The translations under genes were made by a program, and so were the position numbers. Source: Candidatus Fervidifonticultor secundus (GTDB taxonomy: Bacteria > Sysuimicrobiota > Sysuimicrobiia > Sysuimicrobiales > Humicultoraceae). From it: DNA of 64,000 bases. Below, one piece after another: positions 1-64,000 of this stretch. The notes under the pieces were generated by a model. The model was given only the letters and a program-made list of their open reading frames with translations. It had not been told where the DNA came from and searched no databases. The stretch's first letter is position 1. Every line of letters begins with the position of its first letter. The stretch spans positions 1 to 64,000 of the forward strand of contig JAVKIP010000008.1 in NCBI GenBank assembly GCA_031459385.1. Reading direction: 5' to 3'.

Positions 1-376
1 GCATGTGTGCGGGATAGACGTAGGCCATGGGGATCAAGCCGCCGCGGAGGAGGGCGGCGATCTTGTGGGCGTCAATCCGATCGTGTCTGGCCTTCCCTCC
101 GTGGATAGCCTTCATGTACAGGGCGTGGCCGAGTACAAAGGGAATCCCCTCCCGCTCACAGAGGTCGGCGAGCCAGTACCAGGCGAACATGCACTCGACG
201 GCCACGGCGATATCCGGGCGGTACGGGGCGATGATCCGGAGGAACGCCTCCGGGCTGGCGCTGAGGTTCTGGTGGACCTGGACGTCTCCGGCCTGGTCGA
301 GGACACAGACGTAGAGGGATCGGGCGTGGAGATCGACACCGCAGTAGTACCGGTGCTGTTGGGTGTAGAATCTCAT
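1..376 (-). mobile_element. IS110-family (DEDD) transposase/recombinase, N-terminal 125 aa; truncated by window edge
   Basis: Manual translation from ATG 376: MRFYTQQHRYYCGVDLHARSLYVCVLD...VAVECMFAWYWLADLC...KARHDRIDAHKIAALLRGG. GxDxH, E and DxxDA match the RuvC-like DEDD residues. SD AGGAGGAG at 383-390. Not in the ORF track. Confidence 0.9.
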
Positions 377-460
377 CGAGGTCTCCTCCTCTCGGGTTGG
401 ATGCCACCACCACCCAGCATACGATTCTGCATGCTGAGGAGGAGGCCTCAATGAGTATCA
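377..460 (-). promoter_or_regulatory. IS110 upstream non-coding end; structured and covering the transposase SD
   Basis: 378-391 gaggtctcctcctc pairs with 436-449 gaggaggaggcctc (1 mismatch); inner hairpin cagcat/atgctg at 415-436. Confidence 0.6.
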
Positions 461-524
<64 letters not shown>

Positions 525-797
525 AGACAGGAACGGAGGTTGGTGTCCGTGGGCGCTCTCCAAAATGCCACGGCGCATCATGCTATCGTTCGCCTTTTCG
601 GCAAACCGAACGCAAGAAGACAGTTCTGTGAATGGAGAAGAAGGAGGTACTCCGGTTCCTCGGACCGTGCCCCGCCGCGTCTTTCAATGCGTGGTCGTCG
701 TTGCTGCCGCCGCGGCCAGGGGTGTAGTGTGGGGAGCAGGTGCGCGGGTCGGCGCTGCCCGAGATCGGTGCCGGCAGGTCGGGTGAGGAGGTACCTC

Positions 798-1025
798 GTG
801 GAAGCACGTGAGGAACAGCCATGCGAGGAGCAGGCGCTGGGCGACGTGCTCGTGACCCTGGCGCGGTGGATCGGCCAGCCGGTGGACAAGGAGGCCGTCG
901 CGCGGGTAAGCACGATCGTGGCCGGCTCGCTGCGCGACTGGAGGGCACTGGCGGGCGCCACGCCTCCCGAGACGGAGCCGATGTGGTGCGGCCGATGGCT
1001 GGAGGCCGGCGATGCGCAGCCATGA
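798..1025 (+). CDS. Small (75 aa) amidase-associated protein, possibly GatC/AtzG-like
   Basis: SD GAGGAGG at 785-791, GTG 798; stop overlaps the amidase start; C-terminal ETEP motif. Confidence 0.5.
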   Translation: MEAREEQPCEEQALGDVLVTLARWIGQPVDKEAVARVSTIVAGSLRDWRALAGATPPETEPMWCGRWLEAGDAQP

Positions 1026-2454
1026 TCTCGACCGGCTGACGCTCGCCGACCTCGCCCGGGCGATCCGCAGGCGTCAGGTCTCGCCGGTCGAGGTCACGGA
1101 AGCGTGCGTGGAGCGGATCGAACGCGTCGACCCTGCCCTCAACGCATTCGTCACGCGGACCCCCGAGCGCGCGCTCGCCGATGCGCGCCGGGCGGAGCAG
1201 GAGATCGCGCAGGGCCGCTGGCGTGGTCCGCTGCACGGTGTGCCCATCGCCCTGAAGGACCTCTTCGCCACGGCCGGGATCCGCACGACGTGCGGCTCCC
1301 GGGTACTGCGTGACTGGGTGCCCGCAGCAGACGCGACCGTCGTGCAGCGGCTGGCGGACGCCGGCGCCGTGCTGCTGGGCAAGCTCAACATGAGCGAGTT
1401 CGCCTACGGCGATATCCACCCGGAGTTCGGCGCGCCGCGGAACCCCTGGAACCTCGAGCGGTTCACGGGCGGGTCGAGCAGCGGGTCTGCCGCCGCAGTC
1501 GCCGCAGGGCTGTGCTTCGGGTCGCTGGGGACCGACACCGGCGGCTCGATCCGCGGGCCCGCCGCGCACTGCGCGATCGTCGGACTCAAACCCACCTATG
1601 GCCTGGTGAGCCGGGCGGGCGTCATCCCGCTCTCGTGGTCGCTGGACCACGTCGGGCCCATGGCGCGCACAGCCGAGGACGCGGCGATCCTGCTGGATGC
1701 GATTGCGGGCGTCGACCCGGCCGACCCCACGTCCGCGACCGGGCCGGCCCCCATCCGGCGGCGGTCCCTGCGGGCCCTGGTGCAGGAGGTGCGCACGCTG
1801 CGCGTGGGCGTGCTGGCGGCGTTCCTGGATGGCGGCACCGCTCCCGACGTGGCGGCCCGTGTCCGCGACGCCATCGCCGTCCTGCGGCCTCTCGTCGGCG
1901 CGGTGGAGGAGGTGGCGCTGCCGCATGCCGACGAGATCATCCCCGCCTGGTGGACGATCTGCCTGGCGGAGGCGTCAGCGTACCACCAGCTGACGCTGGC
2001 GCGGCAGCCGGAGGACTACAGCGAGCCGGTACGGGAGCGGTTGCTGGCGGGCCTCGCGATTCCCGCGGTGCAGTATCTGCAGGCACAGCGGGTGCGGCGG
2101 GTGATCGTGCAGGCCTGCGCTGCGCTGTTCAGGCGCGTCGACCTCCTCGTCCTTCCGACGGCACCGAAGGAAGCGCCGACCATCTCGGCGGTGATGAGCG
2201 GCGGTCCCTGGGACGTGCTCCGGGAGCGGATCCGCGCGACCGCGCCGTTCAACCTGACCGGCCTGCCGGCCGTCTCGGTGCCGTGCGGGTTCACGGCGTC
2301 GGGGTTGCCCGTGGGGCTCCAGATCGTTGGCGCGCGCTTCGCTGACCGCATGGTCCTGGCCGCGGCCCACGCCTTCGAGCGCGCGGCGGGCTGGTGGACG
2401 CGCCGACCGCCGGTGGAGGCCGGCGAGCGCCTGCCGCGCGCGGCCACGCGGTGA
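1012..2454 (+). CDS. Amidase-signature family protein (GatA/AtzE-like)
   Basis: GVPIALKD, GGSSSGSAAAV and GTDTGGSIRGPA give the Ser-cisSer-Lys triad. Confidence 0.93.
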   Translation: MRSHDLDRLTLADLARAIRRRQVSPVEVTEACVERIERVDPALNAFVTRTPERALADARRAEQEIAQGRWRGPLHGVPIALKDLFATAGIRTTCGSRVLRDWVPAADATVVQRLADAGAVLLGKLNMSEFAYGDIHPEFGAPRNPWNLERFTGGSSSGSAAAVAAGLCFGSLGTDTGGSIRGPAAHCAIVGLKPTYGLVSRAGVIPLSWSLDHVGPMARTAEDAAILLDAIAGVDPADPTSATGPAPIRRRSLRALVQEVRTLRVGVLAAFLDGGTAPDVAARVRDAIAVLRPLVGAVEEVALPHADEIIPAWWTICLAEASAYHQLTLARQPEDYSEPVRERLLAGLAIPAVQYLQAQRVRRVIVQACAALFRRVDLLVLPTAPKEAPTISAVMSGGPWDVLRERIRATAPFNLTGLPAVSVPCGFTASGLPVGLQIVGARFADRMVLAAAHAFERAAGWWTRRPPVEAGERLPRAATR

Positions 2455-2671
2455 TCACACCCCGGCGCGCGTGGGAGGCACGCGCGGGAGGCCCGCCGCT
2501 GCTGCAGGCGGGAGCGGCCACCGGCGGTCAGGCCACGAAGGCGTCTTCTTCGGTCCTCCAGGTATGCAGGTCGGTCCTCGGCCGGGTGGATTTTCTCGGC
2601 CACCGCGCCCTACCATGGGGCTGCACTCTGTCTCGAGCCAGTCCCGCCGGCCCGCCGGGCGGAGGGTGACG

Positions 2672-3580
2672 GTGGACGTTTGCGTCGTCGGCAGCCTCAA
2701 CATGGACCTGGTCGTCAAAGCCCCCAGGCTACCCGAGGTAGGTGAGACGGTCACGGGAGGCACCTTCGCCATGTTCCCCGGGGGCAAGGGGGCGAACCAG
2801 GCGGTGGCCGCCGCGCGGCTGGGGGCTCGTGTGGCCATGGTCGGGCGCGTGGGGGCCGACGCCTTCGGCGAGCAGCTGGCAAGCGGCCTGCGCCGCGAGG
2901 GGATCGACGTGGCCCACGTGCGGGTCGATGCCGGGGCGGCCACCGGGGTCGCCTTTATCACGGTCGACGGCGCGGGCAGGAACACCATCGTGGTCGCCTC
3001 GGGCGCAAACATGCGCCTCGCGCCGCAAGATGTCGAGGCCGCCACGGAGGTGATCGGCCATGCCCGGGTACTCCTGGTGCAGCTCGAGGTCCCGGTGGAG
3101 ACCGTGCTGCGGGCGGTCCGCATCGCCCGTGCCCACGGTGCCCTGGTATGTCTGGACCCGGCGCCGGCGGCGCCGCTGCCGAACGAACTCCTGGCGCTGG
3201 TCGATGTCATCAACCCCAACGAGACCGAGGCACGCACGCTCACGGGGCAGCCGGTGGCGAGCCTGCCCGAGGTCCGTCGGGCAGCCGAGGCGCTGCTCGC
3301 CCGGGGCGTGGGCGCGGTCGTCGTGAAGCTCGGCGAGCGGGGCTCCTACTACCTCTCGGCCGTCGGCGGTGCCCACGTGCCCGCACGGCCGGTGGAGGCC
3401 GTGGACACCACGGCAGCCGGGGATGCGTTCGCGGCCGCGTTGGGCGTCGCGCTCGGCGAGGGCCGGCTGCTGCCCGATGCGGTGCAGTTCGCCACCCAGG
3501 CGGCAGCGTTGAAGGTGATGCGCATGGGCGCGCAGTCCCTGCCCACGCGCGCCGAGGTGGAGGAGGCCATGGCACGGTGA
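2672..3580 (+). CDS. rbsK: Ribokinase (PfkB family)
   Basis: [42 protein letters not shown] 2672 after GGAGG. Confidence 0.88.
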
Positions 3581-3620
3581 CGCGAGCCGGCATGCGCGCC
3601 GCGCCGAAGACGGGAGGAGC

Positions 3621-4775
3621 GTGCCCGTGACAGCCGCCGCGGTCGTGGTGGGCGCCGGAGTCACCGGGTTGAGCATCGCCTACCATCTGGCGCGGCGCGG
3701 GGTGGGACGCGTGGTGGTGCTGGAGCGGGAGCGGATCGCCAGCGGCGCGACCGGCAAGAGCGTCGGCGGCATCCGCCAGCAGTTCTCGGACGAACTCAAC
3801 ATCCGGCTCGCGCGCCACAGCGCGGCCGTCTTCGAACGGTTCCGCGACGAGTTCGGGGTGGACTGCGACTTCCGCCAGCACGGCTACCTGATGCTGGCTA
3901 CCACGCCCGAGGAACAGGCGCTGTTCGAGCGCAACGTGCGCCTGCAGCGGTCGCTGGGCGTCCCGGTGGAGCTGCTGGGACCGGCCGAGGCCGGGCGGAT
4001 GGTGCCCGGCCTGCGCACGGACGACGTGCTGGTCGCGACGTTCTGCCCCCGCGACGGCTACGCCGATCCATACGCCGTGGCCATGGGCTACGCGGGGGCG
4101 GCACGACGGCTGGGCGTACAGATCCTCGAGGGCGCGGAGGTCGTCGGGATCCCGGTGCGCGCGGGCCGGGCGCGGGGCGTGGTGACCGCGATGAGAACGA
4201 TCGAGGCAGAGGTGGTGGTGAACGCGGCGGGCGCATGGGCCGCGCAGGTTGCGGCGCTGGCGGGCGTGGCCCTGCCCATCGAGGCCTACCGCCGGCAGGT
4301 GTTCGTCACCGGGCCGACCGACGTGCTGCCCGAGCGGCTGCCGCTGGTCATCGACTTCCGCACGCACTTCTACTTCCGGCGGGAAGGGGCCGGCGTGCTG
4401 GTCGGGATGACCGACCCGCACGAGCCCCCGGGGTTCCAGACCCACGTGGACTGGAGCTTCGCCGAGCGCGTCCTGACCCAGGCGCTGCACCGCATCCCGC
4501 CGCTGGCGAACGCCGCCGTGCTCCGCGGCTGGGCGGGACTCTACGACACGACGCCCGACGGCAACCCGATCCTGGGTCCCCTCCCGCAGGTGGAGAACCT
4601 CTTCGTGGCGGCAGGGTTCTCGGGCCACGGCTTCATGCAGTCGCCAGCCGTGGGCGAGGCGATCGCGGACCTCATCGTGGCCGGGCGCCCGAGCACCCCG
4701 GACCTCGACGTGGCGCCGTTTGGCGTCGCGCGGTTTGCGACGGGCGCGCTGCGCCGCGAGACGAACGTGATCTGA
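3621..4775 (+). CDS. FAD-dependent oxidoreductase (DAO / sarcosine oxidase beta-like)
   Basis: GAGVTG dinucleotide fold, [24 protein letters not shown]. Confidence 0.88.
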
Positions 4776-5010
4776 GGTCCCCTCGTAGATCGCGCTCGGC
4801 ATCGTCTGGGTCCTGCCCGGGATGTTGCCCGCGACGATCAGGGTTGTCCCGAAGTCGCCCAGAACGCGGGCGAAGGCCAGCGCCAGCCGTCACCGTACCC
4901 GCCGCGCCGCGCGTCTTACGGACTGAGATGGCCGGAGGAGTCGCTGCCGGCGCAGAGAAGCAAGCGGCGGCGGGCACAAGAGCTGCGGTGTGTCCGAGAG
5001 GAGGGCAGGG

Positions 5011-6690
5011 ATGAACGACGATAGTCAGTCGCTCGAAGAGATCGCGCGCGCTGTGGGAGGACGCGGTGGAAGCCCGGGACAGCGGCGAGCACTGGCACGG
5101 CTGGTCGAGGCCCTGTCCAGCGAGGCGATGAGCCGGCGGGAGTTCCTCCAGCGGTCGGCGGCCCTGGGGATCTCCGTGGCGGCGGCGCAGCACCTGCTGG
5201 GGGCTCTGCCCCGCGCCGACGCCGCCGCAGCCCCCAGGCGCGGTGGCGTCCTGAAGGCTGCCTTTTCCGCGGACCCCGCCGGATTCGACCCCGTGCGCGG
5301 CCCCAGCGGGATGTCCCACGTGGTGATCGAGCAGGTGTACTCGACCCTCATGGCGCTCGACCCCGATGCCCGGCCGTACCCGGAACTGGCCGAGTCGTAT
5401 ACGGTGTCCAACGACGGCCTCGCGTATACGTTCAGGCTGCGTCGCGGCGTGCGCTTCCACAACGGGGACGAGCTGACGTCGGCCGACGTCAAGTTCACGT
5501 TCGATCGCCTGCGCGCACCCAACTCCGGGTACTCCTACGGCGCGCAGGTGGAGACCATCAAGAGCGTCGATGCCGTGGACACGTACACGGTGCGGTTCAA
5601 CCTGACCAAGCGCACGGGGCCATTCCTGATCTACATGGCGTTCCCCGGCTCGTCGATCGTGCCCAAGAAGCTCGTGGAATCCGGCCACGACCTCAACGCC
5701 CGACCGGTGGGCACAGGTCCGTTCAAGTTCGTCTCCTACGAACCTCGCAACGCCATCAAGTTCGAGCGCAACCCGAACTACTTCGAGCGCGGCAAGCCGT
5801 ACTTCGACGCCATGGAGTACCGCATCATTGCCGACATCACCGCTCTGACCAACGCGCTGCTGTCGGGCGTCGTGAACTTCTCCAACGAGATCCCGCCCAA
5901 GGACTTCGCGAAGGTCAAGGCCAACCCCGACCTGGTGGCGCTGACGCTGGAAGGGTCGCGGTACCACTGGTTGCTGCCCAACAACAAGAAGGCGCCGCTG
6001 GACAACCCCAAGGTCCGCCAGGCGATCTCGTACGCCATCGACCGCAGGGCGCTGGTGGAGGGGGCGTTCTTCGGCCTGGCGACGCCCATCATGGGCGGCG
6101 TGATCCCGAAGTGGAACTGGGGCTACGCGGACCTGCAGTTCGTCCCGCCGCGGGGCGATCCCGAGAAGGCCAAGGCCCTGCTGGCCGAGGCGGGCTACCC
6201 CAACGGCTTCGACACGTCCATGACGCTCCCGTCCTCGTTCCCGAACATCATGGCCATGGGACCGATCGTTCAATCGAACCTGGCGAAGGCGGGCATCCGG
6301 GTCAAGCTCGGCTCGATGGAGATCCCGCGGTACTGGGACGAGGTGTGGAGCACCAGCAACTTCGATCTGACCATGATGTACTGGCTGAGCCCGCTGGCCG
6401 ACCCCGACGACTTCGTGACCAACAACTACAAGTGCGGGATGGCGATCAACGTCCAGAAGTACTGCAACAAGGAGATGGATACGCTCCTGGAGCAGGCGAA
6501 GAGCGCGGCCTCGCAGGAGGCCCGGAAGACGCTGTACGCGAGGATGCAGGACCTCTCGATGCGGGACATGCCCATCGTGCCGCTGGTCAACGGCTGGCTG
6601 CTCATCGGGCACACGAAGAAGCTCAGGAACTATCGCCCCATGCGAACGGGCTTCCTCAAGACGTTGAAGGACGCGTGGCTAGAAGGCTGA
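5011..6690 (+). CDS. Dpp/Opp family 5 ABC substrate-binding protein, Tat-exported
   Basis: SRREFLQR Tat motif; LAESYTVS..YTFRLRRGVRFHNG, PVGTGPFKF, VRQAISYAIDR. Alternative start ATG 5128. Confidence 0.92.
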   Translation: MNDDSQSLEEIARAVGGRGGSPGQRRALARLVEALSSEAMSRREFLQRSAALGISVAAAQHLLGALPRADAAAAPRRGGVLKAAFSADPAGFDPVRGPSGMSHVVIEQVYSTLMALDPDARPYPELAESYTVSNDGLAYTFRLRRGVRFHNGDELTSADVKFTFDRLRAPNSGYSYGAQVETIKSVDAVDTYTVRFNLTKRTGPFLIYMAFPGSSIVPKKLVESGHDLNARPVGTGPFKFVSYEPRNAIKFERNPNYFERGKPYFDAMEYRIIADITALTNALLSGVVNFSNEIPPKDFAKVKANPDLVALTLEGSRYHWLLPNNKKAPLDNPKVRQAISYAIDRRALVEGAFFGLATPIMGGVIPKWNWGYADLQFVPPRGDPEKAKALLAEAGYPNGFDTSMTLPSSFPNIMAMGPIVQSNLAKAGIRVKLGSMEIPRYWDEVWSTSNFDLTMMYWLSPLADPDDFVTNNYKCGMAINVQKYCNKEMDTLLEQAKSAASQEARKTLYARMQDLSMRDMPIVPLVNGWLLIGHTKKLRNYRPMRTGFLKTLKDAWLEG

Positions 6691-6787
6691 GTGCTTCGGC
6701 GGCGGGCCGGAGCCGGGCCCACGTGGGCCTGCGCCCCCGGCCCGCCGGCATGCCGGCCCGCGGGATCCCGCATGGTGCGGGCGGACG

Positions 6788-7744
6788 ATGTGGCGCCTGA
6801 TCGCGCTCCGGCTCGCGGCCTTCGTCCCGACCCTCCTGGCCACGTCGATGGTGCTCTTCCTGACCGTCAACGTGATCCCGGGCTCGGCGGCGAAGGCGGC
6901 GCTGGGCATCGACGCGACACCGCAGGCGATCGCGCGGTTCGAGCACGAGCAGGGCCTCGATCGGCCCCTGCACGTGCAGTACCTGGACTGGCTGGGAAAG
7001 GCGGTGCGGGGGAACTTCGGCACGTCTTTTCAGAACCACACGCCGGTGGGCCCCGAGCTGCTTAGACGGCTGCCGGTGACCCTGGAGCTCGCCGCACTGG
7101 CCTTCCTGATTGCCAACCTCATCGCGGTGCCGCTGGGGGCCCTCGCCGCCTACCACCACCAGCGGCGGACCGACACCCTGGTGACGTTGGTGGCGACGCT
7201 TGCGGGCGCGGTGCCCAACTTCTGGCTGGCCACGCTGCTCATCCTGGTCCTGGCCTTGCGCGTCCACTGGCTGCCGGCCGGCGGGTACGTGCCCCTGACC
7301 GACGATGCCGTCCGGAACCTGGAACTGATGCTCATGCCGGCGCTATCGCTCGGGGTCGTCTCCTCGGCGCTGCTGCTGCGCATCATGCGGGCGAAGATGA
7401 TCGAGGTGCTCTCCTCCGACTACATCAGGACGGCCATCGCCAAGGGGGCCGCGCCGGGAGTGCTGCTGTGGCGCCACGCGCTGCGCAACGCCCTGATCAC
7501 GTTCCTGACCGTCGGTGCCGTGGAGTTCGGCTGGCTGTTCGGCGGCGTCGTGATCATCGAGGATATCTTCCTGCTGCCGGGCGTGGGCCAGCTGGTGCTG
7601 GTGGGCATCATCAACCGCGACTACCCGGTGCTGCTGGCCAGCGCCCTGACCGTGACGGTGGTGGTGCTCACGACCAACATGGCGGTGGACCTGCTGGCGG
7701 CAGTGCTGGATCCCCGGCAGGTGCACGGGAGGGCGCGCGGGTGA
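6788..7744 (+). CDS. Dpp/Opp ABC permease (DppB-like)
   Basis: GLDRPLHVQY, DYIRTAIAKG, HALRNAL, RDYPV. Confidence 0.92.
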   Translation: MWRLIALRLAAFVPTLLATSMVLFLTVNVIPGSAAKAALGIDATPQAIARFEHEQGLDRPLHVQYLDWLGKAVRGNFGTSFQNHTPVGPELLRRLPVTLELAALAFLIANLIAVPLGALAAYHHQRRTDTLVTLVATLAGAVPNFWLATLLILVLALRVHWLPAGGYVPLTDDAVRNLELMLMPALSLGVVSSALLLRIMRAKMIEVLSSDYIRTAIAKGAAPGVLLWRHALRNALITFLTVGAVEFGWLFGGVVIIEDIFLLPGVGQLVLVGIINRDYPVLLASALTVTVVVLTTNMAVDLLAAVLDPRQVHGRARG

Positions 7745-8613
7745 GGGCGGATCTGGCCGCGCCGTCCCCGCGGCTCGGGAGGCTGGCCGCGGTGCCCTGG
7801 CAGCGCTACCGGCTGCTGGCGGTCGGAGGCGGGCTGGTGGCGCTGGTGCTGTGCTCCGCGGTATTTGCCGACGTGCTGACGCCCTACTCGCCCTACGACG
7901 TCGACGTCATGGTCAAGCTGCAGCCGCCGAGCCGCCAGCACTGGCTGGGCACCGACGAGTTTGGCCGCGACGTGTTGTCGCGCACGGTCCACGCGGCGCG
8001 GATCTCGATCAAGGTGGCCGGCGTGGCCGTGACCGTCGGGGCCGTGGGTGGGGCGATCATCGGGATCACGGCCGCCTACTTCGGCGGCGTGGTGGACATG
8101 GTGCTGATGCGGTGCATGGAACTGCTGTTCTCGTTCCCCGCTATCCTCCTGGCCATTGTGCTGATGGCCGTGCTGGGGACGTCGCTGCTGAACGCCATGA
8201 CGGCCATCGGTATCATCTTCATCCCGGGCTTTTCGCGCCTGGCGCGGGCGGCCACTCAGGAGGTGCTGCGGCAGCCCTATATTGAGGTGGCCCACACCAT
8301 CGGGATGTCGGACCTGCGGATCCTGGGCCGCGAGGTCCTGCCCAACGTCGTCACCCCGCTGATCGTGGAAGCCATGGCGGCGTTTGCCTACGCGGTGCTG
8401 CTGGAGTCCTCGCTGTCGTTTCTCGGGCTGGGGGCGCAACCGCCCGAGCCGTCGTGGGGGAACATGCTCAGCGCCGGGCGCGGCTTCATGGATCAGGCGC
8501 CGTGGCTGGGCATCGTGCCGGGGGCGGCCATGTTCATCGGCGTCCTGGGCTTCAACCTGCTGGGAGATGGTCTGCGTGACGTCTTCGACCCGCGCCTGAA
8601 GGAGGCGCCGTGA
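7741..8613 (+). CDS. Dpp/Opp ABC permease (DppC-like)
   Basis: HWLGTDEFGRDVLSR, ESSLSFLGLG, PSWGNML, LGDGLRD; GTGA overlap with the upstream gene. Confidence 0.92.
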   Translation: MRADLAAPSPRLGRLAAVPWQRYRLLAVGGGLVALVLCSAVFADVLTPYSPYDVDVMVKLQPPSRQHWLGTDEFGRDVLSRTVHAARISIKVAGVAVTVGAVGGAIIGITAAYFGGVVDMVLMRCMELLFSFPAILLAIVLMAVLGTSLLNAMTAIGIIFIPGFSRLARAATQEVLRQPYIEVAHTIGMSDLRILGREVLPNVVTPLIVEAMAAFAYAVLLESSLSFLGLGAQPPEPSWGNMLSAGRGFMDQAPWLGIVPGAAMFIGVLGFNLLGDGLRDVFDPRLKEAP

Positions 8614-9617
8614 GCCCGCACGGCCGAGCCCATCGCCGCAGCGACCGCCCGCCGACGCTGGCCATCCGGGACCTCACCATCACGCTGCGCGGTCGCGGCC
8701 GCGAGGGCGTCGCGGTGGACGGCATCTCGCTGGAGGTCTGGCCGGGCGAGATCGTCGGGCTCATCGGCGAGTCAGGGAGCGGCAAGACCATGACGGCACT
8801 GGCCGTGCTGGGCCTGCTGCCGCGGGCCGCGCGCATCGCGCACGGCGATATCGTCCTGAGCGGGCGCTCGCTGCGGGGCTTGCCCGACCACCAGCTGCGG
8901 ACGCTCCGGGGGAGTCGGATCGCCATGATTCCCCAGAATCCCACGGCGGCCCTGAATCCGGTCCTGCGGGTGGGCGTGCAGGTGGGCGAACCGTTCGTGC
9001 TGCACCGCCGCCTGCCGTGGCGCGAGGCGCTGGCCCAGGCCGTGCGGCGCCTGGGCGACGTCCACCTGCCGGCCCCCGGCGATCGGGCGCGGGAGTACCC
9101 GCACCAGTTCAGCGGGGGCATGCAGCAGCGTGCCATGACCGCCATGGCCACCGCCCTGGAGCCGGAACTGCTCGTCGCCGACGAACCCACCACGGCCCTG
9201 GACGTCACGATCCAGGCTCAGGTGCTGCGGCTGCTGCGCGAGATCCGCGATGTGCACGGCACCGCCATCCTGTTCATCACCCACGATCTCGGCGTGGTGG
9301 CCGAGGTGTGCGACTGGGTGTACGTGATGTACGCTGGGCGGATTCTGGAAACCGCCTCGGTCGTCGAGCTCTTCGCCAGGCCACGGCATCCATACACGCA
9401 GGCGCTGCTGCGGGCCACACCCGTCGTCGAGAGCGCACCGACGGAGCTGCTGGCGATCCCGGGGATGATTCCCTCGCCGTTCGAGCTGCCCCAGGGCTGT
9501 CGGTTCGCCGACCGGTGCCCGCTGCGGTTCCCCCGGTGCGATGCCGAGCCCCCGCTGCTGCAGGCGGAGGCCGAGCACGCGGCGCGCTGCTGGCTCGTCG
9601 AGGCTGCGCATGCCTGA
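8610..9617 (+). CDS. Oligopeptide ABC ATPase (DppD-like)
   Basis: GESGSGKT, YPHQFSGGMQQR, DEPTTALD, C-terminal CRFADRC. Confidence 0.93.
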   Translation: MSPHGRAHRRSDRPPTLAIRDLTITLRGRGREGVAVDGISLEVWPGEIVGLIGESGSGKTMTALAVLGLLPRAARIAHGDIVLSGRSLRGLPDHQLRTLRGSRIAMIPQNPTAALNPVLRVGVQVGEPFVLHRRLPWREALAQAVRRLGDVHLPAPGDRAREYPHQFSGGMQQRAMTAMATALEPELLVADEPTTALDVTIQAQVLRLLREIRDVHGTAILFITHDLGVVAEVCDWVYVMYAGRILETASVVELFARPRHPYTQALLRATPVVESAPTELLAIPGMIPSPFELPQGCRFADRCPLRFPRCDAEPPLLQAEAEHAARCWLVEAAHA

Positions 9618-10626
9618 CCCGCTGCTGCGCATCGAGAACGTGTCGAAGACGTTCGAGGTGGCACGGGCGCTGTGGGGGCGCCGCCAGCTCCGCGCGGTCG
9701 ACCACGTGGACCTCGTCCTGGACAGCGGCCGGACCCTGGGGGTCGTGGGCGAATCGGGGTCGGGGAAGTCCACGCTGTGCCGCCTCGTGCTGGGGCTGCT
9801 GCGGCCCACGACTGGCCGCGTGCTGTTCGAGGGCCGCGACCTGGCGCGCCTGTCGGCGGGCGAACTCCGACGGGTGCGCCGCCGGATGCAGGCCGTCTTC
9901 CAGGACACCGCCTCGGCCTTCAACCCGCGGCAGACGGTGCGCGACGCGCTCCTGGCGCCGCTGGACGTCCACGGCATCGGCACCCCGCGGGAGCGGCTGG
10001 GCCGGGTGCGCGAGGCGCTGTACCACGTGGGACTGGACGAGTCGTTCCTGGAGCGCCATCCGCACATGCTGAGCGGCGGGCAGCGTCAGCGGGTCGCCAT
10101 CGCCCGCGCGATCATCCTGCGCCCGTCGCTGGTCATCGCCGACGAGCCCACGTCGGCGCTGGACGTCTCGGTGCAGGCCCGCATCCTGAACCTGTTCAGG
10201 GACATCCAGCGCGAGCTGGGGCTGACGTACCTCTTCGTCAGCCACAACCTGGGCGTCATCCGCTACGTGAGCGACGTCGTGGCGGTCATGTACCTGGGAC
10301 GCGTCGTCGAGGTCGGGCCGGTCGCGCAGGTCTTCGCCGCGCCCCGGCACCCGTACACGCGGGCGCTGCTGGCGTCGATCCCGCACCCCGACCCCGCACG
10401 CCGTCAGCGGGAGCTGCCGGTGCTGGGCGAGCTGCCCGGCGCCTACCAGGTGCCCCCCGGCTGCCGGTTCCATCCCCGCTGCCCGGTGGCGATGCCGGCG
10501 TGCGCCCAGGAGGATCCCCCGCTGTACCACGTCGGTCCGGACCACCGTGCCGCCTGCCTGTGGCACGATGCCCGCTTCGCGGGGGCAGCGCCGGGCGCGC
10601 TCGTCGGCGAGAAGGTCACGTCGTAG
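9610..10626 (+). CDS. Oligopeptide ABC ATPase (DppF-like)
   Basis: GESGSGKS, LSGGQRQR, DEPTSALD, GCRFHPRC. Confidence 0.93.
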   Translation: MPDPLLRIENVSKTFEVARALWGRRQLRAVDHVDLVLDSGRTLGVVGESGSGKSTLCRLVLGLLRPTTGRVLFEGRDLARLSAGELRRVRRRMQAVFQDTASAFNPRQTVRDALLAPLDVHGIGTPRERLGRVREALYHVGLDESFLERHPHMLSGGQRQRVAIARAIILRPSLVIADEPTSALDVSVQARILNLFRDIQRELGLTYLFVSHNLGVIRYVSDVVAVMYLGRVVEVGPVAQVFAAPRHPYTRALLASIPHPDPARRQRELPVLGELPGAYQVPPGCRFHPRCPVAMPACAQEDPPLYHVGPDHRAACLWHDARFAGAAPGALVGEKVTS

Positions 10627-10652
10627 CAACCGCACGAAGGAGGGGGGAGGAC

Positions 10653-11393
10653 ATGGTGCACCTGAGCACGTTCTCCATCGCGGCGCGGTGCGCGCGCACC
10701 GGCATGCTGGGCGTGGCCGTCTCCACGGCCGTCCCGGGCGTCGGCAGCCTCTGCCCGTTCGTCCAGCCCGGGGTCGGGGCCATCGCCACCCAGTCGTGGG
10801 TGAATCCCTACCTGGGCATCGACGGGTTGAAGTTGCTGGCCCGGGGGCTCAGTGCGCCCGAGGCCCTCAGGCACCTCGTCGACGACGATCCAGGCCGCAA
10901 CGTCCGACAGGTCGGGATCGTCGATCGGGACGGCCGCAGCGCGGCGTGGTCCGGACCCGAGTGCGTCCCGTGGTTCGGACACGTCACCGGGCCCGACTTC
11001 GCGGCGCAGGGGAACATGCTGGTGGGCGAAGAGACCGTGCGGGCCATGGCAGCCGCCTTCGAGCGGGCCGAGGCGCTGGAGCTCCCTGAGCGGCTGCTGG
11101 TGGCGCTGGAAGCGGGCCAGGCGGCCGGCGGGGACAAGCGCGGGCGCCAGTCGGCGGCGCTCGTGGTCATGGACACCGAGGAGTACCCCTACTGCGCGTT
11201 GCGGGTCGACGAGCACCGGTATCCTGTGGCGGAACTGCGGCGCGTCTTCGAGGTCGCCCGCCACCAGCTCCTGCCGTTTGTCCGCGGGCTGCCGTCGCGG
11301 CGCAACCCGCTGGGTGGCATCGGCCAGGACGTCACTGCGATGCTCCTCACCCCTCCGCCCTACCGCCCCGGAGGGGGCGGCAGCGCGCCCTGA
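10653..11393 (+). CDS. DUF1028 family protein (Ntn-hydrolase-like)
   Basis: STFSIAARC..TGMLGVAVS, GAIATQS, QGNML, GGDKRGRQSAAL, LRVDEH; ATG 10653 after GGAGG. Confidence 0.88.
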   Translation: MVHLSTFSIAARCARTGMLGVAVSTAVPGVGSLCPFVQPGVGAIATQSWVNPYLGIDGLKLLARGLSAPEALRHLVDDDPGRNVRQVGIVDRDGRSAAWSGPECVPWFGHVTGPDFAAQGNMLVGEETVRAMAAAFERAEALELPERLLVALEAGQAAGGDKRGRQSAALVVMDTEEYPYCALRVDEHRYPVAELRRVFEVARHQLLPFVRGLPSRRNPLGGIGQDVTAMLLTPPPYRPGGGGSAP

Positions 11394-11402
11394 GGCGCTG
11401 GC

Positions 11403-12818
11403 GTGGCCGACGCCCGGATCGCGCGCATCGACCGCTTCATCCACGAGCGCATGGCGGAGGCGCATCTGCCCGGCCTCAGCCTGGCCCTGGTGGCAGATGG
11501 GCGCCTGGCGCACGCGCGCGGCTACGGCTTTCGCGACCTGGAGCGGGGCCTGCCCATGACCCCGGATACCCTGGTCGGCATCGGCAGCCTGACCAAGTCG
11601 TTCACCTGCCTGGCGCTGATGCAGCTCCAGGAGCGTGGGGTACTGTCGGCGGAGGATCCGGTCGAGCGCTTCGTCCCGCTGGCGCTGCGGCCGTACGGCG
11701 CGCCGGTGCGGCTCTGGCACCTGATGAGCCACGCCAGCGGCCTCCCGGCCCTCGCCTACGCCGAGGCGCTCATCCGCCGCGGGGTCGGCGCGGCCGACAC
11801 CTGGGTGCCGGTGGCCACCTCCCAGGACATGCTGGCGTTCCTGCACGGCGCCGACGCCTGGGTGCACTGCCGGCCGGGGGAGCGCTGGTTCTACCTGAAC
11901 GAGGGCTACGTGCTGCTGGGCGCCGTCGTCGAGCGCGCCAGCGGCCTGCCGTACGCCGAGTACGTGCGCCGGTACATCCTCGAGCCGCTGGGGATGCCGC
12001 GCACCCTGCTCGAGGCCGACCGCTTCTTCGCCGACGGTGATGCGGCGGTGCCGTACGCCGTGGACCGCGACGGCCGCGCGCACGCGTCACGGTATCTCTT
12101 CGGACAGATCTCCAGCGACGGCGGGGTGATCAGCAGCGCAGCGGAGATGGCGCGGTACGTGCTCATGTACCTGCGCGGCGGCGCACTCGACGGCGTGCGC
12201 CTGGCCTCCCCCGCGTCGATCGCCGCCATGCAGGAGCCGCGGGTCGCCCTGCCGGTCCGGCACTACGGGCCGGCGTCGCCCGGGGGCCCCGACGGGGAGC
12301 CGGCGGGCTTCTACGGCTATGGGCTCCACGTCTACCCCGGCCTGCTGGGCGGACGCGTGGTGGGCCACGGGGGCAGCGTGCGCATCGCAACCGCCCACAT
12401 GGCCTGGGTGCCCGAGGCCGGCGCCGGCGTTGTGGTGCTGGCCAACGGCACGGGCTACCCCATGAACCAGATGGCGCTGTACGCGCTGGCCGTGCTCCTG
12501 GACGAGGACCCGCTGCGCCTGCCCTTCCTGCGGGTGGAGACGGTGTTGCGGTCGCTGGAGGGCATCTACGAGACCTACCGCGGCACGCTGCGGGCTACGG
12601 TCCGCCGGGCGGGTGACTGTCTTTGCCTGGAGATGGGCGACCGCCTCAACGACCTGACAGTCGTGCTGGTCCCGCGCGACCTCGATCCCCGGTGCCCGCG
12701 CTTCGTCGCTCTCGCCGGAGGCTACCAGCTCGAGGCCACCTGCCGCGTGGACGGTGACGACGTCGAGGTCGTCTACGAACGGTACAAGTTCCGGCGCGTC
12801 GGCCGCCTCTCCGCCTGA
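11403..12818 (+). CDS. Serine hydrolase, beta-lactamase/PBP family (Pab87-like peptidase)
   Basis: SxxK (SLTK), YxN (YLN), HGG; extra C-terminal beta domain; no signal peptide. Confidence 0.85.
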   Translation: MADARIARIDRFIHERMAEAHLPGLSLALVADGRLAHARGYGFRDLERGLPMTPDTLVGIGSLTKSFTCLALMQLQERGVLSAEDPVERFVPLALRPYGAPVRLWHLMSHASGLPALAYAEALIRRGVGAADTWVPVATSQDMLAFLHGADAWVHCRPGERWFYLNEGYVLLGAVVERASGLPYAEYVRRYILEPLGMPRTLLEADRFFADGDAAVPYAVDRDGRAHASRYLFGQISSDGGVISSAAEMARYVLMYLRGGALDGVRLASPASIAAMQEPRVALPVRHYGPASPGGPDGEPAGFYGYGLHVYPGLLGGRVVGHGGSVRIATAHMAWVPEAGAGVVVLANGTGYPMNQMALYALAVLLDEDPLRLPFLRVETVLRSLEGIYETYRGTLRATVRRAGDCLCLEMGDRLNDLTVVLVPRDLDPRCPRFVALAGGYQLEATCRVDGDDVEVVYERYKFRRVGRLSA

Positions 12819-12967
12819 TGTCCCCGAGGTGGGGGACGCCGTCGGCACCCATGCGTCCGCGCGCGCATTTGGGCGTGACGATCGGCGCACGTCGCATCGG
12901 GCTGGAGAGCGGCTACGGCCAGGCGCCCGCGCAGGCGCCGTCTGGCGGTGCGGCGTACCTCTCCATC

Positions 12968-14755
12968 ATGCCGTCCGGACCGTCGCTGGAGGAGCGCCAG
13001 GCGCAGGTGGCCGTGGCCCTGGGCCGCAGGCCGGCAGACCTGGTGATCCGCCGTGCCCGCCTGGTCAACGTCTACACCGGGGAGGTGCTCGAGGGGCACG
13101 ACGTCGCCACGAGCGGCCGGTGGATCGCCTACGTCGGCCCCGATGCCGGGTTCGCGATCGGCGAGCGCACCCGCGTCGTGGACGCGGCGGGCCGGTGGCT
13201 GACCCCCGGCCTGATCGACGGCCACACGCACGTCGCCACCCGCTGCGCGCCGGAGGAGTTCGTCCGCTACGTCGCGCCGGGCGGCACGACGACGGTCGTC
13301 ACCGAGCTGATCGAGCTGGCCTCGATCCTGGGCGCGGAGGGGATACGGGTTATGCTCGACGCGCTGGCCGACCAGCCGATCGCCTTTTTCGGCACGCTGC
13401 CACCCCTGGCAGCCCTGGCGCCGTTCATGGAGGACGTGGCGCCGTCGCTCCAGGAGTACCGCGCGCTGCTCGCGCGGGACGACGTCGTGGGGCTGGGCGA
13501 AGTGTACTGGGGTAACCTGCTGCGCGGCGACGCGCGCCTGCTGGCGCTGGTGGTCGAAGCGCAGCGCGCCGGCAAGGTCGTGGAGGGGCACGCCGCCGGT
13601 GCGCGCGGCCAGCGGCTGGCGGCGTACGCGGCGGCCGGCGTGACGTCGTGCCACGAGCCCATCACCGCAGAGGAGGGGCTGGAGCGCCTGCGCCTGGGGT
13701 TCCACTGGATGGCCCGGGACGGCGAGACCAGGCAGGACCTGGAGGCGTTCGCGCCGCTGTGGCGGGACGGCACGATCGACCTCCGCCGCCTGGTCCTGGT
13801 GACCGATTCGGTCGGCCCGCGGCGGCTGTTGCGCGCCGGGTACCTGGACGAGACCCTGCGGCGCGCCATCGGCCTGGGCCTCGCCCCGGTCGCGGCCATC
13901 CGGGCGGTCACCCTGAACGTCGCGGAGCACTTCCGGCTCGACCACTTGACCGGCGGCATCGCGCCCGGCCGGTGGGCGGATCTGGTGCTGGTGGAGGACC
14001 TCCGCGCGTTCCGACCCTGGCAGGTCTACAGCCGCGGCCGTCTGATCGCGCAGGACGGGCGCCTGGTCGTCTCCCCGCGGCCGGTCGCGTTCCCCGCGAC
14101 GGTCATGGCCTCGGTCCGCTGGCCGGCGGCGCTGGACCCGGACGTGTTCACCGTGCCCGCGCCCGGTGGCGACCAGGCGCGTGTGCGCGTCATCGAAATG
14201 GTCACGCACCTCGTCACCCGGGAGGGCGAGGCGGTCCTGCCGGTGCGCGACGGTGCGGTGCAGATGGTGCCGGCAGCCGGCGTGGTGAAGGCCGCGGCGC
14301 TCGACCGGTCGGGGCGCGCGGCCGAGCGCTTCGTGGGGTTCGTGCGGGGCTTCGGGGTGGAGCGAGGTGCGGTGGCCACGACGATGGCGTGGGACGCCCA
14401 GTGCCTGGTCGTGGTCGGAGCGGACGAGCGCGACATGGCCGCGGCCGCGCGCCGGCTGCTCGAGATGCAGGGCGGCGCCGCCGTCGCCGTCGACGGTACC
14501 GTGGTGGCCGAGTTCGCCGCGCCCATCGCCGGGGTGCTCAGCGCCGCGCCCCTGCCGGAGATCGCGGCAGCGCTGGAGCGCATCGACCGGGCGCTGCGGG
14601 ACCTTGGCAGCCGCCTCGACGACCCGCTGCTGGCGGCGGACGTGCTGACAACCGCAGCGATTCCCCACCTGCGCCTGACGCCCCGCGGCTACGTGCGCCT
14701 GCGGGACGGACAGCTGGTCGGGCTCTTTCCGACGCGGCCTGCGGGTACCGGCTAG
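12968..14755 (+). CDS. ade: Adenine deaminase (Ade type); start approximate
   Basis: PGLIDGHTH, GLGEV, EGHA, SCHE, TDS, GGIAPGRWADLV, APIAGVLS, IPHLRLT. Confidence 0.85.
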   Translation: MPSGPSLEERQAQVAVALGRRPADLVIRRARLVNVYTGEVLEGHDVATSGRWIAYVGPDAGFAIGERTRVVDAAGRWLTPGLIDGHTHVATRCAPEEFVRYVAPGGTTTVVTELIELASILGAEGIRVMLDALADQPIAFFGTLPPLAALAPFMEDVAPSLQEYRALLARDDVVGLGEVYWGNLLRGDARLLALVVEAQRAGKVVEGHAAGARGQRLAAYAAAGVTSCHEPITAEEGLERLRLGFHWMARDGETRQDLEAFAPLWRDGTIDLRRLVLVTDSVGPRRLLRAGYLDETLRRAIGLGLAPVAAIRAVTLNVAEHFRLDHLTGGIAPGRWADLVLVEDLRAFRPWQVYSRGRLIAQDGRLVVSPRPVAFPATVMASVRWPAALDPDVFTVPAPGGDQARVRVIEMVTHLVTREGEAVLPVRDGAVQMVPAAGVVKAAALDRSGRAAERFVGFVRGFGVERGAVATTMAWDAQCLVVVGADERDMAAAARRLLEMQGGAAVAVDGTVVAEFAAPIAGVLSAAPLPEIAAALERIDRALRDLGSRLDDPLLAADVLTTAAIPHLRLTPRGYVRLRDGQLVGLFPTRPAGTG

Positions 14756-14826
14756 ACCGCGTCGGCGTCAGCGGGCCCGCGCTGGCACAGCATCGCCCGC
14801 GGCAGCCCCAGGGGGTGGGTCGGCGG

Positions 14827-14970
14827 CTACTGCACGACCACCCGCCTGCCCGCCAGGATCAGGATCAGAATGAAGATGGCCAGCGCCACGACGAACGCGT
14901 CGGCCTGTCCTTCTTCGCGGCCGAAGCGCCGCGCCAGCCCGCGGAGCAGATCGAGGACCCAGATGGGCAT
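14827..14970 (-). CDS. 47-aa small membrane protein with Flp-pilin-like leader (paralogue 2)
   Basis: MPIWVLDLLRGLARRFGREEGQADAFVVALAIFILILILAGRRVVVQ; SD GAGGAGGTG upstream; not in the ORF track. Confidence 0.8.
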   Translation of the reverse strand: MPIWVLDLLRGLARRFGREEGQADAFVVALAIFILILILAGRRVVVQ

Positions 14971-15018
14971 CACGGTTCACCTCCTCGGAGCTGCGGCCCC
15001 TCAGGGGCCGCCGGAGCG

Positions 15019-15162
15019 CTACTGCACCACGACCCGGCGGCCCGCCAGGATCAGCCAGAGGACAAACAGCACCAGGAGCCAGGTGAGGACTTCCTGCCCT
15101 CGTTCATCGCGGTGAAACCGCGCGAGCACAGTGCGCGCTGCCTGCTCCAGCCAGGCGATCAA
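15019..15162 (-). CDS. 47-aa small membrane protein with Flp-pilin-like leader (paralogue 1)
   Basis: TTG start after AAGGAGGTGA: MIAWLEQAARTVLARFHRDERGQEVLTWLLVLFVLWLILAGRRVVVQ; not in the ORF track. Confidence 0.8.
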   Translation of the reverse strand: MIAWLEQAARTVLARFHRDERGQEVLTWLLVLFVLWLILAGRRVVVQ

Positions 15163-15437
15163 CGGCCTCACCTCCTTGGATGCCTCGACACTACTCTACC
15201 CGGTTCGCGTGCCGTCGCAAACCCACAGCGGCCTCCGTGGTGTGTACGCGGGCGCGGGCGCCGCGGTTCCCGCGACACCCGGAGCCGCAGACTCGACGCG
15301 GTACGTGGCGTCCGGGCTCGGGGCCAGGAAGGGATGCCGCCGCGTTGGCGGAATCCCATGGCGGCATCCCGGCGGGCATGCGGGTCCGGCGTATGGCGCG
15401 TCTGCCCGCGCGCCGGGTGCGCGTGTGGGAGGTACGC

Positions 15438-16607
15438 ATGGTGGAGACGCTGATCGAAGGACCAGAGACCGCCGCCCACCTGGCCGCGCTGGACGCCCAC
15501 GTGGCCGACGTGGTGGAGGAGGCGGTCAAAATCTGCGAGATCCCGGCCCCGCCGTTCCAGGAGGAGCGGCGCGCCGCGTACGTGGCCGCCCGGATGCAGG
15601 AGCTGGGCCTGGGCACCCCGCGTCGCGACGCGGTCGGCAACGTGATCTGCGAGTTGCCGGGGGACCCCCACACCCCCGCGGTGGTGGTCTCGGCGCACCT
15701 CGACACGGTCTTCGGCCCCGAGGTGGAGATCCGCGTGCGCCGGGACGGCCCGCGCCTGGCGGCGCCGGGGATCGGCGACAACAGCATCGCGGTCGCCGGG
15801 CTGCTGTGGCTGGGCCGCGTCCTGGCCACCGTGCCCGGCCGGGGTACGCTGGTGCTCGCCGCCAACGTGGGTGAGGAAGGGCTCGGGAACCTCAGGGGCA
15901 TGCGGGCGCTGTGGGACCAGTACGGGGCGCGGGCCGGAGCCTGGGTCGTCCTGGAAGGCGCCATGTTCAACCAGCCGTCGTGTGCCGGGATCTGCGTCCG
16001 GCGCCTGGAGGTGACCTACCACACGGCCGGGGGCCACTCGTGGAGCGACTTCGGACAGCCCAGCGCGATCCACGCGCTGGGACGGCTGATCGACCAGCTG
16101 GCCCAGGTGCGGGTGCCGCCCTCGCCGCGGACGACCTACAACGTTGGCGTCGTGCGCGGCGGCCGCACGGTGAACACCATCGCCCCTGAGGCCGCGCTCT
16201 TGCTGGACCTGCGGTCGGAAGAGCCATCGGCCCTGGACGACCTGGATCGGATCGTGCGCGGGCTGGTCTCCGGGATCGCCGCGGCTGCCGGGGTTGATCA
16301 GGAGGTCACCGTGGTCAGCGACCGGCCGGGCGGGCGGCTCCCGCCGGACCACCCGCTCGTCCGCCTGGTCGAAGCCGCCTCGGCGGCCGTCGGCGCGCCG
16401 CCCGAGTGGAAGTCCGCCAGCACGGACGCCAACGTGCCGCTCAGCCGCGGCGCGGCCGCGGTCTGCCTGGGGCTCGCCCGCGGGGAGCACCTCCACGCGG
16501 AGGCCGAGAGCCTGGACGTGACGCCGCTGCCGCGCGGGTTGCGCCAGGCGTACCTGGTGACCGCAGCGCTGCTGCGCGGCGCGCTCCCCGCGGGCGCATC
16601 GCGATGA
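15438..16607 (+). CDS. M20/M25/M40 metallopeptidase
   Basis: SAHLDTVF, PGIGDN, GEEGLGNL, GGHSW, STDAN, HLH; ATG 15438 after GGAGG. Confidence 0.88.
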   Translation: MVETLIEGPETAAHLAALDAHVADVVEEAVKICEIPAPPFQEERRAAYVAARMQELGLGTPRRDAVGNVICELPGDPHTPAVVVSAHLDTVFGPEVEIRVRRDGPRLAAPGIGDNSIAVAGLLWLGRVLATVPGRGTLVLAANVGEEGLGNLRGMRALWDQYGARAGAWVVLEGAMFNQPSCAGICVRRLEVTYHTAGGHSWSDFGQPSAIHALGRLIDQLAQVRVPPSPRTTYNVGVVRGGRTVNTIAPEAALLLDLRSEEPSALDDLDRIVRGLVSGIAAAAGVDQEVTVVSDRPGGRLPPDHPLVRLVEAASAAVGAPPEWKSASTDANVPLSRGAAAVCLGLARGEHLHAEAESLDVTPLPRGLRQAYLVTAALLRGALPAGASR

Positions 16608-16609
16608 GC

Positions 16610-16797
16610 GGCGCCGCACCGACGGCGCCCCACGCGCCGGCGCGCACGGCGTCGATCGCGATCACCGGCCGTCCGGTCAGGTGCATGCGGCGATACTGCG
16701 CGTACTTGCGGCGCAGACGGTCCAGCGCCCGGCGGTACTCGGGACCGGCCTCCAGCAGCCGCGCGCTGCCCTGCAGCCAGACGAATCCCAGGCGGCG
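16610..16797 (-). pseudogene. C-terminal remnant of a PPOX-class (F420-dependent type) oxidoreductase
   Basis: RRLGFVWLQGSARLLEAGPEYRRALDRLRRKYAQYRRMHLTGRPVIAIDAVRAGAW resembles the C-half of Rv0121-type PPOX proteins; no start codon or N-half. Confidence 0.6.
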
Positions 16798-16804
16798 GGG
16801 GGCG

Positions 16805-16830
16805 GCCCCGGCCGTCGCCTCGGCCGGGGC
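16805..16830. terminator. GC-rich hairpin just after the HtrA stop
   Basis: gccccggccg-tcgcct-cggccggggc, perfect 10-bp stem; no U-tract. Confidence 0.4.
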
Positions 16831-16833
16831 GCC

Positions 16834-17889
16834 TCAGGGATCGTCGGGCAGTTCGACCGGCGCCACCGCGAGGTCCAGGTAGCGGCCATCGCGGAGGACG
16901 CCGAGCGTCACCGACATGCCGATGGCGTCCGGGCCCAGGGCCAGCTCGAGGTCCTCGAGGCTGGCAATCGCCCGCGCGCCGAGGCGCACGACCAGGTCAC
17001 CGGGCTGGATCCCGGCCCGGGCCGCGGGCGAGCCAGGCTGGACGTCGGTCACCCGGACGGCGGTGGGCGGGCGCTGCGCAGGGCCGCTGCCCGCGTGGGC
17101 GCGCGTGCTCGCCGGCGCGCCGGCGCGCCGATCGACCTGCACCGTCTGAGCCACGACGCCCAGGTAGGCGCGGCGCACACGGCCCTGGAGGATCAACTGT
17201 CCGGCGACCCATCGGGCGGTGTTCACCGGGATCGCGAAGGCGATGCCCTGCGAGCCGGCGATCACGGCGGTGTTGATCCCCACGACGCACCCACCGGCAT
17301 CGACGAGCGGCCCGCCCGAGTTACCGGGGTTGAGGGCCGCATCGGTCTGCAGGACGTTGGCGATCAGCCGGCCGGTCTGGGCGCGTAGCGTGCGGCCCAG
17401 CGCGCTGATCACTCCGGCGGTGACCGTCGCCTGGAAGCCGAGCGGGTTGCCAATGGCGACCACGAGCTGCCCCACGCGCAGGCGCGACGAGTCGCCGAGG
17501 GTGGCGGCCGGCAGGCCGGCTGCGGGCACACGGATGACGGCCAGGTCGCTGTGGGGATCGTCACCGACCGGTTCTGCCTGGAAGCCGCGGCCGTCGGGCA
17601 GCATGACGTCGAGGCGGGCGGCGCCGCGCGCCACGTGGCTGTTGGTCAGAATGTAGCCGTCCGGAGCGATGAGCACTCCACTGCCCGCGCCCTGCAGGGC
17701 CGGCAGCCCGCGGCGGCGCAGCCGCTCGGGGGCAGGCCGGGCCACGGCCACGCTGACGACCGCTGGCCCGACGCGCTCGACCGCGCGCACGACGGCCTGG
17801 GAGTACGCGTCCAGCGCCGTGGCCTCGTCGGGCGGCGGCCCGGCTGGCGCCCGGTGGTCGACGTCGGCGGCAAGGGGAGCGATGCGCAC
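16834..17889 (-). CDS. HtrA/DegQ-like S1C serine protease with one PDZ domain; start approximate
   Basis: ILTNSHV, DLAV, QTDAALNPGNSGGPL; C-terminal PDZ (SPAARAGIQPGD). Confidence 0.9.
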   Translation of the reverse strand: MRIAPLAADVDHRAPAGPPPDEATALDAYSQAVVRAVERVGPAVVSVAVARPAPERLRRRGLPALQGAGSGVLIAPDGYILTNSHVARGAARLDVMLPDGRGFQAEPVGDDPHSDLAVIRVPAAGLPAATLGDSSRLRVGQLVVAIGNPLGFQATVTAGVISALGRTLRAQTGRLIANVLQTDAALNPGNSGGPLVDAGGCVVGINTAVIAGSQGIAFAIPVNTARWVAGQLILQGRVRRAYLGVVAQTVQVDRRAGAPASTRAHAGSGPAQRPPTAVRVTDVQPGSPAARAGIQPGDLVVRLGARAIASLEDLELALGPDAIGMSVTLGVLRDGRYLDLAVAPVELPDDP

Positions 17890-17992
17890 GCCCGCACCAA
17901 CGGCGCGCACCCCGCAGGTATTCCGCAGGCGGGCAGGGGGGTGCCCGCCGGCCGCCGAACCGATGCAGCATCCCGTCGTGGAGGCCCTGATC

Positions 17993-18421
17993 ATGACCGA
18001 GGCCACAGACTACATCGAGTACCTCAAGCAGGTGCCGATCTTCGCCACCCTCCCGGCGCGCGAACTGGAGTCGGTCGCCCGGTCGATGCGTGAGCGCACG
18101 TACGAGCCCGGGGCCGTCATCGTCAAGGAGGGCGACCCAGGGCTCGGGTTCTTTCTCATCACCCGCGGCCGGGTGGAGGTCTGGCACCACGATCACCGCA
18201 TCCGCGAACTCGGCCCCGGGGAGTTCTTCGGCGAGATGGCGCTGATGGAGGAGCGGCCGCGGTCAGCGACCGTCAAGGCCGTCGAGCGGACCACCTGCCT
18301 GCAGCTGGTGCGCTGGGATTTTCGTGCGCTGCTGAAGGAGAACCCGGACCTGGCCGTCAGGATGCTCGAAGTCGTCGTGCAGCGCCTGCGCGATCACCCG
18401 GCCGCGCACGACGACACCTGA
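17993..18421 (+). CDS. Stand-alone cyclic-nucleotide-binding domain protein
   Basis: GEFFGEMAL..RPRSATV phosphate-binding cassette; no HTH; SD GGAGG. Confidence 0.88.
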   Translation: MTEATDYIEYLKQVPIFATLPARELESVARSMRERTYEPGAVIVKEGDPGLGFFLITRGRVEVWHHDHRIRELGPGEFFGEMALMEERPRSATVKAVERTTCLQLVRWDFRALLKENPDLAVRMLEVVVQRLRDHPAAHDDT

Positions 18422-18474
18422 CGCCGGCGCGGGGGGCACGCACGCTGCGGACGGGCCACCGGTCCCCGGGACGC

Positions 18475-18506
18475 CTCAGGGAGGCCGGGCATCCGGCCTC
18501 CCTGAG
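18475..18506. terminator. Hairpin between convergent genes (possible bidirectional terminator)
   Basis: ctcagggaggccgg-gcat-ccggcctccctgag, perfect 14-bp stem. Confidence 0.6.
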
Positions 18507-18540
18507 CCAGGCGGCACGCCCGGGATCGGTGCGCGACCTG

Positions 18541-18747
18541 CTAACCCAACGGCTTGACGTTTGCGGCCTGCGGACCCTTCTGGCCCTGCACGACCTCGTA
18601 CTCGACCTTCTGGCCCTCGTTGAGGGTCCGGTATCCTTCCTGCTGGATGGCGGAATAGTGGACGAAGACATCCTTGCCGCCCTCGTCTGGCGTGATGAAC
18701 CCGTACCCCTTCTCCGCGCTGAACCACTTCACTGTCCCTATCGGCAT
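18541..18747 (-). CDS. cspA: Cold-shock protein
   Basis: GTVKWF, RNP1 KGYGFI, RNP2 [14 protein letters not shown]. Confidence 0.96.
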
Positions 18748-18916
18748 GCCCAGCCCACCTCTTTCATGTCACGCCCGTCCTACGATGCCGCCTGACGGCC
18801 GTTCCAGATTACCTGTTCTGATTGGCGGCCCGAGAGGAGATTCCTCCTGGCGTGCCCGGGCCCCCGGGACACCCGGGCCGCGCCTGCACGCCTCCCGCGG
18901 GCCGGCCCGACGCCCG

Positions 18917-20233
18917 GTGGCGGTCGTGGTGCTCGCGGCGATCTGCGCGGTGCTGGCCTCGCCTGCGGCCGCACCTGCGCCGCAGCCCGGGCGTCCGCCT
19001 GCGCCCGTGGTCGCCGAGCTGCCCAACGGTCTCCAGGTGGTCGTCGAGGAGCAGCCGCACACCGAACTGGCGGCCCTGTACACCTGGGTGCGGGCCGGGT
19101 CCAGAGACGAGGACGACGGGAACAACGGCGCGGCCCACTTCCTGGAACACATGCTGTTCAAGGGTACGGCCCGGCGGCCGCCGGGCGAGGCCTGGCGCGA
19201 GGTGGACGCCATGGGCGGGGCGATGAACGCCTCGACCTCCGTGGACTGGACTGCGTACTACATCGTGGCAAAGGCAGCCGATCTCCCGCGGATGCTCGAC
19301 ATCCAGGCCGACGCGCTGCTGCACTCGACCCTGGACGCCGACGAGGTGGAACGCGAGCGGCGTGTCGTCGTCGAAGAGATCAACCGGCGCGACAACTTCC
19401 CCGGCACGCGCGCCTTCGAGCTGCTGCGCGCGGCGGCCTACACGGTGCACCCGTACCGGCGGTCGGTGCTCGGGACGCGGGCCGGCATCGAGCGCATGAG
19501 CCGCGACGTGCTGGCGGCGTTCTACCGGACCCATTACGTGCCCGAGCGGATGACGGTCGTCGTGGTGGGAGGCGTGCGGGCCCGGGAGGCCCTCGCGCTC
19601 GTCCGGCGAGCGTACGGCAGTGGGGGGCGCGCGGCGACGCCGCGCGCCCCCCGCCCGGCGGAGCCACCGCTGCAGGGCATCCGCCGGGTGGCGGCCGAGC
19701 AGGACGTGCGCGCCGCATATCTGGCGATGGGCTTTCCGGCGCTCTCAGCGCGCGATCCCGACTTTCCGGCGGCCGGAGTGCTCGCCGCCGCGCTCGGCGC
19801 CGGCCTCGGTGGCCGCCTCCGGCAGGCGCTGGTCGACCGGGCCCGCGTGGCGCAGAGCGTGAGCGCATTCCTGCCGGCGTGGGAAGACCCGGCGATCTTC
19901 GTGGTCTCGGCCGTCACCGCGCCCGACCAAGCCGAGCGCGCGGAAGCAGCCATCGTCGCCGAGCTCGACGCGGTCCGCGACCGCGGCCTGAGCGACCTCG
20001 AGCTCCAGCGGGCCCGGAGCCTGGTGGAAGGCGAGTACCTCTACCACACCCACACCGTGCGCGGGCGCGCGTTCGACCTGGGCTTTGCCGCGACGGTCGC
20101 CGGCCTGGACATGGGGACGGGCTATCTGGATCGCCTGCGGCGGGTGACCGCGGACGACGTCCGGCGCGTGGCGCAGCGCATCCTGGACCCGCGCCGTTAC
20201 GTCGTCGCCGTCATCCGGCCCGCCGTGCCGTGA
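18917..20233 (+). CDS. M16B zinc peptidase, catalytic subunit with signal peptide; start approximate
   Basis: HFLEHMLFKGT (HxxEH), MNASTS.DWT.Y, ERRVVVEE; hydrophobic N-terminus ending in AxA. Confidence 0.88.
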   Translation: MAVVVLAAICAVLASPAAAPAPQPGRPPAPVVAELPNGLQVVVEEQPHTELAALYTWVRAGSRDEDDGNNGAAHFLEHMLFKGTARRPPGEAWREVDAMGGAMNASTSVDWTAYYIVAKAADLPRMLDIQADALLHSTLDADEVERERRVVVEEINRRDNFPGTRAFELLRAAAYTVHPYRRSVLGTRAGIERMSRDVLAAFYRTHYVPERMTVVVVGGVRAREALALVRRAYGSGGRAATPRAPRPAEPPLQGIRRVAAEQDVRAAYLAMGFPALSARDPDFPAAGVLAAALGAGLGGRLRQALVDRARVAQSVSAFLPAWEDPAIFVVSAVTAPDQAERAEAAIVAELDAVRDRGLSDLELQRARSLVEGEYLYHTHTVRGRAFDLGFAATVAGLDMGTGYLDRLRRVTADDVRRVAQRILDPRRYVVAVIRPAVP

Positions 20234-21660
20234 ACGTCGCCAGGGGCCGCCGGGACGGCGGAAGCCGGTGCGGCATGCCGGCCCGTCCGGAGCCGCTGCC
20301 CACGTGGGCCGCGGTGCGGATGGCGGCGGTCGTCACCCTGGCCGTCACGATGCTGGCGGGGCCCGCTGCGCGGGGTGCCGCGCCCGCCGCATCCGCGCCC
20401 CGCCCCGCCGCCCCGTCGCGGCATGTGTTGGACAACGGGCTGGTCGTGATCATAAAGGAGCGGCCGGCCCGGGGGCTGGTCGTGGTCGAGGCCATGGTGC
20501 GCGCCGGCCCGCGGGCAGAGGCGCCGGAGGAGGCCGGGGCCACCGCTCTGGTGCGGAACCTGCTGGTGCGCGGCACGCACCGGCGCAGCGCCCAGGAGAT
20601 CGCCAGCACGATCGAGGCGGCAGGCGGCTTCCTGGGCGGAGGGACGTTCCCGGACGTGACCTCGGTATACGCGGTGGCGCCGGCCGGCCGCGCAGAGGTG
20701 GCGTTCGACCTCGTCGCCGACCTGGTCGGCAACGCCCGGCTCGACCCGGAGGAGGTGGAGTCCCAGCGCCGCCTGACCCTGGCCCGGCTGGGCCAGACGG
20801 CCGACCAGCCCCTGCAGCGCGCGGTGGAGCTGTCCAACGCGGCCCTGTACCCGTACCATCCGTACGGTCGGCCGCTTGCGGGCACGCCCGCCACCGTGCG
20901 CGCCCTCACGCGGGACCAGCTGCTGGCCTTCTACCGGGCGCACTTCACCGCGTCGAATACCGTGGTGGTCGTCGCCGGAGAGCTCGACGAGGCCCTGGCG
21001 CTCGCGCACGCCCGGCGCGCGTTCGGGGCGCTGCCCGGTGGGCCGCTGCCGTCGCGCCTGCGGTGGATGCGCGTCGTCGAGCGCGCGCTGGCACCGCCGC
21101 CGGCCCCACAGCAGGTGCGCGAGGTGCAGCCCACGTCGGGCGCCTGGATCGCCGCCGGGTATCTCGCCGTGCCGGTGGGCCACCCCGACTTCGCCGCGCT
21201 GCGCGTCCTGAACGCGGTCCTGGGTGAGGGCGCCGCATCGCGGCTGTGGGGCGAGGTCCGCGAGCGGCGGGGACTCGCCTATCAGGTGGGATCGGTCCTG
21301 GCATCGCGCGCCGGTCCCGGCTTCCTCCGCCTGGTCGCCGGCACCGACCCGCCCAACCTCTCCACCGTGGTGGCCATCTTCGAGGCCGAGGTCACCCGCC
21401 TCCGTGAGGCCGCGCCGGCGGCTGCCGAGGTCGAGCTGGCCAGGCGCAGCATCGCCGGACGCGCGGCGCTGGCGCGCCAGGACCTGGAAGCCGAGGCCTA
21501 CGCGCTTGGGTGGCAGGACCTGCTGGGGCTGGGCCTGGACTACGAGGCGCGTTTCCTGGCGCAGGTCGCGCGCGTCACCCCCGACGACGTGCACCGGGTA
21601 GCGCGCCGGTACCTGACGGGAGGCGTGGTGGCGATCGTCGCGCCGCACCACGCGCGGTGA
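20230..21660 (+). CDS. M16B peptidase, non-catalytic subunit
   Basis: HxxEH replaced by ALVRN; SRLWGEVRERRGLAY (R/Y pair) retained; GTGA overlap. Confidence 0.85.
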   Translation: MNVARGRRDGGSRCGMPARPEPLPTWAAVRMAAVVTLAVTMLAGPAARGAAPAASAPRPAAPSRHVLDNGLVVIIKERPARGLVVVEAMVRAGPRAEAPEEAGATALVRNLLVRGTHRRSAQEIASTIEAAGGFLGGGTFPDVTSVYAVAPAGRAEVAFDLVADLVGNARLDPEEVESQRRLTLARLGQTADQPLQRAVELSNAALYPYHPYGRPLAGTPATVRALTRDQLLAFYRAHFTASNTVVVVAGELDEALALAHARRAFGALPGGPLPSRLRWMRVVERALAPPPAPQQVREVQPTSGAWIAAGYLAVPVGHPDFAALRVLNAVLGEGAASRLWGEVRERRGLAYQVGSVLASRAGPGFLRLVAGTDPPNLSTVVAIFEAEVTRLREAAPAAAEVELARRSIAGRAALARQDLEAEAYALGWQDLLGLGLDYEARFLAQVARVTPDDVHRVARRYLTGGVVAIVAPHHAR

Positions 21661-21754
21661 GGTGCGGGTGAACCCGGCACTCCGCCGCAGAATCCGGCTG
21701 GGCCTCGGCCAGCGGCGGACGGATGATGACCGACGCACGCGCCCGTGCCGCCCT

Positions 21755-22783
21755 TCAGGGCGCGACGTGGGATCGCTCGAAGACAAACAGCTTCTCGCGG
21801 GGGATGACGAGGCGCACCGGGCCCCGGTCCAGCGGCGTCCGGTGGTCCGCCATGAGTACCTCGCTTCCGACGCGCACGTATGCCCGGTACCCGGCACCCA
21901 GGAACAGGACGTCCACCACCTCGCCGTCGACCCAGACCGCGCCCGGCGGCGGTGGCACGTCCCGGGCGGCCAGCGCGATGTCCTCGGCCCTCGCGATGAG
22001 CGTGCTGTGGGCGGACGGCCTGATCCGGCCGTCACCGTCCACCGCGGCGGCCAGCACATTGGTAGCGCCCAGGAACTCGGCCACGAAGGGATCGGCCGGG
22101 CGGGCGTAGACGTCCTCGGGCCGTCCCGCCTGGGCCACGCGGCCGCTGTCCATCACGACCACCACGTCCGCAATGCTCATGGCCTCCTCCTGATCGTGGG
22201 TCACGTAGATGGCCGTGATGCCCGTGCGCCGTTGCAGCGCCCTGATCTCGACCCGCACGCGGTGACGAACCTTCGCGTCCAGGTTGGAGAGCGGCTCGTC
22301 CAGCAAGAGCACCTTGGGGCGTACCGCGACAGCGCGGGCCAGGGCCACGCGCTGCTGCTGCCCGCCGGAGAGCTCCCGCGGGCGACGGCGCTCGATGTCG
22401 GGAACGCGGTCCAGCTCCACGAGTTCGAGCGCTTCGCGCACGCGCCGGGGAATCTCCGCCGCGGGTACTTTGCGCAACCGCAACCCGAAGGCCAAATTCT
22501 CGTACACGTCCATGTGCGGCCACAGCGCGTAGTTCTGAAACACCATGGCGCAGTCACGCGCCTGGGGAGGGAGCGTGGTGACATCGCGGTCGCCCATCCA
22601 GATGCGGCCGCGGTCAGGCGCCACGAATCCGGCCACGCTGCGCAGCAGCGTGGTCTTCCCGCATCCCGAGGGTCCCACGATCACCGTGAGGGCGCCCGAG
22701 GGGAACTGCTGCGTCACCCCGGCCAGGGCCGTGACAGATCCATAGCGCTTGGTCAGGTTCTCGACACGGACGTCCATCGTCAC
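21755..22783 (-). CDS. ABC ATPase (PotA/FbpC-like)
   Basis: GPSGCGKT, LSGGQQQRVALARA, LLDEPLSNLDAK. Confidence 0.92.
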   Translation of the reverse strand: MTMDVRVENLTKRYGSVTALAGVTQQFPSGALTVIVGPSGCGKTTLLRSVAGFVAPDRGRIWMGDRDVTTLPPQARDCAMVFQNYALWPHMDVYENLAFGLRLRKVPAAEIPRRVREALELVELDRVPDIERRRPRELSGGQQQRVALARAVAVRPKVLLLDEPLSNLDAKVRHRVRVEIRALQRRTGITAIYVTHDQEEAMSIADVVVVMDSGRVAQAGRPEDVYARPADPFVAEFLGATNVLAAAVDGDGRIRPSAHSTLIARAEDIALAARDVPPPPGAVWVDGEVVDVLFLGAGYRAYVRVGSEVLMADHRTPLDRGPVRLVIPREKLFVFERSHVAP

Positions 22784-22798
22784 ACTCCTGCGCCATCG

Positions 22799-23644
22799 TC
22801 ACAGCCGCCCGAAGAACGCCAGGTACTCGGCACGCAGAAAGCGCTCCATGAGCACCAGCAAGACCACCCCGGGAGCCATCAGCACCAGGGCCGTCACCGA
22901 CGCAATCTGCAGCTCGTAGCCCAGGCTGGCTGTGTACATGTAGACCGGCAACGTGGTCACGTATGGTGCGCCCACCAGCAGGGTGCCCGTGAACTCGTCC
23001 AACGAGTAGATGAACACCAGAATGGCGCTGGCCACGATGCCCGGCGCCGCCAGCGGCAGGGCGATGCGGAAGAAGGTGTGGGTCATGGAGGCGCCCAGGT
23101 TGATGGCTGCCTCCTCCAGATCCTCCCCGATCGACCGGAACACCGCGGTCATGGTCCACACGGCGTAGACCAGCCCTCCCACCAGGTGGATCAGCACCAC
23201 GCCGGGGATCGTGCCGGCCAGGTTCCACCGGTAGAAGAGCACCGCGGCGCTGGCGAACACAGGAAGCTGCGGGAACGCCTGGGGGAGCAGGAAGAGCATG
23301 AGGACCACCGGCCCCAGCGGCAGCCGTCTGCGGGCCGCCCCATAGCTGATCGGAATGGCGGTCAGAAGAGCCAGGGTTGTCGTGATGACGGCAATGCTCA
23401 CCCCGCGCACGAGCGCCCCCAACAGGTCGCCGCGGGTGATGCGGGCCCAGTACTTGAGACCCACCGCCTGCGGGACCAGGGCAGGCCAGTGCCAGCGCTC
23501 GGCGACCGACCACACCACGAGGCTTGCCAGCGGACCCACGATGACGGCACACAGCAGCGCCACCAGGGCCGCGCGCGCCGCCATGCCCAGAAGCCCGGGA
23601 TAGCGCGCCGCGGGGGCGAGGACGTCGGCCGTGCGAGCGCTCAC
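22799..23644 (-). CDS. ABC permease (PotC-like)
   Basis: LEEAAINLGAS EAA loop; about 6 TM segments. Confidence 0.88.
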   Translation of the reverse strand: MSARTADVLAPAARYPGLLGMAARAALVALLCAVIVGPLASLVVWSVAERWHWPALVPQAVGLKYWARITRGDLLGALVRGVSIAVITTTLALLTAIPISYGAARRRLPLGPVVLMLFLLPQAFPQLPVFASAAVLFYRWNLAGTIPGVVLIHLVGGLVYAVWTMTAVFRSIGEDLEEAAINLGASMTHTFFRIALPLAAPGIVASAILVFIYSLDEFTGTLLVGAPYVTTLPVYMYTASLGYELQIASVTALVLMAPGVVLLVLMERFLRAEYLAFFGRL

Positions 23645-24461
23645 CGCGACACCGTCCGCAAGTAGTAGTAGGCGGCACCCGAGGCCAGCAGGTACGAGAC
23701 GACGCCCAGCGCGCTGGCCACGCCGAAATCACCGTGCTGGCCAAACCGGTAGTAGAGGTCGATCATGAGCATCTGCGGGCCCGAGCCCCGGCTCATCATC
23801 AGGGGAATCGAAAACGACGCCAGCATGGAGGTCAGGGCCAGAACGGCCGCCAGGGCAATCGACGAGGCCGACATGGGCACCAGCACCGCCCAGATCTGCC
23901 TGACGGTTCCTGCGCCGAACCCCCGTGCAGCCTCCAGGTACGACTCGTCCACAGCGCGGAAGGCGCCCATCAGCAGGAGCACGATCAAGGCCAGGTGCTT
24001 CCACGCCAGGGCGATGGCCAGACCGAGCCAGTCCTGGCCGAACCCCAGGCTGGCGTCGGCGAAGACCAGCCCCATGGCGTGCAGCACAGAAAGCAGGGTG
24101 CCGCGCGGGGCCAGGAGGATGCGCATGGCGTGCCCCACGACCACGAAGGGCACGAACAGCGGCACCTTGAGCAGGAACTCAACGGCGGCGGCGGCGTGCA
24201 GCCGCAGATAGCCGGCCAGGGGAATGCCCGCCCCGAAGGTCAGGGCGAGACCGGCGACGGCCACCAGCACCGTGTAGAGGACGTCCTGCCCGTACAGCCG
24301 GTACACCACCCGTAATTGGCCAGGGTCATGCGGCCGTCGCGCACGAACGATGCCGCCAGGGACTGGAGGAGGGGCACGCCGAACCCCACGACGATCACCG
24401 CGGTGGCGGGGATCGCCGCCATCCACCAGAGGACCGACTCGACCGGCCGGGCGCGTGGCAC
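23641..24461 (-). pseudogene. ABC permease (PotB-like), frameshifted near 24312
   Basis: N-part ...RDGRMTLANY (ORF 24240-24461) continues in another frame as RVVYRLYGQD...YLEAARGFGA. Confidence 0.8.
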
Positions 24462-24529
24462 CGCGTGCCCCTACCCCGTCCGGTCGAGCCTGCCCGTCGA
24501 TGTCGCCCTGCGGCTCGCCACCGGCTTCG

Positions 24530-25693
24530 CTACCGGACGATCTCCTCGTAGGCTAGGAGGATCGCGTCGTAATACTCGCCGATGGGCATCTGCTGCGAGT
24601 ACCGGGCCAGGTCCTCCGGCGTCACAGCAGGGCCCTGGCCGCGGGCGAGACCAGCGGCATCACCCGCGTGGGGTCGATTCCCGGGTACCACCCGAACTGC
24701 TCCACGATGACCTTGGCCTGGATCTGCGGGTTGGCCACGAGGTCGATGTACTTGGCCGCCCACTCGCGGTTGGCCGCCTCCCGGGGGACCGTCAGGTACA
24801 GGGGGTAGATGGGCAGCCCTGGGGCGATGAGGACCGGGGTGATCTCTGGGTTCATGCGGCCCTCGTTCTTCCAGGCCACGAGCTGGTCCACCCACACGGC
24901 GCCCATCCAGATCTCGCCCCGGTTCAGCGCGTCCAGGGTGCCGGCGTTCCCCGAGGGGATCACTACGTTCCGGTTGAACTCGCGAAGTTGCTCGATGGCG
25001 CTGCGGATGATCCCGTCGTTCGCCTTGTCGAACGGCCCCTGGGTGAACAGCTCGTACCGGCCCGTCTTGTAGAACACTCAGGCCATGACGAAGCCAATGC
25101 CGGAGACGCCTCCCTTGATCCCGTTGTACCCGAAGCGCCGCGGGTTGGTCCGCACCCACGCCTCCAGCTCCGCGAACGTCCTGGGCGGCGTGGACACGAA
25201 CTGGGGGTTGTAGGCGATGGCGATCTGGTTCTTGAACATCGGGACCACGTAGCCCTTGACGTCAACGCCAAACGCGCGCACGGTGTCCGGACCGACCACA
25301 TACGGGGCGAACTGCAGCTCCGGCACATAGCGGCGCAGGAGGTTCTCCCGCACCATCTGGGATACGTACCGCATCGACACCAGGGCCACATCGATGTCCC
25401 AGTTGCGCCGGCCGGCATCCGCCTGGGCCTTCAGCTTGGTGTAGATGGCACGGCTGGCCGCCTCGCCGGTCCCCGTGCCCACCGCGTGGACCGTCACGTG
25501 CGGGTTATTCTTGGTGAAGGCGGCGCCCAGGACGTTGCGGTGTACCTCGACCACGTTGACATCTGCCGCGATGGCCACCTGAAGCGTCACGCGTGCCTGC
25601 CCGTATCCGGGCTGGACCGTCGCGGCAAGAAACCAGCAGGACCACCACCAGACCCGCCGCCCACCTCGTTATCCTGGCACCAGGGCTTCGCAC
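24530..25693 (-). pseudogene. ABC substrate-binding protein with two frameshifts and one nonsense codon
   Basis: Extra T near 25630 in the signal peptide, in-frame TGA at 25078-25080, frameshift near 24622; SD GGAGGAGGAG upstream of GTG 25693. Confidence 0.82.
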
Positions 25694-25713
25694 GGGTAAC
25701 TCCTCCTCCCGGT

Positions 25714-26235
25714 CTAGGATTGTTCTTCGAGCCGTGCGTCATGGGTGCCGGCCCGTCGACGCACCGCGGCCTCCCAGGCCCAGTCCACGGCCACCCGCGG
25801 GGTGGGCGCGCGCTGGATGGGATCGCCCTCGACGCCGGGACGGCACAGTTCCCAGGTCTGCAGGCCGATCACCGGTACCCCGAACTGGAGCGCGTACGCG
25901 ATCTCCGACAGCGTCCCATAGGCACCACCCACGGCCACCAGCGCCTCCGCGGTGCGGGCGATGATGACGTTGCGCGCCTCCCCCATCCCGGTGACGATGG
26001 GAACGGTCACAAAGTCGTTGCCGCTCGCGGCGCTGGCACCGGGCAGGATTCCCACGACGATTCCGCCCGCGAGCGCGGCCCCCCGGGATGCGGCCTCCAT
26101 GACCCCCTCCATGCCACCACAGACCAGGATGCCGCCCCGGCGGGCAATCTCCCGCCCGACCTCCTCGGCGGCTGCCAGCATCACTGCGGAGGCGTGCCGC
26201 TCGCCGATCACCCCGATGCGCACCGGGCTACTCAC
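25714..26235 (-). CDS. LOG-like Rossmann-fold protein (TIGR00725 type)
   Basis: CGGMEGVMEAASRGA, TGMGEARN, GGAYGTLSEI. Confidence 0.88.
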   Translation of the reverse strand: MSSPVRIGVIGERHASAVMLAAAEEVGREIARRGGILVCGGMEGVMEAASRGAALAGGIVVGILPGASAASGNDFVTVPIVTGMGEARNVIIARTAEALVAVGGAYGTLSEIAYALQFGVPVIGLQTWELCRPGVEGDPIQRAPTPRVAVDWAWEAAVRRRAGTHDARLEEQS

Positions 26236-26932
26236 GGTACACCTCGTAGCAGTAGTCGACGGGCACATCGCCGTCTGCGAAGGTCGTTCCTTCCACCATC
26301 AGTACCGGCGCGCCTGGAGGGACGCCCAGCAGCCTGGCCTCCGCCGGTGCCGGCGTACCCGCGCGGTACGACCGATCGCACCGAGTGAAGCGAAAGCCGT
26401 ACTGGCGCTGCATGACGAGATAAAGAGAGTCGGCCTCCAGGTCCAGGCGATCCAGGCCGGGACAGCGGGAGAGCGGCACATGCGAGACGTTGTAGGCGAC
26501 AGGCGCTCCGTGCACCAGGCGCAGGCGGCGGACCTGCAGCACCGGTTCGCGCGGGTGCAGGCGGAGGGCGCGGCGGATCGGTTCGCGGGGCACCACGCGG
26601 CGCGCGCCGAGGAGCCGGTTCTCCACCTCCAGCCCCCGTGAGCGCATCTCCTCCGTGAAGGAGAGGACCGTCCAGAACCGGCGCAGCGCCCGCGGCCGCG
26701 TCACAAAGGTGCCACGCCCGTGGTCGCGGCGCAGGAAACCCTCCCTCACCAGTTCCGTCACAGCCTGACGTACCGTCATCTTGCTGACGCCGAACTGCAC
26801 GACCAGCTCCTGCTCCGAGGGCAGCCGGTGGCCCTCGGTGAATCCGTCGCGCTGGATCCACCGCATCAGCCCCGCCTTCACCTGCAGGTACTTGGGGACC
26901 CGCGAGCGCGGGTCGACCGGACGAATCGCCAT
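26228..26932 (-). CDS. GntR/HutC-family regulator (UTRA domain)
   Basis: PKYLQV, LPSEQEL..FGVSKMTVRQA, GRGTFV, SFTEEM. Confidence 0.92.
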   Translation of the reverse strand: MAIRPVDPRSRVPKYLQVKAGLMRWIQRDGFTEGHRLPSEQELVVQFGVSKMTVRQAVTELVREGFLRRDHGRGTFVTRPRALRRFWTVLSFTEEMRSRGLEVENRLLGARRVVPREPIRRALRLHPREPVLQVRRLRLVHGAPVAYNVSHVPLSRCPGLDRLDLEADSLYLVMQRQYGFRFTRCDRSYRAGTPAPAEARLLGVPPGAPVLMVEGTTFADGDVPVDYCYEVYRE

Positions 26933-26990
26933 CTCTCCTAGACGTCTATGTATCTCTGCCCCAACGGTGCCGCCTGTCGAGGGGCCAGAT

Positions 26991-27851
26991 TCAGCGCCGC
27001 GGGCCGTTCCGCACGCGGTGTCGGGACCCGCGCGCCGCGCCACCGGGCGACCTGCGGCGCACGCCCGTCGCCACCAGCCGCCGGTGCAGTTCCCGCAGGT
27101 CGCGCACGACCAGGTCGGGGCGCAGGGCCCGCCCCGGGGGGCTGGCGGGCGCTGTCACACCCGTCCGCACCAGGATCGTGTACAGGCCAGCGGCGCGGCC
27201 GGCGGCGACGTCGGTGGCGACCTGGTCGCCGACGATGGCGGCCCGGGCCGGCCGGGCGCCCAGGCGCGCCAGGGCCTCGCGCAGCAGCCGTGGGTGCGGC
27301 TTCCCGATAACGGTGGGCCGGCGCCCGGTGGCGGCGTGCAGGGCCGCGGCCAGCGACCCGGCGCCGGGGATCACGCCGGACTCGGTGGGCAACAGCAGGT
27401 CGGGGTTGGTCAGCACGAACCGGGCCCCGTCCAGCAGGGCCCGCGTGGCCAGGGCCAGCTTCCGGTAGGACACGTGGCGGTCCAGGCCGACGACCACCGC
27501 GGCCACGTGCTCCCACGCGGGCACGAATCCGGCGTCGACGAGGGCGCGGCGCAGCGCCGCCTCGCCGACGACCAGCACGCGGGCGCCGGCCGGGAGCCGC
27601 TGGCGCAGGTACGCGGCCGTGCTCACCGACGAGGTGACGATGCGCGCGGGCGGCACGCGCATCCTCATCTGCGCCAGCAGCCGCGCGTACTGCCGCGGCG
27701 TGCGCGTGCTGTTGTTGGTGACCAGCGCGTAGGGGAGGCCGGCCCGGTCGAGGAACGCCAGCAGCGCGGCGGCGCCGGGCAACGGCGTCTGGCCCCGGTA
27801 CAGCACGCCGTCCATGTCGAACAGCAGCGCCCGCAGGCGCGGCAGCCGCAT
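26991..27851 (-). CDS. HAD-IIA hydrolase (NagD-like)
   Basis: FDMDGVLY, TNNS, TNPD, GKP, VGDQVATDV, VRTGV. Confidence 0.9.
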   Translation of the reverse strand: MRLPRLRALLFDMDGVLYRGQTPLPGAAALLAFLDRAGLPYALVTNNSTRTPRQYARLLAQMRMRVPPARIVTSSVSTAAYLRQRLPAGARVLVVGEAALRRALVDAGFVPAWEHVAAVVVGLDRHVSYRKLALATRALLDGARFVLTNPDLLLPTESGVIPGAGSLAAALHAATGRRPTVIGKPHPRLLREALARLGARPARAAIVGDQVATDVAAGRAAGLYTILVRTGVTAPASPPGRALRPDLVVRDLRELHRRLVATGVRRRSPGGAARGSRHRVRNGPRR

Positions 27852-27868
27852 CTGGCCGCAGGGGCCCG

Positions 27869-29326
27869 CTACATGCCGATGGAGATCGCCTTGACCTCCA
27901 TGTACTCCTCGAGGCCCTGGTGCCCGCCCTCGCGACCCAGGCCGCTCTCCTTGAAGCCGCCGAACGGGATCTCGTGGGTGTACCCGGTCGGGTCGTTGAT
28001 GCCCACCATGCCGTACTCCAGCGCCTCGGCCACGCGGATCGCCCTGCGGAGGTCGCGCGTGTAGAAGTAGGCGGCCAGCCCAAAGGTGGTGGCGTTGGCC
28101 CTGGCGATCACCTCGGGTTCGTCGCCGAACGTCATCACCGGCGCCACCGGCCCGAAGATCTCCTCCCGCGCCACGTCCATCTCCTCGCGCACGTCCACCA
28201 GGACCGTGGGCGCGTAGAACAGCCCGCGGGCCAGCTCGCCGTCGGTCAACCGCCGCCCGCCGGCCACGACGCGCGCGCCGTCGGCGACGGCGGCCTGCAC
28301 CAGGCCGTCCACCTTGTCCAGGATCTCGCGGTTGATGAGGGGCCCGATCTGGGCGCCGGGCGCGAAGCCGGGAGCCACCTTGAGCCCCTTGACCTTCTCG
28401 ATGAACAACGGGACGAACCGGTCGGCGACCCGCTCGTGGACGTAGACGCGGTTGGCGCAGATGCACGACTGCCCCGCCACGCGCAGGAACTTGATGGCCA
28501 CGGCACCCTCGGCCGCGGCGGCCAGGTCGGCGTCGTCGAAGACGATGAACGGCGCGTTCCCGCCCAGCTCGAACGCGACGCGCTTGAGGTGGGCGCTGGC
28601 GCCGGCCATCAGGCGCTTGCCGACCTCGGTGGAGCCCGTGAACGCCACCTTGCGCACGGCGGGATGGTCGAGGAAGGCCTGCCCGATGACCCCCGAGCGC
28701 GTCCCGGTCACCACGTTGAAGACCCCGGCGGGCAGCCCCGCCTCCTGGCACAGGCGCGCCAGGGCCAGCGCGGTCAGCGGCGTGGCGCTGGCAGGCTTGA
28801 GCACCACGGTGCACCCCGCGGCCAGGGCCGGTGCGATCTTGCGCGTGACCATGGTGGCCGGGAAGTTCCACGGCGTGATGGCGGCGACGACGCCCAGCGG
28901 CTGCTTCAGCACCCACAGGCGCTTGCCCGCCACCGGTGGCGGCACGATCTCGCCGTAGACGCGCCGCGCCTCCTCGGCGAACCACGAGAAGTAGCCGGTG
29001 GCGAAGGCCACCTCGCGCCGCGCCTCCTCGAAGGGCTTGCCGTTCTCCTGCGTGACCAACCGCGCCAGGTCGTCGCGGTGCTCGGTCATCAGGTCGAAGA
29101 CCCGGTGGAGGATGCGGCCGCGCTCGATGGCCGGGGTCGCGGCCCAGGCGGGGAACGCCGCGGCCGCGGCGTCCACCGCCCGCCAGACGTCCTCGCGGCC
29201 GGCGTCGGGCAGCTCGGCGAGCGCCTCGCCCGTGGCAGGGTTGCGGACCGTCATGGTCTCGCCGCCGCCGGCGCCCACCCAGGCACCGCCCACGAACATC
29301 CGCGACTGCTCCGTCACCAGGCTCAT
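27869..29326 (-). CDS. gabD: NAD(P)-dependent succinate-semialdehyde dehydrogenase-like ALDH
   Basis: ITPWNFP, TRKIAPALAAGC, FTGSTEVG, ELGGNAP, GQSCICANR, EEIFGP, PFGGFKESGLGREG. Confidence 0.85.
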   Translation of the reverse strand: MSLVTEQSRMFVGGAWVGAGGGETMTVRNPATGEALAELPDAGREDVWRAVDAAAAAFPAWAATPAIERGRILHRVFDLMTEHRDDLARLVTQENGKPFEEARREVAFATGYFSWFAEEARRVYGEIVPPPVAGKRLWVLKQPLGVVAAITPWNFPATMVTRKIAPALAAGCTVVLKPASATPLTALALARLCQEAGLPAGVFNVVTGTRSGVIGQAFLDHPAVRKVAFTGSTEVGKRLMAGASAHLKRVAFELGGNAPFIVFDDADLAAAAEGAVAIKFLRVAGQSCICANRVYVHERVADRFVPLFIEKVKGLKVAPGFAPGAQIGPLINREILDKVDGLVQAAVADGARVVAGGRRLTDGELARGLFYAPTVLVDVREEMDVAREEIFGPVAPVMTFGDEPEVIARANATTFGLAAYFYTRDLRRAIRVAEALEYGMVGINDPTGYTHEIPFGGFKESGLGREGGHQGLEEYMEVKAISIGM

Positions 29327-29461
29327 GCCGGCCACCTGCTTTCGGCGTGGGATCGTACCGGTCGTTCGCGCCCTGGGGAAACCACCCCTGCTGGGCGCCC
29401 GGGGACCGTGGCTGCGACGCGCCCCGCGAGGACGTGGCTGTGCCGGCTGCGACGCTGCTGG

Positions 29462-30103
29462 TTACCGGGGCGCGCCGCGCAGGTAGCCCAGCACCGCCTG
29501 CCGGCAGCGCTCCCGGGTCGGGGCGTGCCGGGCCTCCCAGTCGGGTTCCTGCAGCCACTGGAGGAAGAGGCCGTCCACGATGGCACGCACGACGGAGGCA
29601 GCCTCGGAGATCTCGGAGACCCGGAAGACGCCCGCGCGGGCACCTTCCTCGATGATGTGAGCGTAGGCCGCGTCGACAATGCCGCGGAAGGTGGCGCTCA
29701 GCTCGTCGAACCGGTCCTGGCGCGCCGCGGCGCCGAGCAGGTCGAGGAAGGCCAGGTAGAAGTCGCGGTTGGCCCTGGGGTCCACGAAGATGGCATCGAT
29801 CATCGCGGCCACCTTCTGCTCGGCGGTCGGCGCCCGGTGGACCGCGGTGTGGATCCGGCGCGCGACGCGGGCCAGCACCCACCGCATCGTGGCCAGGATC
29901 AGGTTCTCCTTGGTGCCGAAGTAGTAGAGGAGGATCCCCTTGCTGACGCCGGCCCGGTCGGCCACGCGCTGGAGCGACAGCCGCCGCAGGCCCTGCTCCA
30001 CCAGCACCCGGTAGGTGTGGCGGAGGAGGTGCGCGTGCCGGGCCGAGCGCGGCTCCTCCAGGCCGGGGGCGCCCGGGACGGGCGCAGTGCGCAGCGTGCT
30101 CAC
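29462..30103 (-). CDS. TetR-family regulator
   Basis: SLQRVADRAGVSKGILLYYFGTKENL HTH; GTG 30103 overlaps the hemerythrin stop. Confidence 0.9.
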   Translation of the reverse strand: MSTLRTAPVPGAPGLEEPRSARHAHLLRHTYRVLVEQGLRRLSLQRVADRAGVSKGILLYYFGTKENLILATMRWVLARVARRIHTAVHRAPTAEQKVAAMIDAIFVDPRANRDFYLAFLDLLGAAARQDRFDELSATFRGIVDAAYAHIIEEGARAGVFRVSEISEAASVVRAIVDGLFLQWLQEPDWEARHAPTRERCRQAVLGYLRGAPR

Positions 30104-30651
30104 GATGACCCTCCGGTGAGGCGCTCGGCCAGACGGGTCAACGCCTGGTGCGTCCCGTGGCCGAGCTCGTGCTCGACCCCATCGTAGCATGCGCCGGTGG
30201 CGCTGTCGTCGCCGGCCTGCAGCACGCCCTCGCCCATGGGGAAGAGGACCTCGTTCTCTTTAGCGATGTGCGCCCGCAGCAACGCCAGGTACTGCCGGCA
30301 CGGCTCCAGGACGTCGTCGGGGGCGGCGGTCCCCTGTGCGTATCGGTCGAGCTGCGCCGCGATCTGCCGGACCAGCCGCCGACCCAGCTCGTGCTCCTCC
30401 AGCATCACGCCGATCGGCCCGCCCTCGCGCGGGATGCCCCGGCGCTGCAGGCACGGGAAGAGGCAGGACTCCTCCTTGCCGTGGTGACAGCGGTCCACGA
30501 ACGCCTGGCTGAACGCCACCAGGTCGCGCAGGAACGCCGCGGGCACGCCCCGGCCATCCTCAACCGCGCGGAGCTCGCGCTCCAGCGCGTCGAGGACGCC
30601 CAGGATGACCCGGTGTTCCTCGACGAGCTCGCGGGTGGATCGCATGGCCAC
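30100..30651 (-). CDS. Hemerythrin (HHE) domain protein
   Basis: EEH, HHGKEE..LFP, EEHELGR, HIAKENEVLFP. Confidence 0.9.
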   Translation of the reverse strand: MAMRSTRELVEEHRVILGVLDALERELRAVEDGRGVPAAFLRDLVAFSQAFVDRCHHGKEESCLFPCLQRRGIPREGGPIGVMLEEHELGRRLVRQIAAQLDRYAQGTAAPDDVLEPCRQYLALLRAHIAKENEVLFPMGEGVLQAGDDSATGACYDGVEHELGHGTHQALTRLAERLTGGSS

Positions 30652-30653
30652 GG

Positions 30654-31406
30654 CTAGATCATGGTGAGACCGCCGCCCACGCTGAGCGTCTGCCCGGTGA
30701 TGAACGACGCTCGCGCCGAGGCCAGGAAGAGCACGGCGTCGGCAACCTCCTCGGGCTGGGCCAACCGCTGCAGCGGCGTGGCGCGCACGATGGCCTGCAG
30801 GAGCTTCTCGTGGCCGTCGGCCATCAGCTGCCGGAGCAGCGGGGTGTCGGTGAGGCCCGGCGCGACCACGTTGACGCGGATGCCGTGGCGGGCCACCTCG
30901 CGGGCCAGCGCCTTGGTGAACGCGATCACCGCGCCCTTGGCGCCCGAGTAGACCGCTTCGCCCGACGAGCCGACCCGGCCGGCCTCGGAGGCGATGTTCA
31001 CGACGACACCGGCGCCGCGCGCGATCATGTGCGGGAGCACCACGTGGCAGGTGGCCAGCACGCCCCGGTAGTTGATGGCCATGACCCGATCCCAGAACTC
31101 CTCGGTGGTCTCCACGAAGGGCGCGATGCGGTCCCAGCCGGCGGCGTTGACCAGCAGGTCGATCTGCCCCCAGGCCGCCAGGACCTGCGCGACCCCTGCC
31201 GCGACGCTGGCGCGCTGCGTCACGTCCATCGCCACGGCTGCGGCCTCGCCGCCCCAGGCGCGGATCTCCTCCGCGAGGGCTGCGGCGCCGGGACCGTTGA
31301 CGTCCGCCACCGCCACCCGGGCGCCCTCGCGGGCCAGGCCCAGGCAGACGGCGCGGCCGATGCCGCTGGCGCCGCCGGTGACCAGTGCGACCCGCCCGTC
31401 GCTCAT
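30654..31406 (-). CDS. SDR dehydrogenase, BadH-like
   Basis: TGGASGIG, NAAGWD, SEAGRVGSSGEAVYSGAKG, GQTLSVGGGLTM resemble recalled BadH motifs. Confidence 0.78.
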   Translation of the reverse strand: MSDGRVALVTGGASGIGRAVCLGLAREGARVAVADVNGPGAAALAEEIRAWGGEAAAVAMDVTQRASVAAGVAQVLAAWGQIDLLVNAAGWDRIAPFVETTEEFWDRVMAINYRGVLATCHVVLPHMIARGAGVVVNIASEAGRVGSSGEAVYSGAKGAVIAFTKALAREVARHGIRVNVVAPGLTDTPLLRQLMADGHEKLLQAIVRATPLQRLAQPEEVADAVLFLASARASFITGQTLSVGGGLTMI

Positions 31407-32284
31407 GGGTGGCCGGCTGGCGCGCCCACGTCCAGGCGAAACAGCTCCGCGGCGTTGTCGCGGACCAGGCGGCGGTAGGCCTCGGGCCGCAGCCCCAGCG
31501 CCCGCAGCTGCGCCAGGCTCTCCTTCCAGGGCAGACCGTTGGTGCCCCACAGGCACCGCTCCTGGCCCAGCCGGCTGTTGATGAACTGCACGAGTTCGGG
31601 CTTGAGGTAGCGCGGCATCCACGCGTCGATGCCCAGCCACACGGTCTCCCACTTGTAGCAGACCGAGATCAGCTCCTCCACCCAGGGCCAGCCGGTGTGG
31701 GCGCCGACGACTTTCAGGGTGGGGAAGTCGCACAGGATGCGGTCGAGGTAGATCGGGCGCCCGTGCTCGGAAGGCATCCCCTCCAGCACGTGGCCGACCT
31801 GGACCGAGACCGGCACGTCGAGGGCCACGCACGTGGCGTACAGCGGGTACATCCGGCGGTCGTGCAGCGGGATGTCGAAGCCGTAGATGTGGACGTAGAC
31901 GCCGCGGAAGCCGAGGTCGCGCACGGCGCGCTCGATCTCCTGCAGGCTCTCGGTGATGCGGAAGGGGTTGTAGCCGGCCAGGCCGACGAACCGGTGGGGG
32001 TAGCGCGTCGTGTACTGCAGCACGTCCTCCAGCGTGGTGTCCATGTACATCCAGTGGTTGCGGTGCGACCACATCTTGCACTGCGTGATGCACACCTTGT
32101 CCACACCGGCGTCGTCCATGGCGGCCACCATAGCCTCCAGGCTGGGGAAGCTGGGCAGGCTGCCGCCCAGCGCCCGCTCCATGCGACAGACGAGCTCGCC
32201 CGCTTTGGCCCGGTTCCACCGCGCGATGAACTCAGGCGTGGCCACGTAGTACATGAAGTCGATGGCGCCGATCGGTTCGTCCAC
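31403..32284 (-). CDS. Amidohydrolase_2-fold protein with degenerate metal motifs
   Basis: MYPLYATC..LDVPV, FPTLKVVGAHTGWPW, LWGTNG; N-terminal HxH absent (IDFMYY). Confidence 0.75.
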   Translation of the reverse strand: MDEPIGAIDFMYYVATPEFIARWNRAKAGELVCRMERALGGSLPSFPSLEAMVAAMDDAGVDKVCITQCKMWSHRNHWMYMDTTLEDVLQYTTRYPHRFVGLAGYNPFRITESLQEIERAVRDLGFRGVYVHIYGFDIPLHDRRMYPLYATCVALDVPVSVQVGHVLEGMPSEHGRPIYLDRILCDFPTLKVVGAHTGWPWVEELISVCYKWETVWLGIDAWMPRYLKPELVQFINSRLGQERCLWGTNGLPWKESLAQLRALGLRPEAYRRLVRDNAAELFRLDVGAPAGHP

Positions 32285-32326
32285 AGGCTCCCTCCTCGAC
32301 GCGCGCCGTGGCAGTTCGGTCCGCGC

Positions 32327-33136
32327 TCAGGCCGTGGCGCGCTCGGCCAGCCGGCGCAGCCGCTCGTGTGCCAGACGGGCCGCGCCCATGGCGCCGGCGT
32401 AGACGCCCAGCGCGTCGGGCGGCACGCGGAACGTGACGTTCAGCGTCTCCTCCAGAGCCCGGCGCATGAGCGGCACGCGCGTCAGCCCGCCAGTCAGCGC
32501 GTAGGCGGGCTCGGCCCGCAGGCGCTTCACCAGCTGGGCGGCCCGCTCGGCCAGGGCTACCAGCGCGCCGGCGCAGACGTCCTCGGGGCTGCGGCCCGCC
32601 ACCAGGTGGTTGATGACCTCGCTCTCGGCGAACACGGCGCAGATGCTGGAGACGACGGCAGGGGCGGTGGCGGCATCGGCCAGCCGCGCGATGTCGGCGG
32701 GCTCGTAGCCCATGTACCGCACGGTCTTTTCGAGGAAGGCCCCGCTGCCCGCCGCGCACTTGTCGTTGAGGCGGAACGTCTTCACCCGCCCCCGCTCGTC
32801 CAGGCGGATCGCCTTCACGTTCTGCCCGCCGATGTCCAGGACTGTGCGCACGTCGGGGTAGAGGCCGTGGATCGCCCATGCCTGTGCCGTCAGGTCGGTG
32901 ACCGCTACGTCCCGCAACGGCACCATGTGGCGGCCGTAGCCCGTGGCCGCGACGTACGCCACGTCCTCGCGCCGGCACCCTGCGGCCTCCAGCGCCGCCT
33001 CCAGCGCCCGCTCGGCGGCCCGCGCGAAGTTGAAGCCGCTGGCGACCATCGCCCGCCCCACGATGGCGCCCGCGCCGTTGGCCAGCACCACCTTGGTGTA
33101 CGATGCGCCGGCGTCGATGCCGGCGGTCAGCGTCAC
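32327..33136 (-). CDS. Benzoyl-CoA reductase / HgdC-type ATPase activator subunit (BcrD/BzdP-like)
   Basis: [40 protein letters not shown]. Confidence 0.85.
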
Positions 33137-33975
33137 GGCCCGTCCCCTCCTGCGGCGGGCACCCCGGCCGGCAGCGCCGCGGGGGCCGGCCCGCCGGCTG
33201 TGATGTGGTCCAGCGCGAACAGGGCCGCGCCGATGGCCCCGCAGTAGTGCGACTCGTCGCTGACGTTCACCGGCGCCCCCACCATCTCGCCGATGAGCTT
33301 GACCATGGCCACGTTGCGCGACACGCCGCCAGTGAAGGTGAGCTCGGGGTGGATGCCCACCCGGCGGACCAGGGAGATGCTGCGGGCGGCGATGGCGGCG
33401 TGCACGCCCATCAAGACGTCTTCGACCTTCCGCCCCCGCGCCAGCCACCCCAGGATCTCCGACTCGGCGAACACGGTGCAGGTGTTCGTGATAGCCACCG
33501 GGTGCCGGGCGGTGAGCGCCAGCGGCCCCAGCTCGCCCAGCGGGAGGTCCAGGGCCGCCGACGCCGCACCCAGGAAGCGCCCGGTGCCGGCCGAGCACTT
33601 GTCGTTCATGCAGAAGTCGAGCACCTGGCCCGCCTCGCCAACGCGGATCGCCTTGGTGTCCTGGCCGCCGATGTCGAGCACGGTGCGCGTGCCGGGGAAG
33701 AGGAAGACCGCGCCCCGGGCATGGCAGGAGATCTCGGTGACCTGCGTGTGGCCGAACTCCACGCGGAAGCGGCCGTAGCCTGTGCCCACGATGTAGGCCA
33801 CGGTGCGCTCGCTCACATCGGCGTCCTCCAGGGCCAGCTGGAACGCCTGCCGGGCGGCCTCGGTGAGGCGAGCGCCGGTGTCCACGATGCCACGACCCAG
33901 GATGCGCCGCTGCGGGTGCAGGACGACCGCTTTGGTCTGCGTGGACCCCACGTCGACCCCGGCGACGACGGTCAC
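33133..33975 (-). CDS. Benzoyl-CoA reductase ATPase activator subunit (BcrA/BzdQ-like)
   Basis: [46 protein letters not shown]. Confidence 0.87.
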
Positions 33976-33979
33976 GACC

Positions 33980-35269
33980 TCACCTCCCCGCGCCGACCTT
34001 GCGGGCGGCCAGCGCCTCGAAGAACGCGTCCACCCGGTTCTTGATCTGCGCGTCCGACCACAGCCGCGCGTCGACCAGGTCGGACTGGATGAACAGCCCC
34101 GGCACGTCGTGCTGGATGCGCAGCCACTCCCGCACGTCGGGCAGACCGGTGGAGGTGGTCCGGCACGACTTGACGCCGTGGAGGCAGATGCCGTCCACGG
34201 CCCAGTCGCGCACCGCACCGGCGAGCCACTCCTGGGGATAGAACATCGAGCCGGTGAAGCCCCACCAGGCCGCCTGGAGCATCTGCTCGGCCAGGCTCTC
34301 CAGGGGGCGCGCCAGGTCGTAGCCGAAGCCCGGGATGAACCCGCCCCCGGCGAAGATCATGTAGGTGCTGAGCACGAAGACGCCGCCCCACGACTCGAAC
34401 AGTTCCACGAACCGCTTGAAGTGCGTGTAGCATGCGGTCCCCGCCAGGAGCAGCCGGAACTTCTCGTCGGCCACGGTGCCCAGGCCCAGGCGCACGCGCT
34501 CGCGCAGTTCGTCCCGGGCCAGCGCGAAGAACCGGGTGCCCTCCGGGGTACCCCGGTACAGGTTGGCGATTCCCTGGTAAGTGATGCCCTCGCGGGCCGC
34601 GTTGAACGGCGCTGGCCGCTGGCGGTTGAGCGCCAGCACCTCGTGGTAGGCGGTGGCCATGCGGTTCGTCTCGGCCATGGCCTCGCGGAGCCGGTCGATG
34701 TCGAAGGGCCGGCCCGTGACCCGCTCGCACAGTGCGATCAACTCGCGCAGCTGCCCTTCCACGTAGCGGCGGTCGCTCTGGAAGGCCGGGTCAGCGGGGT
34801 CAGGCGTCGCGCCGCCGCCGCGCCAGGCCGGCAGGTCCAGCACGAAGACCGGGCACCGGTAGTAGTGCTCCCAGAACTCCGCCCACTTGACGTAGGTGTT
34901 GCACATGTTGGTGACCAGGACCAGCGCGGGGGGCGGCACGCGGCCGTGGGGGTGCTCGCCGCCCTTGAGCTGCAGCCCCACGTCCACCTTGACGTAGCCG
35001 CAGATATCCGGGGAGAAGCCGTAGTCCTCTGCGGCCTGCAGGTACGTCATGGACTGCCCGCGTACCGCGGTCTGCAGCGCGGTGACCTCAGGGAAGTTGA
35101 TGACGAAGTCGAAGACCCGCAGGATCTCGTTGAAGGAGCCCATCACGAAGACGTAGGCGGCAGGCCGGCCGCCGCCTGCCGCGCCGGTCATCTCCTGCCA
35201 CCAGCCATCCAGCAGCCGGCGGCTCTCCTTGCGGGTGGCGCCGACCAGGTCCTGGGCCTGCGTGGTCAT
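33980..35269 (-). CDS. Benzoyl-CoA reductase subunit B (BcrB/BzdO-like; HGD-D family)
   Basis: [44 protein letters not shown]. Confidence 0.82.
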
Positions 35270-35284
35270 CGTCGGTCCCCGTCC

Positions 35285-36445
35285 TCAGGCGAACTCGAAG
35301 AGCAGCGACTCGGCAAACGTCTCGACCTGGATCCCGACCTGCTCGAAGGTCGCCATCGTCTCTTCGAACTCCAGCACCAGGTAGGGCACCCCGGCGGCCT
35401 CCAGCGCGCGGGTGTAGTGCACCTGCTCTTCCAGCCCGGGCTCGCACATCTTGGGTGCCGCGACGATGACGGCGTCGGCGCCCGCGTCGCGCACCCGCTG
35501 GAGCAGCATCTCGGCTTTGGGCTTGCGCGGATCGTGTTGCACCGGGCTGTAGCTGGACGCGTTCAGGTAGGCCCACGCCAGGTTGGCCAGCGGGTCGCCG
35601 TCGGTGGCGACGTCGTCCTGCAGCCAGCGCAGCCCGATGAGGAGGTCGTCGTCGACGATGTAGCAGGCGTCCTGGATCACGGCCAGCATGTCCAGCGGCG
35701 GCTGCTCGCAGTAGCCACCCTCGAAGACCACGCGGATGCGGTCCTGCCGCCGGGCCGGCCGCTGCGGCACCAGGTCCAGAACGCGCCGCAGCAGCTCGTT
35801 GTGGGCTTCCCGCGGCATCACCGCGCCCGCGCGGGCCAGCACGTAGGCCTCCAGCGCCGACAGCAGCCAGGGCGTCTCGCGCTTGACGCGGTAGAGCGCG
35901 CGCAGCAGGCGGCGGTTCTCGTTGAACAGCGCGATGCTGGCCCGCAGTCCGTCGGCGGTGACCGTCCGGCCGGTGGTCTGCTCGATCAGCCGCAGCACCC
36001 GCCCGTACTCGCCGGCGAGGTAGTCTACCGCGTGCGGGGAGGCGGCGTTCTGCGGGAGGTAGAGCACCTGGGTGGTCAGGTGGGGGAAGTTGCGGACCCA
36101 CACCCCGCAAGCGTTGCGCACCGCGTCGCAGATCGAGGGGATGACGAAGAGCGAGAGGAAGTCCAGGCGGCCCGACAGCGCCAGCTCGAGGGACGAGCGA
36201 ACGATGGAACAGACGAAGGCAGCGATGCGGGCGTCGGCCTGGCGAATCTGGACGGTGCTGCCCGCCCCCATGATCTTCACGGGCAGCATCCCGGCGGCGT
36301 GGGCGAGTTCCTCGGGAAAGTAGACCTGGAAGTGGCCCAGGACCCTGCCCTCGGGATGGTCAGCCAGCCAGCGTCGGACCGCGGGGAAACTCGGATCCTC
36401 GACCAGAGCCCGGCAGTCGTCGATGATGCGCTCCAGGTCACCCAT
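35285..36445 (-). CDS. Benzoyl-CoA reductase subunit C (BcrC/BzdN-like)
   Basis: YFPEELAHAAGMLP, FVCSI, SICDA.RN, GGYCEQPP, VDDDL, KMCEPGL, ETFAES. Confidence 0.85.
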   Translation of the reverse strand: MGDLERIIDDCRALVEDPSFPAVRRWLADHPEGRVLGHFQVYFPEELAHAAGMLPVKIMGAGSTVQIRQADARIAAFVCSIVRSSLELALSGRLDFLSLFVIPSICDAVRNACGVWVRNFPHLTTQVLYLPQNAASPHAVDYLAGEYGRVLRLIEQTTGRTVTADGLRASIALFNENRRLLRALYRVKRETPWLLSALEAYVLARAGAVMPREAHNELLRRVLDLVPQRPARRQDRIRVVFEGGYCEQPPLDMLAVIQDACYIVDDDLLIGLRWLQDDVATDGDPLANLAWAYLNASSYSPVQHDPRKPKAEMLLQRVRDAGADAVIVAAPKMCEPGLEEQVHYTRALEAAGVPYLVLEFEETMATFEQVGIQVETFAESLLFEFA

Positions 36446-36543
36446 CGAGATCTCCCTGGCCCCCCATGTGCCGTCCGACCCGCCGGCCGGTCTCCGGTGC
36501 GGGCCCCTGGCAGGCCATGCCGCCCTGTCCTTTGCCCTCTCTT

Positions 36544-36563
36544 TTAACTGACCGGTCAGTCAA
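36544..36563. promoter_or_regulatory. Palindromic operator in the putative promoter of the reductase operon
   Basis: ttaACTGACCGGTCAGTcaa; on the minus strand it fills a 17-nt spacer between TGGACG (-35-like) and TAAAAG (-10-like). Confidence 0.65.
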
Positions 36564-37750
36564 CGTCCATCGGGTGGAGAACCGATTTTGCACAGCCTGA
36601 CGAAGGCATAGCCCTCCATCAACCGACGGGCAGTCCTGGCGTATGCGGCCCGGAGGACCTGCCAGTCTCCCCTAGGCCCCGGCCGCGCATCCGCCGCTAC
36701 GACCATGATGCCGCTGGGATGTCCAAGGCGGATGCGGTCTCCCCCGCCCGTCCGGGCCACCGCGGCCGGTACGCTCCCCGGGAGCACGGCAGCGACGGCG
36801 GCACACGCGGCCGCCGTTCCGGGGAACGCCTTGTGCAGCACAGGCGGTCGCCCGCCCGCCAGGCGGACCAGCAGGTCGACCGACCGGGCCTCCACGGTGG
36901 CACCCCGTAGGGTGGCAAACGGGGCGGGCGGCGCTACCGCCACCGGCAGTGGCACAAGACCGTCACGGGGCACACCCAGCCGGCCCGCCGCTGCCTCCTT
37001 GACGGCCATCATCGCCTCCAGCATGCGTGCGGTGAACGTCTGCGGCCCCTCGGTGCCGCTCATGCCCGCGGCCCGGGCCGGGAAGAAGACGCAGAGGTTG
37101 GCCAGGTCCACGATGGTGACCTCTACCGGACCGAGTCCTGCGACCGGGAGGACATCGCGCACGGCTCCGGTGGGGAGGAGACGGCCCGTGGCGGCGCCGG
37201 CGGCGCCGGCGAAGTCCAGCAGGATCTCCGCCCCTGGATCCGGCACACCGTCCACGACGCAGTCGCCTTCAACGGCCGGACGGCCGCTGCGAACCGGCAC
37301 CAGCGCCGTGTAGACCTTTCCGGTGTTGGTGTTGTGCACCCGCACCGGCGTCAGCGGCTCGGCCGGCCGCACGAACCCTTCTTCGACGGCGTATACGCCC
37401 ACGGCAGCCGAGAGATTGCCGCAGTTGATGTCGTAGTCGACCACCGGCTCGGTGATGCTGACCTGGCCAAAGGTGTAGTCCACGTCGGCGTCGGGGCGCG
37501 TGGGGGGGCCGATGATCGCCACCTTGCTGGTGAGGATGTCGGCACCGCCCAGCCCGTCGATCTGGCGGGGGTCAGGGCTGCCGAACAGCGCCAGAATCAC
37601 GCGGTCGCGCAGGGCCGGGTCGGCTGGCAGGTCGCCGGTTCGCAGGAAGACGCCCTTGCTGGTACCTCCGCGCATGAGCACGCACCGGACCGGCACCTGC
37701 TCGCCGACCATCGGCAGTGCCGCGGGGGAGGCCCGAACGGCCCGCGCCAC
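36560..37750 (-). CDS. PrpF / methylitaconate-isomerase family protein
   Basis: MRGGTSKG, GSPDPRQIDGLGG...TSKVAII, NCGNLSAAVG, HPSG, RTARRLMEG. Confidence 0.9.
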   Translation of the reverse strand: MARAVRASPAALPMVGEQVPVRCVLMRGGTSKGVFLRTGDLPADPALRDRVILALFGSPDPRQIDGLGGADILTSKVAIIGPPTRPDADVDYTFGQVSITEPVVDYDINCGNLSAAVGVYAVEEGFVRPAEPLTPVRVHNTNTGKVYTALVPVRSGRPAVEGDCVVDGVPDPGAEILLDFAGAAGAATGRLLPTGAVRDVLPVAGLGPVEVTIVDLANLCVFFPARAAGMSGTEGPQTFTARMLEAMMAVKEAAAGRLGVPRDGLVPLPVAVAPPAPFATLRGATVEARSVDLLVRLAGGRPPVLHKAFPGTAAACAAVAAVLPGSVPAAVARTGGGDRIRLGHPSGIMVVAADARPGPRGDWQVLRAAYARTARRLMEGYAFVRLCKIGSPPDGR

Positions 37751-37821
37751 GACGTCCACCTCCTTGTCTGTTCCTCCAAATGGCGCCCGGTGGCCCCGGT
37801 CGGGACCGTGCGCCGGGCGGT

Positions 37822-38964
37822 TTATGCGGCGGCGATCAGCACCGTGCACGCCGCGCCCTCGATGCCTGCGGCTTTGCCCCCGCGGCAGTGAGCCAGACCC
37901 ACCCGCGCCCGGGCGATCTGGCGGGCGCCGGCCTCGCCGCGGATCTGGCGGACGAGTTCGACCACCTGCGCCACGCCGGTCGCCCCCAGCGGATGTCCCT
38001 TGCCCAGCAGGCCGCCGCTGGGGTTGATCGGGCGCCGGCCGCCCAGCGACGCTTCCCCGCGCTCCAGCGCGGCCGGGTAGGCTCCCGGCGGCCACAGCCC
38101 CAGCCCTTCTACCCGCAGGATCTCCGCGATGGAGAAGCAGTCGTGGACCTCGGCAAAGTCGACGTCGTCGGGGCCCACGCCGGCCTGCTCGTAGGCCACC
38201 CGGGCGGTGCGCGCCGTGAGCTCCTCGAACGCCATCGAGCCAGGAGTGGCCTCCACGGCCCCAGTCTGCAGGGCGGCCGCCCGCAGCCGCACGGTGCGGC
38301 TGCGGCCCACCTGGTCCGCCACCCGGTCGCTGCACAAAATCGCGGCGGCGGCGCCGTCGCTCACCGGGGAGCAGTCCAGCAGGCCCAGGGGATCGGCGAT
38401 CGGCCGCGCGCCCAGCACCTCCTCCAGCGTCACGGCTTTCTGGAACTGGGCGAGGGGGTTGCAGCTGGCGTTGTGTTTGTTCTTAACCGACACCAGGGCG
38501 ATCTGCCGGCGGGTGGTGCCGAACTCGGCCATGTGGCGTCGCGCGCGCATGGCGTAGACCGCCGGCATCGTGAGGCCCACGGCCGCCTCCAGGTCGTCCT
38601 CGCCAGGGGTGAGCGCGCCGCGGAAGCGCGACGTCAGGTGCTCGACGCCCACCGCCAGAACCACGTCGTGAGCTCCCGCGGCGATGGCCAGCGCGGCCTC
38701 GCGGACGGCGACGGCGCCGCTGCTGCAGGCGTCTTCCACGTTGGTCAGCGGGATGCCGGCCAGTCCCACCTGCGCCAGGACCCGCTGGCCGGTCACCATA
38801 CCCTGGAAGACGTGCCCGCAGTAGGCGGCCTCGATGCGCCGCGGGTCGATGCCGGCATCGCGGACGGCCTCCAGCACCGCATCTGCGCCCAGGTCGACCG
38901 CTGTGCGGTCGGTGTGCTTGCCGAACTTCGTCATGCCCACGCCGAGGATCCAGACCTCACCCAT
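37822..38964 (-). CDS. SCP2-type thiolase, BbsB-like
   Basis: NVEDACSSG (Cys), HDCF, GHPLGATG; GMVTGQ, YAMRA and GxExAACT recall benzoylsuccinyl-CoA thiolase. Confidence 0.85.
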   Translation of the reverse strand: MGEVWILGVGMTKFGKHTDRTAVDLGADAVLEAVRDAGIDPRRIEAAYCGHVFQGMVTGQRVLAQVGLAGIPLTNVEDACSSGAVAVREAALAIAAGAHDVVLAVGVEHLTSRFRGALTPGEDDLEAAVGLTMPAVYAMRARRHMAEFGTTRRQIALVSVKNKHNASCNPLAQFQKAVTLEEVLGARPIADPLGLLDCSPVSDGAAAAILCSDRVADQVGRSRTVRLRAAALQTGAVEATPGSMAFEELTARTARVAYEQAGVGPDDVDFAEVHDCFSIAEILRVEGLGLWPPGAYPAALERGEASLGGRRPINPSGGLLGKGHPLGATGVAQVVELVRQIRGEAGARQIARARVGLAHCRGGKAAGIEGAACTVLIAAA

Positions 38965-39436
38965 CGCGCACCTCCCTCGCCACGTCCTGTCCGTGGGGGA
39001 CCTGGCACGGGTAGCCCCGGTAGGCCAGCACCGGCCGGCCATCGGACGTCGCCCGCACGGGCTCGACGCGGAGGTCCACCGGTGCGCCGATGCGGACGTC
39101 GCTCGGGTCGATGTCGGCCAGGGGCGCCAGGACCCGTACGCCGTCGGGCAGGTCGACGTATGCCAGGACGTAGGGCGTGGGGAACTCCGGCGTCGACTGG
39201 TGCACCACGGTGTAGGTGTAGACGGTGCCGCGCGAGGACAGGCCGACGACCTCCAGGTCGGTGGCCAGACATCGCGCGCAGACCAGACGACGCGGGAAGT
39301 AGCAGGCCCCGCAGCGCGGGCAGCGGCTGCCCGCCAGGCGCAGCCGCCCGCCCTCGTCAGGCACGAACAGCCCCGGCCGCAGAGGGACCGGCGCTGCAGC
39401 CGTCGCCGCCTGGTGCGCGGCCGCCGGTTCGCTCAC
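38957..39436 (-). CDS. Zn-ribbon/OB-fold (DUF35) thiolase partner, BbsA-like
   Basis: CPRC...CARC, TPYVLAYVDLP..VRV; overlaps the thiolase start. Confidence 0.87.
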   Translation of the reverse strand: MSEPAAAHQAATAAAPVPLRPGLFVPDEGGRLRLAGSRCPRCGACYFPRRLVCARCLATDLEVVGLSSRGTVYTYTVVHQSTPEFPTPYVLAYVDLPDGVRVLAPLADIDPSDVRIGAPVDLRVEPVRATSDGRPVLAYRGYPCQVPHGQDVAREVRDG

Positions 39437-39437
39437 C

Positions 39438-40214
39438 TCAGATCACCTCCACCAGGCGCCACCGGGACGCGGCACGCTCCACCGCCCGCAGCGCCGCGTC
39501 GATGGCCCAGATCATGGCCAGCAGCACGGTCAGACCCGCCAGGACATCACGGGCGTTGAACATCGACTGAGCGAACGCCACCACCACCCCTACGCCGCGG
39601 GAGGCGCCGACGTACTCCCCGACGATGGTCCCGGCCAGGGCAAACCCCATGGTGACGCGCACGGTGCCCAGCAGCCACACCGCCACGGCCGGCAGGTAGA
39701 CGTGCCACAGCAACTGGACGCGGCGGGCGCCGAGCACACGGGCGGCGTGCACCACGTCGCGGTCCACCGCGGTGACCGCGGCATGGGTGTTGAACGCGGC
39801 CACGAAGAAGACCAGGGTGACGACCAGGACGATGCGGGGCGCCGCGCCCACACCCAGCCACAGCACCAGGAGCGGGTAGAGGATCACGCGCGGGACGGCG
39901 TTGCCGGCGGCCAGGAATGGCAGCACGATGCGAGTGGCCCGGGGCGAGGCAGCCAGGGCCCCACCGACCGCGGCACCCAGCGCCACCCCCAGCGCCAGTC
40001 CGCTTAAGGTCACGGCCAGCGTGGCGGTCACGTGCGGCAAAATGTAGCCCGAGGCCACCCAGGCGGCCGCCCGAACCAGGATCGCCGACGGGGTGCTCAC
40101 GTAGAACGGGTCGATGGCCCCCGCGCGCACCCCGGCCTCCCACGCAGACAGCAGGCCGGCCGCAGTGGCCACCCGCGCCAGAGCCAGGAGCGCCCGCCGG
40201 CTAGGTGCGCCCAT
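39438..40214 (-). CDS. NitT/TauT-type ABC permease
   Basis: NAVPRVILYP, GEYVGASRGVG. Confidence 0.88.
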   Translation of the reverse strand: MGAPSRRALLALARVATAAGLLSAWEAGVRAGAIDPFYVSTPSAILVRAAAWVASGYILPHVTATLAVTLSGLALGVALGAAVGGALAASPRATRIVLPFLAAGNAVPRVILYPLLVLWLGVGAAPRIVLVVTLVFFVAAFNTHAAVTAVDRDVVHAARVLGARRVQLLWHVYLPAVAVWLLGTVRVTMGFALAGTIVGEYVGASRGVGVVVAFAQSMFNARDVLAGLTVLLAMIWAIDAALRAVERAASRWRLVEVI

Positions 40215-41046
40215 GGGCAGCCAGGACCTCGTCGCGCAGGTCGGTCCAGATGCGCCGGTAGGTGGCCACGAACGCCTCGCTGCCCCGTACCTCGGTCACG
40301 TCGCGGGGACGGGGCAGGTCCACGGGATAGGCGGCCTTCACGCGGCCCGGCCGGCGGGTCAGCACGATCACGCGGTCGGCCAGGGCGATGGCTTCCTCGA
40401 GGTCGTGGGTGACGAACAGGATGGTGCTGCGGGCCTCGGCCCACAGCGCCAGCAGCTCGTTCTCCATCAGGTTGCGCGTCTGCACATCCAGGGCTGCGAA
40501 CGGCTCGTCCATCAGGATGATGGCCGGACGGTAGACCATGGTCATGGCCAGGGCGACGCGCTTGCGCATGCCGCCCGAGAGCTGCGAGGGGTAGTGGTGC
40601 TCGAACCCGGCCAGGCCGATGCGGTGCATCCACTCCCGGGCGGCCGCGCGGGCGCGGGCAGCGGGGGTCCCGCGCAGAACCAGCGGGAGCGCGACGTTGT
40701 CCAGGGCGGTCTTCCACGGCAGCAGGGTGTCGCGCTGGAAGACGTAGCCGATGCGGCCGGGCTGCAGCCCGGTGCTGGGCGCGCCGAAGATCCGTACCTC
40801 CCCCGCCGAGGGGCGCAGCAGGCCGCAGATCAGGTGGAGCAGCGTCGACTTGCCGCACCCCGACGGCCCGACCACCGAGACGAACTCGCCGGGCGCCACG
40901 CGGAATGACACGTCGGCCAGGGCGGACACCAGCGTGCCGCTCCCCGCAAACGTGCGGGCGAGCCGGTCTGCCTCGATGGCCGGCAGGGAGGGTCTGGCGT
41001 CTGCGGCGGAGAGCGGTGCGGCCGTCGCCGGCGCCTCAGCCTTCAT
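40201..41046 (-). CDS. NitT/TauT-type ABC ATPase
   Basis: GPSGCGKS, LSGGMRKR, MDEPFAALD, THDLEEA. Confidence 0.92.
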   Translation of the reverse strand: MKAEAPATAAPLSAADARPSLPAIEADRLARTFAGSGTLVSALADVSFRVAPGEFVSVVGPSGCGKSTLLHLICGLLRPSAGEVRIFGAPSTGLQPGRIGYVFQRDTLLPWKTALDNVALPLVLRGTPAARARAAAREWMHRIGLAGFEHHYPSQLSGGMRKRVALAMTMVYRPAIILMDEPFAALDVQTRNLMENELLALWAEARSTILFVTHDLEEAIALADRVIVLTRRPGRVKAAYPVDLPRPRDVTEVRGSEAFVATYRRIWTDLRDEVLAAHGRT

Positions 41047-41821
41047 ACCGCGGCTCCTGCCGCCAGACGGACCAGCGGGCGTCCAGCCTGGCCACCGCAG
41101 CGTCCAGCAGCCACACCAGCACCATGGCCACCACCAGCCCTGCCATGACGCGGGACGTCTGGAAGAGGTGCTGCGCGCCGATGATCAGGTGGCCCAGGCC
41201 GCGCATCGACGCCATGTATTCGCCCAGGATGGTGCCGACGAACGCGAACCCCAGGCTAGTCCGGAGGCCGGCGGCGATCCACACCAGCGCCGCGGGGAGA
41301 TAGACGTGGCGGAGCATGGCCGCCGGTGATGCCCCCAGCAAGCGTACCTGCGCCACCAGGGTCCGGTCGATCTCGCGCACGGCCCCCAGGGTGTTGAACA
41401 GGCCCACGAAGAGCACGATCGTGACCACCAGGGCGACCTTGGAGGCGACGCCCAGTCCCAGCCACAACGCCAGCAGCGGGTAGAAGACGATCCGCGGGGT
41501 GGCGTTGAGGGTGGCCAGGGCCGGTTCGCACAGGCTGGCCAGGGGCGGGGCCAGGGCCAGGAGCAGGCCCACCGCCGCCCCCAGCGCCAGGCCCACCACC
41601 AGACCGGCGAGCGCCGCGCCCACCGTGGCACCCAGATGGGGCCACAGTTCGCCGGTCGCAACCCACCGCCAGATCTCTGTGGCTACGGCCGACGGGCGGC
41701 TGGTGAACTCCTCGGACAGACGGCCGGCCCGTACTGCGCCCTCCCAGATCGCCAGGCCTGCCGCTATCACGGCCCCCTGGAGGCCGACGGTGGCCAGCCC
41801 GTCACGCCGCCGGTCGCTCAC
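41036..41821 (-). CDS. NitT/TauT-type ABC permease
   Basis: NATPRIVFYP, GEYMASMRGLG. Confidence 0.88.
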   Translation of the reverse strand: MSDRRRDGLATVGLQGAVIAAGLAIWEGAVRAGRLSEEFTSRPSAVATEIWRWVATGELWPHLGATVGAALAGLVVGLALGAAVGLLLALAPPLASLCEPALATLNATPRIVFYPLLALWLGLGVASKVALVVTIVLFVGLFNTLGAVREIDRTLVAQVRLLGASPAAMLRHVYLPAALVWIAAGLRTSLGFAFVGTILGEYMASMRGLGHLIIGAQHLFQTSRVMAGLVVAMVLVWLLDAAVARLDARWSVWRQEPRYEG

Positions 41822-42900
41822 AGGCCGCTTCCCGCCGCGATGGCCTTGCGCACGAAGCGGTCGTCCACCATCCGCTCCACCGGCACCGCGAACGCCGGGT
41901 CGAGGAGCCGATCCTGCTTGAGGAAGCGGATGACGGTGGCCACGGCTTCGGGCAGGACACGGCCGTCTGGCGACAGCCCGCCCAGGTTAGCCCGGATCAT
42001 CGCCGGCGTCCAGTTCAGCCCAGCCGGCAACGCCCGGGCGATCTCCTCGGGTTTCGCCCGGTGGAGGCGCAGCCAGCGCAGCGTGCGCACGAACGCGTCG
42101 ACCATCGCCTGCGCTGCCTCGGGGTCGCGGGCCACCACGTCCGCACGGGCCAGCAGGCCGCTGCTGATGTGGGCCGCGCCGTAGAGGCGCACCGTCCCCT
42201 CCAGCGTCCGCACGTCGTAGAGCAGGCGCGCCGAGCCGTCCTCCACCAGGGTGGTGATCAGGGGGTCGAGGTAGACCAGGGCGTCGATCGCCTTGCGCCG
42301 CCATGCGGCCAGCGCAGTCGCCGGGCCGCCCACCGGAACGAACTGTACGGCCTCCGGCTCGACCCCCCAGGCGGCCAGGATGTGGCGGGCCTGCATGTGG
42401 GTCGCCGAGCCCAGGCCCGTGACGCCGACCCTGCGGCCGCGCAGGTGCGCCGGCGAGGTGACCTCGCGCAGGTCAGCCTGCGCGATCATGGCCATGGTCT
42501 GCGCGTTGAAGAACGTCAGCAGGAACTTGAGGTCTTTGCCCTGCTCGTGGGCCTTGATGACCTGGGTGATGGTCACGGTGGCGAACTCGGTGTCGCCGCC
42601 GATGAGGGCCGTGGTGGCCTCGGGGCCGCCGCGGAAGTCGACGAACGTCACGCGCCATCCATGGCGGCGCTGGAGGTCGTCGAAGACGCCGAGCCCCATG
42701 GCCACGTAGACAGGCAGGTAGCCCACGACGTTGGGCGGCCCGATGGCCACCCGCAGGTCGCGGCGGGCAGCCCCCGGCGCGGGCGCCGGCCGTCCCGCAG
42801 CAGCCAGCAGGGCCAGCGCGGCGGCCAGGGCCGCCGGCCGCGCCAGCGGCCCCGGCCGCCGCAGCCGTCCACCACATCGTCCGGATTCCATCGCGCTCAC
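41818..42900 (-). CDS. NitT/TauT (NMT1-like) ABC substrate-binding protein
   Basis: Signal peptide, YLPVYVA..LG, GVTGLGSATH. Confidence 0.85.
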   Translation of the reverse strand: MSAMESGRCGGRLRRPGPLARPAALAAALALLAAAGRPAPAPGAARRDLRVAIGPPNVVGYLPVYVAMGLGVFDDLQRRHGWRVTFVDFRGGPEATTALIGGDTEFATVTITQVIKAHEQGKDLKFLLTFFNAQTMAMIAQADLREVTSPAHLRGRRVGVTGLGSATHMQARHILAAWGVEPEAVQFVPVGGPATALAAWRRKAIDALVYLDPLITTLVEDGSARLLYDVRTLEGTVRLYGAAHISSGLLARADVVARDPEAAQAMVDAFVRTLRWLRLHRAKPEEIARALPAGLNWTPAMIRANLGGLSPDGRVLPEAVATVIRFLKQDRLLDPAFAVPVERMVDDRFVRKAIAAGSGL

Positions 42901-42951
42901 CTCCAGGATCGGTGCCGGCGCGCACCATCTGGCGCGTCAGCCGGCCCAGGG

Positions 42952-43704
42952 CTACACGCTCGGACCGGCCAGGCTGCGCCCGCCGCAGACGTAGAGCAGC
43001 TGACCGGTGACGTACGACGCCTCGTCGCTTACGAAGAACGCCACCGCGTGGGCGATGTCGTCGGGGATGCCGATCCGCCCCATGGGGATGGTCTTCAGCA
43101 GGCGCTCCTGCACCTCGTCTTTGAGGCTGCGGAACAGCGGCGTGTCCACCAGCGCCGGCGCGATGGCGTTGACCGTGATGCCGAACCTGGCCAGTTCCAG
43201 GGCCAGGGTGCGGGTGAGGCTCACCACGCCCCCCTTGGCCGCGGCGTAGTTGACCTGCCCGGGGTTGCCCAGCCACGCCCGCGACGAGATGTTGACGATG
43301 CGGCCGTACTGCTGCTCCATCATGAAGGGCACGGCCGCGCGACAGCACAGCCAGTACGACTTGAGGTTGGTGCGCAGCACGTCGTCCCAGTCCTCCTCGG
43401 ACATCTTGGTCAGGTAGCGGTCGCGCGCGATGCCGACGTTGTTGACCAGGATGTCCACGCGCCCGAACGCCTCGCGGGCGCGGGCCACCAGCGCCGCGGC
43501 GCCGTCGGCGCGGCTGACGTCGGCGGCCACGCCCAGCGCCCGGGCGCCGGCGGCGGTCAGCGCGTCGACGACCCGCGCCACGCGCTCCTCCACGATGTCG
43601 TTGACGACCACGCACGCTCCGTCGCGGGCCAGCCGGGCGGCGATTCCCTCGCCAATGCCCTGGCCCGACCCGGTGACGATGGCGACCCGTCCGGCGATGC
43701 CCAT
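42952..43704 (-). CDS. SDR dehydrogenase, BbsD-like
   Basis: TGSGQGIG, YAAAK; MGI..RVA, SRAWLG..GQ and VTGQLLYVCGGRSL match recalled BbsD. Confidence 0.82.
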   Translation of the reverse strand: MGIAGRVAIVTGSGQGIGEGIAARLARDGACVVVNDIVEERVARVVDALTAAGARALGVAADVSRADGAAALVARAREAFGRVDILVNNVGIARDRYLTKMSEEDWDDVLRTNLKSYWLCCRAAVPFMMEQQYGRIVNISSRAWLGNPGQVNYAAAKGGVVSLTRTLALELARFGITVNAIAPALVDTPLFRSLKDEVQERLLKTIPMGRIGIPDDIAHAVAFFVSDEASYVTGQLLYVCGGRSLAGPSV

Positions 43705-43740
43705 CCCGTGCGTCCTCCCCTCGGCCGTCGGTGCCCGGCG

Positions 43741-44529
43741 CTAGCGGCCGGTGAACTGCGGCTCGCGCTTTTCCAGGAACGCCTGGATGCCCTCGCGGCG
43801 GTCGCGGCTGGCGCGCAGCGCCGCGTGCGCCGTGCGCTCCAGGGCCAGCCCCGCCTCCAGGCTCGCATCCGCCGCCAGGTGCACCGCAGTCTTGATGGCG
43901 CGCACTGCCAGCGGCGCGCGGGCCGCGATCGTCCCCGCCAGCGCCCTCGCCGCTTCCAACAGCTGCGGGCCCGGGACCACGCGGTTGACGAGGCCGATGC
44001 GGTAGGCTTCCGCGGCGTCGATGAACTCCCCGGTGAACATCAGCTCCTTGGCGCGCGCTGGCCCCACCAGGCGTGTCAGCCGCTGGGTGCCGCCAGCGCC
44101 GGGCATGCTACCGACCTTGGCTTCCGGGAACCCGAACCGGGCACCCTCCGCCGCAACCCGCAGGTCGCAGGCCAGGGCCAGCTCCAGCCCGCCGCCCAGG
44201 GCGTACCCGTTGATGGCCGCGACGGTAGGGGTGGGCAGCGCCTCCAGCTGCGCGAAGACGCGGCGCACCCGGTCGGCGAAGGGGTCGGGCGCGGTGCCGT
44301 CGTCGGCGTACTCCTGGGCCCGGGCCTTGAGGTCGGCGCCCACGCAGAACGCCTTCTCGCCGGCAGCGGTCACGATCAGGGCGCGCACGGTCCCGTCCTG
44401 CTCGACGGCCGCCAGGACCTCGCCCAGCCGGTCCAGCATCTCGGGCGTCAGGGCGTTGAGGGCCTCGGGGCGGTTGAGGGTCACCACCCCCACAGCCTGC
44501 TCCTGCTGGAACTGCACGATCTCGCTCAC
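43741..44529 (-). CDS. Enoyl-CoA hydratase (BbsH-like)
   Basis: TLNRPEALN, INGYALGGGLELALACDLR, FPEAKVGS; both catalytic Glu present. Confidence 0.85.
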   Translation of the reverse strand: MSEIVQFQQEQAVGVVTLNRPEALNALTPEMLDRLGEVLAAVEQDGTVRALIVTAAGEKAFCVGADLKARAQEYADDGTAPDPFADRVRRVFAQLEALPTPTVAAINGYALGGGLELALACDLRVAAEGARFGFPEAKVGSMPGAGGTQRLTRLVGPARAKELMFTGEFIDAAEAYRIGLVNRVVPGPQLLEAARALAGTIAARAPLAVRAIKTAVHLAADASLEAGLALERTAHAALRASRDRREGIQAFLEKREPQFTGR

Positions 44530-44535
44530 GGATGT

Positions 44536-45768
44536 TCACCTCCGCGCCGGGTCCGTCTGGGGAACCGGTGGCCTCCCTGCCCAACTCTGCACCACGCCCG
44601 CCGCCACCAAGCGGGCGATCTCGTCGTCGGTGATGCCAGCCTCCCGCAGCACCGCCGCGGTGTGCTCGCCCGGTAGCGGTGCCGGCCTGGAGATGCGTGG
44701 GGGCGTCGCGCTCAGCCGAAGCGGCTGGCCCACCACGCGCGCCGCGCCCAGCTGCGGGTGGTGCAGCGCGACCAGCATGCCGTTGTGCACGACCTGCGGG
44801 TGGGCTTCGAGCTCCGGGTAGGTCAGAATGGGGCCGCAGACGATGTCGGCGGCCTCCAGGACGGCCAGCCAGTGCGCCGTGGGCATGGCCCGGAAGATAG
44901 GCGCGAGGGCGTCGCGCAGTTCGACCCTGTGGGCCACCCGCGCCTCGTTGGTCGCAAAGCGCGGGTCGGCGGCCAGGTCTGGCCGGCCCAGGACGGCGCA
45001 CAGCGCGTGCCAGCGCTCGGGCGTGTAGGCCGCCACCATGACGTGGCCGTCTGCGGTGGGGTACGCCTCGTTGGGCGCCGCGTACGGCGCGGCGCTGCCT
45101 GTGCGGCCCGGCGGGGTGCCTGAGGCCAGGTACATGGCGAGCGGGACGGTCTGGAACGCCAGCAGGGCGTCCAGGAGCGACAGGTCCACGCACTGGCCGC
45201 GCCCGGTGCGCTCGCGGGCAAACAGCGCCGCCAGGATGCCGGCCGCGGCCAGGAACCCCGCGGTGGTATCGGCGGCCGGCACGCCCACCTTGACCGGCTC
45301 GCTGTCGGGCGACCCTGTGACGCTCATCAGCCCGCTGGCAGCCTGGACGATCCCGTCCACGCCAGGCCGGTCGTGCCACGGGCCCGAAGCGCCGAAGGCC
45401 GAGATGGCGCAGTAGATCAGCCGGGGGTGGTCGGAGCGCAGCGTGTCGTAGTCAAGGCCCAGCCGCGCCATCACCCCTGGCCGGAAGCTCTCCACCAGGA
45501 CGTCGCTGCCGGCCACCAGGCGCAGGATGACGGGGCGCGCCTGGGGGTGCTTGAGGTCGATGACGATGCTGCGCTTGTTACGGTTCATGCCGATGAAGGC
45601 TGCGGCGACGCCGTCGACGAACGGCGGGCCGAGCCCCCGGCCCCACTCGCCGCCGGGAGGCTCGACCTTCACCACCTCGGCGCCGAGGTCGCCCAGGTAC
45701 ATGGCGCAGATGGGGCCGGCGGCACCCTGGGAGAGGTCGAGCACGCGAATGCCTTCCAGCGCAGTCAC
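44536..45768 (-). CDS. Class III (CaiB/BaiF/BbsEF) CoA-transferase
   Basis: LEGIRVLDLS, LGAEVVKVEPPGGE, NRNKRS, ESFRPG, PAAD. Confidence 0.9.
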   Translation of the reverse strand: MTALEGIRVLDLSQGAAGPICAMYLGDLGAEVVKVEPPGGEWGRGLGPPFVDGVAAAFIGMNRNKRSIVIDLKHPQARPVILRLVAGSDVLVESFRPGVMARLGLDYDTLRSDHPRLIYCAISAFGASGPWHDRPGVDGIVQAASGLMSVTGSPDSEPVKVGVPAADTTAGFLAAAGILAALFARERTGRGQCVDLSLLDALLAFQTVPLAMYLASGTPPGRTGSAAPYAAPNEAYPTADGHVMVAAYTPERWHALCAVLGRPDLAADPRFATNEARVAHRVELRDALAPIFRAMPTAHWLAVLEAADIVCGPILTYPELEAHPQVVHNGMLVALHHPQLGAARVVGQPLRLSATPPRISRPAPLPGEHTAAVLREAGITDDEIARLVAAGVVQSWAGRPPVPQTDPARR

Positions 45769-46397
45769 GGTCGGGCACCGTGCGCCGCGGCGGTCGCCAG
45801 GGGTCGGAGGGCAGCCACCGCGTAGTCGGCGAAGCGCGCGGCGATCTCTGCCGGCGGGTGCTGCCCGTCGGGGCGGTACCACCGCACCATCCAGTTGACC
45901 ATGCCCAGCACCGCGAAGCCCGCCAGGCGGACGTCGGTGGGCGCGAACTCGCCAGCGGCGATGCCGTCGGCGATGATGCGGCGGAAGAGGGCCTCGTAGC
46001 GGTCCCGCCATGCCACCAGCGCCTGGCGGTACGGGGGAGCCAGCGCGCGGCCTTCCTCGATGAAGCAGGCCACGTTGTCGCGGTCGCTGACCAGCGTCAG
46101 CACGTGGAGCCGCACGGCCTGCCGCAGGCGGTCTGCGGCCGGCTCGGCCCCGGCAGCGATACGCTCCAGGTCGGGCAGCGCCCGATCCAGGGTATGCTGG
46201 AGAATCTCGTAAAGCAGGGCCTGCTTGCCACGGACGTGATGGTAGAGCGAGGCCTTCGTGAGCCCCACGGCGCGCGCGATCTCCTGCATCGTGGTCCGCT
46301 CGAACCCCCGGGTGTGGAACAGGGCGGCGGCTGCGCGGAGGACCTGCTCGCGCGTGACGGGTATCCGGCGCTCGGCCCGCGTGACGCTGGTCCTCAT
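45765..46397 (-). CDS. TetR-family regulator (KstR2/PaaR-like)
   Basis: TTMQEIARAVGLTKASLYHH, GMVNWMVRWYRPDG. Confidence 0.9.
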   Translation of the reverse strand: MRTSVTRAERRIPVTREQVLRAAAALFHTRGFERTTMQEIARAVGLTKASLYHHVRGKQALLYEILQHTLDRALPDLERIAAGAEPAADRLRQAVRLHVLTLVSDRDNVACFIEEGRALAPPYRQALVAWRDRYEALFRRIIADGIAAGEFAPTDVRLAGFAVLGMVNWMVRWYRPDGQHPPAEIAARFADYAVAALRPLATAAAHGARP

Positions 46398-46993
46398 CGG
46401 GTATCGTCCGGATGCTGGCCGGCCGCCGTGGCGCAGACGGGCACCGCGGGCGCAGACGTCTGCCGGAGCGCCGTGCCCAGCTGCCACCCGGCCGCAAGCG
46501 CCTTCAGGTTGGGCACGGCGGCCGCCGACAGCCGGCTGCGGACGACGGCCTCCAGCGTGGGCAGCCGCACCACGTCGCACAGCGCGGCCGCCACGCCCAC
46601 GGCGACCATGTTGGCCGGGCGCGTGGTGCCGCTGGCCCGCCTGGCCGCCTCGGTGACGGGGATGGCGTGAATGCGCACCTGCCCCGTCCCCGTGATCGCC
46701 ACGCGATCCGCGTCGACGATGGCGACCCCGCCGTCGGCCACGGCACCCGACCAGCGCGTCCAGGCCTCCGTGGTCAGCGCCACCAGCACGTCGGCCACGC
46801 GCGCCACCGGATAGGCGACGCGCGTGTCGCTGATGACAACGTCGGAGCGGCTGGCGCCACCACGGGAGGCGGGCCCGTATGCCTGCGCGCAGGCCACGCG
46901 CCGGCCCTCCGCCACGGCGGCCTCGGCCAGGACGAGCCCGGCCAGCACGACTCCCTGACCGCCCGCGCCCGAGAATCGTATCGCGAGCCTCAC
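46394..46993 (-). CDS. korC: 2-oxoacid:ferredoxin oxidoreductase gamma subunit
   Basis: SGAGGQG, YGPASRGG.SRSDV, NMVAVG. Confidence 0.85.
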   Translation of the reverse strand: MRLAIRFSGAGGQGVVLAGLVLAEAAVAEGRRVACAQAYGPASRGGASRSDVVISDTRVAYPVARVADVLVALTTEAWTRWSGAVADGGVAIVDADRVAITGTGQVRIHAIPVTEAARRASGTTRPANMVAVGVAAALCDVVRLPTLEAVVRSRLSAAAVPNLKALAAGWQLGTALRQTSAPAVPVCATAAGQHPDDTR

Positions 46994-47898
46994 GGCGTCT
47001 CTCCAGGCCCCGCCGCGTCCACCGTTGCTGCGCGTACGCGGGCGGTGAACTCCGGGCGGTCGATGTCGACCAGCACGCCGGTCTCCACGGGCGGTCGGAC
47101 GGGGGCCGGCCCGGGCTGCAGCAGGGTAGACGCCAGCGGCGCCAGGTGCGCGTCCACGGCGGCGGTGGCGCGGGCCTGGCCGGCCAGCATGGCAGCGCCG
47201 CTACCCAGCCGGTTGTACCGGCCGTAGAACTCCGGGCAGTCGCTCAGGATCTCGATGAACGCGAAGCCGCGGTGGCGCAGGCCGCGGGCGATCAGGTCCT
47301 CCAGCACCAGCGGGGTCCAGACCGTCCCGCGGGCGACGAACGTGGCACCGGCCGCGGCCAGCAGGCGGCATGCGTCGAAGGGCGGCTCCACGTTGCCGGC
47401 CGGCGCCGTGGTGGCCACGCTGCCTTCGGGTGTGGTGGGGGCCAGCTGTCCGCCGGTCATGCCGTAGATCTCGTTGTTGAACAGCAGGCAGGTGAGATCG
47501 ATGTTGCGCCGCGCGGCGTGGATCAGGTGGTTGCCGCCGATGGCCAGGCCGTCGCCGTCGCCGGTGATGACGACCACGTGCAGGTCGGGACGGGCCAGCT
47601 TCAACCCGGTGGCGAACGCGGGGGCACGCCCGTGGGTAGCGTGGAGCGTGCAGAAGTCCAGGTAGCCGGCCAGGCGGCTGCTGCAGCCGATGCCTGCCAC
47701 GACCGCCACGCGGTCCTGGGCCAGTCCCAGGCGGTGGATCGCCCGCAGCAGCGCGCCGGCTGCGATGCCGTGCCCGCATCCCGGGCAGAGGATGTGGGGC
47801 ATCTGGGGCAGGCGGAGGTAGCGGCGCACGTCCACTGGAGGCCGATCGCCGGCCGCAACGCCCGGTGCCGGCGCCAGGCGTGTCCGGGCATCCATCAT
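46990..47898 (-). CDS. korB: 2-oxoacid:ferredoxin oxidoreductase beta subunit
   Basis: CPGCGHG, GIGCS, HGRA, GDGD..AIGGNH, NNEIYGMTGGQ..PTT. Confidence 0.9.
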   Translation of the reverse strand: MMDARTRLAPAPGVAAGDRPPVDVRRYLRLPQMPHILCPGCGHGIAAGALLRAIHRLGLAQDRVAVVAGIGCSSRLAGYLDFCTLHATHGRAPAFATGLKLARPDLHVVVITGDGDGLAIGGNHLIHAARRNIDLTCLLFNNEIYGMTGGQLAPTTPEGSVATTAPAGNVEPPFDACRLLAAAGATFVARGTVWTPLVLEDLIARGLRHRGFAFIEILSDCPEFYGRYNRLGSGAAMLAGQARATAAVDAHLAPLASTLLQPGPAPVRPPVETGVLVDIDRPEFTARVRAATVDAAGPGETP

Positions 47899-49040
47899 GC
47901 GTACCTCCCCACGGGCAGCGCCGCCTGCACGGCAGCCAGAATCTCTTCGGGCGCTATGGGCTCGCCGTCGGCGCGGCAGCACGGGACTACCGGGACCGCG
48001 CCGCAGACGACGCGTTCCACTTCGCGCACCACCTGGCCCAGGTTCATCTCGGCCACCACCAGCGCGTCGCACGACGCCGCCGCCATGCGTAGCGCCCGCT
48101 CGGGGAACGGCCACAGCACCCGCAGGCGCAGTGCCCCCGCGCGGATCCCGGCTCCTCGCGCCAGGTCCACCGCCTCTTCGGCGGCACGCCCGGTGATGCC
48201 GTAGCCGACGACGATCACCAGGGCGTCGTCGGTGCGGTACGCCTCCACCGGCTCCACATCGTCGAACACGGGTGCCAGCTTGGCCAGGCGGCGGCGCTGG
48301 TGCGCTGCCACCACCGCCGGATCCTCCGTGGGGAAGCCGCAGTCGTCGTGGGCCAGTCCCGTAACGTGGAACCGGTAGCCGCTGCCGAAGTCGGCCAGGG
48401 GCGGCACGCCATCGGGGTCCGGCGCGTAGGGCCGGTACGCCCGGGGTGGTCCGGTGGGGCGGCGGCGGGCCGGCAGGCGCGCCGCATCGGGCGGGCGCAG
48501 CACCGCCTCCTCGCGCAGGTGGCCGATCACCTCGTCGTAGAGCACCACCACCGGCGTGCGGAACCGCTCCGCGAGCCCAAACGCGTCGATGGTGAACTGG
48601 TAGACCTCCGCCACGGATGCGGGCGCCAGCACCAGGCTGGGCACGTCGCCGTGGGTGCCCCAGCGGGCCTGCATCACGTCGCCCTGCGCCGGTGCCGTGG
48701 GCAGGCCGGTGCTGGGGCCGCCGCGCATCACGTTCACCACCACGCACGGCACCTCGGCCATGGCGGCGAACCCCAGGTGCTCTTGCATCAGCGAGAAGCC
48801 GGGGCCGCTGGTGGCGGTCATGGCCCGCAGGCCTCCCAGCGAGGCGCCGATCACCGCGGCCAGCGACGCGATCTCGTCCTCCATCTGCACGAACAGGCCG
48901 CCGACCGCCGGGAGCCGGCGCGCCATCTCCTCGGCGATCTCCGACGAGGGCGTGATGGGATAGCCCGCGTAGAAGCGGCAACCCGCAGCGATGGCCCCTG
49001 CGGCGCAGGCGACGTTGCCCTGTACGAGGCGCGCGCTCAC
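47895..49040 (-). CDS. korA: 2-oxoacid:ferredoxin oxidoreductase alpha subunit
   Basis: YAGYPITPSSE, QMEDE, TSGPGFSLM, RGGPSTGLPT, EMNLGQ. Confidence 0.9.
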   Translation of the reverse strand: MSARLVQGNVACAAGAIAAGCRFYAGYPITPSSEIAEEMARRLPAVGGLFVQMEDEIASLAAVIGASLGGLRAMTATSGPGFSLMQEHLGFAAMAEVPCVVVNVMRGGPSTGLPTAPAQGDVMQARWGTHGDVPSLVLAPASVAEVYQFTIDAFGLAERFRTPVVVLYDEVIGHLREEAVLRPPDAARLPARRRPTGPPRAYRPYAPDPDGVPPLADFGSGYRFHVTGLAHDDCGFPTEDPAVVAAHQRRRLAKLAPVFDDVEPVEAYRTDDALVIVVGYGITGRAAEEAVDLARGAGIRAGALRLRVLWPFPERALRMAAASCDALVVAEMNLGQVVREVERVVCGAVPVVPCCRADGEPIAPEEILAAVQAALPVGRYA

Positions 49041-49885
49041 CGTCCCACCCCGGCCGCGGCCCGCGCGTGCACCGTGATGGCGAACTCCGGGCACAGCCAT
49101 TCGCACAGGCGGCATCCCGTGCACCGCTCGTGCGCGACGACCTCCACCGCCCCGCGGCCGTCCGGGCGCAGGATGCTCTCGGGGCAGACGCGCACGCAGA
49201 TGTCGCACGCCTTGCACCAGTTGGCCGCGACCGCCACGCGCCACGCCGCGCCGGGGCCCGGGGGCAGCCACCGCTCGGCCGACGGCAGCGGACGCGGCTC
49301 CAGCCGCCGGCCCTCCTCGAACGCCCGTCGGTTGACCGCGACGGTCCCTGGCGGCACGCACCGCTCGATGGCTTCTTCCCACAGCGCGGCAGGGAACTCG
49401 AGGTAGGTGGACAACGCGCCCAGCAGAATGGTGTTGGCCACCGCCGGCGTGCCCAGTGCCATGGCCAGATCGCGGGCGTCGGCAACCACCACCGGCCCGC
49501 GGTGCCGCGCCAGCGGCGCGGGGTCCAGCTCAGGGTAGCGCACGGTCCAGGCGCGGTGGTCCTGCTGCGCCGCCGGCGGCACGATGCGCGTCGGGTCGAT
49601 GACGAGCAGCCCGCCCGACCGCAGGTAGGGCAGCCAGCGCAGGCCCTCGGCCCATTCGAACGCCACGAGCGCGTCGGCCTCGCCGAGCCCGATCAGCGGG
49701 CTCCACACGACCTCGCCGAACCGCACGTGGCTGAACACCACGCCGCCGCGTTTGGCCATGCCGTGGACCTCGCTCTTCTTGACGTCCAGCCCCGCCGCCC
49801 GTGCCACCTCGCCCAGGACGGTGCTGGCCAGCAGCACGCCCTGGCCGCCGACGCCCACAAGCAGCACGCCCTGCGCCGCCGTCAC
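49037..49885 (-). CDS. iorB: Indolepyruvate oxidoreductase beta subunit fused to a 2[4Fe-4S] ferredoxin (KorD-like)
   Basis: GVGGQG, SEVHGMAKRGGVV.SHVR; C-terminal CKACDICVRVCP and CTGCRLCEWLCP. Confidence 0.87.
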   Translation of the reverse strand: MTAAQGVLLVGVGGQGVLLASTVLGEVARAAGLDVKKSEVHGMAKRGGVVFSHVRFGEVVWSPLIGLGEADALVAFEWAEGLRWLPYLRSGGLLVIDPTRIVPPAAQQDHRAWTVRYPELDPAPLARHRGPVVVADARDLAMALGTPAVANTILLGALSTYLEFPAALWEEAIERCVPPGTVAVNRRAFEEGRRLEPRPLPSAERWLPPGPGAAWRVAVAANWCKACDICVRVCPESILRPDGRGAVEVVAHERCTGCRLCEWLCPEFAITVHARAAAGVGR

Positions 49886-51705
49886 GGCCCCGCACCGTCG
49901 CCCGCGCGGGCCGGGGTGATCGCCCCGGCCGGGCACAGCTGGGAGCACACCGTGCACCCCATGCACAGGCTGGCGTCGATGCCCACTTTGGGGCGCCCCT
50001 CGTACCACTGCGGGATCCAGGCGATCGCCGGGCAGCCCAGCGCCATGCACGCCTGGCAGGCGGTGCAGGCGTCGGGGACCACGGCCAGGGGGCGAGTGCG
50101 GATCTTCACCGGCGACTCCACGCACGGACGGTTGGTGATGACCACCGAGACCCCGGGGTAGGACAGGGCGGCCTCCAGTGCCCGATAGGTCGCCCCGACG
50201 TCGTAGGGGTCGACCACCTCTACCCAGTCGACGCCCAGTGCGCGGCAAAGCGCGGCCAGGTCGACGCGGGGCGCGGGCGCGCCGCGGATCGTCTGGCCTG
50301 TGGCCGGATGCGGCTGGCCGCCGGTCATGGCCGTGGTGCCGTTGTCGAGGATGAGCACGGTGATCGGCGTCTGGTTGTAGACGGCGTCCAGCAGGGCCGG
50401 CAGGCCTGCGTGGAGGAACGTCGAGTCGCCGATGGCGGCCACCACGCGGCCGTCGACACCGCCCGAGCGTGCCAGGCCCATGGCCACGCCGATGCTGGCT
50501 CCCATGGCCAGGCAGGTGTCCATGGCCGCCAGCGGCTGCAATGCTGCCAGCGTGTAGCACCCGATGTCGCCCGCCACCACCGCGCCCAGCCGGCGCAGCG
50601 CCAGGAAGGGCATGGCGTGGGGGCAGCCCGGGCACAGCACCGGCGGCCGGGGCGCATCCGGCGCCTGCAGCGGCGCGGGCCCGGGCCGCGACTGCAGGAC
50701 CCCGGCGCGGATGAACCCCTCGCGGACCACCTCGGGCGTCAGCTCGCCCGTGCGGGGGAAGAACGCCTTACCTTCCACTGTCAGACCCGCCGCCCGCAGT
50801 TCTTCCTCGACGAGCGGGTCCAGTTCCTCGACGACGATGAGGCGGTCGACCGCAGTGGCGAAGGCACGGATGCGCTGAAGCGGCAGCGGGTACGAGAAGC
50901 CCAGCTTCAGGACGCTGGCTTCCGGTAGGACCTCGCGGACGTAGTGGTACGCGCCGCCTGCGACCACCACGCCTACCCGGCGGTCGCGCATCTCCACGGC
51001 GGTGAGCGGTGATGCCTCCGACGCCTCGGCCAGGCGCCGCAGGCGCTCCAGCAACACGGGGTGGCGGGAGCGGGCGTGGGCCGGCAGCATGACCCAGCGG
51101 CCGGGATCCCTGTGGAAGCCCAGGGGTGGCCGCGCGCGGCGCTCGCCCACCTCCACCAGACCACACCCGTGGCTGATGCGGGTCGTCGTGCGAAGCAGCA
51201 CCGGCACCTCGAACGCCTCGCTGAGGTCGAAGGCGGCCAGCGTGAACGTCCGTGCCTCGGCGGGGTCGGCCGGCTCCAGCAGCGGCAGGCCGGCGAAGCG
51301 GGCGTAGTGGCGGTTGTCCTGTTCGTTCTGGGAACTGTGCATGCCGGGGTCGTCGGCCGAGACGATGACGCACCCGGCCGGCGTGCCGGTGTAGCCCAGC
51401 ACCATCAGCGTATCGGCCGCCACGTTGAGGCCCACGTGCTTGGTGGTCACCAGGGCCCGGGCGCCGCCCAGAGCCGCGCCCACCGCGACGTCCAGCGCCA
51501 CCTTCTCGTTGGTCGACCACTCGACGTAGACGTCGTCGTAGACAGCCAGCGCCTCCAGGATCTCGGTGCTGGGCGTGCCGGGATAGCCTGCGGCGACCTG
51601 GACGCCCGCCTCCCAGGCGCCGCGGGCCAGGGCATGGTTGCCCAGCAGCAGCGCCCGGCGGACGGTGGTGCCGGGGGGTGTGGTGCGAGGAGGCGCGCCG
51701 ACCAC
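49882..51705 (-). CDS. iorA: Indolepyruvate (arylpyruvate):ferredoxin oxidoreductase alpha subunit
   Basis: YPGTPSTE, NEKVA, KHVGLNVAAD, SSQNEQD, CPGCPH, GDIGC, IGDSTF, C-terminal ferredoxin. Confidence 0.92.
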   Translation of the reverse strand: MVGAPPRTTPPGTTVRRALLLGNHALARGAWEAGVQVAAGYPGTPSTEILEALAVYDDVYVEWSTNEKVALDVAVGAALGGARALVTTKHVGLNVAADTLMVLGYTGTPAGCVIVSADDPGMHSSQNEQDNRHYARFAGLPLLEPADPAEARTFTLAAFDLSEAFEVPVLLRTTTRISHGCGLVEVGERRARPPLGFHRDPGRWVMLPAHARSRHPVLLERLRRLAEASEASPLTAVEMRDRRVGVVVAGGAYHYVREVLPEASVLKLGFSYPLPLQRIRAFATAVDRLIVVEELDPLVEEELRAAGLTVEGKAFFPRTGELTPEVVREGFIRAGVLQSRPGPAPLQAPDAPRPPVLCPGCPHAMPFLALRRLGAVVAGDIGCYTLAALQPLAAMDTCLAMGASIGVAMGLARSGGVDGRVVAAIGDSTFLHAGLPALLDAVYNQTPITVLILDNGTTAMTGGQPHPATGQTIRGAPAPRVDLAALCRALGVDWVEVVDPYDVGATYRALEAALSYPGVSVVITNRPCVESPVKIRTRPLAVVPDACTACQACMALGCPAIAWIPQWYEGRPKVGIDASLCMGCTVCSQLCPAGAITPARAGDGAGP

Positions 51706-51715
51706 GCGGGCCTCC

Positions 51716-52942
51716 CTACGAGGCCTGCGCGACCAGGAGGCCCAAGATCTCCTCGTCGCGCAGGACGCGGTGGCTGGCCTTGGCCAGGTCGAGGATGCGG
51801 GCGACCAGGTGCGGGTCAGGCGCGATCCCGTGCCGCTCGCACCACCACAGCACGTTGGCCTGCCCGCTCATGGGGCCGATGGTGATCACCTGCTCCCGGC
51901 CCACCGCCTCGGCCGGCACGCCGCTGTAGACACGGTTGGCCAGCCAGTGGTCGCCCTTGTGCATCGCCTTGCGCACGGCGGCGGCGTGCACGCCGGTGCT
52001 GGTCTCGAACGCGTCCTTGCCCACCACCGGCGTGTTGGGCAGCACCGGCAGGCCCACGGCCTCGGCCACCACGCGGCAGTACTCGGGCAGCGCCCGCAGG
52101 TCCGCCTCCAGCCACCCCAGGAGCACCAGGTTGACCAGCAAGAGCTCCATACTGGTGTTGCCCACCCGCTCGCCGATGCCCAGGGCGCACCCGTGCAGGC
52201 GGTCGGCGCCCGCCCCCGCCGCCACCAGGCTGTTGATGACGTCCAGCCCCCGGTCGCGGTGGCCGTGCCAGTCCAGCAAGACGTCGTCCCCCAGCACCCG
52301 GCGCATGTACCGCACCAGGCGAGCCGTACCCCACGGCGTGGCGTGACCCACTGTGTCGGCCAGGCACACGCGGGCGGCGCCGGCGTCCACGGCGGCCCGG
52401 TAGATGCGCCGCAGGTGGGCGGGCCGGGCGCGAGTGGTGTCCTCGGTGACGAACATCACCTCCAGCCCGCACCGGCGCGCGAAGCGCACCGCCGCCTCGG
52501 TTGTGCGCAGCAGGAACTCCAGGTCCCAGTCCTCGACGTATTGACGGATGGGGCTCGAGCCCAGGAAGATGGCGGCGTCGATTCCCACCCCGGCGCGCTG
52601 CTGGGCCTCCGCAATGGGCGCGATGTCGGCTTCCGCGGTACGCCCCGCGCAGTTGGGCCGAATGCGCAGACGCGCGTCGCGGATCTCCCGTGCCAGGACC
52701 ACCACGTCGTTCAGGGCGTGGCGGCTGGCGGCCGGGTAACCGATGTTGGCGCCGTGGATGCCCAGGCGGTCCATCAGATGCAGGATCGCCACCTTGCGCT
52801 CCACCGGCGGGTGCACCACGGAGGGGCTCTGCAGTCCATCCCGCAGCGTCTCGTCGTTGACCTGCACCAGACGGCGCGGCGCGAGCCGCCGCGTGCCCGG
52901 CGCGTTCCAGTCGAAGATCAGGTCGCCTGTGCGGCCACCCAT
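51716..52942 (-). CDS. LeuA/homocitrate-synthase-like DRE-TIM acyltransferase with no regulatory domain
   Basis: DETLRDGLQ, ADTVG, HGHRDRG, GIGERVGN, GVHAAA; 408 aa. Confidence 0.88.
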   Translation of the reverse strand: MGGRTGDLIFDWNAPGTRRLAPRRLVQVNDETLRDGLQSPSVVHPPVERKVAILHLMDRLGIHGANIGYPAASRHALNDVVVLAREIRDARLRIRPNCAGRTAEADIAPIAEAQQRAGVGIDAAIFLGSSPIRQYVEDWDLEFLLRTTEAAVRFARRCGLEVMFVTEDTTRARPAHLRRIYRAAVDAGAARVCLADTVGHATPWGTARLVRYMRRVLGDDVLLDWHGHRDRGLDVINSLVAAGAGADRLHGCALGIGERVGNTSMELLLVNLVLLGWLEADLRALPEYCRVVAEAVGLPVLPNTPVVGKDAFETSTGVHAAAVRKAMHKGDHWLANRVYSGVPAEAVGREQVITIGPMSGQANVLWWCERHGIAPDPHLVARILDLAKASHRVLRDEEILGLLVAQAS

Positions 52943-52946
52943 GGGC

Positions 52947-54242
52947 TTACCTCCTCACCCGCCGGTCCACGACCCGCACGGCCTTCCCGTCGCTGCGTGG
53001 CAGCTGGCGCGGTGGCAACACGGTCACCGCGGCAGCGAGCCCCAGCGCGTCCCGCAGCGCCTGCCGCAGGCGCTCGGCCAGGGCGCGGTAGTGCGCGGGG
53101 GAGGTATCGGCCCGCGCCTCCACCTGCACCTCCAGCACGTCCAGCCCCCGCGCCCGGTCCACCACCAGCTGGTACTGCGGGGCCAGATCGGGCAGCGAAC
53201 CCAGCACCGTCTCGACCTCAGAGGGAAACACGTTGACGCCGCGGATGACCAGCATGTCGTCGATGCGGCCGGCCACCCGCGTCATGCGCACGTGGGTGCG
53301 GCCGCAGACGCACGGCTCGGGCACCAGCGCCGCGATGTCTCCGGTGCGGTAGCGCAGCAGCGGCGTTGCCTCCCGGGTGAGGGTGGTGAGGACCAGTTCC
53401 CCGCGCTGGCCGGGCGGCAGCGGGGTGCCGGTCGCCGGATCGATCACCTCGGGCAGGAAATGGTCCTCGTGGACGTGCAGGCCAGCGCGGGCCTCGCACT
53501 CAGCGGCCACGCCCGGCCCGATCACCTCGCTCAGCCCGTAGAAGTCCGCCGCGCGCAGCCCCAGGCGCCGCTCGATCTCTGCGCGTGTTTCCTCGCACCA
53601 CGGCTCGGCCCCGAATAGCCCGCACCGGAGGCGCAGCGGGCCTCCGGTGGATTCTTCCACGACCTCGGCCAGGTGCAGCGCATAGGAGGGGGTGCACGCC
53701 AGCGCCGTGGCGCCGAACTCGCGCAGCAGCCTGACCTGACGGGCGGTGTTCCCCGTGGAGGTGGGCAGCACGCGGGCGCCCAGCCGCAGCGCGCCGTAGT
53801 GGAAGCCGAGCCCGCCGGTGAACAGGCCGTAGCCGTAGGCGTTCTGGATCAGGTCGCCCGGCCGCACCCCGGCGGCGGTCAGTGACCGCGCCATCACCTC
53901 GGCCCACACGTCGAGGTCGGCGCGCGTGTAGCCGGTTGCAGTCGGGTAGCCCGTGGTGCCCGACGAGCAGTGGAGCTCCACTACCTCCTCCGGCGGGCAG
54001 GCGAAGTGGCCGAACGGGTAGAGGCGACGCAGGTCGGCCTTGGTCGTGAACGGCAGTCGCGGCAGGTCGGCGATGCCGCGGACCTCCTCGGGCGTGAGGC
54101 CAGCGGCGGCCAGTCGCTCGCGGTAGAACGGCACACGCGCCCACACCCGGGCGACGACCTGGCGCAGGCGCTGGTCCTGCAGCCGGACCAGCTCTCCGCG
54201 CGGCGCTGCTTCGGCTGCCGGGTCCCACAGCACGCTGCTCAC
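52947..54242 (-). CDS. paaK: Phenylacetate-CoA ligase family protein
   Basis: LPFTTKADLR, SSGTTG, YGYGLFTGGLG, GAEPW, YGLSE, RYRTGD, GRIDDML. Confidence 0.9.
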   Translation of the reverse strand: MSSVLWDPAAEAAPRGELVRLQDQRLRQVVARVWARVPFYRERLAAAGLTPEEVRGIADLPRLPFTTKADLRRLYPFGHFACPPEEVVELHCSSGTTGYPTATGYTRADLDVWAEVMARSLTAAGVRPGDLIQNAYGYGLFTGGLGFHYGALRLGARVLPTSTGNTARQVRLLREFGATALACTPSYALHLAEVVEESTGGPLRLRCGLFGAEPWCEETRAEIERRLGLRAADFYGLSEVIGPGVAAECEARAGLHVHEDHFLPEVIDPATGTPLPPGQRGELVLTTLTREATPLLRYRTGDIAALVPEPCVCGRTHVRMTRVAGRIDDMLVIRGVNVFPSEVETVLGSLPDLAPQYQLVVDRARGLDVLEVQVEARADTSPAHYRALAERLRQALRDALGLAAAVTVLPPRQLPRSDGKAVRVVDRRVRR

Positions 54243-54802
54243 GCGCTCACCCACCCCGTCCCGGCCCCTCCGGCGCGGCGGCGCAGCAGGGGTACGATGC
54301 CGCCGGCCTCGAGGATGGCCAGCATCTGCGGGGGCAGCGGCGACCCGGTCAGCACCTCGCCGGTCCGGAGGTTGTGCACGGTCCCCGCTGCCAGGTCGAC
54401 CTGAACCGGGTCGCCGTCGGTCACGGCGGCCGTTGCGCCTGGACAGGTCAGCACCGGCAGGCCGATGGCCACGGCGTTGCGCAGGAAGATACGGGCGAAC
54501 GACGCCGCCACCACGCACCCCACGCCCAGGGCCTGCAGCCCTTCGGGCGCGTGCTCGCGGCTGCTGCCGCACCCGAAGTTCTTCCCGGCGACCACCACGT
54601 CTCCGGGCCGTACCTCGGCGGCGAAGCGCGGGTTCACCGCCTCCAGCACGTGCCGCCGGCGCTCCTCCAGCGGCTCCACCGCGTAGGCGCCGGGCGCCAG
54701 CAAGTCGGTGCTGACGTCGTCGCCGAAACACCACGCGCGGCCGCGGATGGGGACCCGGAACGCGGGCGGGGTGCGCGGGGAGGGGGCATCACGAGCCGCC
54801 AT
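54239..54802 (-). CDS. LeuD/HacB/DmdB-like dehydratase small subunit
   Basis: FGDDVSTD, AGKNFGCGSSREHA, SFARIFLRNA. Confidence 0.9.
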   Translation of the reverse strand: MAARDAPSPRTPPAFRVPIRGRAWCFGDDVSTDLLAPGAYAVEPLEERRRHVLEAVNPRFAAEVRPGDVVVAGKNFGCGSSREHAPEGLQALGVGCVVAASFARIFLRNAVAIGLPVLTCPGATAAVTDGDPVQVDLAAGTVHNLRTGEVLTGSPLPPQMLAILEAGGIVPLLRRRAGGAGTGWVSA

Positions 54803-54803
54803 C

Positions 54804-56078
54804 TCATTCCGCCGCCGCCGGCTGCAGCACACGCCGCGGGTCGGTGATGCGGCCGTACAGGGCGCTGGCCGCCACCGTGGCCGGCGAGGCCAGGTAGATC
54901 TCGGCCTGGGGACTTCCCATGCGGCCGGCGAAGTTCCGGTTGTGCGCGCCGATGCACCGTTCGCCCGGCGCGAGCAGGCCCAGGTGGCCGCCAAAACACG
55001 GCCCGCACCCGGAGGGCAGCAGGACCGCGCCCGCGTCGACCAGCACCTCCAGCACCCCCTCGGCCGCCGCCTGGCGCTCGACCTGGCGCGAGGCCGGGCC
55101 GATGAGCAGGCGCGTGTGGGGGTGGACACGGTGCCCGGCCAGGATGCGGGCGGCCACCCGCAGGTCCTCGATACGGCCGTTGGTGCACGAGCCGATGAAC
55201 GCCTGGTCGATGGGGACGTCTTCCACCTCATGCACCGGCCGGATGCGGTCGACCGCATGGGGCAGCGCGACCTGGGGGGCCAGGTCGTCGAGCTCCAGAG
55301 TGAGGCTGCGGATGTAGCGTGCGTCAGGGTCGGGACCGAATGGCGCCGCGTCGACCCCGCACCGCCGCAGGTGCGCGGTCGTCGTGGGGTCGGCGGCAAA
55401 CAGCCCGAACTTGGCGCCCAGCTCCACGGCCATGTTGGCCATGGTGAGGCGCCCGGCCATGTCGACGTCGTCGGCTGCCGGCCCGCCAAACTCCAGCGCC
55501 TGGTACTGCGCGCCGTCGGCGCCCAGCTGCCCGGCCAGGGCCAGGATGGCGTCTTTCCACATCACCGCCGGCCGCAGCCGCCCGACCATCTCCACGCGGA
55601 TGCTGTGCGGTACCTGCAGCCACAGTTCGCCCGTGGCCAGGACGTACGCCATCTCGGTAGTGCCGATGCCGGTGCCTCCGACCCCCAGGGCCCCGGCCGT
55701 CGTCGTGTGGGAGTCGGTGCCCAACAGCAGCCCGCCCGGCGGCGCCAGCCCGCGCTCTGCCACCAGCTGGTGACAGATGCCGGAGCCCGCGTCGAAAAAA
55801 TGCGCGATGCCGAAGTCGCGGACATGGGCGCGGATCCGCCGGTGCACCTCGGCAGCGGCTACCGACGGCGCCGGGACCAGGTGGTCGATGACGACCGCCA
55901 CCTTCGTGCGATCCCATACGGCGAGCACGCCGGCATCGCGCAGCAGGTCGAAGACGGGAGCGGCGAAGATGTCGTGGAGGAGGGCAAGGTCGGGTCGGCC
56001 TACGACGAACTCGCCCGGGGACACGGCGGCGCGCCCCGATGCCCTGGCGAGGATCTTCTCGGCCATCGTCATGCCCAC
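54804..56078 (-). CDS. LeuC/HacA/DmdA-like [4Fe-4S] dehydratase large subunit
   Basis: DHLVP, GICHQ, DSHT, GSCTNGR, CGPCFG, HNRNFAGRMG, YLASP. Confidence 0.92.
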   Translation of the reverse strand: MGMTMAEKILARASGRAAVSPGEFVVGRPDLALLHDIFAAPVFDLLRDAGVLAVWDRTKVAVVIDHLVPAPSVAAAEVHRRIRAHVRDFGIAHFFDAGSGICHQLVAERGLAPPGGLLLGTDSHTTTAGALGVGGTGIGTTEMAYVLATGELWLQVPHSIRVEMVGRLRPAVMWKDAILALAGQLGADGAQYQALEFGGPAADDVDMAGRLTMANMAVELGAKFGLFAADPTTTAHLRRCGVDAAPFGPDPDARYIRSLTLELDDLAPQVALPHAVDRIRPVHEVEDVPIDQAFIGSCTNGRIEDLRVAARILAGHRVHPHTRLLIGPASRQVERQAAAEGVLEVLVDAGAVLLPSGCGPCFGGHLGLLAPGERCIGAHNRNFAGRMGSPQAEIYLASPATVAASALYGRITDPRRVLQPAAAE

Positions 56079-56103
56079 GGGGCGCCTCCAGGGTCGGACC
56101 CGT

Positions 56104-56121
56104 CCGACCGGTCGGTCAGTT
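56104..56121. promoter_or_regulatory. Palindromic TetR-type operator candidate upstream of the leuC-like operon
   Basis: CCGACCGGTCGG palindrome followed by tcagtt; shares the GACCGGTC core with 36547-36560. Confidence 0.55.
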
Positions 56122-56195
56122 TCACCTTGGGGGAGTATTCCGGAGGGCACAATCGGCCAGATGCAGGATCGTTCTCCTGCAACTGTTGAGGAGAT

Positions 56196-56873
56196 CTAGC
56201 GACCGCGCCCGTCGCCCGGAGCGATGAGGCCCCACCGCGCCGCCACCGCCACGGCCTCAGCCCGGGTATGCGCGCCCAGCTTGCGCAGGAGGTTCTGCAC
56301 GTGAGTGCGGACGGTGACGGGCGAGACGAACAGCGCGCGGGCCACGGCCCGGGTGTCCAGGCCCTGCGCCAGCATCTCCAGCACTTCCAGCTCGCGACGG
56401 GTCAGAGCGCGCAGGGGCGACGACTCGCGATCGAGCCCGGCGCGGGCGGCCAGCGCGTCCAGCACGTCCTCGGCGCGGCGCCGGGTCGTGATGTCACGGA
56501 ACAGGTGGACCGTCACCCGCTGCCCGTCGAGCGGCGCGGTGATTACCAGGGTGCTCACGTTGACCCACACGTCGCGGCCGTCGCCGCTGCGGTAGCAGAC
56601 GTCGCGCGCGGGGATCGGTTCTCCCCGCTCCGCCATGACCATCTCCGGGCAGTGGGCGCAGCACACCAGGTGCCCGGAACGGTCGCGCCCCGCCAGCACC
56701 TCGAAGCAGGCGCGGCCGACGACCTGCTCGCGGCGCCATCCCAGCAGGCGCTCCGCGCCGGTATTCCACAGGAGGATACGCTGACGCGCGTCCAGGGCCA
56801 CCGCCGCGTCCCCCGCGCGCTCCAGCGCGTCGAACAGCCATCCGAGCGCCCCGCGGGACGGTGCGGTACTCAC
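56196..56873 (-). CDS. PAS + LuxR HTH transcriptional regulator
   Basis: WNTGAERLLGW PAS with C...CCAHC; LTRRELEVL...SPVTVRTHVQNLLRKLG. Confidence 0.9.
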   Translation of the reverse strand: MSTAPSRGALGWLFDALERAGDAAVALDARQRILLWNTGAERLLGWRREQVVGRACFEVLAGRDRSGHLVCCAHCPEMVMAERGEPIPARDVCYRSGDGRDVWVNVSTLVITAPLDGQRVTVHLFRDITTRRRAEDVLDALAARAGLDRESSPLRALTRRELEVLEMLAQGLDTRAVARALFVSPVTVRTHVQNLLRKLGAHTRAEAVAVAARWGLIAPGDGRGR

Positions 56874-57664
56874 GTCCGTCCTCCGCGCGCCCGCCGCCAC
56901 GCGTGCGGCCCTGTCCGCCCCGCGGCACCGGTCGGCGACCCGGCGGCACGCACCGGGGCCCGCGGCCGGTGGACAGCGAGGAAGTGCGCGGGGCCACCGG
57001 CCTCGTCCGCCAGCCGCACGTACGTGGTGTCGGCCACGTACTCGGCGTGCGAGCCGTCCCGGGCCAGGTAGGTGCACCGCACTGTCGTCCCGCGGGCCAG
57101 AGCCGCCGGGCAGCGCACAGCCAGGCTCGCCAGGGTACGGGTGTGACAGCCCACCACGTCGGCGCAGCACCCGATCTCCTGGTCGTCACTGACGCCCCAC
57201 AGCCGACGTGCGGCGGCATTCAGCAGCACCACCCGCCGGTCGGCGTCTGTGACGAAGGCAGGGAACGGCAACGCCTCGAACGCGACCGCACCGACCCACA
57301 CCCGGTGCGCGGCCGGCAACGGCGACCTCTCGCGCAGGCGGTACCCGATCCCCCATACCGCCTCGATGAAGACCGGTGACCGCGACAGGTCGCCGAGCTT
57401 GCGGCGCAGGCGCATGACCAGGTTGTCCAGGGCCCGGGAACCCGGCCCCGCCCGCATTCCCAGGCGCGCGGCCAGCTCCTCCCGAGCCCAGGTCCGGCCG
57501 GGCGCCTCGGCCAGCACGCACGCCAGGTCCAGCTCCAGGGGCGTCAGGCGCACGGGCCGCCCGGCGACCACCACCTGACGGCGCGCCGGATCCACCTCCA
57601 GATCGTGGCAGGCGGCCAGCAGACCCAGGCGCGCCGACGGGCGAGGCGACAGCGGGACCGCCAC
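56870..57664 (-). CDS. OmpR-type winged-helix domain + C-terminal PAS, no receiver domain
   Basis: LTPLELDL, SRALDNLVMRLRRKL, IEAVWGIGYR; then FEALPFPAFVTD..LLNAAARRLWG. Confidence 0.82.
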   Translation of the reverse strand: MAVPLSPRPSARLGLLAACHDLEVDPARRQVVVAGRPVRLTPLELDLACVLAEAPGRTWAREELAARLGMRAGPGSRALDNLVMRLRRKLGDLSRSPVFIEAVWGIGYRLRERSPLPAAHRVWVGAVAFEALPFPAFVTDADRRVVLLNAAARRLWGVSDDQEIGCCADVVGCHTRTLASLAVRCPAALARGTTVRCTYLARDGSHAEYVADTTYVRLADEAGGPAHFLAVHRPRAPVRAAGSPTGAAGRTGPHAWRRARGGRT

Positions 57665-57675
57665 GGTGGTGCCCC

Positions 57676-58443
57676 CTACCGGTGTTGCCAGGCAGGGGCC
57701 CGACGCTCGAGGAACGCGGCCAGCCCCTCGTGCGCGTCAGCGGTGGCCATGAGGTCGGCCAGGTAGATCCGTTCGGCCTGCGTCAGGGCGTCGTCAAACC
57801 ACCGGCGGAAGCCGGCCAGCGCCGCCCGCTTGGTCAGCCGCAACACCGCGGCGCTGGTCCCCGCCAGCTGCTGGGCGACGCGTTCTACCGCCGCGTCCAG
57901 TTCAGCGGGTGGGACCACCGTCGTGACCAGTCCCAGCTCACGTGCGCGAGCGGCCGGCAGCGGTTCGCCCAGCAGCAGCGGCGCGAGCCCCGCTTTGCCC
58001 AGCAGGAAGGGGAAGGCGGCGGCTGCCGCCGGCGGGAACACGCCGACGCGGATCTCGGGCTGCCCGAACGTGGCCCCCTCAGCCGCCACGACGATGTCGC
58101 ACAGCGCCACCAGTTCGCACCCGCCTCCCAGCGCCGGCCCGCCCACTGCGGCCACGGTCGGCACGTCGGTCGACACCAGCGTGCGGCACAGGCTGTGGAA
58201 GGCGGCGAGCATCTGGCCGGCCGTCTCGCCGGTATGTTCGCCAACGTCCACGCCGGCGGAAAACGCGCGGCCCCGGGCGGACAGCACGATCGCCCGCGTG
58301 GTTGGCGCGGCTTCGGCGCGGCGGATGGCGTCCTCCAGCTCGCCCATCACGGCCATGGTCAGGATGTTCAGTGGCGGACGGTCGAGGACGATCCGCGCGA
58401 TGCCATGGTCGATCGCCAGCCGCACGAACGCTGCCTCGGGCAC
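57676..58443 (-). CDS. Crotonase, Dch-like (cyclohexa-1,5-diene-1-carbonyl-CoA hydratase-like)
   Basis: PPLNIL, FSAGVDVGEH, GQPEIRVGVFPP, YL.DLM.T.DA.EGL resemble recalled Dch. Confidence 0.75.
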   Translation of the reverse strand: MPEAAFVRLAIDHGIARIVLDRPPLNILTMAVMGELEDAIRRAEAAPTTRAIVLSARGRAFSAGVDVGEHTGETAGQMLAAFHSLCRTLVSTDVPTVAAVGGPALGGGCELVALCDIVVAAEGATFGQPEIRVGVFPPAAAAAFPFLLGKAGLAPLLLGEPLPAARARELGLVTTVVPPAELDAAVERVAQQLAGTSAAVLRLTKRAALAGFRRWFDDALTQAERIYLADLMATADAHEGLAAFLERRAPAWQHR

Positions 58444-58516
58444 GACCAGCCCCCCGGGCCGATTGCACAGCCCACCCCCCGCCGACCGCACGCCCTCGCG
58501 GCCGATGGGGGTCAAG

Positions 58517-58530
58517 TGCGACAACTGTAA
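58517..58530. promoter_or_regulatory. Conserved 14-bp upstream motif, copy 1
   Basis: tgcgacaactgtaa; 13/14 identical to 63271-63284. Confidence 0.55.
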
Positions 58531-58686
58531 GACACCGGCTGCCGCCCGGCTATCGGGCGCTGGCCCGATTTTGCGCCGCTGCCACACCACCGCGCCCGGG
58601 CCGCTGCTACCGGCTCGGGGCAGGAGGCGCCGGGCAGAGGCGGCGGGGCAGGACGGGGCTGGAGGCGCGTGGCCGTGGACTGCCGG

Positions 58687-59640
58687 CTACGGCAGCTGGA
58701 GCCGGGTGATCCGCCGTGCCAGGGGGACCAGCCCCTCGCGGAAGACGAGGAACAGGACCACCAGCAGCACGCCGTATGCCAGCACCGTCGCCTGGCCGAA
58801 CGGCCGCACCAGCTCGTCCACCAGGGCGAACAGTGCGCCGCCGACGACAGGCCCGAGCAGCGTGCGCATCCCACCCAACAGCAGGGCGATCAACACGACG
58901 ATGTCGACGTGGGCCAGGGCGAAGACCGACGGGCTGATGAAGCCGTTGAAGTCGGCGTACAGGGCGCCCGTGAGTCCGATGAGCCCCGAGCCCACCGCGG
59001 CAGCCAGCACCTTGTACCGCGTGACGTCGATCCCGGCCAGCTCCGCGGTCAGCTCGTCCTCGCTCAACGCGCCGAACGCCAGACCCGGCCGGCCCGCCAT
59101 GAGCCACTGGTAGAGGCCCAGCGCCGCCAGCAGCAGGGCGAGGAAGACGTAGTAGGTGGCAATGGCGCCCCCGCCGAGGCCGATGCCCAGGCCCTGGGTC
59201 ACGATGCCGGTCTCGCCGTTCGTGTACCGGCGCAGCCCCAGCAGGAGGTTCTGGAAGATCAACGAGACCACCAGGGTCACGATGCCCACGAAGATCACCC
59301 CGAGCCCCCGGCGGGCCGCCACGTAGCTGAGGCACGCGCCCAGCGCGATCGCGGACAGGGTCCCCAGGCCCATGGCTACTGTCGGTGCAAGCTTCAGGTC
59401 GCGCGTCAGGATCACCGCGAGATAGGCGGACGATCCGGCCAGGGCGCCCACGCAGAGAAAGAGCTGCCGGGTATGGCCAAAGACGATGTTGAACGCCACG
59501 GTGTACGTGGTCTGAATGAGCATGAGCGTGGTGATGCGCAGCGAGTAGATGCCGGTCCCGGTGGCCCACGGGAGCGCGGCCAGGACACATCCGGCGGCTA
59601 GGACCGGTACCATCCGCGCGGGATGCGGCCGCCCCATCAT
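58687..59640 (-). CDS. Branched-chain amino acid-type ABC permease (LivM)
   Basis: TNGETG, EDELTAELAGID, LLGGMRTLLGPVVG. Confidence 0.9.
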   Translation of the reverse strand: MMGRPHPARMVPVLAAGCVLAALPWATGTGIYSLRITTLMLIQTTYTVAFNIVFGHTRQLFLCVGALAGSSAYLAVILTRDLKLAPTVAMGLGTLSAIALGACLSYVAARRGLGVIFVGIVTLVVSLIFQNLLLGLRRYTNGETGIVTQGLGIGLGGGAIATYYVFLALLLAALGLYQWLMAGRPGLAFGALSEDELTAELAGIDVTRYKVLAAAVGSGLIGLTGALYADFNGFISPSVFALAHVDIVVLIALLLGGMRTLLGPVVGGALFALVDELVRPFGQATVLAYGVLLVVLFLVFREGLVPLARRITRLQLP

Positions 59641-60494
59641 GTCCAGTAGGCCAGCAGGCCCTCGGGGCGCACCAGCAGGGTGAGCAGCGCCGCCAGCAGG
59701 AGCAGGATCCAGGTCAGGTAGGTCCCCACGTAGTAGCTCGAGATGGCGTTCACCAGGCCCAGCAGCAGGCCCGCGGCCGCCGTACCGGTCAGGCTGCGCA
59801 CGCCGCCCACGACGGCCACGATCAGGGCCAGCACCGTGAACTCGGGGCCCATCTCGGGTCCGACGTTCGAGAAGAACGCCTGGGCCAGCCCGGCCAGCCC
59901 GGCCAGGAGTCCGCTCAACCCGACGATCAGCGTGCGAGTCCGGGCCACGTCGATGCCGCACAGGGCAGCGCCGGTCTCGTTCTGGATGATGGACCGCACC
60001 GCTTTCCCCAACAGCGTCCACCGCAGGAACAGGGCCAGCAGCACGAATGCCGCCAGCGCCATGCCCGAGGCCGCCAGGCTGGCGCTGCGCACCACCAGCC
60101 CACCGACGACCACGGCGGCAGTGGGCAGGCGCAGGGTCAGCGCCACGGCGGGGTAGCGGTAGGCCAAAAACCCGTCCACGGCGAACGCGAGCCCCAGCGT
60201 CAGGATCAACGCCAGCAGGAGCCGCTCCTCGCCCCGGCGGCGATACGCCGGCAGCATCAGGGTGCGGTCCATCAGCACGCCGGCACATCCCGCGCCCAGC
60301 GCGCCGATGGCGGCGGCCGCACCGGGGTGGAGCCCGGCGCCGATCAGCAGCGCGGCCGCCACGCCGGCGATGACCGCCAGCTGGCCGTGGGCCAGGTTCA
60401 GCACGCCGCCCAGGCCGTAGACCATCGTGATGCCGACCCCGAGCAGAGCCAGCTGCAGACCCTGCACCAGCCCGTCCAGCACGACGGCGACCAT
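59637..60494 (-). CDS. ABC permease (LivH)
   Basis: GVLNLAHG, LGKAVRS..QN, AVVGG. Confidence 0.9.
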   Translation of the reverse strand: MVAVVLDGLVQGLQLALLGVGITMVYGLGGVLNLAHGQLAVIAGVAAALLIGAGLHPGAAAAIGALGAGCAGVLMDRTLMLPAYRRRGEERLLLALILTLGLAFAVDGFLAYRYPAVALTLRLPTAAVVVGGLVVRSASLAASGMALAAFVLLALFLRWTLLGKAVRSIIQNETGAALCGIDVARTRTLIVGLSGLLAGLAGLAQAFFSNVGPEMGPEFTVLALIVAVVGGVRSLTGTAAAGLLLGLVNAISSYYVGTYLTWILLLLAALLTLLVRPEGLLAYWT

Positions 60495-60526
60495 CGCGCG
60501 CGATCAGCCTCCGGCGCGCATCCCGG

Positions 60527-61228
60527 TCAGGCGATGCCCAGGTACGCGCGCTTCAGCGTGGGGTTGCCCAGGAGATCCTCGGGGGAGCCCGATAGCACCA
60601 CGCGTCCGTTCTCCAGGACGTACAGCCGGCGGCAGAACATGAGCGCCATCGGCACCTGCTGCTCGGCCAGGAGGATCGTGAGGCCCGCGTCACGCAGGCG
60701 GTCGAGCTGCCGGTACAGTTCCGCCACCAGGCGCGGCGCCAGCCCCGTGGAGGGCTCGTCCAGCAGCAGCAGCCTGGGCCGCAGCATCACCCCCCGGGCG
60801 ATGGCCAGCATCTGCTGCTCCCCGCCGCTGAGCGTTCCGGCGCGCTGGTGCCGGCGCTCTGCCAGCCGCGGGAACAGCGCGAAGACCGACTCGAGCCGCG
60901 CGCGCGAGCCGTCAGGGTGGGGGTAAGCCCCCAGCTGCAGGTTCTCCAGCACCGTCATCTGGGGGAACAACTCACGCTCGGCGGGGATGTACACGACGCC
61001 GAGCCGGGCCACCTGGTGCGCCGGCAGGGCATCCAGCCGCCGGCCCTCCCACGTCACCGCGCCGCTGCGCGGCTGCAGCAGGCCGGCGATGGTCTTGAAG
61101 AGCGTGGTCTTGCCCGCGCCGTTGGGCCCGATGACCCCCACCGCCTCGCCCGGCCGGACTTCCAGGCTCACCTCGCGCAGCACCGGCACGTCGTCGTACG
61201 CCGCCGCCACCCGCTCGAGCGTCAGCAT
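60527..61228 (-). CDS. ABC ATPase (LivF)
   Basis: GPNGAGKT, TLSGGEQQMLAIAR, DEPSTGLAP. Confidence 0.92.
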   Translation of the reverse strand: MLTLERVAAAYDDVPVLREVSLEVRPGEAVGVIGPNGAGKTTLFKTIAGLLQPRSGAVTWEGRRLDALPAHQVARLGVVYIPAERELFPQMTVLENLQLGAYPHPDGSRARLESVFALFPRLAERRHQRAGTLSGGEQQMLAIARGVMLRPRLLLLDEPSTGLAPRLVAELYRQLDRLRDAGLTILLAEQQVPMALMFCRRLYVLENGRVVLSGSPEDLLGNPTLKRAYLGIA

Positions 61229-61232
61229 GCCC

Positions 61233-62009
61233 TCACGCGCGCGTGGTCAGCACCTGCGCGGGATCCGCGACGCCCAGATAGGCCTCCACCACCGCGGGGT
61301 CGCTGGCCACCTCTTCGGGGGGGCCTGCGGCGATCAGCCGCCCGTGGTCCAGCACGAGCACCCGCTCGGCGGTGCGCATGATGGCATGCATGACGTGCTC
61401 CACCCAGACGATCGCCACCTGCCGCTCGTCCCGCACGCGGCGGAGCAGCTGCACGCAGCCATCCACCTCCACGGGGTTGAGACCGCTCATGACCTCATCG
61501 ACCAGGACCAGCGCCGGATGGGCGGCCAGGGCGCGCGCGAAGTCCACCAGTTTCTTCTCCTGCAGCGTGAGCGTAGCCACCGGCTGGTCCCGCCGGGCCT
61601 CGAGCCCGACCAACGCCAGCGTGGCCTCGGCCTGACGGCGGGCCGCTGCCACGGTCTGCCGCGAGGCGCCGTCGCCGAAGGCGGCCCCGACGGTCACGTT
61701 GTCCAGCACCGTCATGTGGGGGAACAGGCGCGGGATCTGGAGGACGCGCCCCACGCCCAGGCGCGCGACCGCGTGGGGCGCCAGGCCCGTGATGGGACGG
61801 CCGCGCAGCCGGACCGTGCCCGTGTCGGGGCGCAGCACGCCGCTGATCAGGTTGAGCACCGTGGTCTTGCCGGCGCCGTTGGGACCGATCAGCCCCACGA
61901 TGCTCCCTGGCGAGACGGAAAAGCTCACGTCGTGCACGGCCACCATGCCCCCGAACGTCTTGGTGAGCCGGTGGCACTCCAGGAGCGCTCCGTCACTCGG
62001 GCGGGACAT
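61233..62009 (-). CDS. ABC ATPase (LivG)
   Basis: GPNGAGKT, VDEVMSGL, VEHVM, VVEAYLG. Confidence 0.92.
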   Translation of the reverse strand: MSRPSDGALLECHRLTKTFGGMVAVHDVSFSVSPGSIVGLIGPNGAGKTTVLNLISGVLRPDTGTVRLRGRPITGLAPHAVARLGVGRVLQIPRLFPHMTVLDNVTVGAAFGDGASRQTVAAARRQAEATLALVGLEARRDQPVATLTLQEKKLVDFARALAAHPALVLVDEVMSGLNPVEVDGCVQLLRRVRDERQVAIVWVEHVMHAIMRTAERVLVLDHGRLIAAGPPEEVASDPAVVEAYLGVADPAQVLTTRA

Positions 62010-63192
62010 ACACCTCGACGGTCGAGCGGAAGAGCCACTTCTGGTACCAGCCCGCGCCCGGGTTGACGCCGCCCGGCGACTCGCCCGTCTCGATGGCGAA
62101 GATGATCGGCCGCGCCTCCTTCATCTCGCCCCATTCGGTGTACGAGAGGGGCCAGCCGTAGCCCGGCTGGTTGAACCGTCCCTTGCGGATCGCCTCCGCC
62201 AGCACCCGCGGGTCGACGCTGTTGGTCCGCTTCGCGGCGTCTGCCACGAGCTTGACGATCACGTAGCCGGAGAACGCGCTGTTGTCGAAGTAGCGCTTGT
62301 AGTCGGCATAGTACCTGGCCGCCAGCCGTCGGTACGTCGGGTTCTGGAAGTCCACGCAGGAGTAATCCAGGAACCGGCCGTGCACCGCGTCGCCGGCCCG
62401 CTGCACCATCAACTCAGGGGGGAGCACCGAGCCGATCACCGGCGCGGCCAGGCCCAGCTCCCTGGACTGGCGGACGATGGTCGGGTTCCCCGGCGGATGG
62501 CCCGCGGCGACCAGCAGTTGCGGGTCGAGCCGCTGGAGCCGGCGCAGGTAGGGCGTGAAGTCGGGCGTGACCACGGGCGCCACTTCCACCTGCGTGCGGA
62601 CGCCCGGCAGCGGCGTGACGTAGCGCTCGAAGGCTTCCCGGATGGAATGTCCCCAGGCGTAGTCGGCCACGATGGCCGCGACGCGCGCGTAGTTCCCCTG
62701 GCGCACCATGGCGGCGATCGCCTGGACGTACATGGGCGCGGCCACCAGGCACGTCCGGAACGTGTACCGCGTGCTGCGGCGCAGGATCTCGTGCGAGCCG
62801 GCCATGGTGAGGAACAGCGGGACCCGCAGCGTCTCCGCCTCGCGCGACGCCGCCAGGGCCACGTCGCTGGAGATCACGGCGCCGGCGGCCACGATGCCCT
62901 CGCGCTCCACCAGGAAGCGGAACGCCGTAATGGCCTCCGCCGGGCTGTTGCGGTCGTCGCGCTCTACGAGCTCCAGCGGCCGCCCGAGCACCCCGCCCGC
63001 CGCGTTCACCTCCGCGACGGCCATCTTCATGCCGTCCCGCGCGTTCACGCCCCAGAAGGCGAAGGGGCCGCTGAGGGAACTGAGAAAGGCGATCTTCACC
63101 GGTCGTGGTTGCGCCGCGGCTGGCCCGAAGGCCAGGGCCAGCAGCGTCAGCATCGTCGCGCCTGCGAGTCCCGCACGCATGGCTGTCGTCAC
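61993..63192 (-). CDS. LivK-family substrate-binding protein (aromatic acid or amino acid)
   Basis: Signal peptide, LSGPFA..G, INxxGG-type motif EVNAAGGVLGR, DYAWG. Confidence 0.9.
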   Translation of the reverse strand: MTTAMRAGLAGATMLTLLALAFGPAAAQPRPVKIAFLSSLSGPFAFWGVNARDGMKMAVAEVNAAGGVLGRPLELVERDDRNSPAEAITAFRFLVEREGIVAAGAVISSDVALAASREAETLRVPLFLTMAGSHEILRRSTRYTFRTCLVAAPMYVQAIAAMVRQGNYARVAAIVADYAWGHSIREAFERYVTPLPGVRTQVEVAPVVTPDFTPYLRRLQRLDPQLLVAAGHPPGNPTIVRQSRELGLAAPVIGSVLPPELMVQRAGDAVHGRFLDYSCVDFQNPTYRRLAARYYADYKRYFDNSAFSGYVIVKLVADAAKRTNSVDPRVLAEAIRKGRFNQPGYGWPLSYTEWGEMKEARPIIFAIETGESPGGVNPGAGWYQKWLFRSTVEVYVPPE

Positions 63193-63270
63193 CTCGCTCC
63201 TCCCGGTCTTGGCGGTCTTTGGGACACAGGCCCGCGCTCTGTAACCTCACCATACCAAGCGCGCACGTAT

Positions 63271-63284
63271 TGCGACAACCGTAA
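63271..63284. promoter_or_regulatory. Conserved 14-bp upstream motif, copy 2
   Basis: tgcgacaaccgtaa; on the minus strand it overlaps a TTGTCG-N18-TATGGT promoter candidate. Confidence 0.55.
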
Positions 63285-63384
63285 CGCCGCCACACGGCGC
63301 CGGGTATCGGGCGGCGGCCCGATTTCTCCCGGGCGGGCCCGCCGCGCCGAGGAGGAGGCGGCCGGGTCAGAGAACCACCGTTCC

Positions 63385-63669
63385 GTGACCGCGTCGAGGG
63401 TCGCGCCGGCCATCCGGCGCTGGATTCTTGGCGACGCCTTCGCCAGACGCCTGCGCATGCAGGTGCTGGCCCTGCGCCCGGGGCGCAGCCGCGTCCGCCT
63501 GCGCGTCGAGCCGTGGATGGTGAACGTCCACGGTCTCACGGTCGCCGAGGCCCGGGAGGCACGTCTGGGACGCCGGACGGCGTTCTACGCCATGACCGTG
63601 AGGACGCGGGTCGGCACGACGGTCGCCACGTGCCAGGGCGTCGTGCACCGCCGGCTCCAGGAGGGATGA
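63385..63669 (+). pseudogene. paaI: PaaI-type thioesterase with an internal in-frame deletion
   Basis: DAFARRL.M...MVNVHG joins directly to [16 protein letters not shown]; the HGG..F.LAD helix is missing; ATGA-coupled to paaK. Confidence 0.7.
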
Positions 63670-64000
63670 GCGTGATCTGGAATCGCACGATGGAGACCAT
63701 GTCGCGCGCCGATCTCGAGCGGCTGCAGCTCGACCGGCTGCGCCAGGTGGCGACGCGCGTCTACGACCGCGTGCCTCTCTACCGGCAGCGCTTCGACGAG
63801 GCCCGCATTCGGCCCGACCAGATCCGGACGCTCGCCGACCTGCGGCGCCTGCCGTTTACCCGCAAGGCCGACTTCCGCGACCACTACCCGTTCGGCCTGC
63901 TGGCCGTGCCGCTAAGGGACTGTGTGCGCATTCACGCCTCGTCGGGCACCACCGGCAAGCCCACGGTTGTGGCCTACACGCGCGCCGACCTGGCGATCTG
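63666..64000 (+). CDS. paaK: Second phenylacetate-CoA ligase, 5' part; runs off the window
   Basis: [21 protein letters not shown]...[17 protein letters not shown]...[18 protein letters not shown]. Confidence 0.9.

Follow-up and report, generated by a model that had tools for sequence, protein, structure and literature searches.

Anaerobic toluene degraders carry the bbs operon, whose products (BbsEF, G, H, CD and AB) convert (R)-benzylsuccinate to benzoyl-CoA and succinyl-CoA by beta-oxidation, while in denitrifying bacteria the alpha-oxidation of phenylacetate is carried out anaerobically by PadJ, PadBCD and PadEFGHI. The mbd cluster of Azoarcus and Thauera encodes a 3-methylbenzoyl-CoA reductase (MbdONQP) along with a TetR regulator and KorAB, and in these two genera class I reductases receive their electrons from a 2-oxoacid:ferredoxin oxidoreductase (KOR). 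Indolepyruvate:ferredoxin oxidoreductase (IOR) and PaaK-like ligases serve the assimilation of arylacetates in anaerobes. Two enzymes, 3-methylitaconate delta-isomerase (Mii) and 2,3-dimethylmalate dehydratase (DmdAB), take part in nicotinate fermentation in Eubacterium barkeri. Condensation of the LeuA type is practically irreversible. In cyanobacteria, the homophenylalanine pathway (HphA/HphCD/HphB) homologates phenylalanine and tyrosine (PMC12961565).

The locus presented here lies in a window of 64,000 nt, the whole stretch of DNA analyzed (positions 1-64,000 of contig JAVKIP010000008.1, here C58, assembly GCA_031459385.1), from Candidatus Fervidifonticultor secundus, an uncultured hot-spring bacterium. 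The genome is 97.6% complete, and the G+C content of the contig is the same as that of the rest of the bin. Scans with Pfam and NCBIfam models revealed a run of 20 genes on the minus strand (36560-56078), which extends from the GTG start of leuC to the stop codon of the PrpF-family gene (Table 1). With the start codons chosen here, overlaps, mostly of 4 bp, occur at 11 of the 19 junctions from LeuC to PrpF, and the widest gap is 62 bp; the leuD start overlaps the leuC stop region. A gap of 114 bp separates the PrpF-family gene from the reductase genes, and a second TetR gene lies downstream of these, after the hemerythrin gene. The two PAS-domain regulator genes also share a stop/start overlap of 4 bp. 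This organization agrees with the original prediction of a coupled leuC-to-prpF run beside a benzoyl-CoA-reductase-like operon.

Table 1. Features of the block and its surroundings in the window
Feature	Position	Strand	Evidence
LeuC-like aconitase-family large subunit, 424 aa	54804..56078	-	PF00330, 333 bits; NF001614, 534 bits (cut-off 385)
LeuD/DmdB-family small subunit, 187 aa	54239..54802	-	TIGR02087, 167 bits (cut-off 109)
PaaK-family aryl-acetate-CoA ligase, 431 aa	52947..54242	-	TIGR02155, 505.9 bits (below equivalog cut-off 646)
LeuA-like Claisen-condensing synthase, 408 aa, no regulatory domain	51716..52942	-	PF00682 (HMGL-like only), 151.9 bits
IorA, indolepyruvate:ferredoxin oxidoreductase alpha, 607 aa	49882..51705	-	TIGR03336, 701.6 bits (above equivalog cut-off 650.9)
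IorB with C-terminal 2x[4Fe-4S] ferredoxin (KorD/OorD-like), 282 aa	49037..49885	-	PF01558 + Fer4
KorA, three-subunit 2-oxoacid:ferredoxin oxidoreductase	47895-49040	-	NF006412, 538.7 bits (cut-off 411)
KorB	46990-47898	-	KorB-type match
KorC	46394-46993	-	KorC-type match
TetR-family regulator, within block	45765..46397	-	PF00440 + PF17932
Family III CoA-transferase, 410 aa	44536..45768	-	PF02515, 455 bits
Crotonase-family enoyl-CoA hydratase, 262 aa	43741..44529	-	PF00378, 245 bits
SDR, 250 aa	42952..43704	-	Best solved relative BbsD
NMT1/SsuA-type ABC importer: binding protein, permease, ATPase, permease	39438..42900	-	Pfam
DUF35 Zn-ribbon/OB protein, 159 aa, BbsA-like	38957..39436	-	PF12172 + PF01796
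SCP-x-type thiolase, 380 aa, BbsB-like	37822..38964	-	Best solved relative BbsB
PrpF-family isomerase, about 383-399 aa, Mii-like	36560..37759	-	PF04303, 341 bits
Class I benzoyl-CoA-reductase-like, four subunits (BcrC-, B-, A-, D-like)	32327..36445	-	HGD-D x2, BcrAD x2
Amidohydro_2 protein, BadH-like SDR, hemerythrin	30100..32284	-	Accompany reductase
Two PAS-domain regulators (winged-helix+PAS; PAS+LuxR HTH), upstream of leuC	56196..57664	-	Pfam
Branched-chain-type ABC importer (five genes) and dienoyl-CoA-hydratase-like crotonase	57676..63192	-	Pfam; TIGR03189, 167 bits (vs 292)

A canonical leuA-leuCD-leuB operon (C59) and a second leuCD (C1) are present elsewhere in the genome, so the leuA and leuCD genes of the block are extra copies; its LeuC is 43-44% identical to the other two. 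The LeuA-like synthase scores below the cut-off of every NCBIfam equivalog model for IPMS, HCS and CimA, among solved structures it comes closest to homocitrate synthase (6ktq, 119.6 bits), and its RD and HxH motifs are fully conserved. A quick tree groups the LeuA-like proteins of this cluster type, 15 in all, in a single clade (SH-aLRT 97), whose sister clade consists of the other ones linked to IorAB. Three clade members occur without the block: two on loci of 16-17 kb that carry none of its other genes (L121, L127) and one on just 2.6 kb (L124). The wider family (54-59% identity) neighbours housekeeping genes, namely citrate synthase, DAHP synthase or Iso_dh genes, so homology is uninformative regarding an aryl substrate; the clade is uncharacterised, and we propose such a substrate for the block member. 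Like HphA with HphCD, which act on phenylpyruvate via 2-benzylmalate, the block combines a LeuA-family synthase without a regulatory domain and a LeuCD-type isomerase. Motif mapping onto the table published in PMC12961565 places Met/Val/Cys at the Arg/Thr/Ser positions of homocitrate synthase, and the pocket reads Met/Val/Cys/His where HphA has Asp/Ala/Met/Ser. The block also differs in lacking the HphB/LeuB step and in its purpose, which would be catabolic rather than biosynthetic.

The C-terminus of IorB is matched by the OorD model (43 bits), and this fusion to a KorD-like ferredoxin domain is limited to the present cluster type among the loci compared (15/15 KOR-containing loci, versus 0/6 others). 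KorABC remains with the peripheral block wherever block and reductase are separated, a difference from the mbd cluster. PaaK is not a constant member, being absent from the block of one genome (G001) and unseen in five rearranged metagenome loci.

The second half of the block shares with the bbs operon a CoA-transferase of family III, a crotonase, an SDR, and a thiolase paired with a DUF35 protein. Taking rank among solved structures as a proxy for phylogeny, the SDR is closest to BbsD (7pcs_B, first among 264 relatives at E<=1e-30; 259.9 bits over residues 1-245), the thiolase to BbsB (7pxp_C, first among 17; 278.6 bits) and the DUF35 protein to BbsA (first among 8; 77.4 bits), which places them apart from the steroid or other clades that would have spoken against a Bbs-like function. 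They are nevertheless below the equivalog cut-offs, as are the BCR-like and PaaK-like proteins, and the shortfall is large for the thiolase, which scores 297.7 bits with the BbsB model (cut-off 750), and for the DUF35 protein, with 88 bits for that of BbsA (cut-off 250), its sole NCBIfam match. By its best solved relatives, the CoA-transferase is closest to succinyl-CoA:dicarboxylate transferases and not specifically Bbs-like (succinate-hydroxymethylglutarate CoA-transferase, 288 bits; BbsF, 174; BbsE, 148), and the crotonase resembles generic short-chain hydratases rather than Bbs proteins in a reference set without BbsH. Single genes for the CoA-transferase and the SDR also contrast with the pairs BbsE/F and BbsC+BbsD.

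The nearest relative of the PrpF-family protein is Mii (3g7k, 354.7 bits, compared to 230.6 for PrpF), and equivalents of the catalytic pair Lys62 and Cys96 are conserved, in line with the isomerase role originally given to this protein. The small subunit LeuD falls within the LeuD/DmdB family model. The step proposed for the isomerase is the same allylic shift as that of Mii, between an alkylmaleate and an alkylidene or methylene succinate. Differences from the nicotinate system are the reversed direction (malate derivative to maleate to itaconate derivative), the aryl substituent, and the absence of any mutase or lyase of that route.

Taken together, these relationships make it fairly probable that the block specifies an undescribed, peripheral anaerobic route in which the two-carbon side chain of an arylacetate or arylpyruvate is shortened and aroyl-CoA is formed. 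An arylacetate would be activated by the PaaK-like ligase, and the arylacetyl-CoA reductively carboxylated by IOR to arylpyruvate, which aromatic amino acids could also supply directly by transamination. The original prediction claimed a role for every catalytic gene but gave KorABC none; we suggest that KorABC oxidizes 2-oxoglutarate and that the low-potential electrons reach IOR through the KorD-like ferredoxin domain on IorB. The LeuA-like synthase would then form 2-(arylmethyl)malate from arylpyruvate and acetyl-CoA by condensation, LeuCD dehydrate this to arylmethylmaleate, and the Mii-like isomerase move the double bond, yielding arylitaconate (benzylidenesuccinate). After activation with succinyl-CoA by the CoA-transferase, hydration (crotonase), oxidation (BbsD-like SDR, as a 2-(hydroxyarylmethyl)succinyl-CoA dehydrogenase) and cleavage (BbsAB-like thiolase/DUF35 pair) would yield aroyl-CoA and succinyl-CoA, so that the last four steps and the products would be identical to those of the bbs pathway, with the unsaturated intermediate formed by an isomerase instead of by oxidation. 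The final step would be reduction of benzoyl-CoA by the MbdO-like class I enzyme, with 4-hydroxybenzoyl-CoA dehydroxylated beforehand by a 4-hydroxybenzoyl-CoA-reductase-like enzyme encoded on contig C34. The reductive carboxylation proposed for IOR is energetically demanding in a catabolic route and counts against the proposal. The Pad route performs the same task without oxygen, from arylacetate to benzoyl-CoA, and likewise begins with a PaaK-type ligase and ends with a class I reductase, but it oxidizes the alpha-carbon, while the route proposed here would add C1 and C2 units and release succinate.

The absence of leuB, BbsG, bssA and pad genes from the window, as originally claimed, was borne out by profile searches. 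Iso_dh (LeuB) has no match on this contig and four elsewhere (C59, C13, C45 and C11); acyl-CoA dehydrogenase has none in the window and seven in the genome, of which the only one on the contig is at 132 kb; these genes could act in trans. No PFL-like (glycyl-radical) protein was found genome-wide, which leaves benzylsuccinate synthase elsewhere in the genome without support as an explanation of the module. There are no Pad-like genes on the contig, where KorA reaches 71 bits with the PadG model (cut-off 700) and molybdopterin enzymes (PF00384) are not detected; the seven genomic matches to the latter are on C6, C23, C9 and C14, and two PhsA-like molybdoenzymes on C6 and C14 may be Pad-like.

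Among ten loci of sufficient length from related genomes (genera g4, g21, g29 and g30; four families of the lineage), eight retain all 16 non-transporter genes; of the other two, one is complete except for PaaK and the second is fragmentary. The same gene set, rearranged as two divergent operons, occurs in 5 of 80 metagenome loci, and lineages that share the set have LeuA-like proteins of 60-64% identity. The gene set predicted to be co-conserved is therefore found together, in counts that are not independent since the related genomes are kin. The position of the TetR gene within the block is also conserved. The NMT1-type importer is an accessory insert, absent from the g21 block and represented by the binding protein alone in g29 and g30. 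None of the block copies, in related genomes or metagenome loci, has a LeuB or BbsG-type dehydrogenase. A sister cluster type (metagenome loci L159, L165 and L191) consists of IorAB, a LeuA-like gene and LeuCD and uses LeuB instead; L159 and L165 add an aldehyde:ferredoxin oxidoreductase, and L165 also beta-oxidation genes. KorABC, the Mii-like isomerase, the CoA-transferase and the IorB-ferredoxin fusion replace LeuB in the cluster type of the block.

The adjacent reductase is closest to 3-methylbenzoyl-CoA reductase, its B-like subunit giving 391.7 bits with MbdO as against 98.6 with BzdO and 91.8 with a 2-hydroxyisocaproyl-CoA dehydratase subunit, yet all four subunits are below the BCR equivalog cut-offs. 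Also as in the mbd cluster, TetR regulators, a branched-chain-type ABC importer and a 2-oxoacid:ferredoxin oxidoreductase are nearby; in place of the usual hydrolase and dehydrogenase, however, the reductase genes are followed by those for the Amidohydro_2 protein and the BadH-like SDR, an order (with hemerythrin) kept in genera g1, g28 and g29. In other genera, a homologue of the PAS-LuxR regulator lies ahead of the reductase genes. Only three of the seven block-bearing genera have the reductase beside the block. The reductase is present in 14 of 16 genomes with an isomerase orthologue, compared to 9 of 78 others, and the two block genomes without it are 76% and 68% complete. In metagenome loci L125 and L126, HcrCAB-like genes lie immediately after the isomerase gene, in one operon with it and the thiolase gene, and their alpha subunits score 814-852 bits with the 4-hydroxybenzoyl-CoA reductase model (next family, about 510); in g28-g30, such genes lie on the flanks of the reductase module as well. 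The connection of the block with aromatic acyl-CoA does not depend on BCR adjacency. The substrates would be phenyl- and, probably, 4-hydroxyphenyl- compounds of the phenylacetate or tyrosine type.

The enzymes could also be arranged for homologation. The LeuA-like synthase, LeuCD and a LeuB acting in trans would lengthen arylpyruvate to 2-oxo-4-arylbutyrate, IOR would decarboxylate this oxidatively to 3-arylpropionyl-CoA, and beta-oxidation by an acyl-CoA dehydrogenase from elsewhere, then the crotonase, SDR and thiolase, would give aroyl-CoA and acetyl-CoA. The sister cluster type, with its LeuB, and the Iso_dh and acyl-CoA dehydrogenase genes elsewhere in the genome fit such a scheme, which we regard as unlikely given that neither dehydrogenase accompanies any copy of the block and that the Iso_dh nearest to the sister LeuB matches the tartrate-dehydrogenase equivalog and lies in an unrelated context. 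It would leave without a role the very proteins that replace LeuB, and the best relatives of the SDR and thiolase, BbsD and BbsB, are enzymes of succinyl-CoA derivatives.

Quite unlikely is a non-aromatic substrate, an aliphatic or alicyclic R-CH2-CO-COOH converted to R-CO-CoA and succinate beside an incidental reductase. The uncharacterised LeuA-like clade with its housekeeping-like wider relatives, the low score of the PaaK-like ligase with the phenylacetate-CoA ligase model and the generic crotonase would allow it, yet IorA exceeds its equivalog cut-off, the best relatives of three enzymes work on benzoyl- or hydroxybenzyl-succinyl-CoA, the aryl-CoA reductases co-occur with the block or share its operon (L125, L126), and aliphatic acids, being beta-oxidisable, need no such detour. 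We consider it very unlikely that the block works in reverse, as a biosynthetic pathway, or combines unrelated functions as a mosaic in which IOR and PaaK make aromatic amino acids from arylacetates, KOR supplies the reductase with electrons, LeuA and LeuCD elongate another 2-oxoacid and the Bbs-like enzymes act on an unrelated acid. The known roles of IOR, PaaK-like ligases and KOR in anaerobes are compatible with this, as is the independent movement of the reductase module; against it stand the irreversibility of the condensation, the 16 genes kept together in two orders across diverged lineages, the overlapping junctions, and a KorABC that keeps to the block when the reductase is elsewhere.

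The route from arylacetate or arylpyruvate to aroyl-CoA is supported, every computational check that might have refuted the original prediction having come out in its favour, and as it is absent from the literature searched it has probably not been described so far. By its sequence relationships, the operon is built of leucine-biosynthesis-like and toluene-degradation-like enzymes, and there is a reasonable likelihood that it would allow Candidatus F. secundus to dispense with both a glycyl-radical enzyme and an acyl-CoA dehydrogenase in this route.

The most economical reading of the minus-strand run from LeuC to the PrpF-family isomerase (hereafter the block) is a route from arylacetate through arylpyruvate, benzylmalate and phenylitaconate to benzoyl-CoA and succinyl-CoA, which, with every step read from family likeness, gene order and co-occurrence, we consider moderately likely. 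It keeps the core of the original prediction, with amendments on the aryl group, the place of KorABC and IorB, the standing of PaaK and the importers, and the type of reductase.

The block lies within the first 64 kb, which make up the window, of contig C58 (153 kb) of a 3.3 Mb metagenome-assembled genome of 72% G+C, the close relatives of which are named Armatimonadota at NCBI. The stretch is contained in four DNA runs, all from one hot-spring study and perhaps its origin, and no RNA runs containing it are listed. Pfam and NCBIfam scans of the minus-strand frames returned exactly the genes that had been predicted: LeuC, LeuD, a PaaK-like ligase, a LeuA-like synthase (408 aa), IorA and IorB (indolepyruvate:ferredoxin oxidoreductase, IOR, the latter with an added ferredoxin domain), KorA, KorB and KorC (a three-subunit 2-oxoacid:ferredoxin oxidoreductase, KOR), TetR, a family III CoA-transferase, a crotonase, an SDR, an NMT1-type ABC importer (four genes), a DUF35 protein, an SCP-x-type thiolase and the PrpF-family protein. 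With the chosen starts, 11 of the 19 junctions overlap and the largest gap is 62 bp. Beyond a 114 bp gap are four class I benzoyl-CoA-reductase-like genes, then those for an Amidohydro_2 protein, a BadH-like SDR, hemerythrin and a second TetR. Pfam places two PAS regulators upstream of the block, along with a branched-chain-type ABC importer and a dienoyl-CoA-hydratase-like crotonase. One PAS regulator has an OmpR-type winged helix and lacks a receiver domain, the other carries a LuxR HTH, and a homologue of the PAS-LuxR protein is found upstream of the reductase genes in other genera. The solute-binding-protein gene of an ABC importer is broken by one in-frame TGA, which may reflect recoding, decay to a pseudogene or an error in sequencing. 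At the end of the window begins a second PaaK-like ligase (60% identical), which is followed on C58 by genes for a branched-chain-type ABC importer and for DHDPS-family, FAA-hydrolase, HpaB-family and H+-pyrophosphatase proteins. Coordinates are collected in the table.

Features of the window and of related loci (positions without a prefix are those of the window)
Feature	Position	Strand	Remarks
Block, LeuC to PrpF-family isomerase	36560-56078	minus
Reductase module	32327-36445
IorB fusion	49037-49885		C-terminal KorD/OorD-like 2x[4Fe-4S] domain; fusion also at G001, G013, G059, G061, G062, G089-G092, L120, L122, L125, L126, L128, L137
PAS-domain regulators (two)	56196-57664		upstream of leuC, overlap 4 bp
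Amidohydro_2 protein	31403-32284	minus	always between BcrD and BadH-like SDR; 85-91% identical across four genera
Solute-binding-protein gene, ABC importer	24622-25590	minus	in-frame TGA at 25078-25080
Second PaaK-like ligase	63513-64000	plus	begins at the window's end
Stretch after second PaaK-like ligase (L118)	C58:63001-83000
HcrCAB-like three-subunit molybdoenzyme	C34:4008-7904		alpha subunits of the HcrCAB-like enzymes 814-894 bits, cut-off 994
HcrCAB-like enzyme, metagenome locus	L125:1799-5658
HcrCAB-like enzyme, metagenome locus	L126:3191-7043
HcrCAB-like enzymes, further loci			L207-L210
Block of the closest complete relative (L089, L103)	G001:C1:2114000-2152000		PaaK missing between leuD and the LeuA-like gene

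The genes said to be missing are indeed absent from the window: all matches in the genome to Iso_dh (4), acyl-CoA dehydrogenase (7) and molybdopterin (7) domains lie outside it, and the queried dehydrogenase types are absent from every copy of the block. The genome (97.6% complete) has no PFL-like match that would indicate a glycyl-radical enzyme. PadBCD- or PadEFGHI-type genes were not found on C58, KorA scores 71 against 700 bits with the PadG model, and two PhsA-like molybdoenzymes of uncertain family placement are located on C6 and C14. A canonical leuA-leuCD-leuB operon is present on C59 and a second leuCD on C1, so that the copies in the window, which are 31% (LeuA-like) and 43–44% (LeuC) identical to the others of the genome, are extra. 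The specificity loop of LeuD reads YAV in place of YLV. The PaaK-like ligase falls below its NCBIfam equivalog cut-off and IorA above. The nearest relatives of the block proteins, described below, could not have been foreseen from domain names alone.

The LeuA-like synthase is an HMGL-like TIM barrel (PF00682) with the Arg-Asp and His-x-His motifs for metal and substrate, and residues R34, D35, H226 and H228 are invariant in all 20 aligned homologues. It has no second domain, hence no C-terminal LeuA regulatory domain, and stays below the equivalog cut-offs of the IPMS, homocitrate synthase and citramalate synthase models (197 vs 517, 188.6 vs 462.9 and 118 vs 450 bits). In Table 1 (section 16) of PMC12961565, five pocket positions of HphA are given as A73, D157, A159, M186 and S242, where homocitrate synthase has His, Arg, Thr, Ser and His, and IPMS has Leu, Glu, Ser, Asn and Glu. 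Mapped by motif against the genome's own LeuA rather than by structure or an HphA sequence, and with the fifth position unplaced, four of these correspond to Met, Val, Cys and His of the block's synthase, three of the mapped positions being hydrophobic. The Arg with which homocitrate synthase binds the distal carboxylate of 2-oxoglutarate is replaced by Met, which lies two positions N-terminal to the conserved Val/Ser in the xFxxED strand. As far as the tabulated positions go, a pocket lacking this Arg would allow an aryl substrate, without proving one. A large family of short LeuA-like proteins (54–59% identical; VM[YF]VTEDT and DTVGHATP motifs) occurs at L133, L144, L150, L163 and about 55 further metagenome loci, next to housekeeping genes (citrate synthase, DAHP synthase-prephenate dehydratase or Iso_dh).

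The isomerase (PF04303, 341 bits) is nearer to 3-methylitaconate delta-isomerase (Mii) than to PrpF or oxalomesaconate isomerases, and a Mii-like activity is predicted: it scores 354.7 bits with the solved Mii of Eubacterium barkeri, 230.6 with PrpF and 184.7 with (4E)-oxalomesaconate isomerase. In the alignment, Lys62 and Cys96 of 3g7k, which we take to be catalytic, have conserved counterparts in the block's protein. The adjacent DUF35 and thiolase genes overlap by 8 bp, and the best solved relatives of their products are BbsA and BbsB of the toluene pathway (benzylsuccinate beta-oxidation), although both remain under the NCBIfam equivalog cut-offs (88 vs 250 and 297.7 vs 750 bits). Among 264 solved relatives, the top match of the SDR is BbsD. 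The CoA-transferase is closest to SUGCT (288 bits, with BbsF at 174 and BbsE at 148) and matches the mesaconate and glutarate models of NCBIfam, its nearest relatives being succinyl-CoA:dicarboxylate transferases; a scan of a collection of genome contigs with this protein gave 44 loci, of which three were the block and the others different CoA-transferase contexts. The crotonase is generic, and no BbsH reference turned up in the PDB comparison or among the NCBIfam matches listed. The bbs operon differs in having paired SDRs (BbsC, BbsD) and paired CoA-transferases (BbsE, BbsF), where the block has one of each, and the bbs system includes the acyl-CoA dehydrogenase BbsG and benzylsuccinate synthase, whereas the block has no acyl-CoA dehydrogenase and the genome no glycyl-radical enzyme.

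In NCBIfam, IorA exceeds its cut-off (701.6 vs 650.9 bits) and IorB, with its extra ferredoxin domain, is just below (204.4 vs 237). Elsewhere in NCBIfam this domain matches only OorD, which is the delta subunit in 2-oxoglutarate oxidoreductases of four subunits; the next gene, korA, overlaps iorB by 4 bp. IorB is 279–300 aa long and has ferredoxin-type cysteine motifs in all 15 loci of the Mii/KOR type, while it is 193–215 aa and lacks these motifs in the six others. This suggests a physical electron link between IOR and KOR, through which oxidation of 2-oxoglutarate would pay for the reductive carboxylation of arylacetyl-CoA. We infer that the carboxylation step includes KorABC and the IorB fusion; such a link would give KorABC a role in the route and also explain why it stays with the block and not with the reductase.

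Of the four subunits encoded by the reductase operon, two are of the HGD-D type and two are BcrAD ATPases that differ from each other, their genes being 38% identical. All four subunits are under the equivalog cut-offs of Thauera/bzd-type benzoyl-CoA reductases (329 vs 421, 220 vs 487, 218 vs 578 and 140 vs 313 bits). Despite this, it is predicted to be an aryl-CoA reductase of the 3-methylbenzoyl-CoA (Mbd) type, since the B-like subunit, the one compared with solved structures, is far nearer to MbdO (391.7 bits) than to BzdO (98.6) or the 2-hydroxyisocaproyl-CoA dehydratase alpha subunit (91.8). A ring-opening hydrolase was sought in the genome, and neither Oah nor BadI had a match above cut-off; MenB, encoded in a men operon, is the best and only complete BadI-like gene, besides half a gene where C35 ends. 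Exactly where the Amidohydro_2 gene would be, genus g21 has a BadI/Oah-like crotonase (201 bits, cut-off 468), and in g30 a similar one (204 bits) is in the reductase module beside Dch-like and Had-like genes. Replacement is seen at L092 and L210, and the Amidohydro_2 gene is retained at L207, L208, L209, L165 and L166; in the last two it follows a Had-like gene, which in L166 is itself preceded by a Dch-like gene. The Amidohydro_2 protein may act in the benzoyl-CoA pathway as a non-homologous enzyme for ring opening or hydration. HcrCAB-like genes, resembling those of 4-hydroxybenzoyl-CoA reductase, adjoin the isomerase gene or the reductase module, or, on C34, another PaaK-like ligase and an ABC importer; the C34 alpha subunit has 894 of the 994 bits required, with the next family at 545.

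The GTDB phylum consists of 94 species genomes, all of one order, and an isomerase orthologue (at least 62% identity) is present in 16 of them, with fragments in two more. Surroundings were retrieved for 15 genomes, giving 10 loci of sufficient length, the other five contigs ending early. All 16 non-transporter genes occur in identical order in eight of the ten; G001 lacks PaaK only, and G082 gave fragmentary matches. In G001, the closest complete relative, the block is otherwise intact and a PaaK-like gene is about 8 kb away on the opposite strand. The ABC importer is dispensable to the block. Genera g1 and g21 have the reductase next to the block on its downstream side; in g4 a more distantly related one (41% identity) precedes the block, and in g28, g29 and g30 the reductase is elsewhere in the genome. 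When detached, it is accompanied by the HcrCAB-like enzyme, two crotonases, Amidohydro_2, the BadH-like SDR and hemerythrin, and we regard it as an Mbd-type enzyme within a movable central module. It is found in 14 of the 16 genomes with the block (the two without it are 76% and 68% complete) and in nine of the 78 others; these tallies include the unpublished G016 and G024, each with neither block nor reductase, and since the genomes are kin, they are not a statistical test.

A scan of metagenome contigs, with an alignment of LeuA-like proteins as the query, gave 80 loci. In five of these (L120, L122, L125, L126 and L128; LeuA-like proteins 60–64% identical) the gene set of the block recurs rearranged: one operon reads LeuA-IorAB-KorABC-TetR-CoA-transferase-crotonase-SDR-LeuCD, and four of the five also have a divergent operon DUF35-thiolase-isomerase, L120 ending before that side. 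No PaaK was seen in any of the five. We treat PaaK and the importers as accessories. The predicted co-conservation extends, minus PaaK, from the relatives to rearranged metagenome contigs. The divergent operon is extended at L125 and L126 by three genes that best match, by a wide margin, 4-hydroxybenzoyl-CoA reductase (gamma, alpha and beta subunits). This arrangement puts the thiolase product beside a hydroxy-aroyl-CoA enzyme and is, in our view, the strongest single argument that the block makes an aroyl-CoA; besides phenyl, the aryl group is probably also 4-hydroxyphenyl. Protein searches revealed numerous additional orthologues of the LeuA-like and Mii-like proteins; all named ones are in MAGs labelled Armatimonadota, Acidimicrobiia/Acidimicrobiales or Acidobacteria, and no cultured organism was among the best 120 of either search.

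A sister cluster (L159, L165 and L191) carries IorAB, a LeuA-like gene (54–59% identical), LeuCD and LeuB. To these, L159 adds aldehyde:ferredoxin oxidoreductase, mutase and hydantoinase genes, and L165 an aldehyde:ferredoxin oxidoreductase gene together with genes of beta-oxidation; all three loci lack the isomerase, CoA-transferase and KorABC. In L166, reductase subunits and Dch-like, Had-like and Amidohydro_2 genes are followed by IorAB and a LeuA-like gene. The sister cluster may carry out a LeuB-dependent homologation of arylpyruvate to arylpropionyl-CoA. In a quick IQ-TREE tree (89 rows, SH-aLRT support only), all 15 LeuA-like proteins of the Mii/KOR type fall inside one clade of 20 (support 97), and a sister clade of seven (support 96) contains all rows of the IOR+LeuB type. 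The joint clade (28 rows, support 89) is nested in a larger family, the remaining members of which adjoin housekeeping genes. Three rows of the first clade are without the block: L121 and L127, judged by tblastn alone, show no further block gene, and L124 spans just 2.6 kb.

The main rival to the route is that the block itself serves such a homologation, with LeuB and a dehydrogenase acting in trans. Candidates for both enzymes exist outside the window; in the loci seen, IorAB-LeuA-LeuCD is accompanied by either LeuB or the Mii/CoA-transferase/Bbs-like/KOR set, never by both, which fits the idea that this set replaces the LeuB step, and we consider the rival improbable. A scheme in which 3-benzylmalate is oxidised and KOR then forms benzylmalonyl-CoA was dropped, as it needs an acyl-CoA dehydrogenase and the block has none. 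Homocitrate/homoaconitate chemistry on 2-oxoglutarate was ruled out by the missing homocitrate-synthase Arg, within the pocket positions tabulated for these enzymes. The remaining candidate, a cinnamoyl-CoA route with the reductase as a phenyllactyl-CoA-type dehydratase working alongside the CoA-transferase, crotonase, SDR and thiolase, was ruled out by the scores of the B-like subunit with MbdO and the dehydratase and by the two different ATPases.

Arylacetates cannot undergo beta-oxidation, and the anaerobic breakdown of phenylacetate and 4-hydroxyphenylacetate is so far known only by molybdenum-dependent alpha-oxidation. For indoleacetate, anaerobes have a different route that depends on a mutase. 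Full-text searching for the main intermediates of the route favoured here, and for combinations of its enzymes, found no published description of it, with subscription journals outside the scope. A bolder account, which we advance tentatively and as a whole, is that it represents a third, undescribed oxygen-independent strategy for arylacetate side chains, widespread in uncultured thermophilic bacteria and also present in MAGs labelled Acidimicrobiia. IOR and KOR, joined via the KorD-like domain of IorB, would shift CO2 equivalent to one carboxyl group, with electrons, from 2-oxoglutarate onto arylacetyl-CoA; the LeuA/LeuCD pair and the Mii-type isomerase would build an arylitaconate; and Bbs-type enzymes would release aroyl-CoA and succinyl-CoA without a radical enzyme, molybdoenzyme or flavin dehydrogenase. 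In the sister variant, homologation through LeuB and then beta-oxidation would lead to the same product.

The enzymes of the block are all soluble, of known folds and of thermophile origin, leaving each step open to direct assay. If true, the route would be composed only of common enzyme families, would make benzylidene- and benzyl-succinate-type compounds accessible to enzymes without radical chemistry, and would mean that benzylmalate, benzylmaleate and phenylitaconate serve in catabolism. The IorB fusion would be a case of two 2-oxoacid:ferredoxin oxidoreductases coupled in opposite directions, and the route would explain how aromatic amino-acid residues enter the benzoyl-CoA pathway in bacteria without pad and bss genes.

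Follow-up and report, generated by a model that had tools for sequence, protein, structure and literature searches.

Results

Genes of the Bbs-like module

The window, meaning the whole stretch of 64,000 nt that was analyzed, belongs to a MAG with 97.6% completeness and 5.5% contamination, and was scored with Pfam, NCBIfam and PDB searches; NCBIfam scores are written below as bits/cut-off of the model. A module at 37822-45768 carries five gene types with strong Pfam matches, namely a CoA-transferase, a crotonase, an SDR, a Zn-ribbon/OB protein and a thiolase. These are the types named in an earlier note on this DNA, and every motif quoted there was found in the translations. The span sits in the middle of a far longer row of genes that run in the same direction, and all features described here lie on the minus strand.

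The SCP-x-type thiolase (37822..38964; Thiolase_C_1 2e-35, Thiolase_N 2e-28) lies in an ORF at 37822-39042 with ATG 38964 as its likely start, and contains QGMVTGQ, YAMRA and GIEGAACT. BbsB is its closest solved structure (279 bits, ~40% identity; runner-up 238 bits), and ACSSGA, GHPLGATG and AACT match up in the alignment. Its Zn-ribbon/OB-fold (DUF35) partner (38957..39436; OB_ChsH2_C 7e-20, zf-ChsH2 1e-7), which displays TPYVLAYVDLP and a CxxC...CxxC ribbon, has BbsA as its closest solved structure (77 bits; runner-up 71). The BbsD-like SDR (42952..43704; adh_short_C2 4e-66) contains SRAWLG and VTGQLLYVCGGRSL, is closest among solved structures to BbsD 7pcs_B (260 bits; runner-up 237) and is ~51% identical to this catalytic subunit, as counted on the printed alignment; three SDR homologues with 76-78% identity carry the JGI name 'BbsD'. 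The suggested resemblance of these three proteins to BbsB, BbsA and BbsD is therefore upheld by the closest solved structures. A Bbs identity of the thiolase and OB protein is less secure, however, as both fall under the NCBIfam cut-offs for BbsB (298/750) and BbsA (88/250), and plasmid-borne thiolases of aerobes, paired with OB-fold proteins in other gene contexts, are nearer to the thiolase than BbsB is (44-49%).

The crotonase-type enoyl-CoA hydratase (43741..44529; ECH_1 8e-73) had been likened to BbsH, but matched only generic models in NCBIfam (277/363; PaaF 251/371) and gave generic top PDB matches in a comparison set that lacks BbsH, with no Bbs-specific signal. The family III CoA-transferase (44536..45768; CoA_transf_3 2e-136), a proposed succinyl-CoA:aryl-itaconate CoA-transferase, had been regarded as the BbsEF counterpart, but in the PDB search it scored 288 bits against SUGCT and only 174 and 148 bits against BbsE/F; its top NCBIfam models are succinate-glutarate (321/750) and succinyl-CoA:mesaconate (279/700) CoA-transferases. 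There is indeed a single SDR and a single CoA-transferase instead of pairs. A TetR-family regulator (45765..46397; TetR_N, TetR_C_24; ATG at 46397) precedes the CoA-transferase, an arrangement kept in 10 related loci.

A four-gene NitT/TauT-type ABC transporter (39438..42900; NMT1, BPD_transp_1, ABC_tran), which the earlier note did not mention, splits the Bbs-like genes and fills 3.4 kb of the 7.9-kb span. It consists of an SBP (41818-42900), a permease (41036-41821), an ATPase (40201-41046) and a second permease (39438-40214), with SsuA/TauC/TauB-like NCBIfam matches that are all under cut-off. Only certain lineages have the transporter (the window as well as L002 and L005), and most related clusters lack it; in L001, the SDR adjoins the OB gene directly.

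Neighboring genes

Downstream of the thiolase lies a PrpF-family gene (36560..37750; PrpF 1e-101), the proposed benzylmaleate to phenylitaconate isomerase. In the PDB search it was nearest to 3-methylitaconate isomerase (Mii 3g7k, 355 bits, vs 231 for PrpF and 185 for LigU), to which it is ~49% identical, with 3g7k positions K62 and C96 conserved. Its role had been predicted ahead of the structure search that returned Mii on top. BcrC-, BcrB-, BcrA- and BcrD-like genes of a class I benzoyl-CoA-reductase-like enzyme occupy 32327..36445 (C, 36445-35285; B, 35269-33980; A, about 33990-33133; D, about 33140-32327). They carry two HGD-D and two BcrAD_BadFG domains in Pfam, and their top NCBIfam models are benz_CoA_red C (329/421), B (220/487), A (218/578) and D (142/313), all under cut-off. 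An Amidohydro_2 protein (31403-32284; Pfam) and a BadH-like SDR (30654-31481; TIGR03206 294/431) are also encoded here.

Upstream of the module, a 2-oxoacid:ferredoxin oxidoreductase (OFOR; 46394..49382) has alpha (47895-49382, as ORF), beta (46990-47904) and gamma (46394-46993) genes with POR_N, TPP_enzyme_C and POR domains in Pfam; NF006412 scored 539 bits (cut-off 411), beta 273/364 and gamma 128/235. An IorB-like POR domain and, after it, a ferredoxin-like stretch of the 2x[4Fe-4S] type (49040..49885, limits approximate; POR 1e-34, Fer4 3e-8) adjoins IorA, the indolepyruvate:ferredoxin oxidoreductase alpha subunit (49885..51705), which exceeds its equivalog cut-off (TIGR03336, 702 bits > 651).

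The next gene encodes a short LeuA-family 2-alkylmalate synthase (51719..52942; HMGL-like 3e-44), proposed here as a benzylmalate synthase. It has 408 aa, is without the LeuA regulatory domain and falls in a short LeuA clade in the ESM Atlas. Its top NCBIfam models, IPMS and homocitrate synthase, are all under cut-off (197/517), and its top PDB match, homocitrate synthase, reaches just 120 bits; the protein is a deep branch of the LeuA family. A PaaK-like aryl-acetate-CoA ligase (52950..54254; AMP-binding and AMP-binding_C_2) has an uncertain start (54254, 54242 or 54233) and scores under cut-off on PaaK models (508/700, 507/646); its cluster-linked copies adjoin the synthase in six relatives and follow PrpF in L002, L017, L018 and L020. 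Further upstream are the small (HacB/LeuD-type, 54239..54802; Aconitase_C 65 bits; ATG at 54802) and large (HacA/LeuC-type, 54807..56195; Pfam Aconitase 4e-99) subunits of an aconitase-family dehydratase, of which HacA is above NCBIfam cut-offs (NF001614, 534 bits with cut-off 385; TIGR01343, 510 with cut-off 386). A dienoyl-CoA-hydratase-like crotonase is encoded at 57679..58686 (top NCBIfam TIGR03189, 167/292).

The lack of benzylsuccinate synthase (BSS) and BbsG described in the earlier note was borne out. Genome-wide searches returned a PFL-like glycyl-radical enzyme in 0/24 cluster-bearing genomes, including the window's 97.6%-complete genome, and the window has no acyl-CoA dehydrogenase (Acyl-CoA_dh; seven matches genome-wide, the nearest at C58:132340 on the same contig). 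No Iso_dh-type dehydrogenase occurs among the window ORFs scanned, no Had or Oah above cut-off in the window's own genome, and no Hcr-like gene on its contig.

Phyletic pattern and synteny

Among 41 genomes (G000 and 40 related ones from its order), orthologues of thiolase, synthase and IorA, together with HacA (at least 61% identity), occur in an identical set of 10, and synthase and IorA have zero matches in the other 31, a pattern that overstates independence because the 41 genomes are kin. An adjacent PrpF orthologue (at least 61%) accompanies the thiolase in nine of the ten; in the tenth, the thiolase is at a contig end. A BcrC-like gene is present in 10/10 cluster genomes, in 3/31 of the others and in 13/15 genomes behind more distant loci; since G044 and G030 are the same, this totals 22 of 24 unique cluster-bearing genomes.

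Synteny was compared over 19 loci with 59-78% thiolase identity, which span phyla (Acidimicrobiia, Gaiellaceae, Kiloniellaceae, Sysuimicrobiota and others). PrpF directly follows the thiolase in all 17 loci having downstream sequence, and the OB protein precedes it in 18/19. The synthase lies within 10 kb of the thiolase in 12/19 loci and IorA in 9/19. HacA and then HacB come after the SDR in L003, L006 and L014, and the clusters of L003 and L014 contain little besides TetR and the seven enzymes proposed here. Across phyla, the module shares one cluster with the BcrCBAD-like reductase. A three-subunit Hcr-like enzyme directly follows PrpF in six loci (L003, L004, L007, L009, L011 and L013); in L013 its top matches are 4-hydroxybenzoyl-CoA reductase (alpha 882/995, beta 237/405, gamma 182/258). 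Had (435, cut-off 339) and Oah (546, cut-off 464) exceed cut-offs, and their genes are present in five to six of the Hcr-like-bearing relatives.

Discussion

A proposed route to aroyl-CoA

We suggest that the Bbs-like genes may form the later half of a single conserved catabolic pathway, in which an aryl-itaconate would arise with no involvement of benzylsuccinate synthase and be oxidised to an aroyl-CoA, a reading that we judge about equally apt to hold or to fail. The description of the module as an orphan is incorrect, as synteny and phyletic pattern tie it to enzymes plausibly supplying its substrate.

Phenylpyruvate or 4-hydroxyphenylpyruvate would come from Phe/Tyr; alternatively, arylacetate would be converted to arylpyruvate by the PaaK-like ligase and by IOR as a reductive carboxylase, although running IOR against its normal oxidative direction is conjecture. 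The short LeuA-like synthase would condense arylpyruvate with acetyl-CoA to 2-benzylmalate; in LeuA-type condensation the thioester is hydrolysed, and the reaction is effectively irreversible. HacAB would dehydrate the product to benzylmaleate, in which the Mii-like PrpF-family isomerase would shift the double bond to yield (E)-phenylitaconate (benzylidenesuccinate). Activation to phenylitaconyl-CoA would fall to the family III CoA-transferase with succinyl-CoA as donor, after which crotonase hydration, oxidation by the BbsD-like SDR and thiolase/Zn-OB cleavage would release (4-hydroxy)benzoyl-CoA and succinyl-CoA. The aroyl-CoA would pass to the neighboring BcrCBAD-like reductase, in relatives by way of the 4-hydroxybenzoyl-CoA-reductase-like enzyme first; its fate in the window's genome is less clear because Had and Oah were not found there above cut-off, nor any Hcr-like gene on its contig. 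Reduced ferredoxin is most likely supplied by the adjacent four-subunit OFOR, as KGOR does for the BCR of Thauera.

BSS and BbsG would be dispensable, and hence missing, because the unsaturated acid would be made directly. The LeuA/LeuCD-like pair is probably not engaged in ordinary chain elongation, given that the scanned ORFs hold no Iso_dh-type dehydrogenase. Against the route stand the crotonase, which is without Bbs-specific signal, and the CoA-transferase, which is more like glutarate-/mesaconate-type enzymes than BbsEF. The deep branching of the synthase, the nearer thiolases of aerobes and the BCR subunit scores under cut-off also count against it. If true, this would be an unreported benzoyl-CoA route from aromatic amino-acid products that requires neither oxygen nor a radical enzyme; no published account of it was found in the literature. 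The earlier caution against taking bbs-like genes by themselves as markers of toluene degradation holds, since a PFL-like enzyme is missing from all 24 cluster-bearing genomes. One MAG study nonetheless interprets the combination of bbsA and bcrBC as a sign of toluene degradation (PMC12008989).

Alternative readings

Beta-oxidation of aryl-acrylates (cinnamate, p-coumarate), in which the CoA-transferase would form cinnamoyl- or coumaroyl-CoA and hydratase, SDR and thiolase would turn it into (4-hydroxy)benzoyl-CoA and acetyl-CoA while the LeuA-like, HacAB and Mii-like genes serve otherwise, likewise starts from an unsaturated acid that needs no ACAD, forms a product that suits the Hcr-like and BCR-like neighbors and could employ a generic crotonase. 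We consider it unlikely, as five genes that are strictly co-inherited and share the operon would have no function in it, the enzymes nearest to the SDR and to the thiolase/OB pair act on succinyl-branched substrates, and the closest kin of the CoA-transferase use dicarboxylates with succinyl-CoA.

The stand-alone lower pathway of the earlier note would take up (E)-phenylitaconate or acids of the benzylsuccinate type from outside, such as those that toluene degraders excrete, through the ABC transporter. That transporter does sit within the module in the window, L002 and L005, phenylitaconate would not require BbsG, and the resemblance to BbsD, BbsB and BbsA stands. Even so, we find scavenging improbable: most related clusters, such as L001, do without the transporter, benzylsuccinate itself is not usable without an ACAD, and the invariant link to synthase, HacAB, isomerase and IOR is left unexplained.

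Equally doubtful is the same chemistry on a non-aromatic 2-oxoacid (condensation with acetyl-CoA to alkylmalate, then to alkylmaleate to alkylidenesuccinate to acyl-CoA plus succinyl-CoA), by which, for example, 2-oxoadipate would give two C4 units. The best named kin of the synthase and HacA are homocitrate synthase and homoaconitase types, and the top matches of the CoA-transferase, succinate-glutarate CoA-transferase and SUGCT, point the same way. It is opposed by the equivalog-level IorA and PaaK-like ligase within the cluster, by five to six loci that place Hcr-like, Had, Oah and Dch genes in one unbroken run with those for thiolase and isomerase, and by the near confinement of the module to BCR-bearing genomes. 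A reverse pathway from benzoyl-CoA and succinyl-CoA to arylpyruvate, for which it can be said that Bbs enzymes are reported to be reversible in principle (PMC10818641), or generic beta-oxidation of fatty acids with no link to aromatics, for which the good scores of hydratase and SDR on generic crotonase and FabG models could be cited, is highly improbable given the irreversible LeuA-type condensation in the former case and the catabolic, aromatic cluster context in both.

Comparison with known systems

The last four steps of the proposed route employ the same enzyme families as benzylsuccinate beta-oxidation in Thauera aromatica and Geobacter metallireducens (BbsEF, BbsG, BbsH, BbsCD, BbsAB), and its intermediates from phenylitaconyl-CoA on would be those of the Bbs pathway as published (PMC10818641). 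Among solved structures, BbsD, BbsB and BbsA come closest, and a benzoyl-CoA-reductase-like enzyme lies near the module. In contrast, the module is without BSS (0/24 genomes) and BbsG, has one SDR rather than BbsC and BbsD and one CoA-transferase, nearer SUGCT, rather than BbsE and BbsF, and leaves the NCBIfam BbsA and BbsB cut-offs unreached; its proposed substrate derives from a 2-oxoacid and that of Bbs from toluene and fumarate. The plasmids of two aerobes (Rhodococcus opacus pR1CP1 and Azospirillum brasilense p3) share the architecture of OB-fold/thiolase plus SDR, hydratase and CoA-transferase (thiolase 49%), but the 19 kb displayed contain no LeuA-like, HacAB, PrpF, IOR or BCR genes.

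In nicotinate fermentation by Eubacterium barkeri, Mii acts with dimethylmaleate hydratase DmdAB. Both systems combine a PrpF-family itaconate/maleate-type isomerase with a two-subunit aconitase-family hydratase, whereas the direction proposed here is from malate-type to maleate-type to itaconate-type with an aryl substituent, and a LeuA-like synthase replaces dimethylmalate lyase. Chain elongation of 2-oxoacids (LeuA/LeuCD/LeuB; homocitrate; HphA-D) likewise sets a LeuA-family synthase beside a LeuCD/HacAB-type dehydratase, and HphA of the homophenylalanine pathway reportedly makes benzylmalate. In our cluster, however, no LeuB-type dehydrogenase was seen, the synthase is without the LeuA regulatory domain, and the maleate-type intermediate would be isomerised and then cleaved in a CoA-dependent manner rather than oxidatively decarboxylated.

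In Thauera, a 2-oxoglutarate:ferredoxin oxidoreductase serves as the donor system for the class I benzoyl-CoA reductase BcrCBAD. The window's subunits are all under equivalog cut-offs, and an Amidohydro_2 protein and a BadH-like SDR are carried instead of Had and Oah, which the genome is without above cut-off; the two systems nevertheless share the C-B-A-D order, with Bcr subunits as top NCBIfam matches and an OFOR and ferredoxin-like domain in the same row.

Gene row around the Bbs-like module

Gene calls were based on Pfam and NCBIfam matches; the window has a G+C content of 68–76%, and GC3-only calling chose antisense frames in places. The Bbs-like genes form the centre of a long co-directional gene row on the minus strand. 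As transcribed, the module begins with a family III CoA-transferase (44536-45768) and continues with a crotonase (43741-44529), an SDR (42952-43704), four genes of a NitT/TauT-type ABC transporter (39438-42900), a Zn-ribbon/OB-fold protein (38957-39436) and an SCP-x-type thiolase (37822-38964), which starts at an ATG with a Shine-Dalgarno site. The ABC transporter takes up 3.4 of the module's 7.9 kb and went unmentioned in the earlier note. Upstream in the row, and likewise on the minus strand, are a HacA- and HacB-type dehydratase (56195-54239), a PaaK-like ligase, a short LeuA-family synthase (52942-51719), IorA and an IorB-like domain with a ferredoxin-like stretch. The alpha, beta and gamma subunits of a 2-oxoacid:ferredoxin oxidoreductase (OFOR), followed by a TetR gene, separate the IorB-like domain from the module. 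Directly after the module comes a PrpF-family isomerase (37750-36560, minus strand), then BcrC-, B-, A- and D-like genes (36445-32327, minus strand), an Amidohydro_2 protein and a BadH-like SDR. The module had been described as an orphan, a label that does not hold, as it sits midway in a conserved row with the synthase, HacAB, PrpF and indolepyruvate:ferredoxin oxidoreductase (IOR) genes.

Further upstream of HacA is a Dch-like crotonase (57679-58686), itself preceded by a LIV-type ABC transporter with a solute-binding protein, two ATPases and two permeases (window 57679-63246 for crotonase and transporter). A second PaaK-like paralogue (62% identity) begins at the window end (63669-64000). 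Elsewhere in the window, a SBP_bac_8 sugar-type solute-binding protein is divided between two adjacent ORFs (25081-25668 and 24625-25077), and is possibly a broken gene (24625-25668). A fragment of an IS110-family transposase lies at 2-457, which is also the contig start.

Resemblance to toluene-pathway enzymes

All sequence motifs quoted in the earlier note were present in the translations, and the likeness that it proposed was recovered for the SDR, thiolase and OB protein, whose best solved-structure matches were BbsD, BbsB and BbsA, respectively. The SDR matched BbsD with 260 bits (237 for the next structure) and ~51% identity, counted on the printed alignment. The thiolase matched BbsB with 279 bits (next, 238) and ~40% identity, and its ACS.GA, GHP.GA.G and AACT stretches align with those of BbsB. 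For the OB protein, which has an intact Zn ribbon, the margin was 77 bits for BbsA against 71 for the next structure. Equivalog cut-offs were missed by both proteins for which they were scored: the thiolase reached 298 bits on the BbsB model (NF053628, cut-off 750), less than its 361 bits on a generic thiolase model (NF004720), and the OB protein reached 88 bits on the BbsA model (NF053627, cut-off 250). Judged by these comparisons, the resemblance to Bbs is genuine for the three proteins and falls short of Bbs family membership.

The remaining two enzymes gave no Bbs-specific signal in these comparisons. The CoA-transferase was nearer to the succinate-glutarate-type enzyme SUGCT (288 bits) than to the BbsE/F chains (174 and 148 bits) among solved structures. 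For the hydratase, suggested to resemble BbsH, only generic crotonases matched, with no BbsH model or structure among the matches.

Conservation of the cluster

A thiolase scan gave 551 confirmed relatives, and the best 80 of the 551 were retained. Among these 80, 19 loci had thiolases with 59–78% identity to that of the window, the next relatives having at most 50%. The labels of their source MAGs are Acidimicrobiia, Gaiellaceae, Actinomycetes, Kiloniellaceae, Armatimonadota and Candidatus Thermofontivivens (phylum Sysuimicrobiota). An OB gene stands ahead of the thiolase in 18 of the 19, and PrpF directly follows the thiolase in all 17 that have downstream sequence. A LeuA-like gene lies within 10 kb in 12 of the 19 loci, and IorA within that distance in nine. 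HacA-HacB genes follow the SDR in the loci L003, L006 and L014, and a PaaK-like gene follows PrpF in L002, L017, L018 and L020. Transporter genes were found in L002 and L005 only.

Across 41 genomes (G000, the genome of the window, and 40 order relatives), orthologues of the thiolase, LeuA-like synthase, IorA and HacA (at least 61% identity) occurred in the identical ten genomes: G000, G001, G002, G004, G020, G029, G030, G033, G038 and G039. An adjacent PrpF orthologue was present in nine of the ten. Since the 41 genomes are kin, this co-occurrence pattern is suggestive rather than a statistical test. Two of the 31 genomes scored as cluster-negative, G010 and G019, are flagged as unpublished; no positive claim depends on these two. 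In G033 (contig C3, 53572-59240), thiolase and PrpF are intact, whereas the matches to the LeuA-like gene, HacA and IorA are each split in two or interrupted by a stop codon, and the cluster may be undergoing decay in its upstream half in this genome.

In public metagenomes, the SDR clade alone is represented by at least 120 clusters (identity 70% or more), and three close homologues of the SDR carry the JGI name 'BbsD'.

Enzymes upstream of and beside the module

A role like that of 3-methylitaconate isomerase (Mii) had been predicted for the PrpF-family protein ahead of the structure search. In that search, the best solved structure was Mii of Eubacterium barkeri (355 bits, ~49% identity), ahead of PrpF (231) and LigU (185). 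The residues at K62 and C96 of Mii (3g7k), which we take to be catalytic, are conserved, and the LTSK and NCGN stretches are kept. Mii interconverts itaconate-type and maleate-type dicarboxylates.

The synthase has an HMGL-like Pfam domain, and its best matches were isopropylmalate synthase (IPMS) and homocitrate synthase, all below the NCBIfam cut-off, which points to a distinct short clade of the LeuA family. The HacA large subunit scored 534 bits on NF001614 (cut-off 385), with an adjoining Aconitase_C small subunit at 54239-54802. IorA scored 702 bits on TIGR03336, above the cut-off of 651, and has a POR-domain gene downstream. The cluster showed no LeuB-type dehydrogenase, an argument against ordinary chain elongation. 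Methylcitrate metabolism of the AcnD/PrpF type was considered and rejected, as the dehydratase is of the HacAB type and the isomerase of the Mii type. Protocatechuate cleavage of the LigU/LigJ type was rejected for a LigU match of just 185 bits.

Aromatic context

The BCR-like (benzoyl-CoA reductase) genes after PrpF have the four-subunit architecture (two HGD-D and two BcrAD_BadFG), with scores all below the equivalog cut-offs (329 of 421, 220 of 487, 218 of 578 and 142 of 313). A 2-hydroxyacyl-CoA dehydratase acting with a family III transferase (Fld/Had type) was considered for these genes and rejected, as there are two ATPase genes and the best matches are Bcr subunits. A BcrC-like gene was found in 10 of the 10 cluster genomes versus 3 of the 31 others, and in 13 of the 15 genomes behind more distant loci. 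With G044 and G030 being one genome, there are 24 unique cluster-bearing genomes, 22 of them with a BcrC-like gene.

The genes directly after PrpF in L003, L004, L007, L009, L011 and L013 encode a molybdenum hydroxylase of three subunits. That of L013 had as best NCBIfam matches the subunits of 4-hydroxybenzoyl-CoA reductase (Hcr; 882 of 995, 237 of 405 and 182 of 258), and the next genes are Had (435, cut-off 339) and Oah (546, cut-off 464), both passing, and then a Dch-like gene. L004, from an Acidimicrobiaceae MAG, carries phenol-carboxylation-type genes (PPDK_N and PEP-utilizers, phenylphosphate-synthase-like; UbiD; a HAD-type hydrolase) and a PaaK-type ligase (1935-9327) directly upstream of its OB, thiolase and PrpF genes, which suggests that anaerobic phenol metabolism is encoded in the same island. 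In this gene context, the thiolase product is most likely an aroyl-CoA.

The genome of the window differs in detail. Neither Had nor Oah was found above the cut-off anywhere in G000 (top scores 100 of 339 and 112 of 464), and none of its 13 Mo-hydroxylase genes is on the contig of the window. At 30654-36445, the BcrCBAD-like genes are followed not by Had and Oah but by the Amidohydro_2 protein and BadH-like SDR, which may represent a variant processing of the reduced ring.

Proposed route to benzoyl-CoA

From the gene content and its conservation, we consider it most likely, at about even odds, that the module is the distal half of a widespread, so far undescribed, glycyl-radical-free route to benzoyl-CoA. 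The LeuA-like synthase would condense an arylpyruvate with acetyl-CoA to 2-benzylmalate, which HacAB would dehydrate to benzylmaleate. The Mii-like isomerase would shift the double bond to give (E)-phenylitaconate, and the CoA-transferase, with succinyl-CoA as donor, would form phenylitaconyl-CoA. Hydration, oxidation and thiolysis would then yield (4-hydroxy)benzoyl-CoA and succinyl-CoA. Arylacetates may enter by way of the PaaK-like ligase and a reductive carboxylation by IOR, with the OFOR as a possible source of reduced ferredoxin. The proposed route employs every conserved gene and requires no further one, and it would explain the absence of benzylsuccinate synthase (BSS) and the acyl-CoA dehydrogenase BbsG.

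A fuller reading, which we put forward tentatively and think rather unlikely, is that the gene row takes phenylacetate or 4-hydroxyphenylacetate all the way to (4-hydroxy)benzoyl-CoA without an oxygen-, radical- or molybdenum-dependent enzyme, beginning with PaaK-like activation and with IOR as an arylpyruvate synthase. Ferredoxin from the adjacent OFOR would drive IOR, and the OFOR may deliver acetyl-CoA as well. Phenylitaconate would be assembled by a new benzylmalate synthase, HacAB and the Mii-like isomerase. The simplified Bbs-like enzymes would split phenylitaconate to aroyl-CoA and succinyl-CoA, so that the benzylic carbon would depart within succinate and escape oxidation by way of phenylglyoxylate.

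If true, the glycyl-radical-free route would be a new peripheral entry to benzoyl-CoA, the intermediate at the centre of anaerobic aromatic metabolism, joining an amino-acid-type chain elongation to a toluene-type beta-oxidation. It would explain how phenylalanine, tyrosine or arylacetates could reach benzoyl-CoA in bacteria without glycyl-radical enzymes and without alpha-oxidation of phenylacetyl-CoA. Through the SDR clade it would be widely spread in Acidimicrobiia, Gaiellaceae and Sysuimicrobiota-like MAGs, groups for which we know of no anaerobic aromatic metabolism. In the literature outside subscription journals and supplements, nothing was found that links benzylmalate, benzylmaleate, phenylitaconate or methylitaconate isomerase catabolically to benzoyl-CoA.

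Comparison with known systems

No PFL-like glycyl-radical enzyme (PF02901) was matched in G000 (97.6% complete, 5.5% contamination), in agreement with the earlier note, which had asked for a genome search for a bssA-type enzyme; nor was one matched in any of the 23 further cluster-bearing genomes. Bbs-like genes are thus present in 24 of 24 genomes without a BSS-type enzyme and, as the note had argued, are not by themselves markers of toluene degradation. The use of bbsA, bbsB and bbsD as metagenome markers, now taken for toluene-degradation potential in JGI names and in PMC12008989, where bbsA and bcrBC in UBA5794 MAGs are interpreted as toluene degradation, would be misleading if the proposed route is right. 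The note's observation is real but incomplete.

A search for bbs operons among plasmids gave generic thiolase/OB-fold pairs only. In the aerobes Rhodococcus and Azospirillum, the thiolases of such plasmid-borne pairs resemble the window thiolase more than BbsB does (49% identity), and their gene contexts are unrelated. Rhodococcus opacus pR1CP1 (L093) and Azospirillum brasilense p3 (L094) carry OB-fold/thiolase/SDR modules with a family III CoA-transferase nearby; an enoyl-CoA hydratase is present in the L094 module, not in that of L093.

The Bbs pathway, the steps of which are summarised in PMC10818641, has an acyl-CoA dehydrogenase, BbsG, in its operon, whereas Acyl-CoA_dh had no match in the window (C58:1-64000), as first noticed. 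The substitution of single genes for the BbsCD and BbsEF pairs was likewise confirmed. The SDR of the Bbs pathway comes from two paralogous genes, for the pseudoenzyme BbsC and for BbsD, and its CoA-transferase BbsEF also from two, whereas the module has one gene for each.
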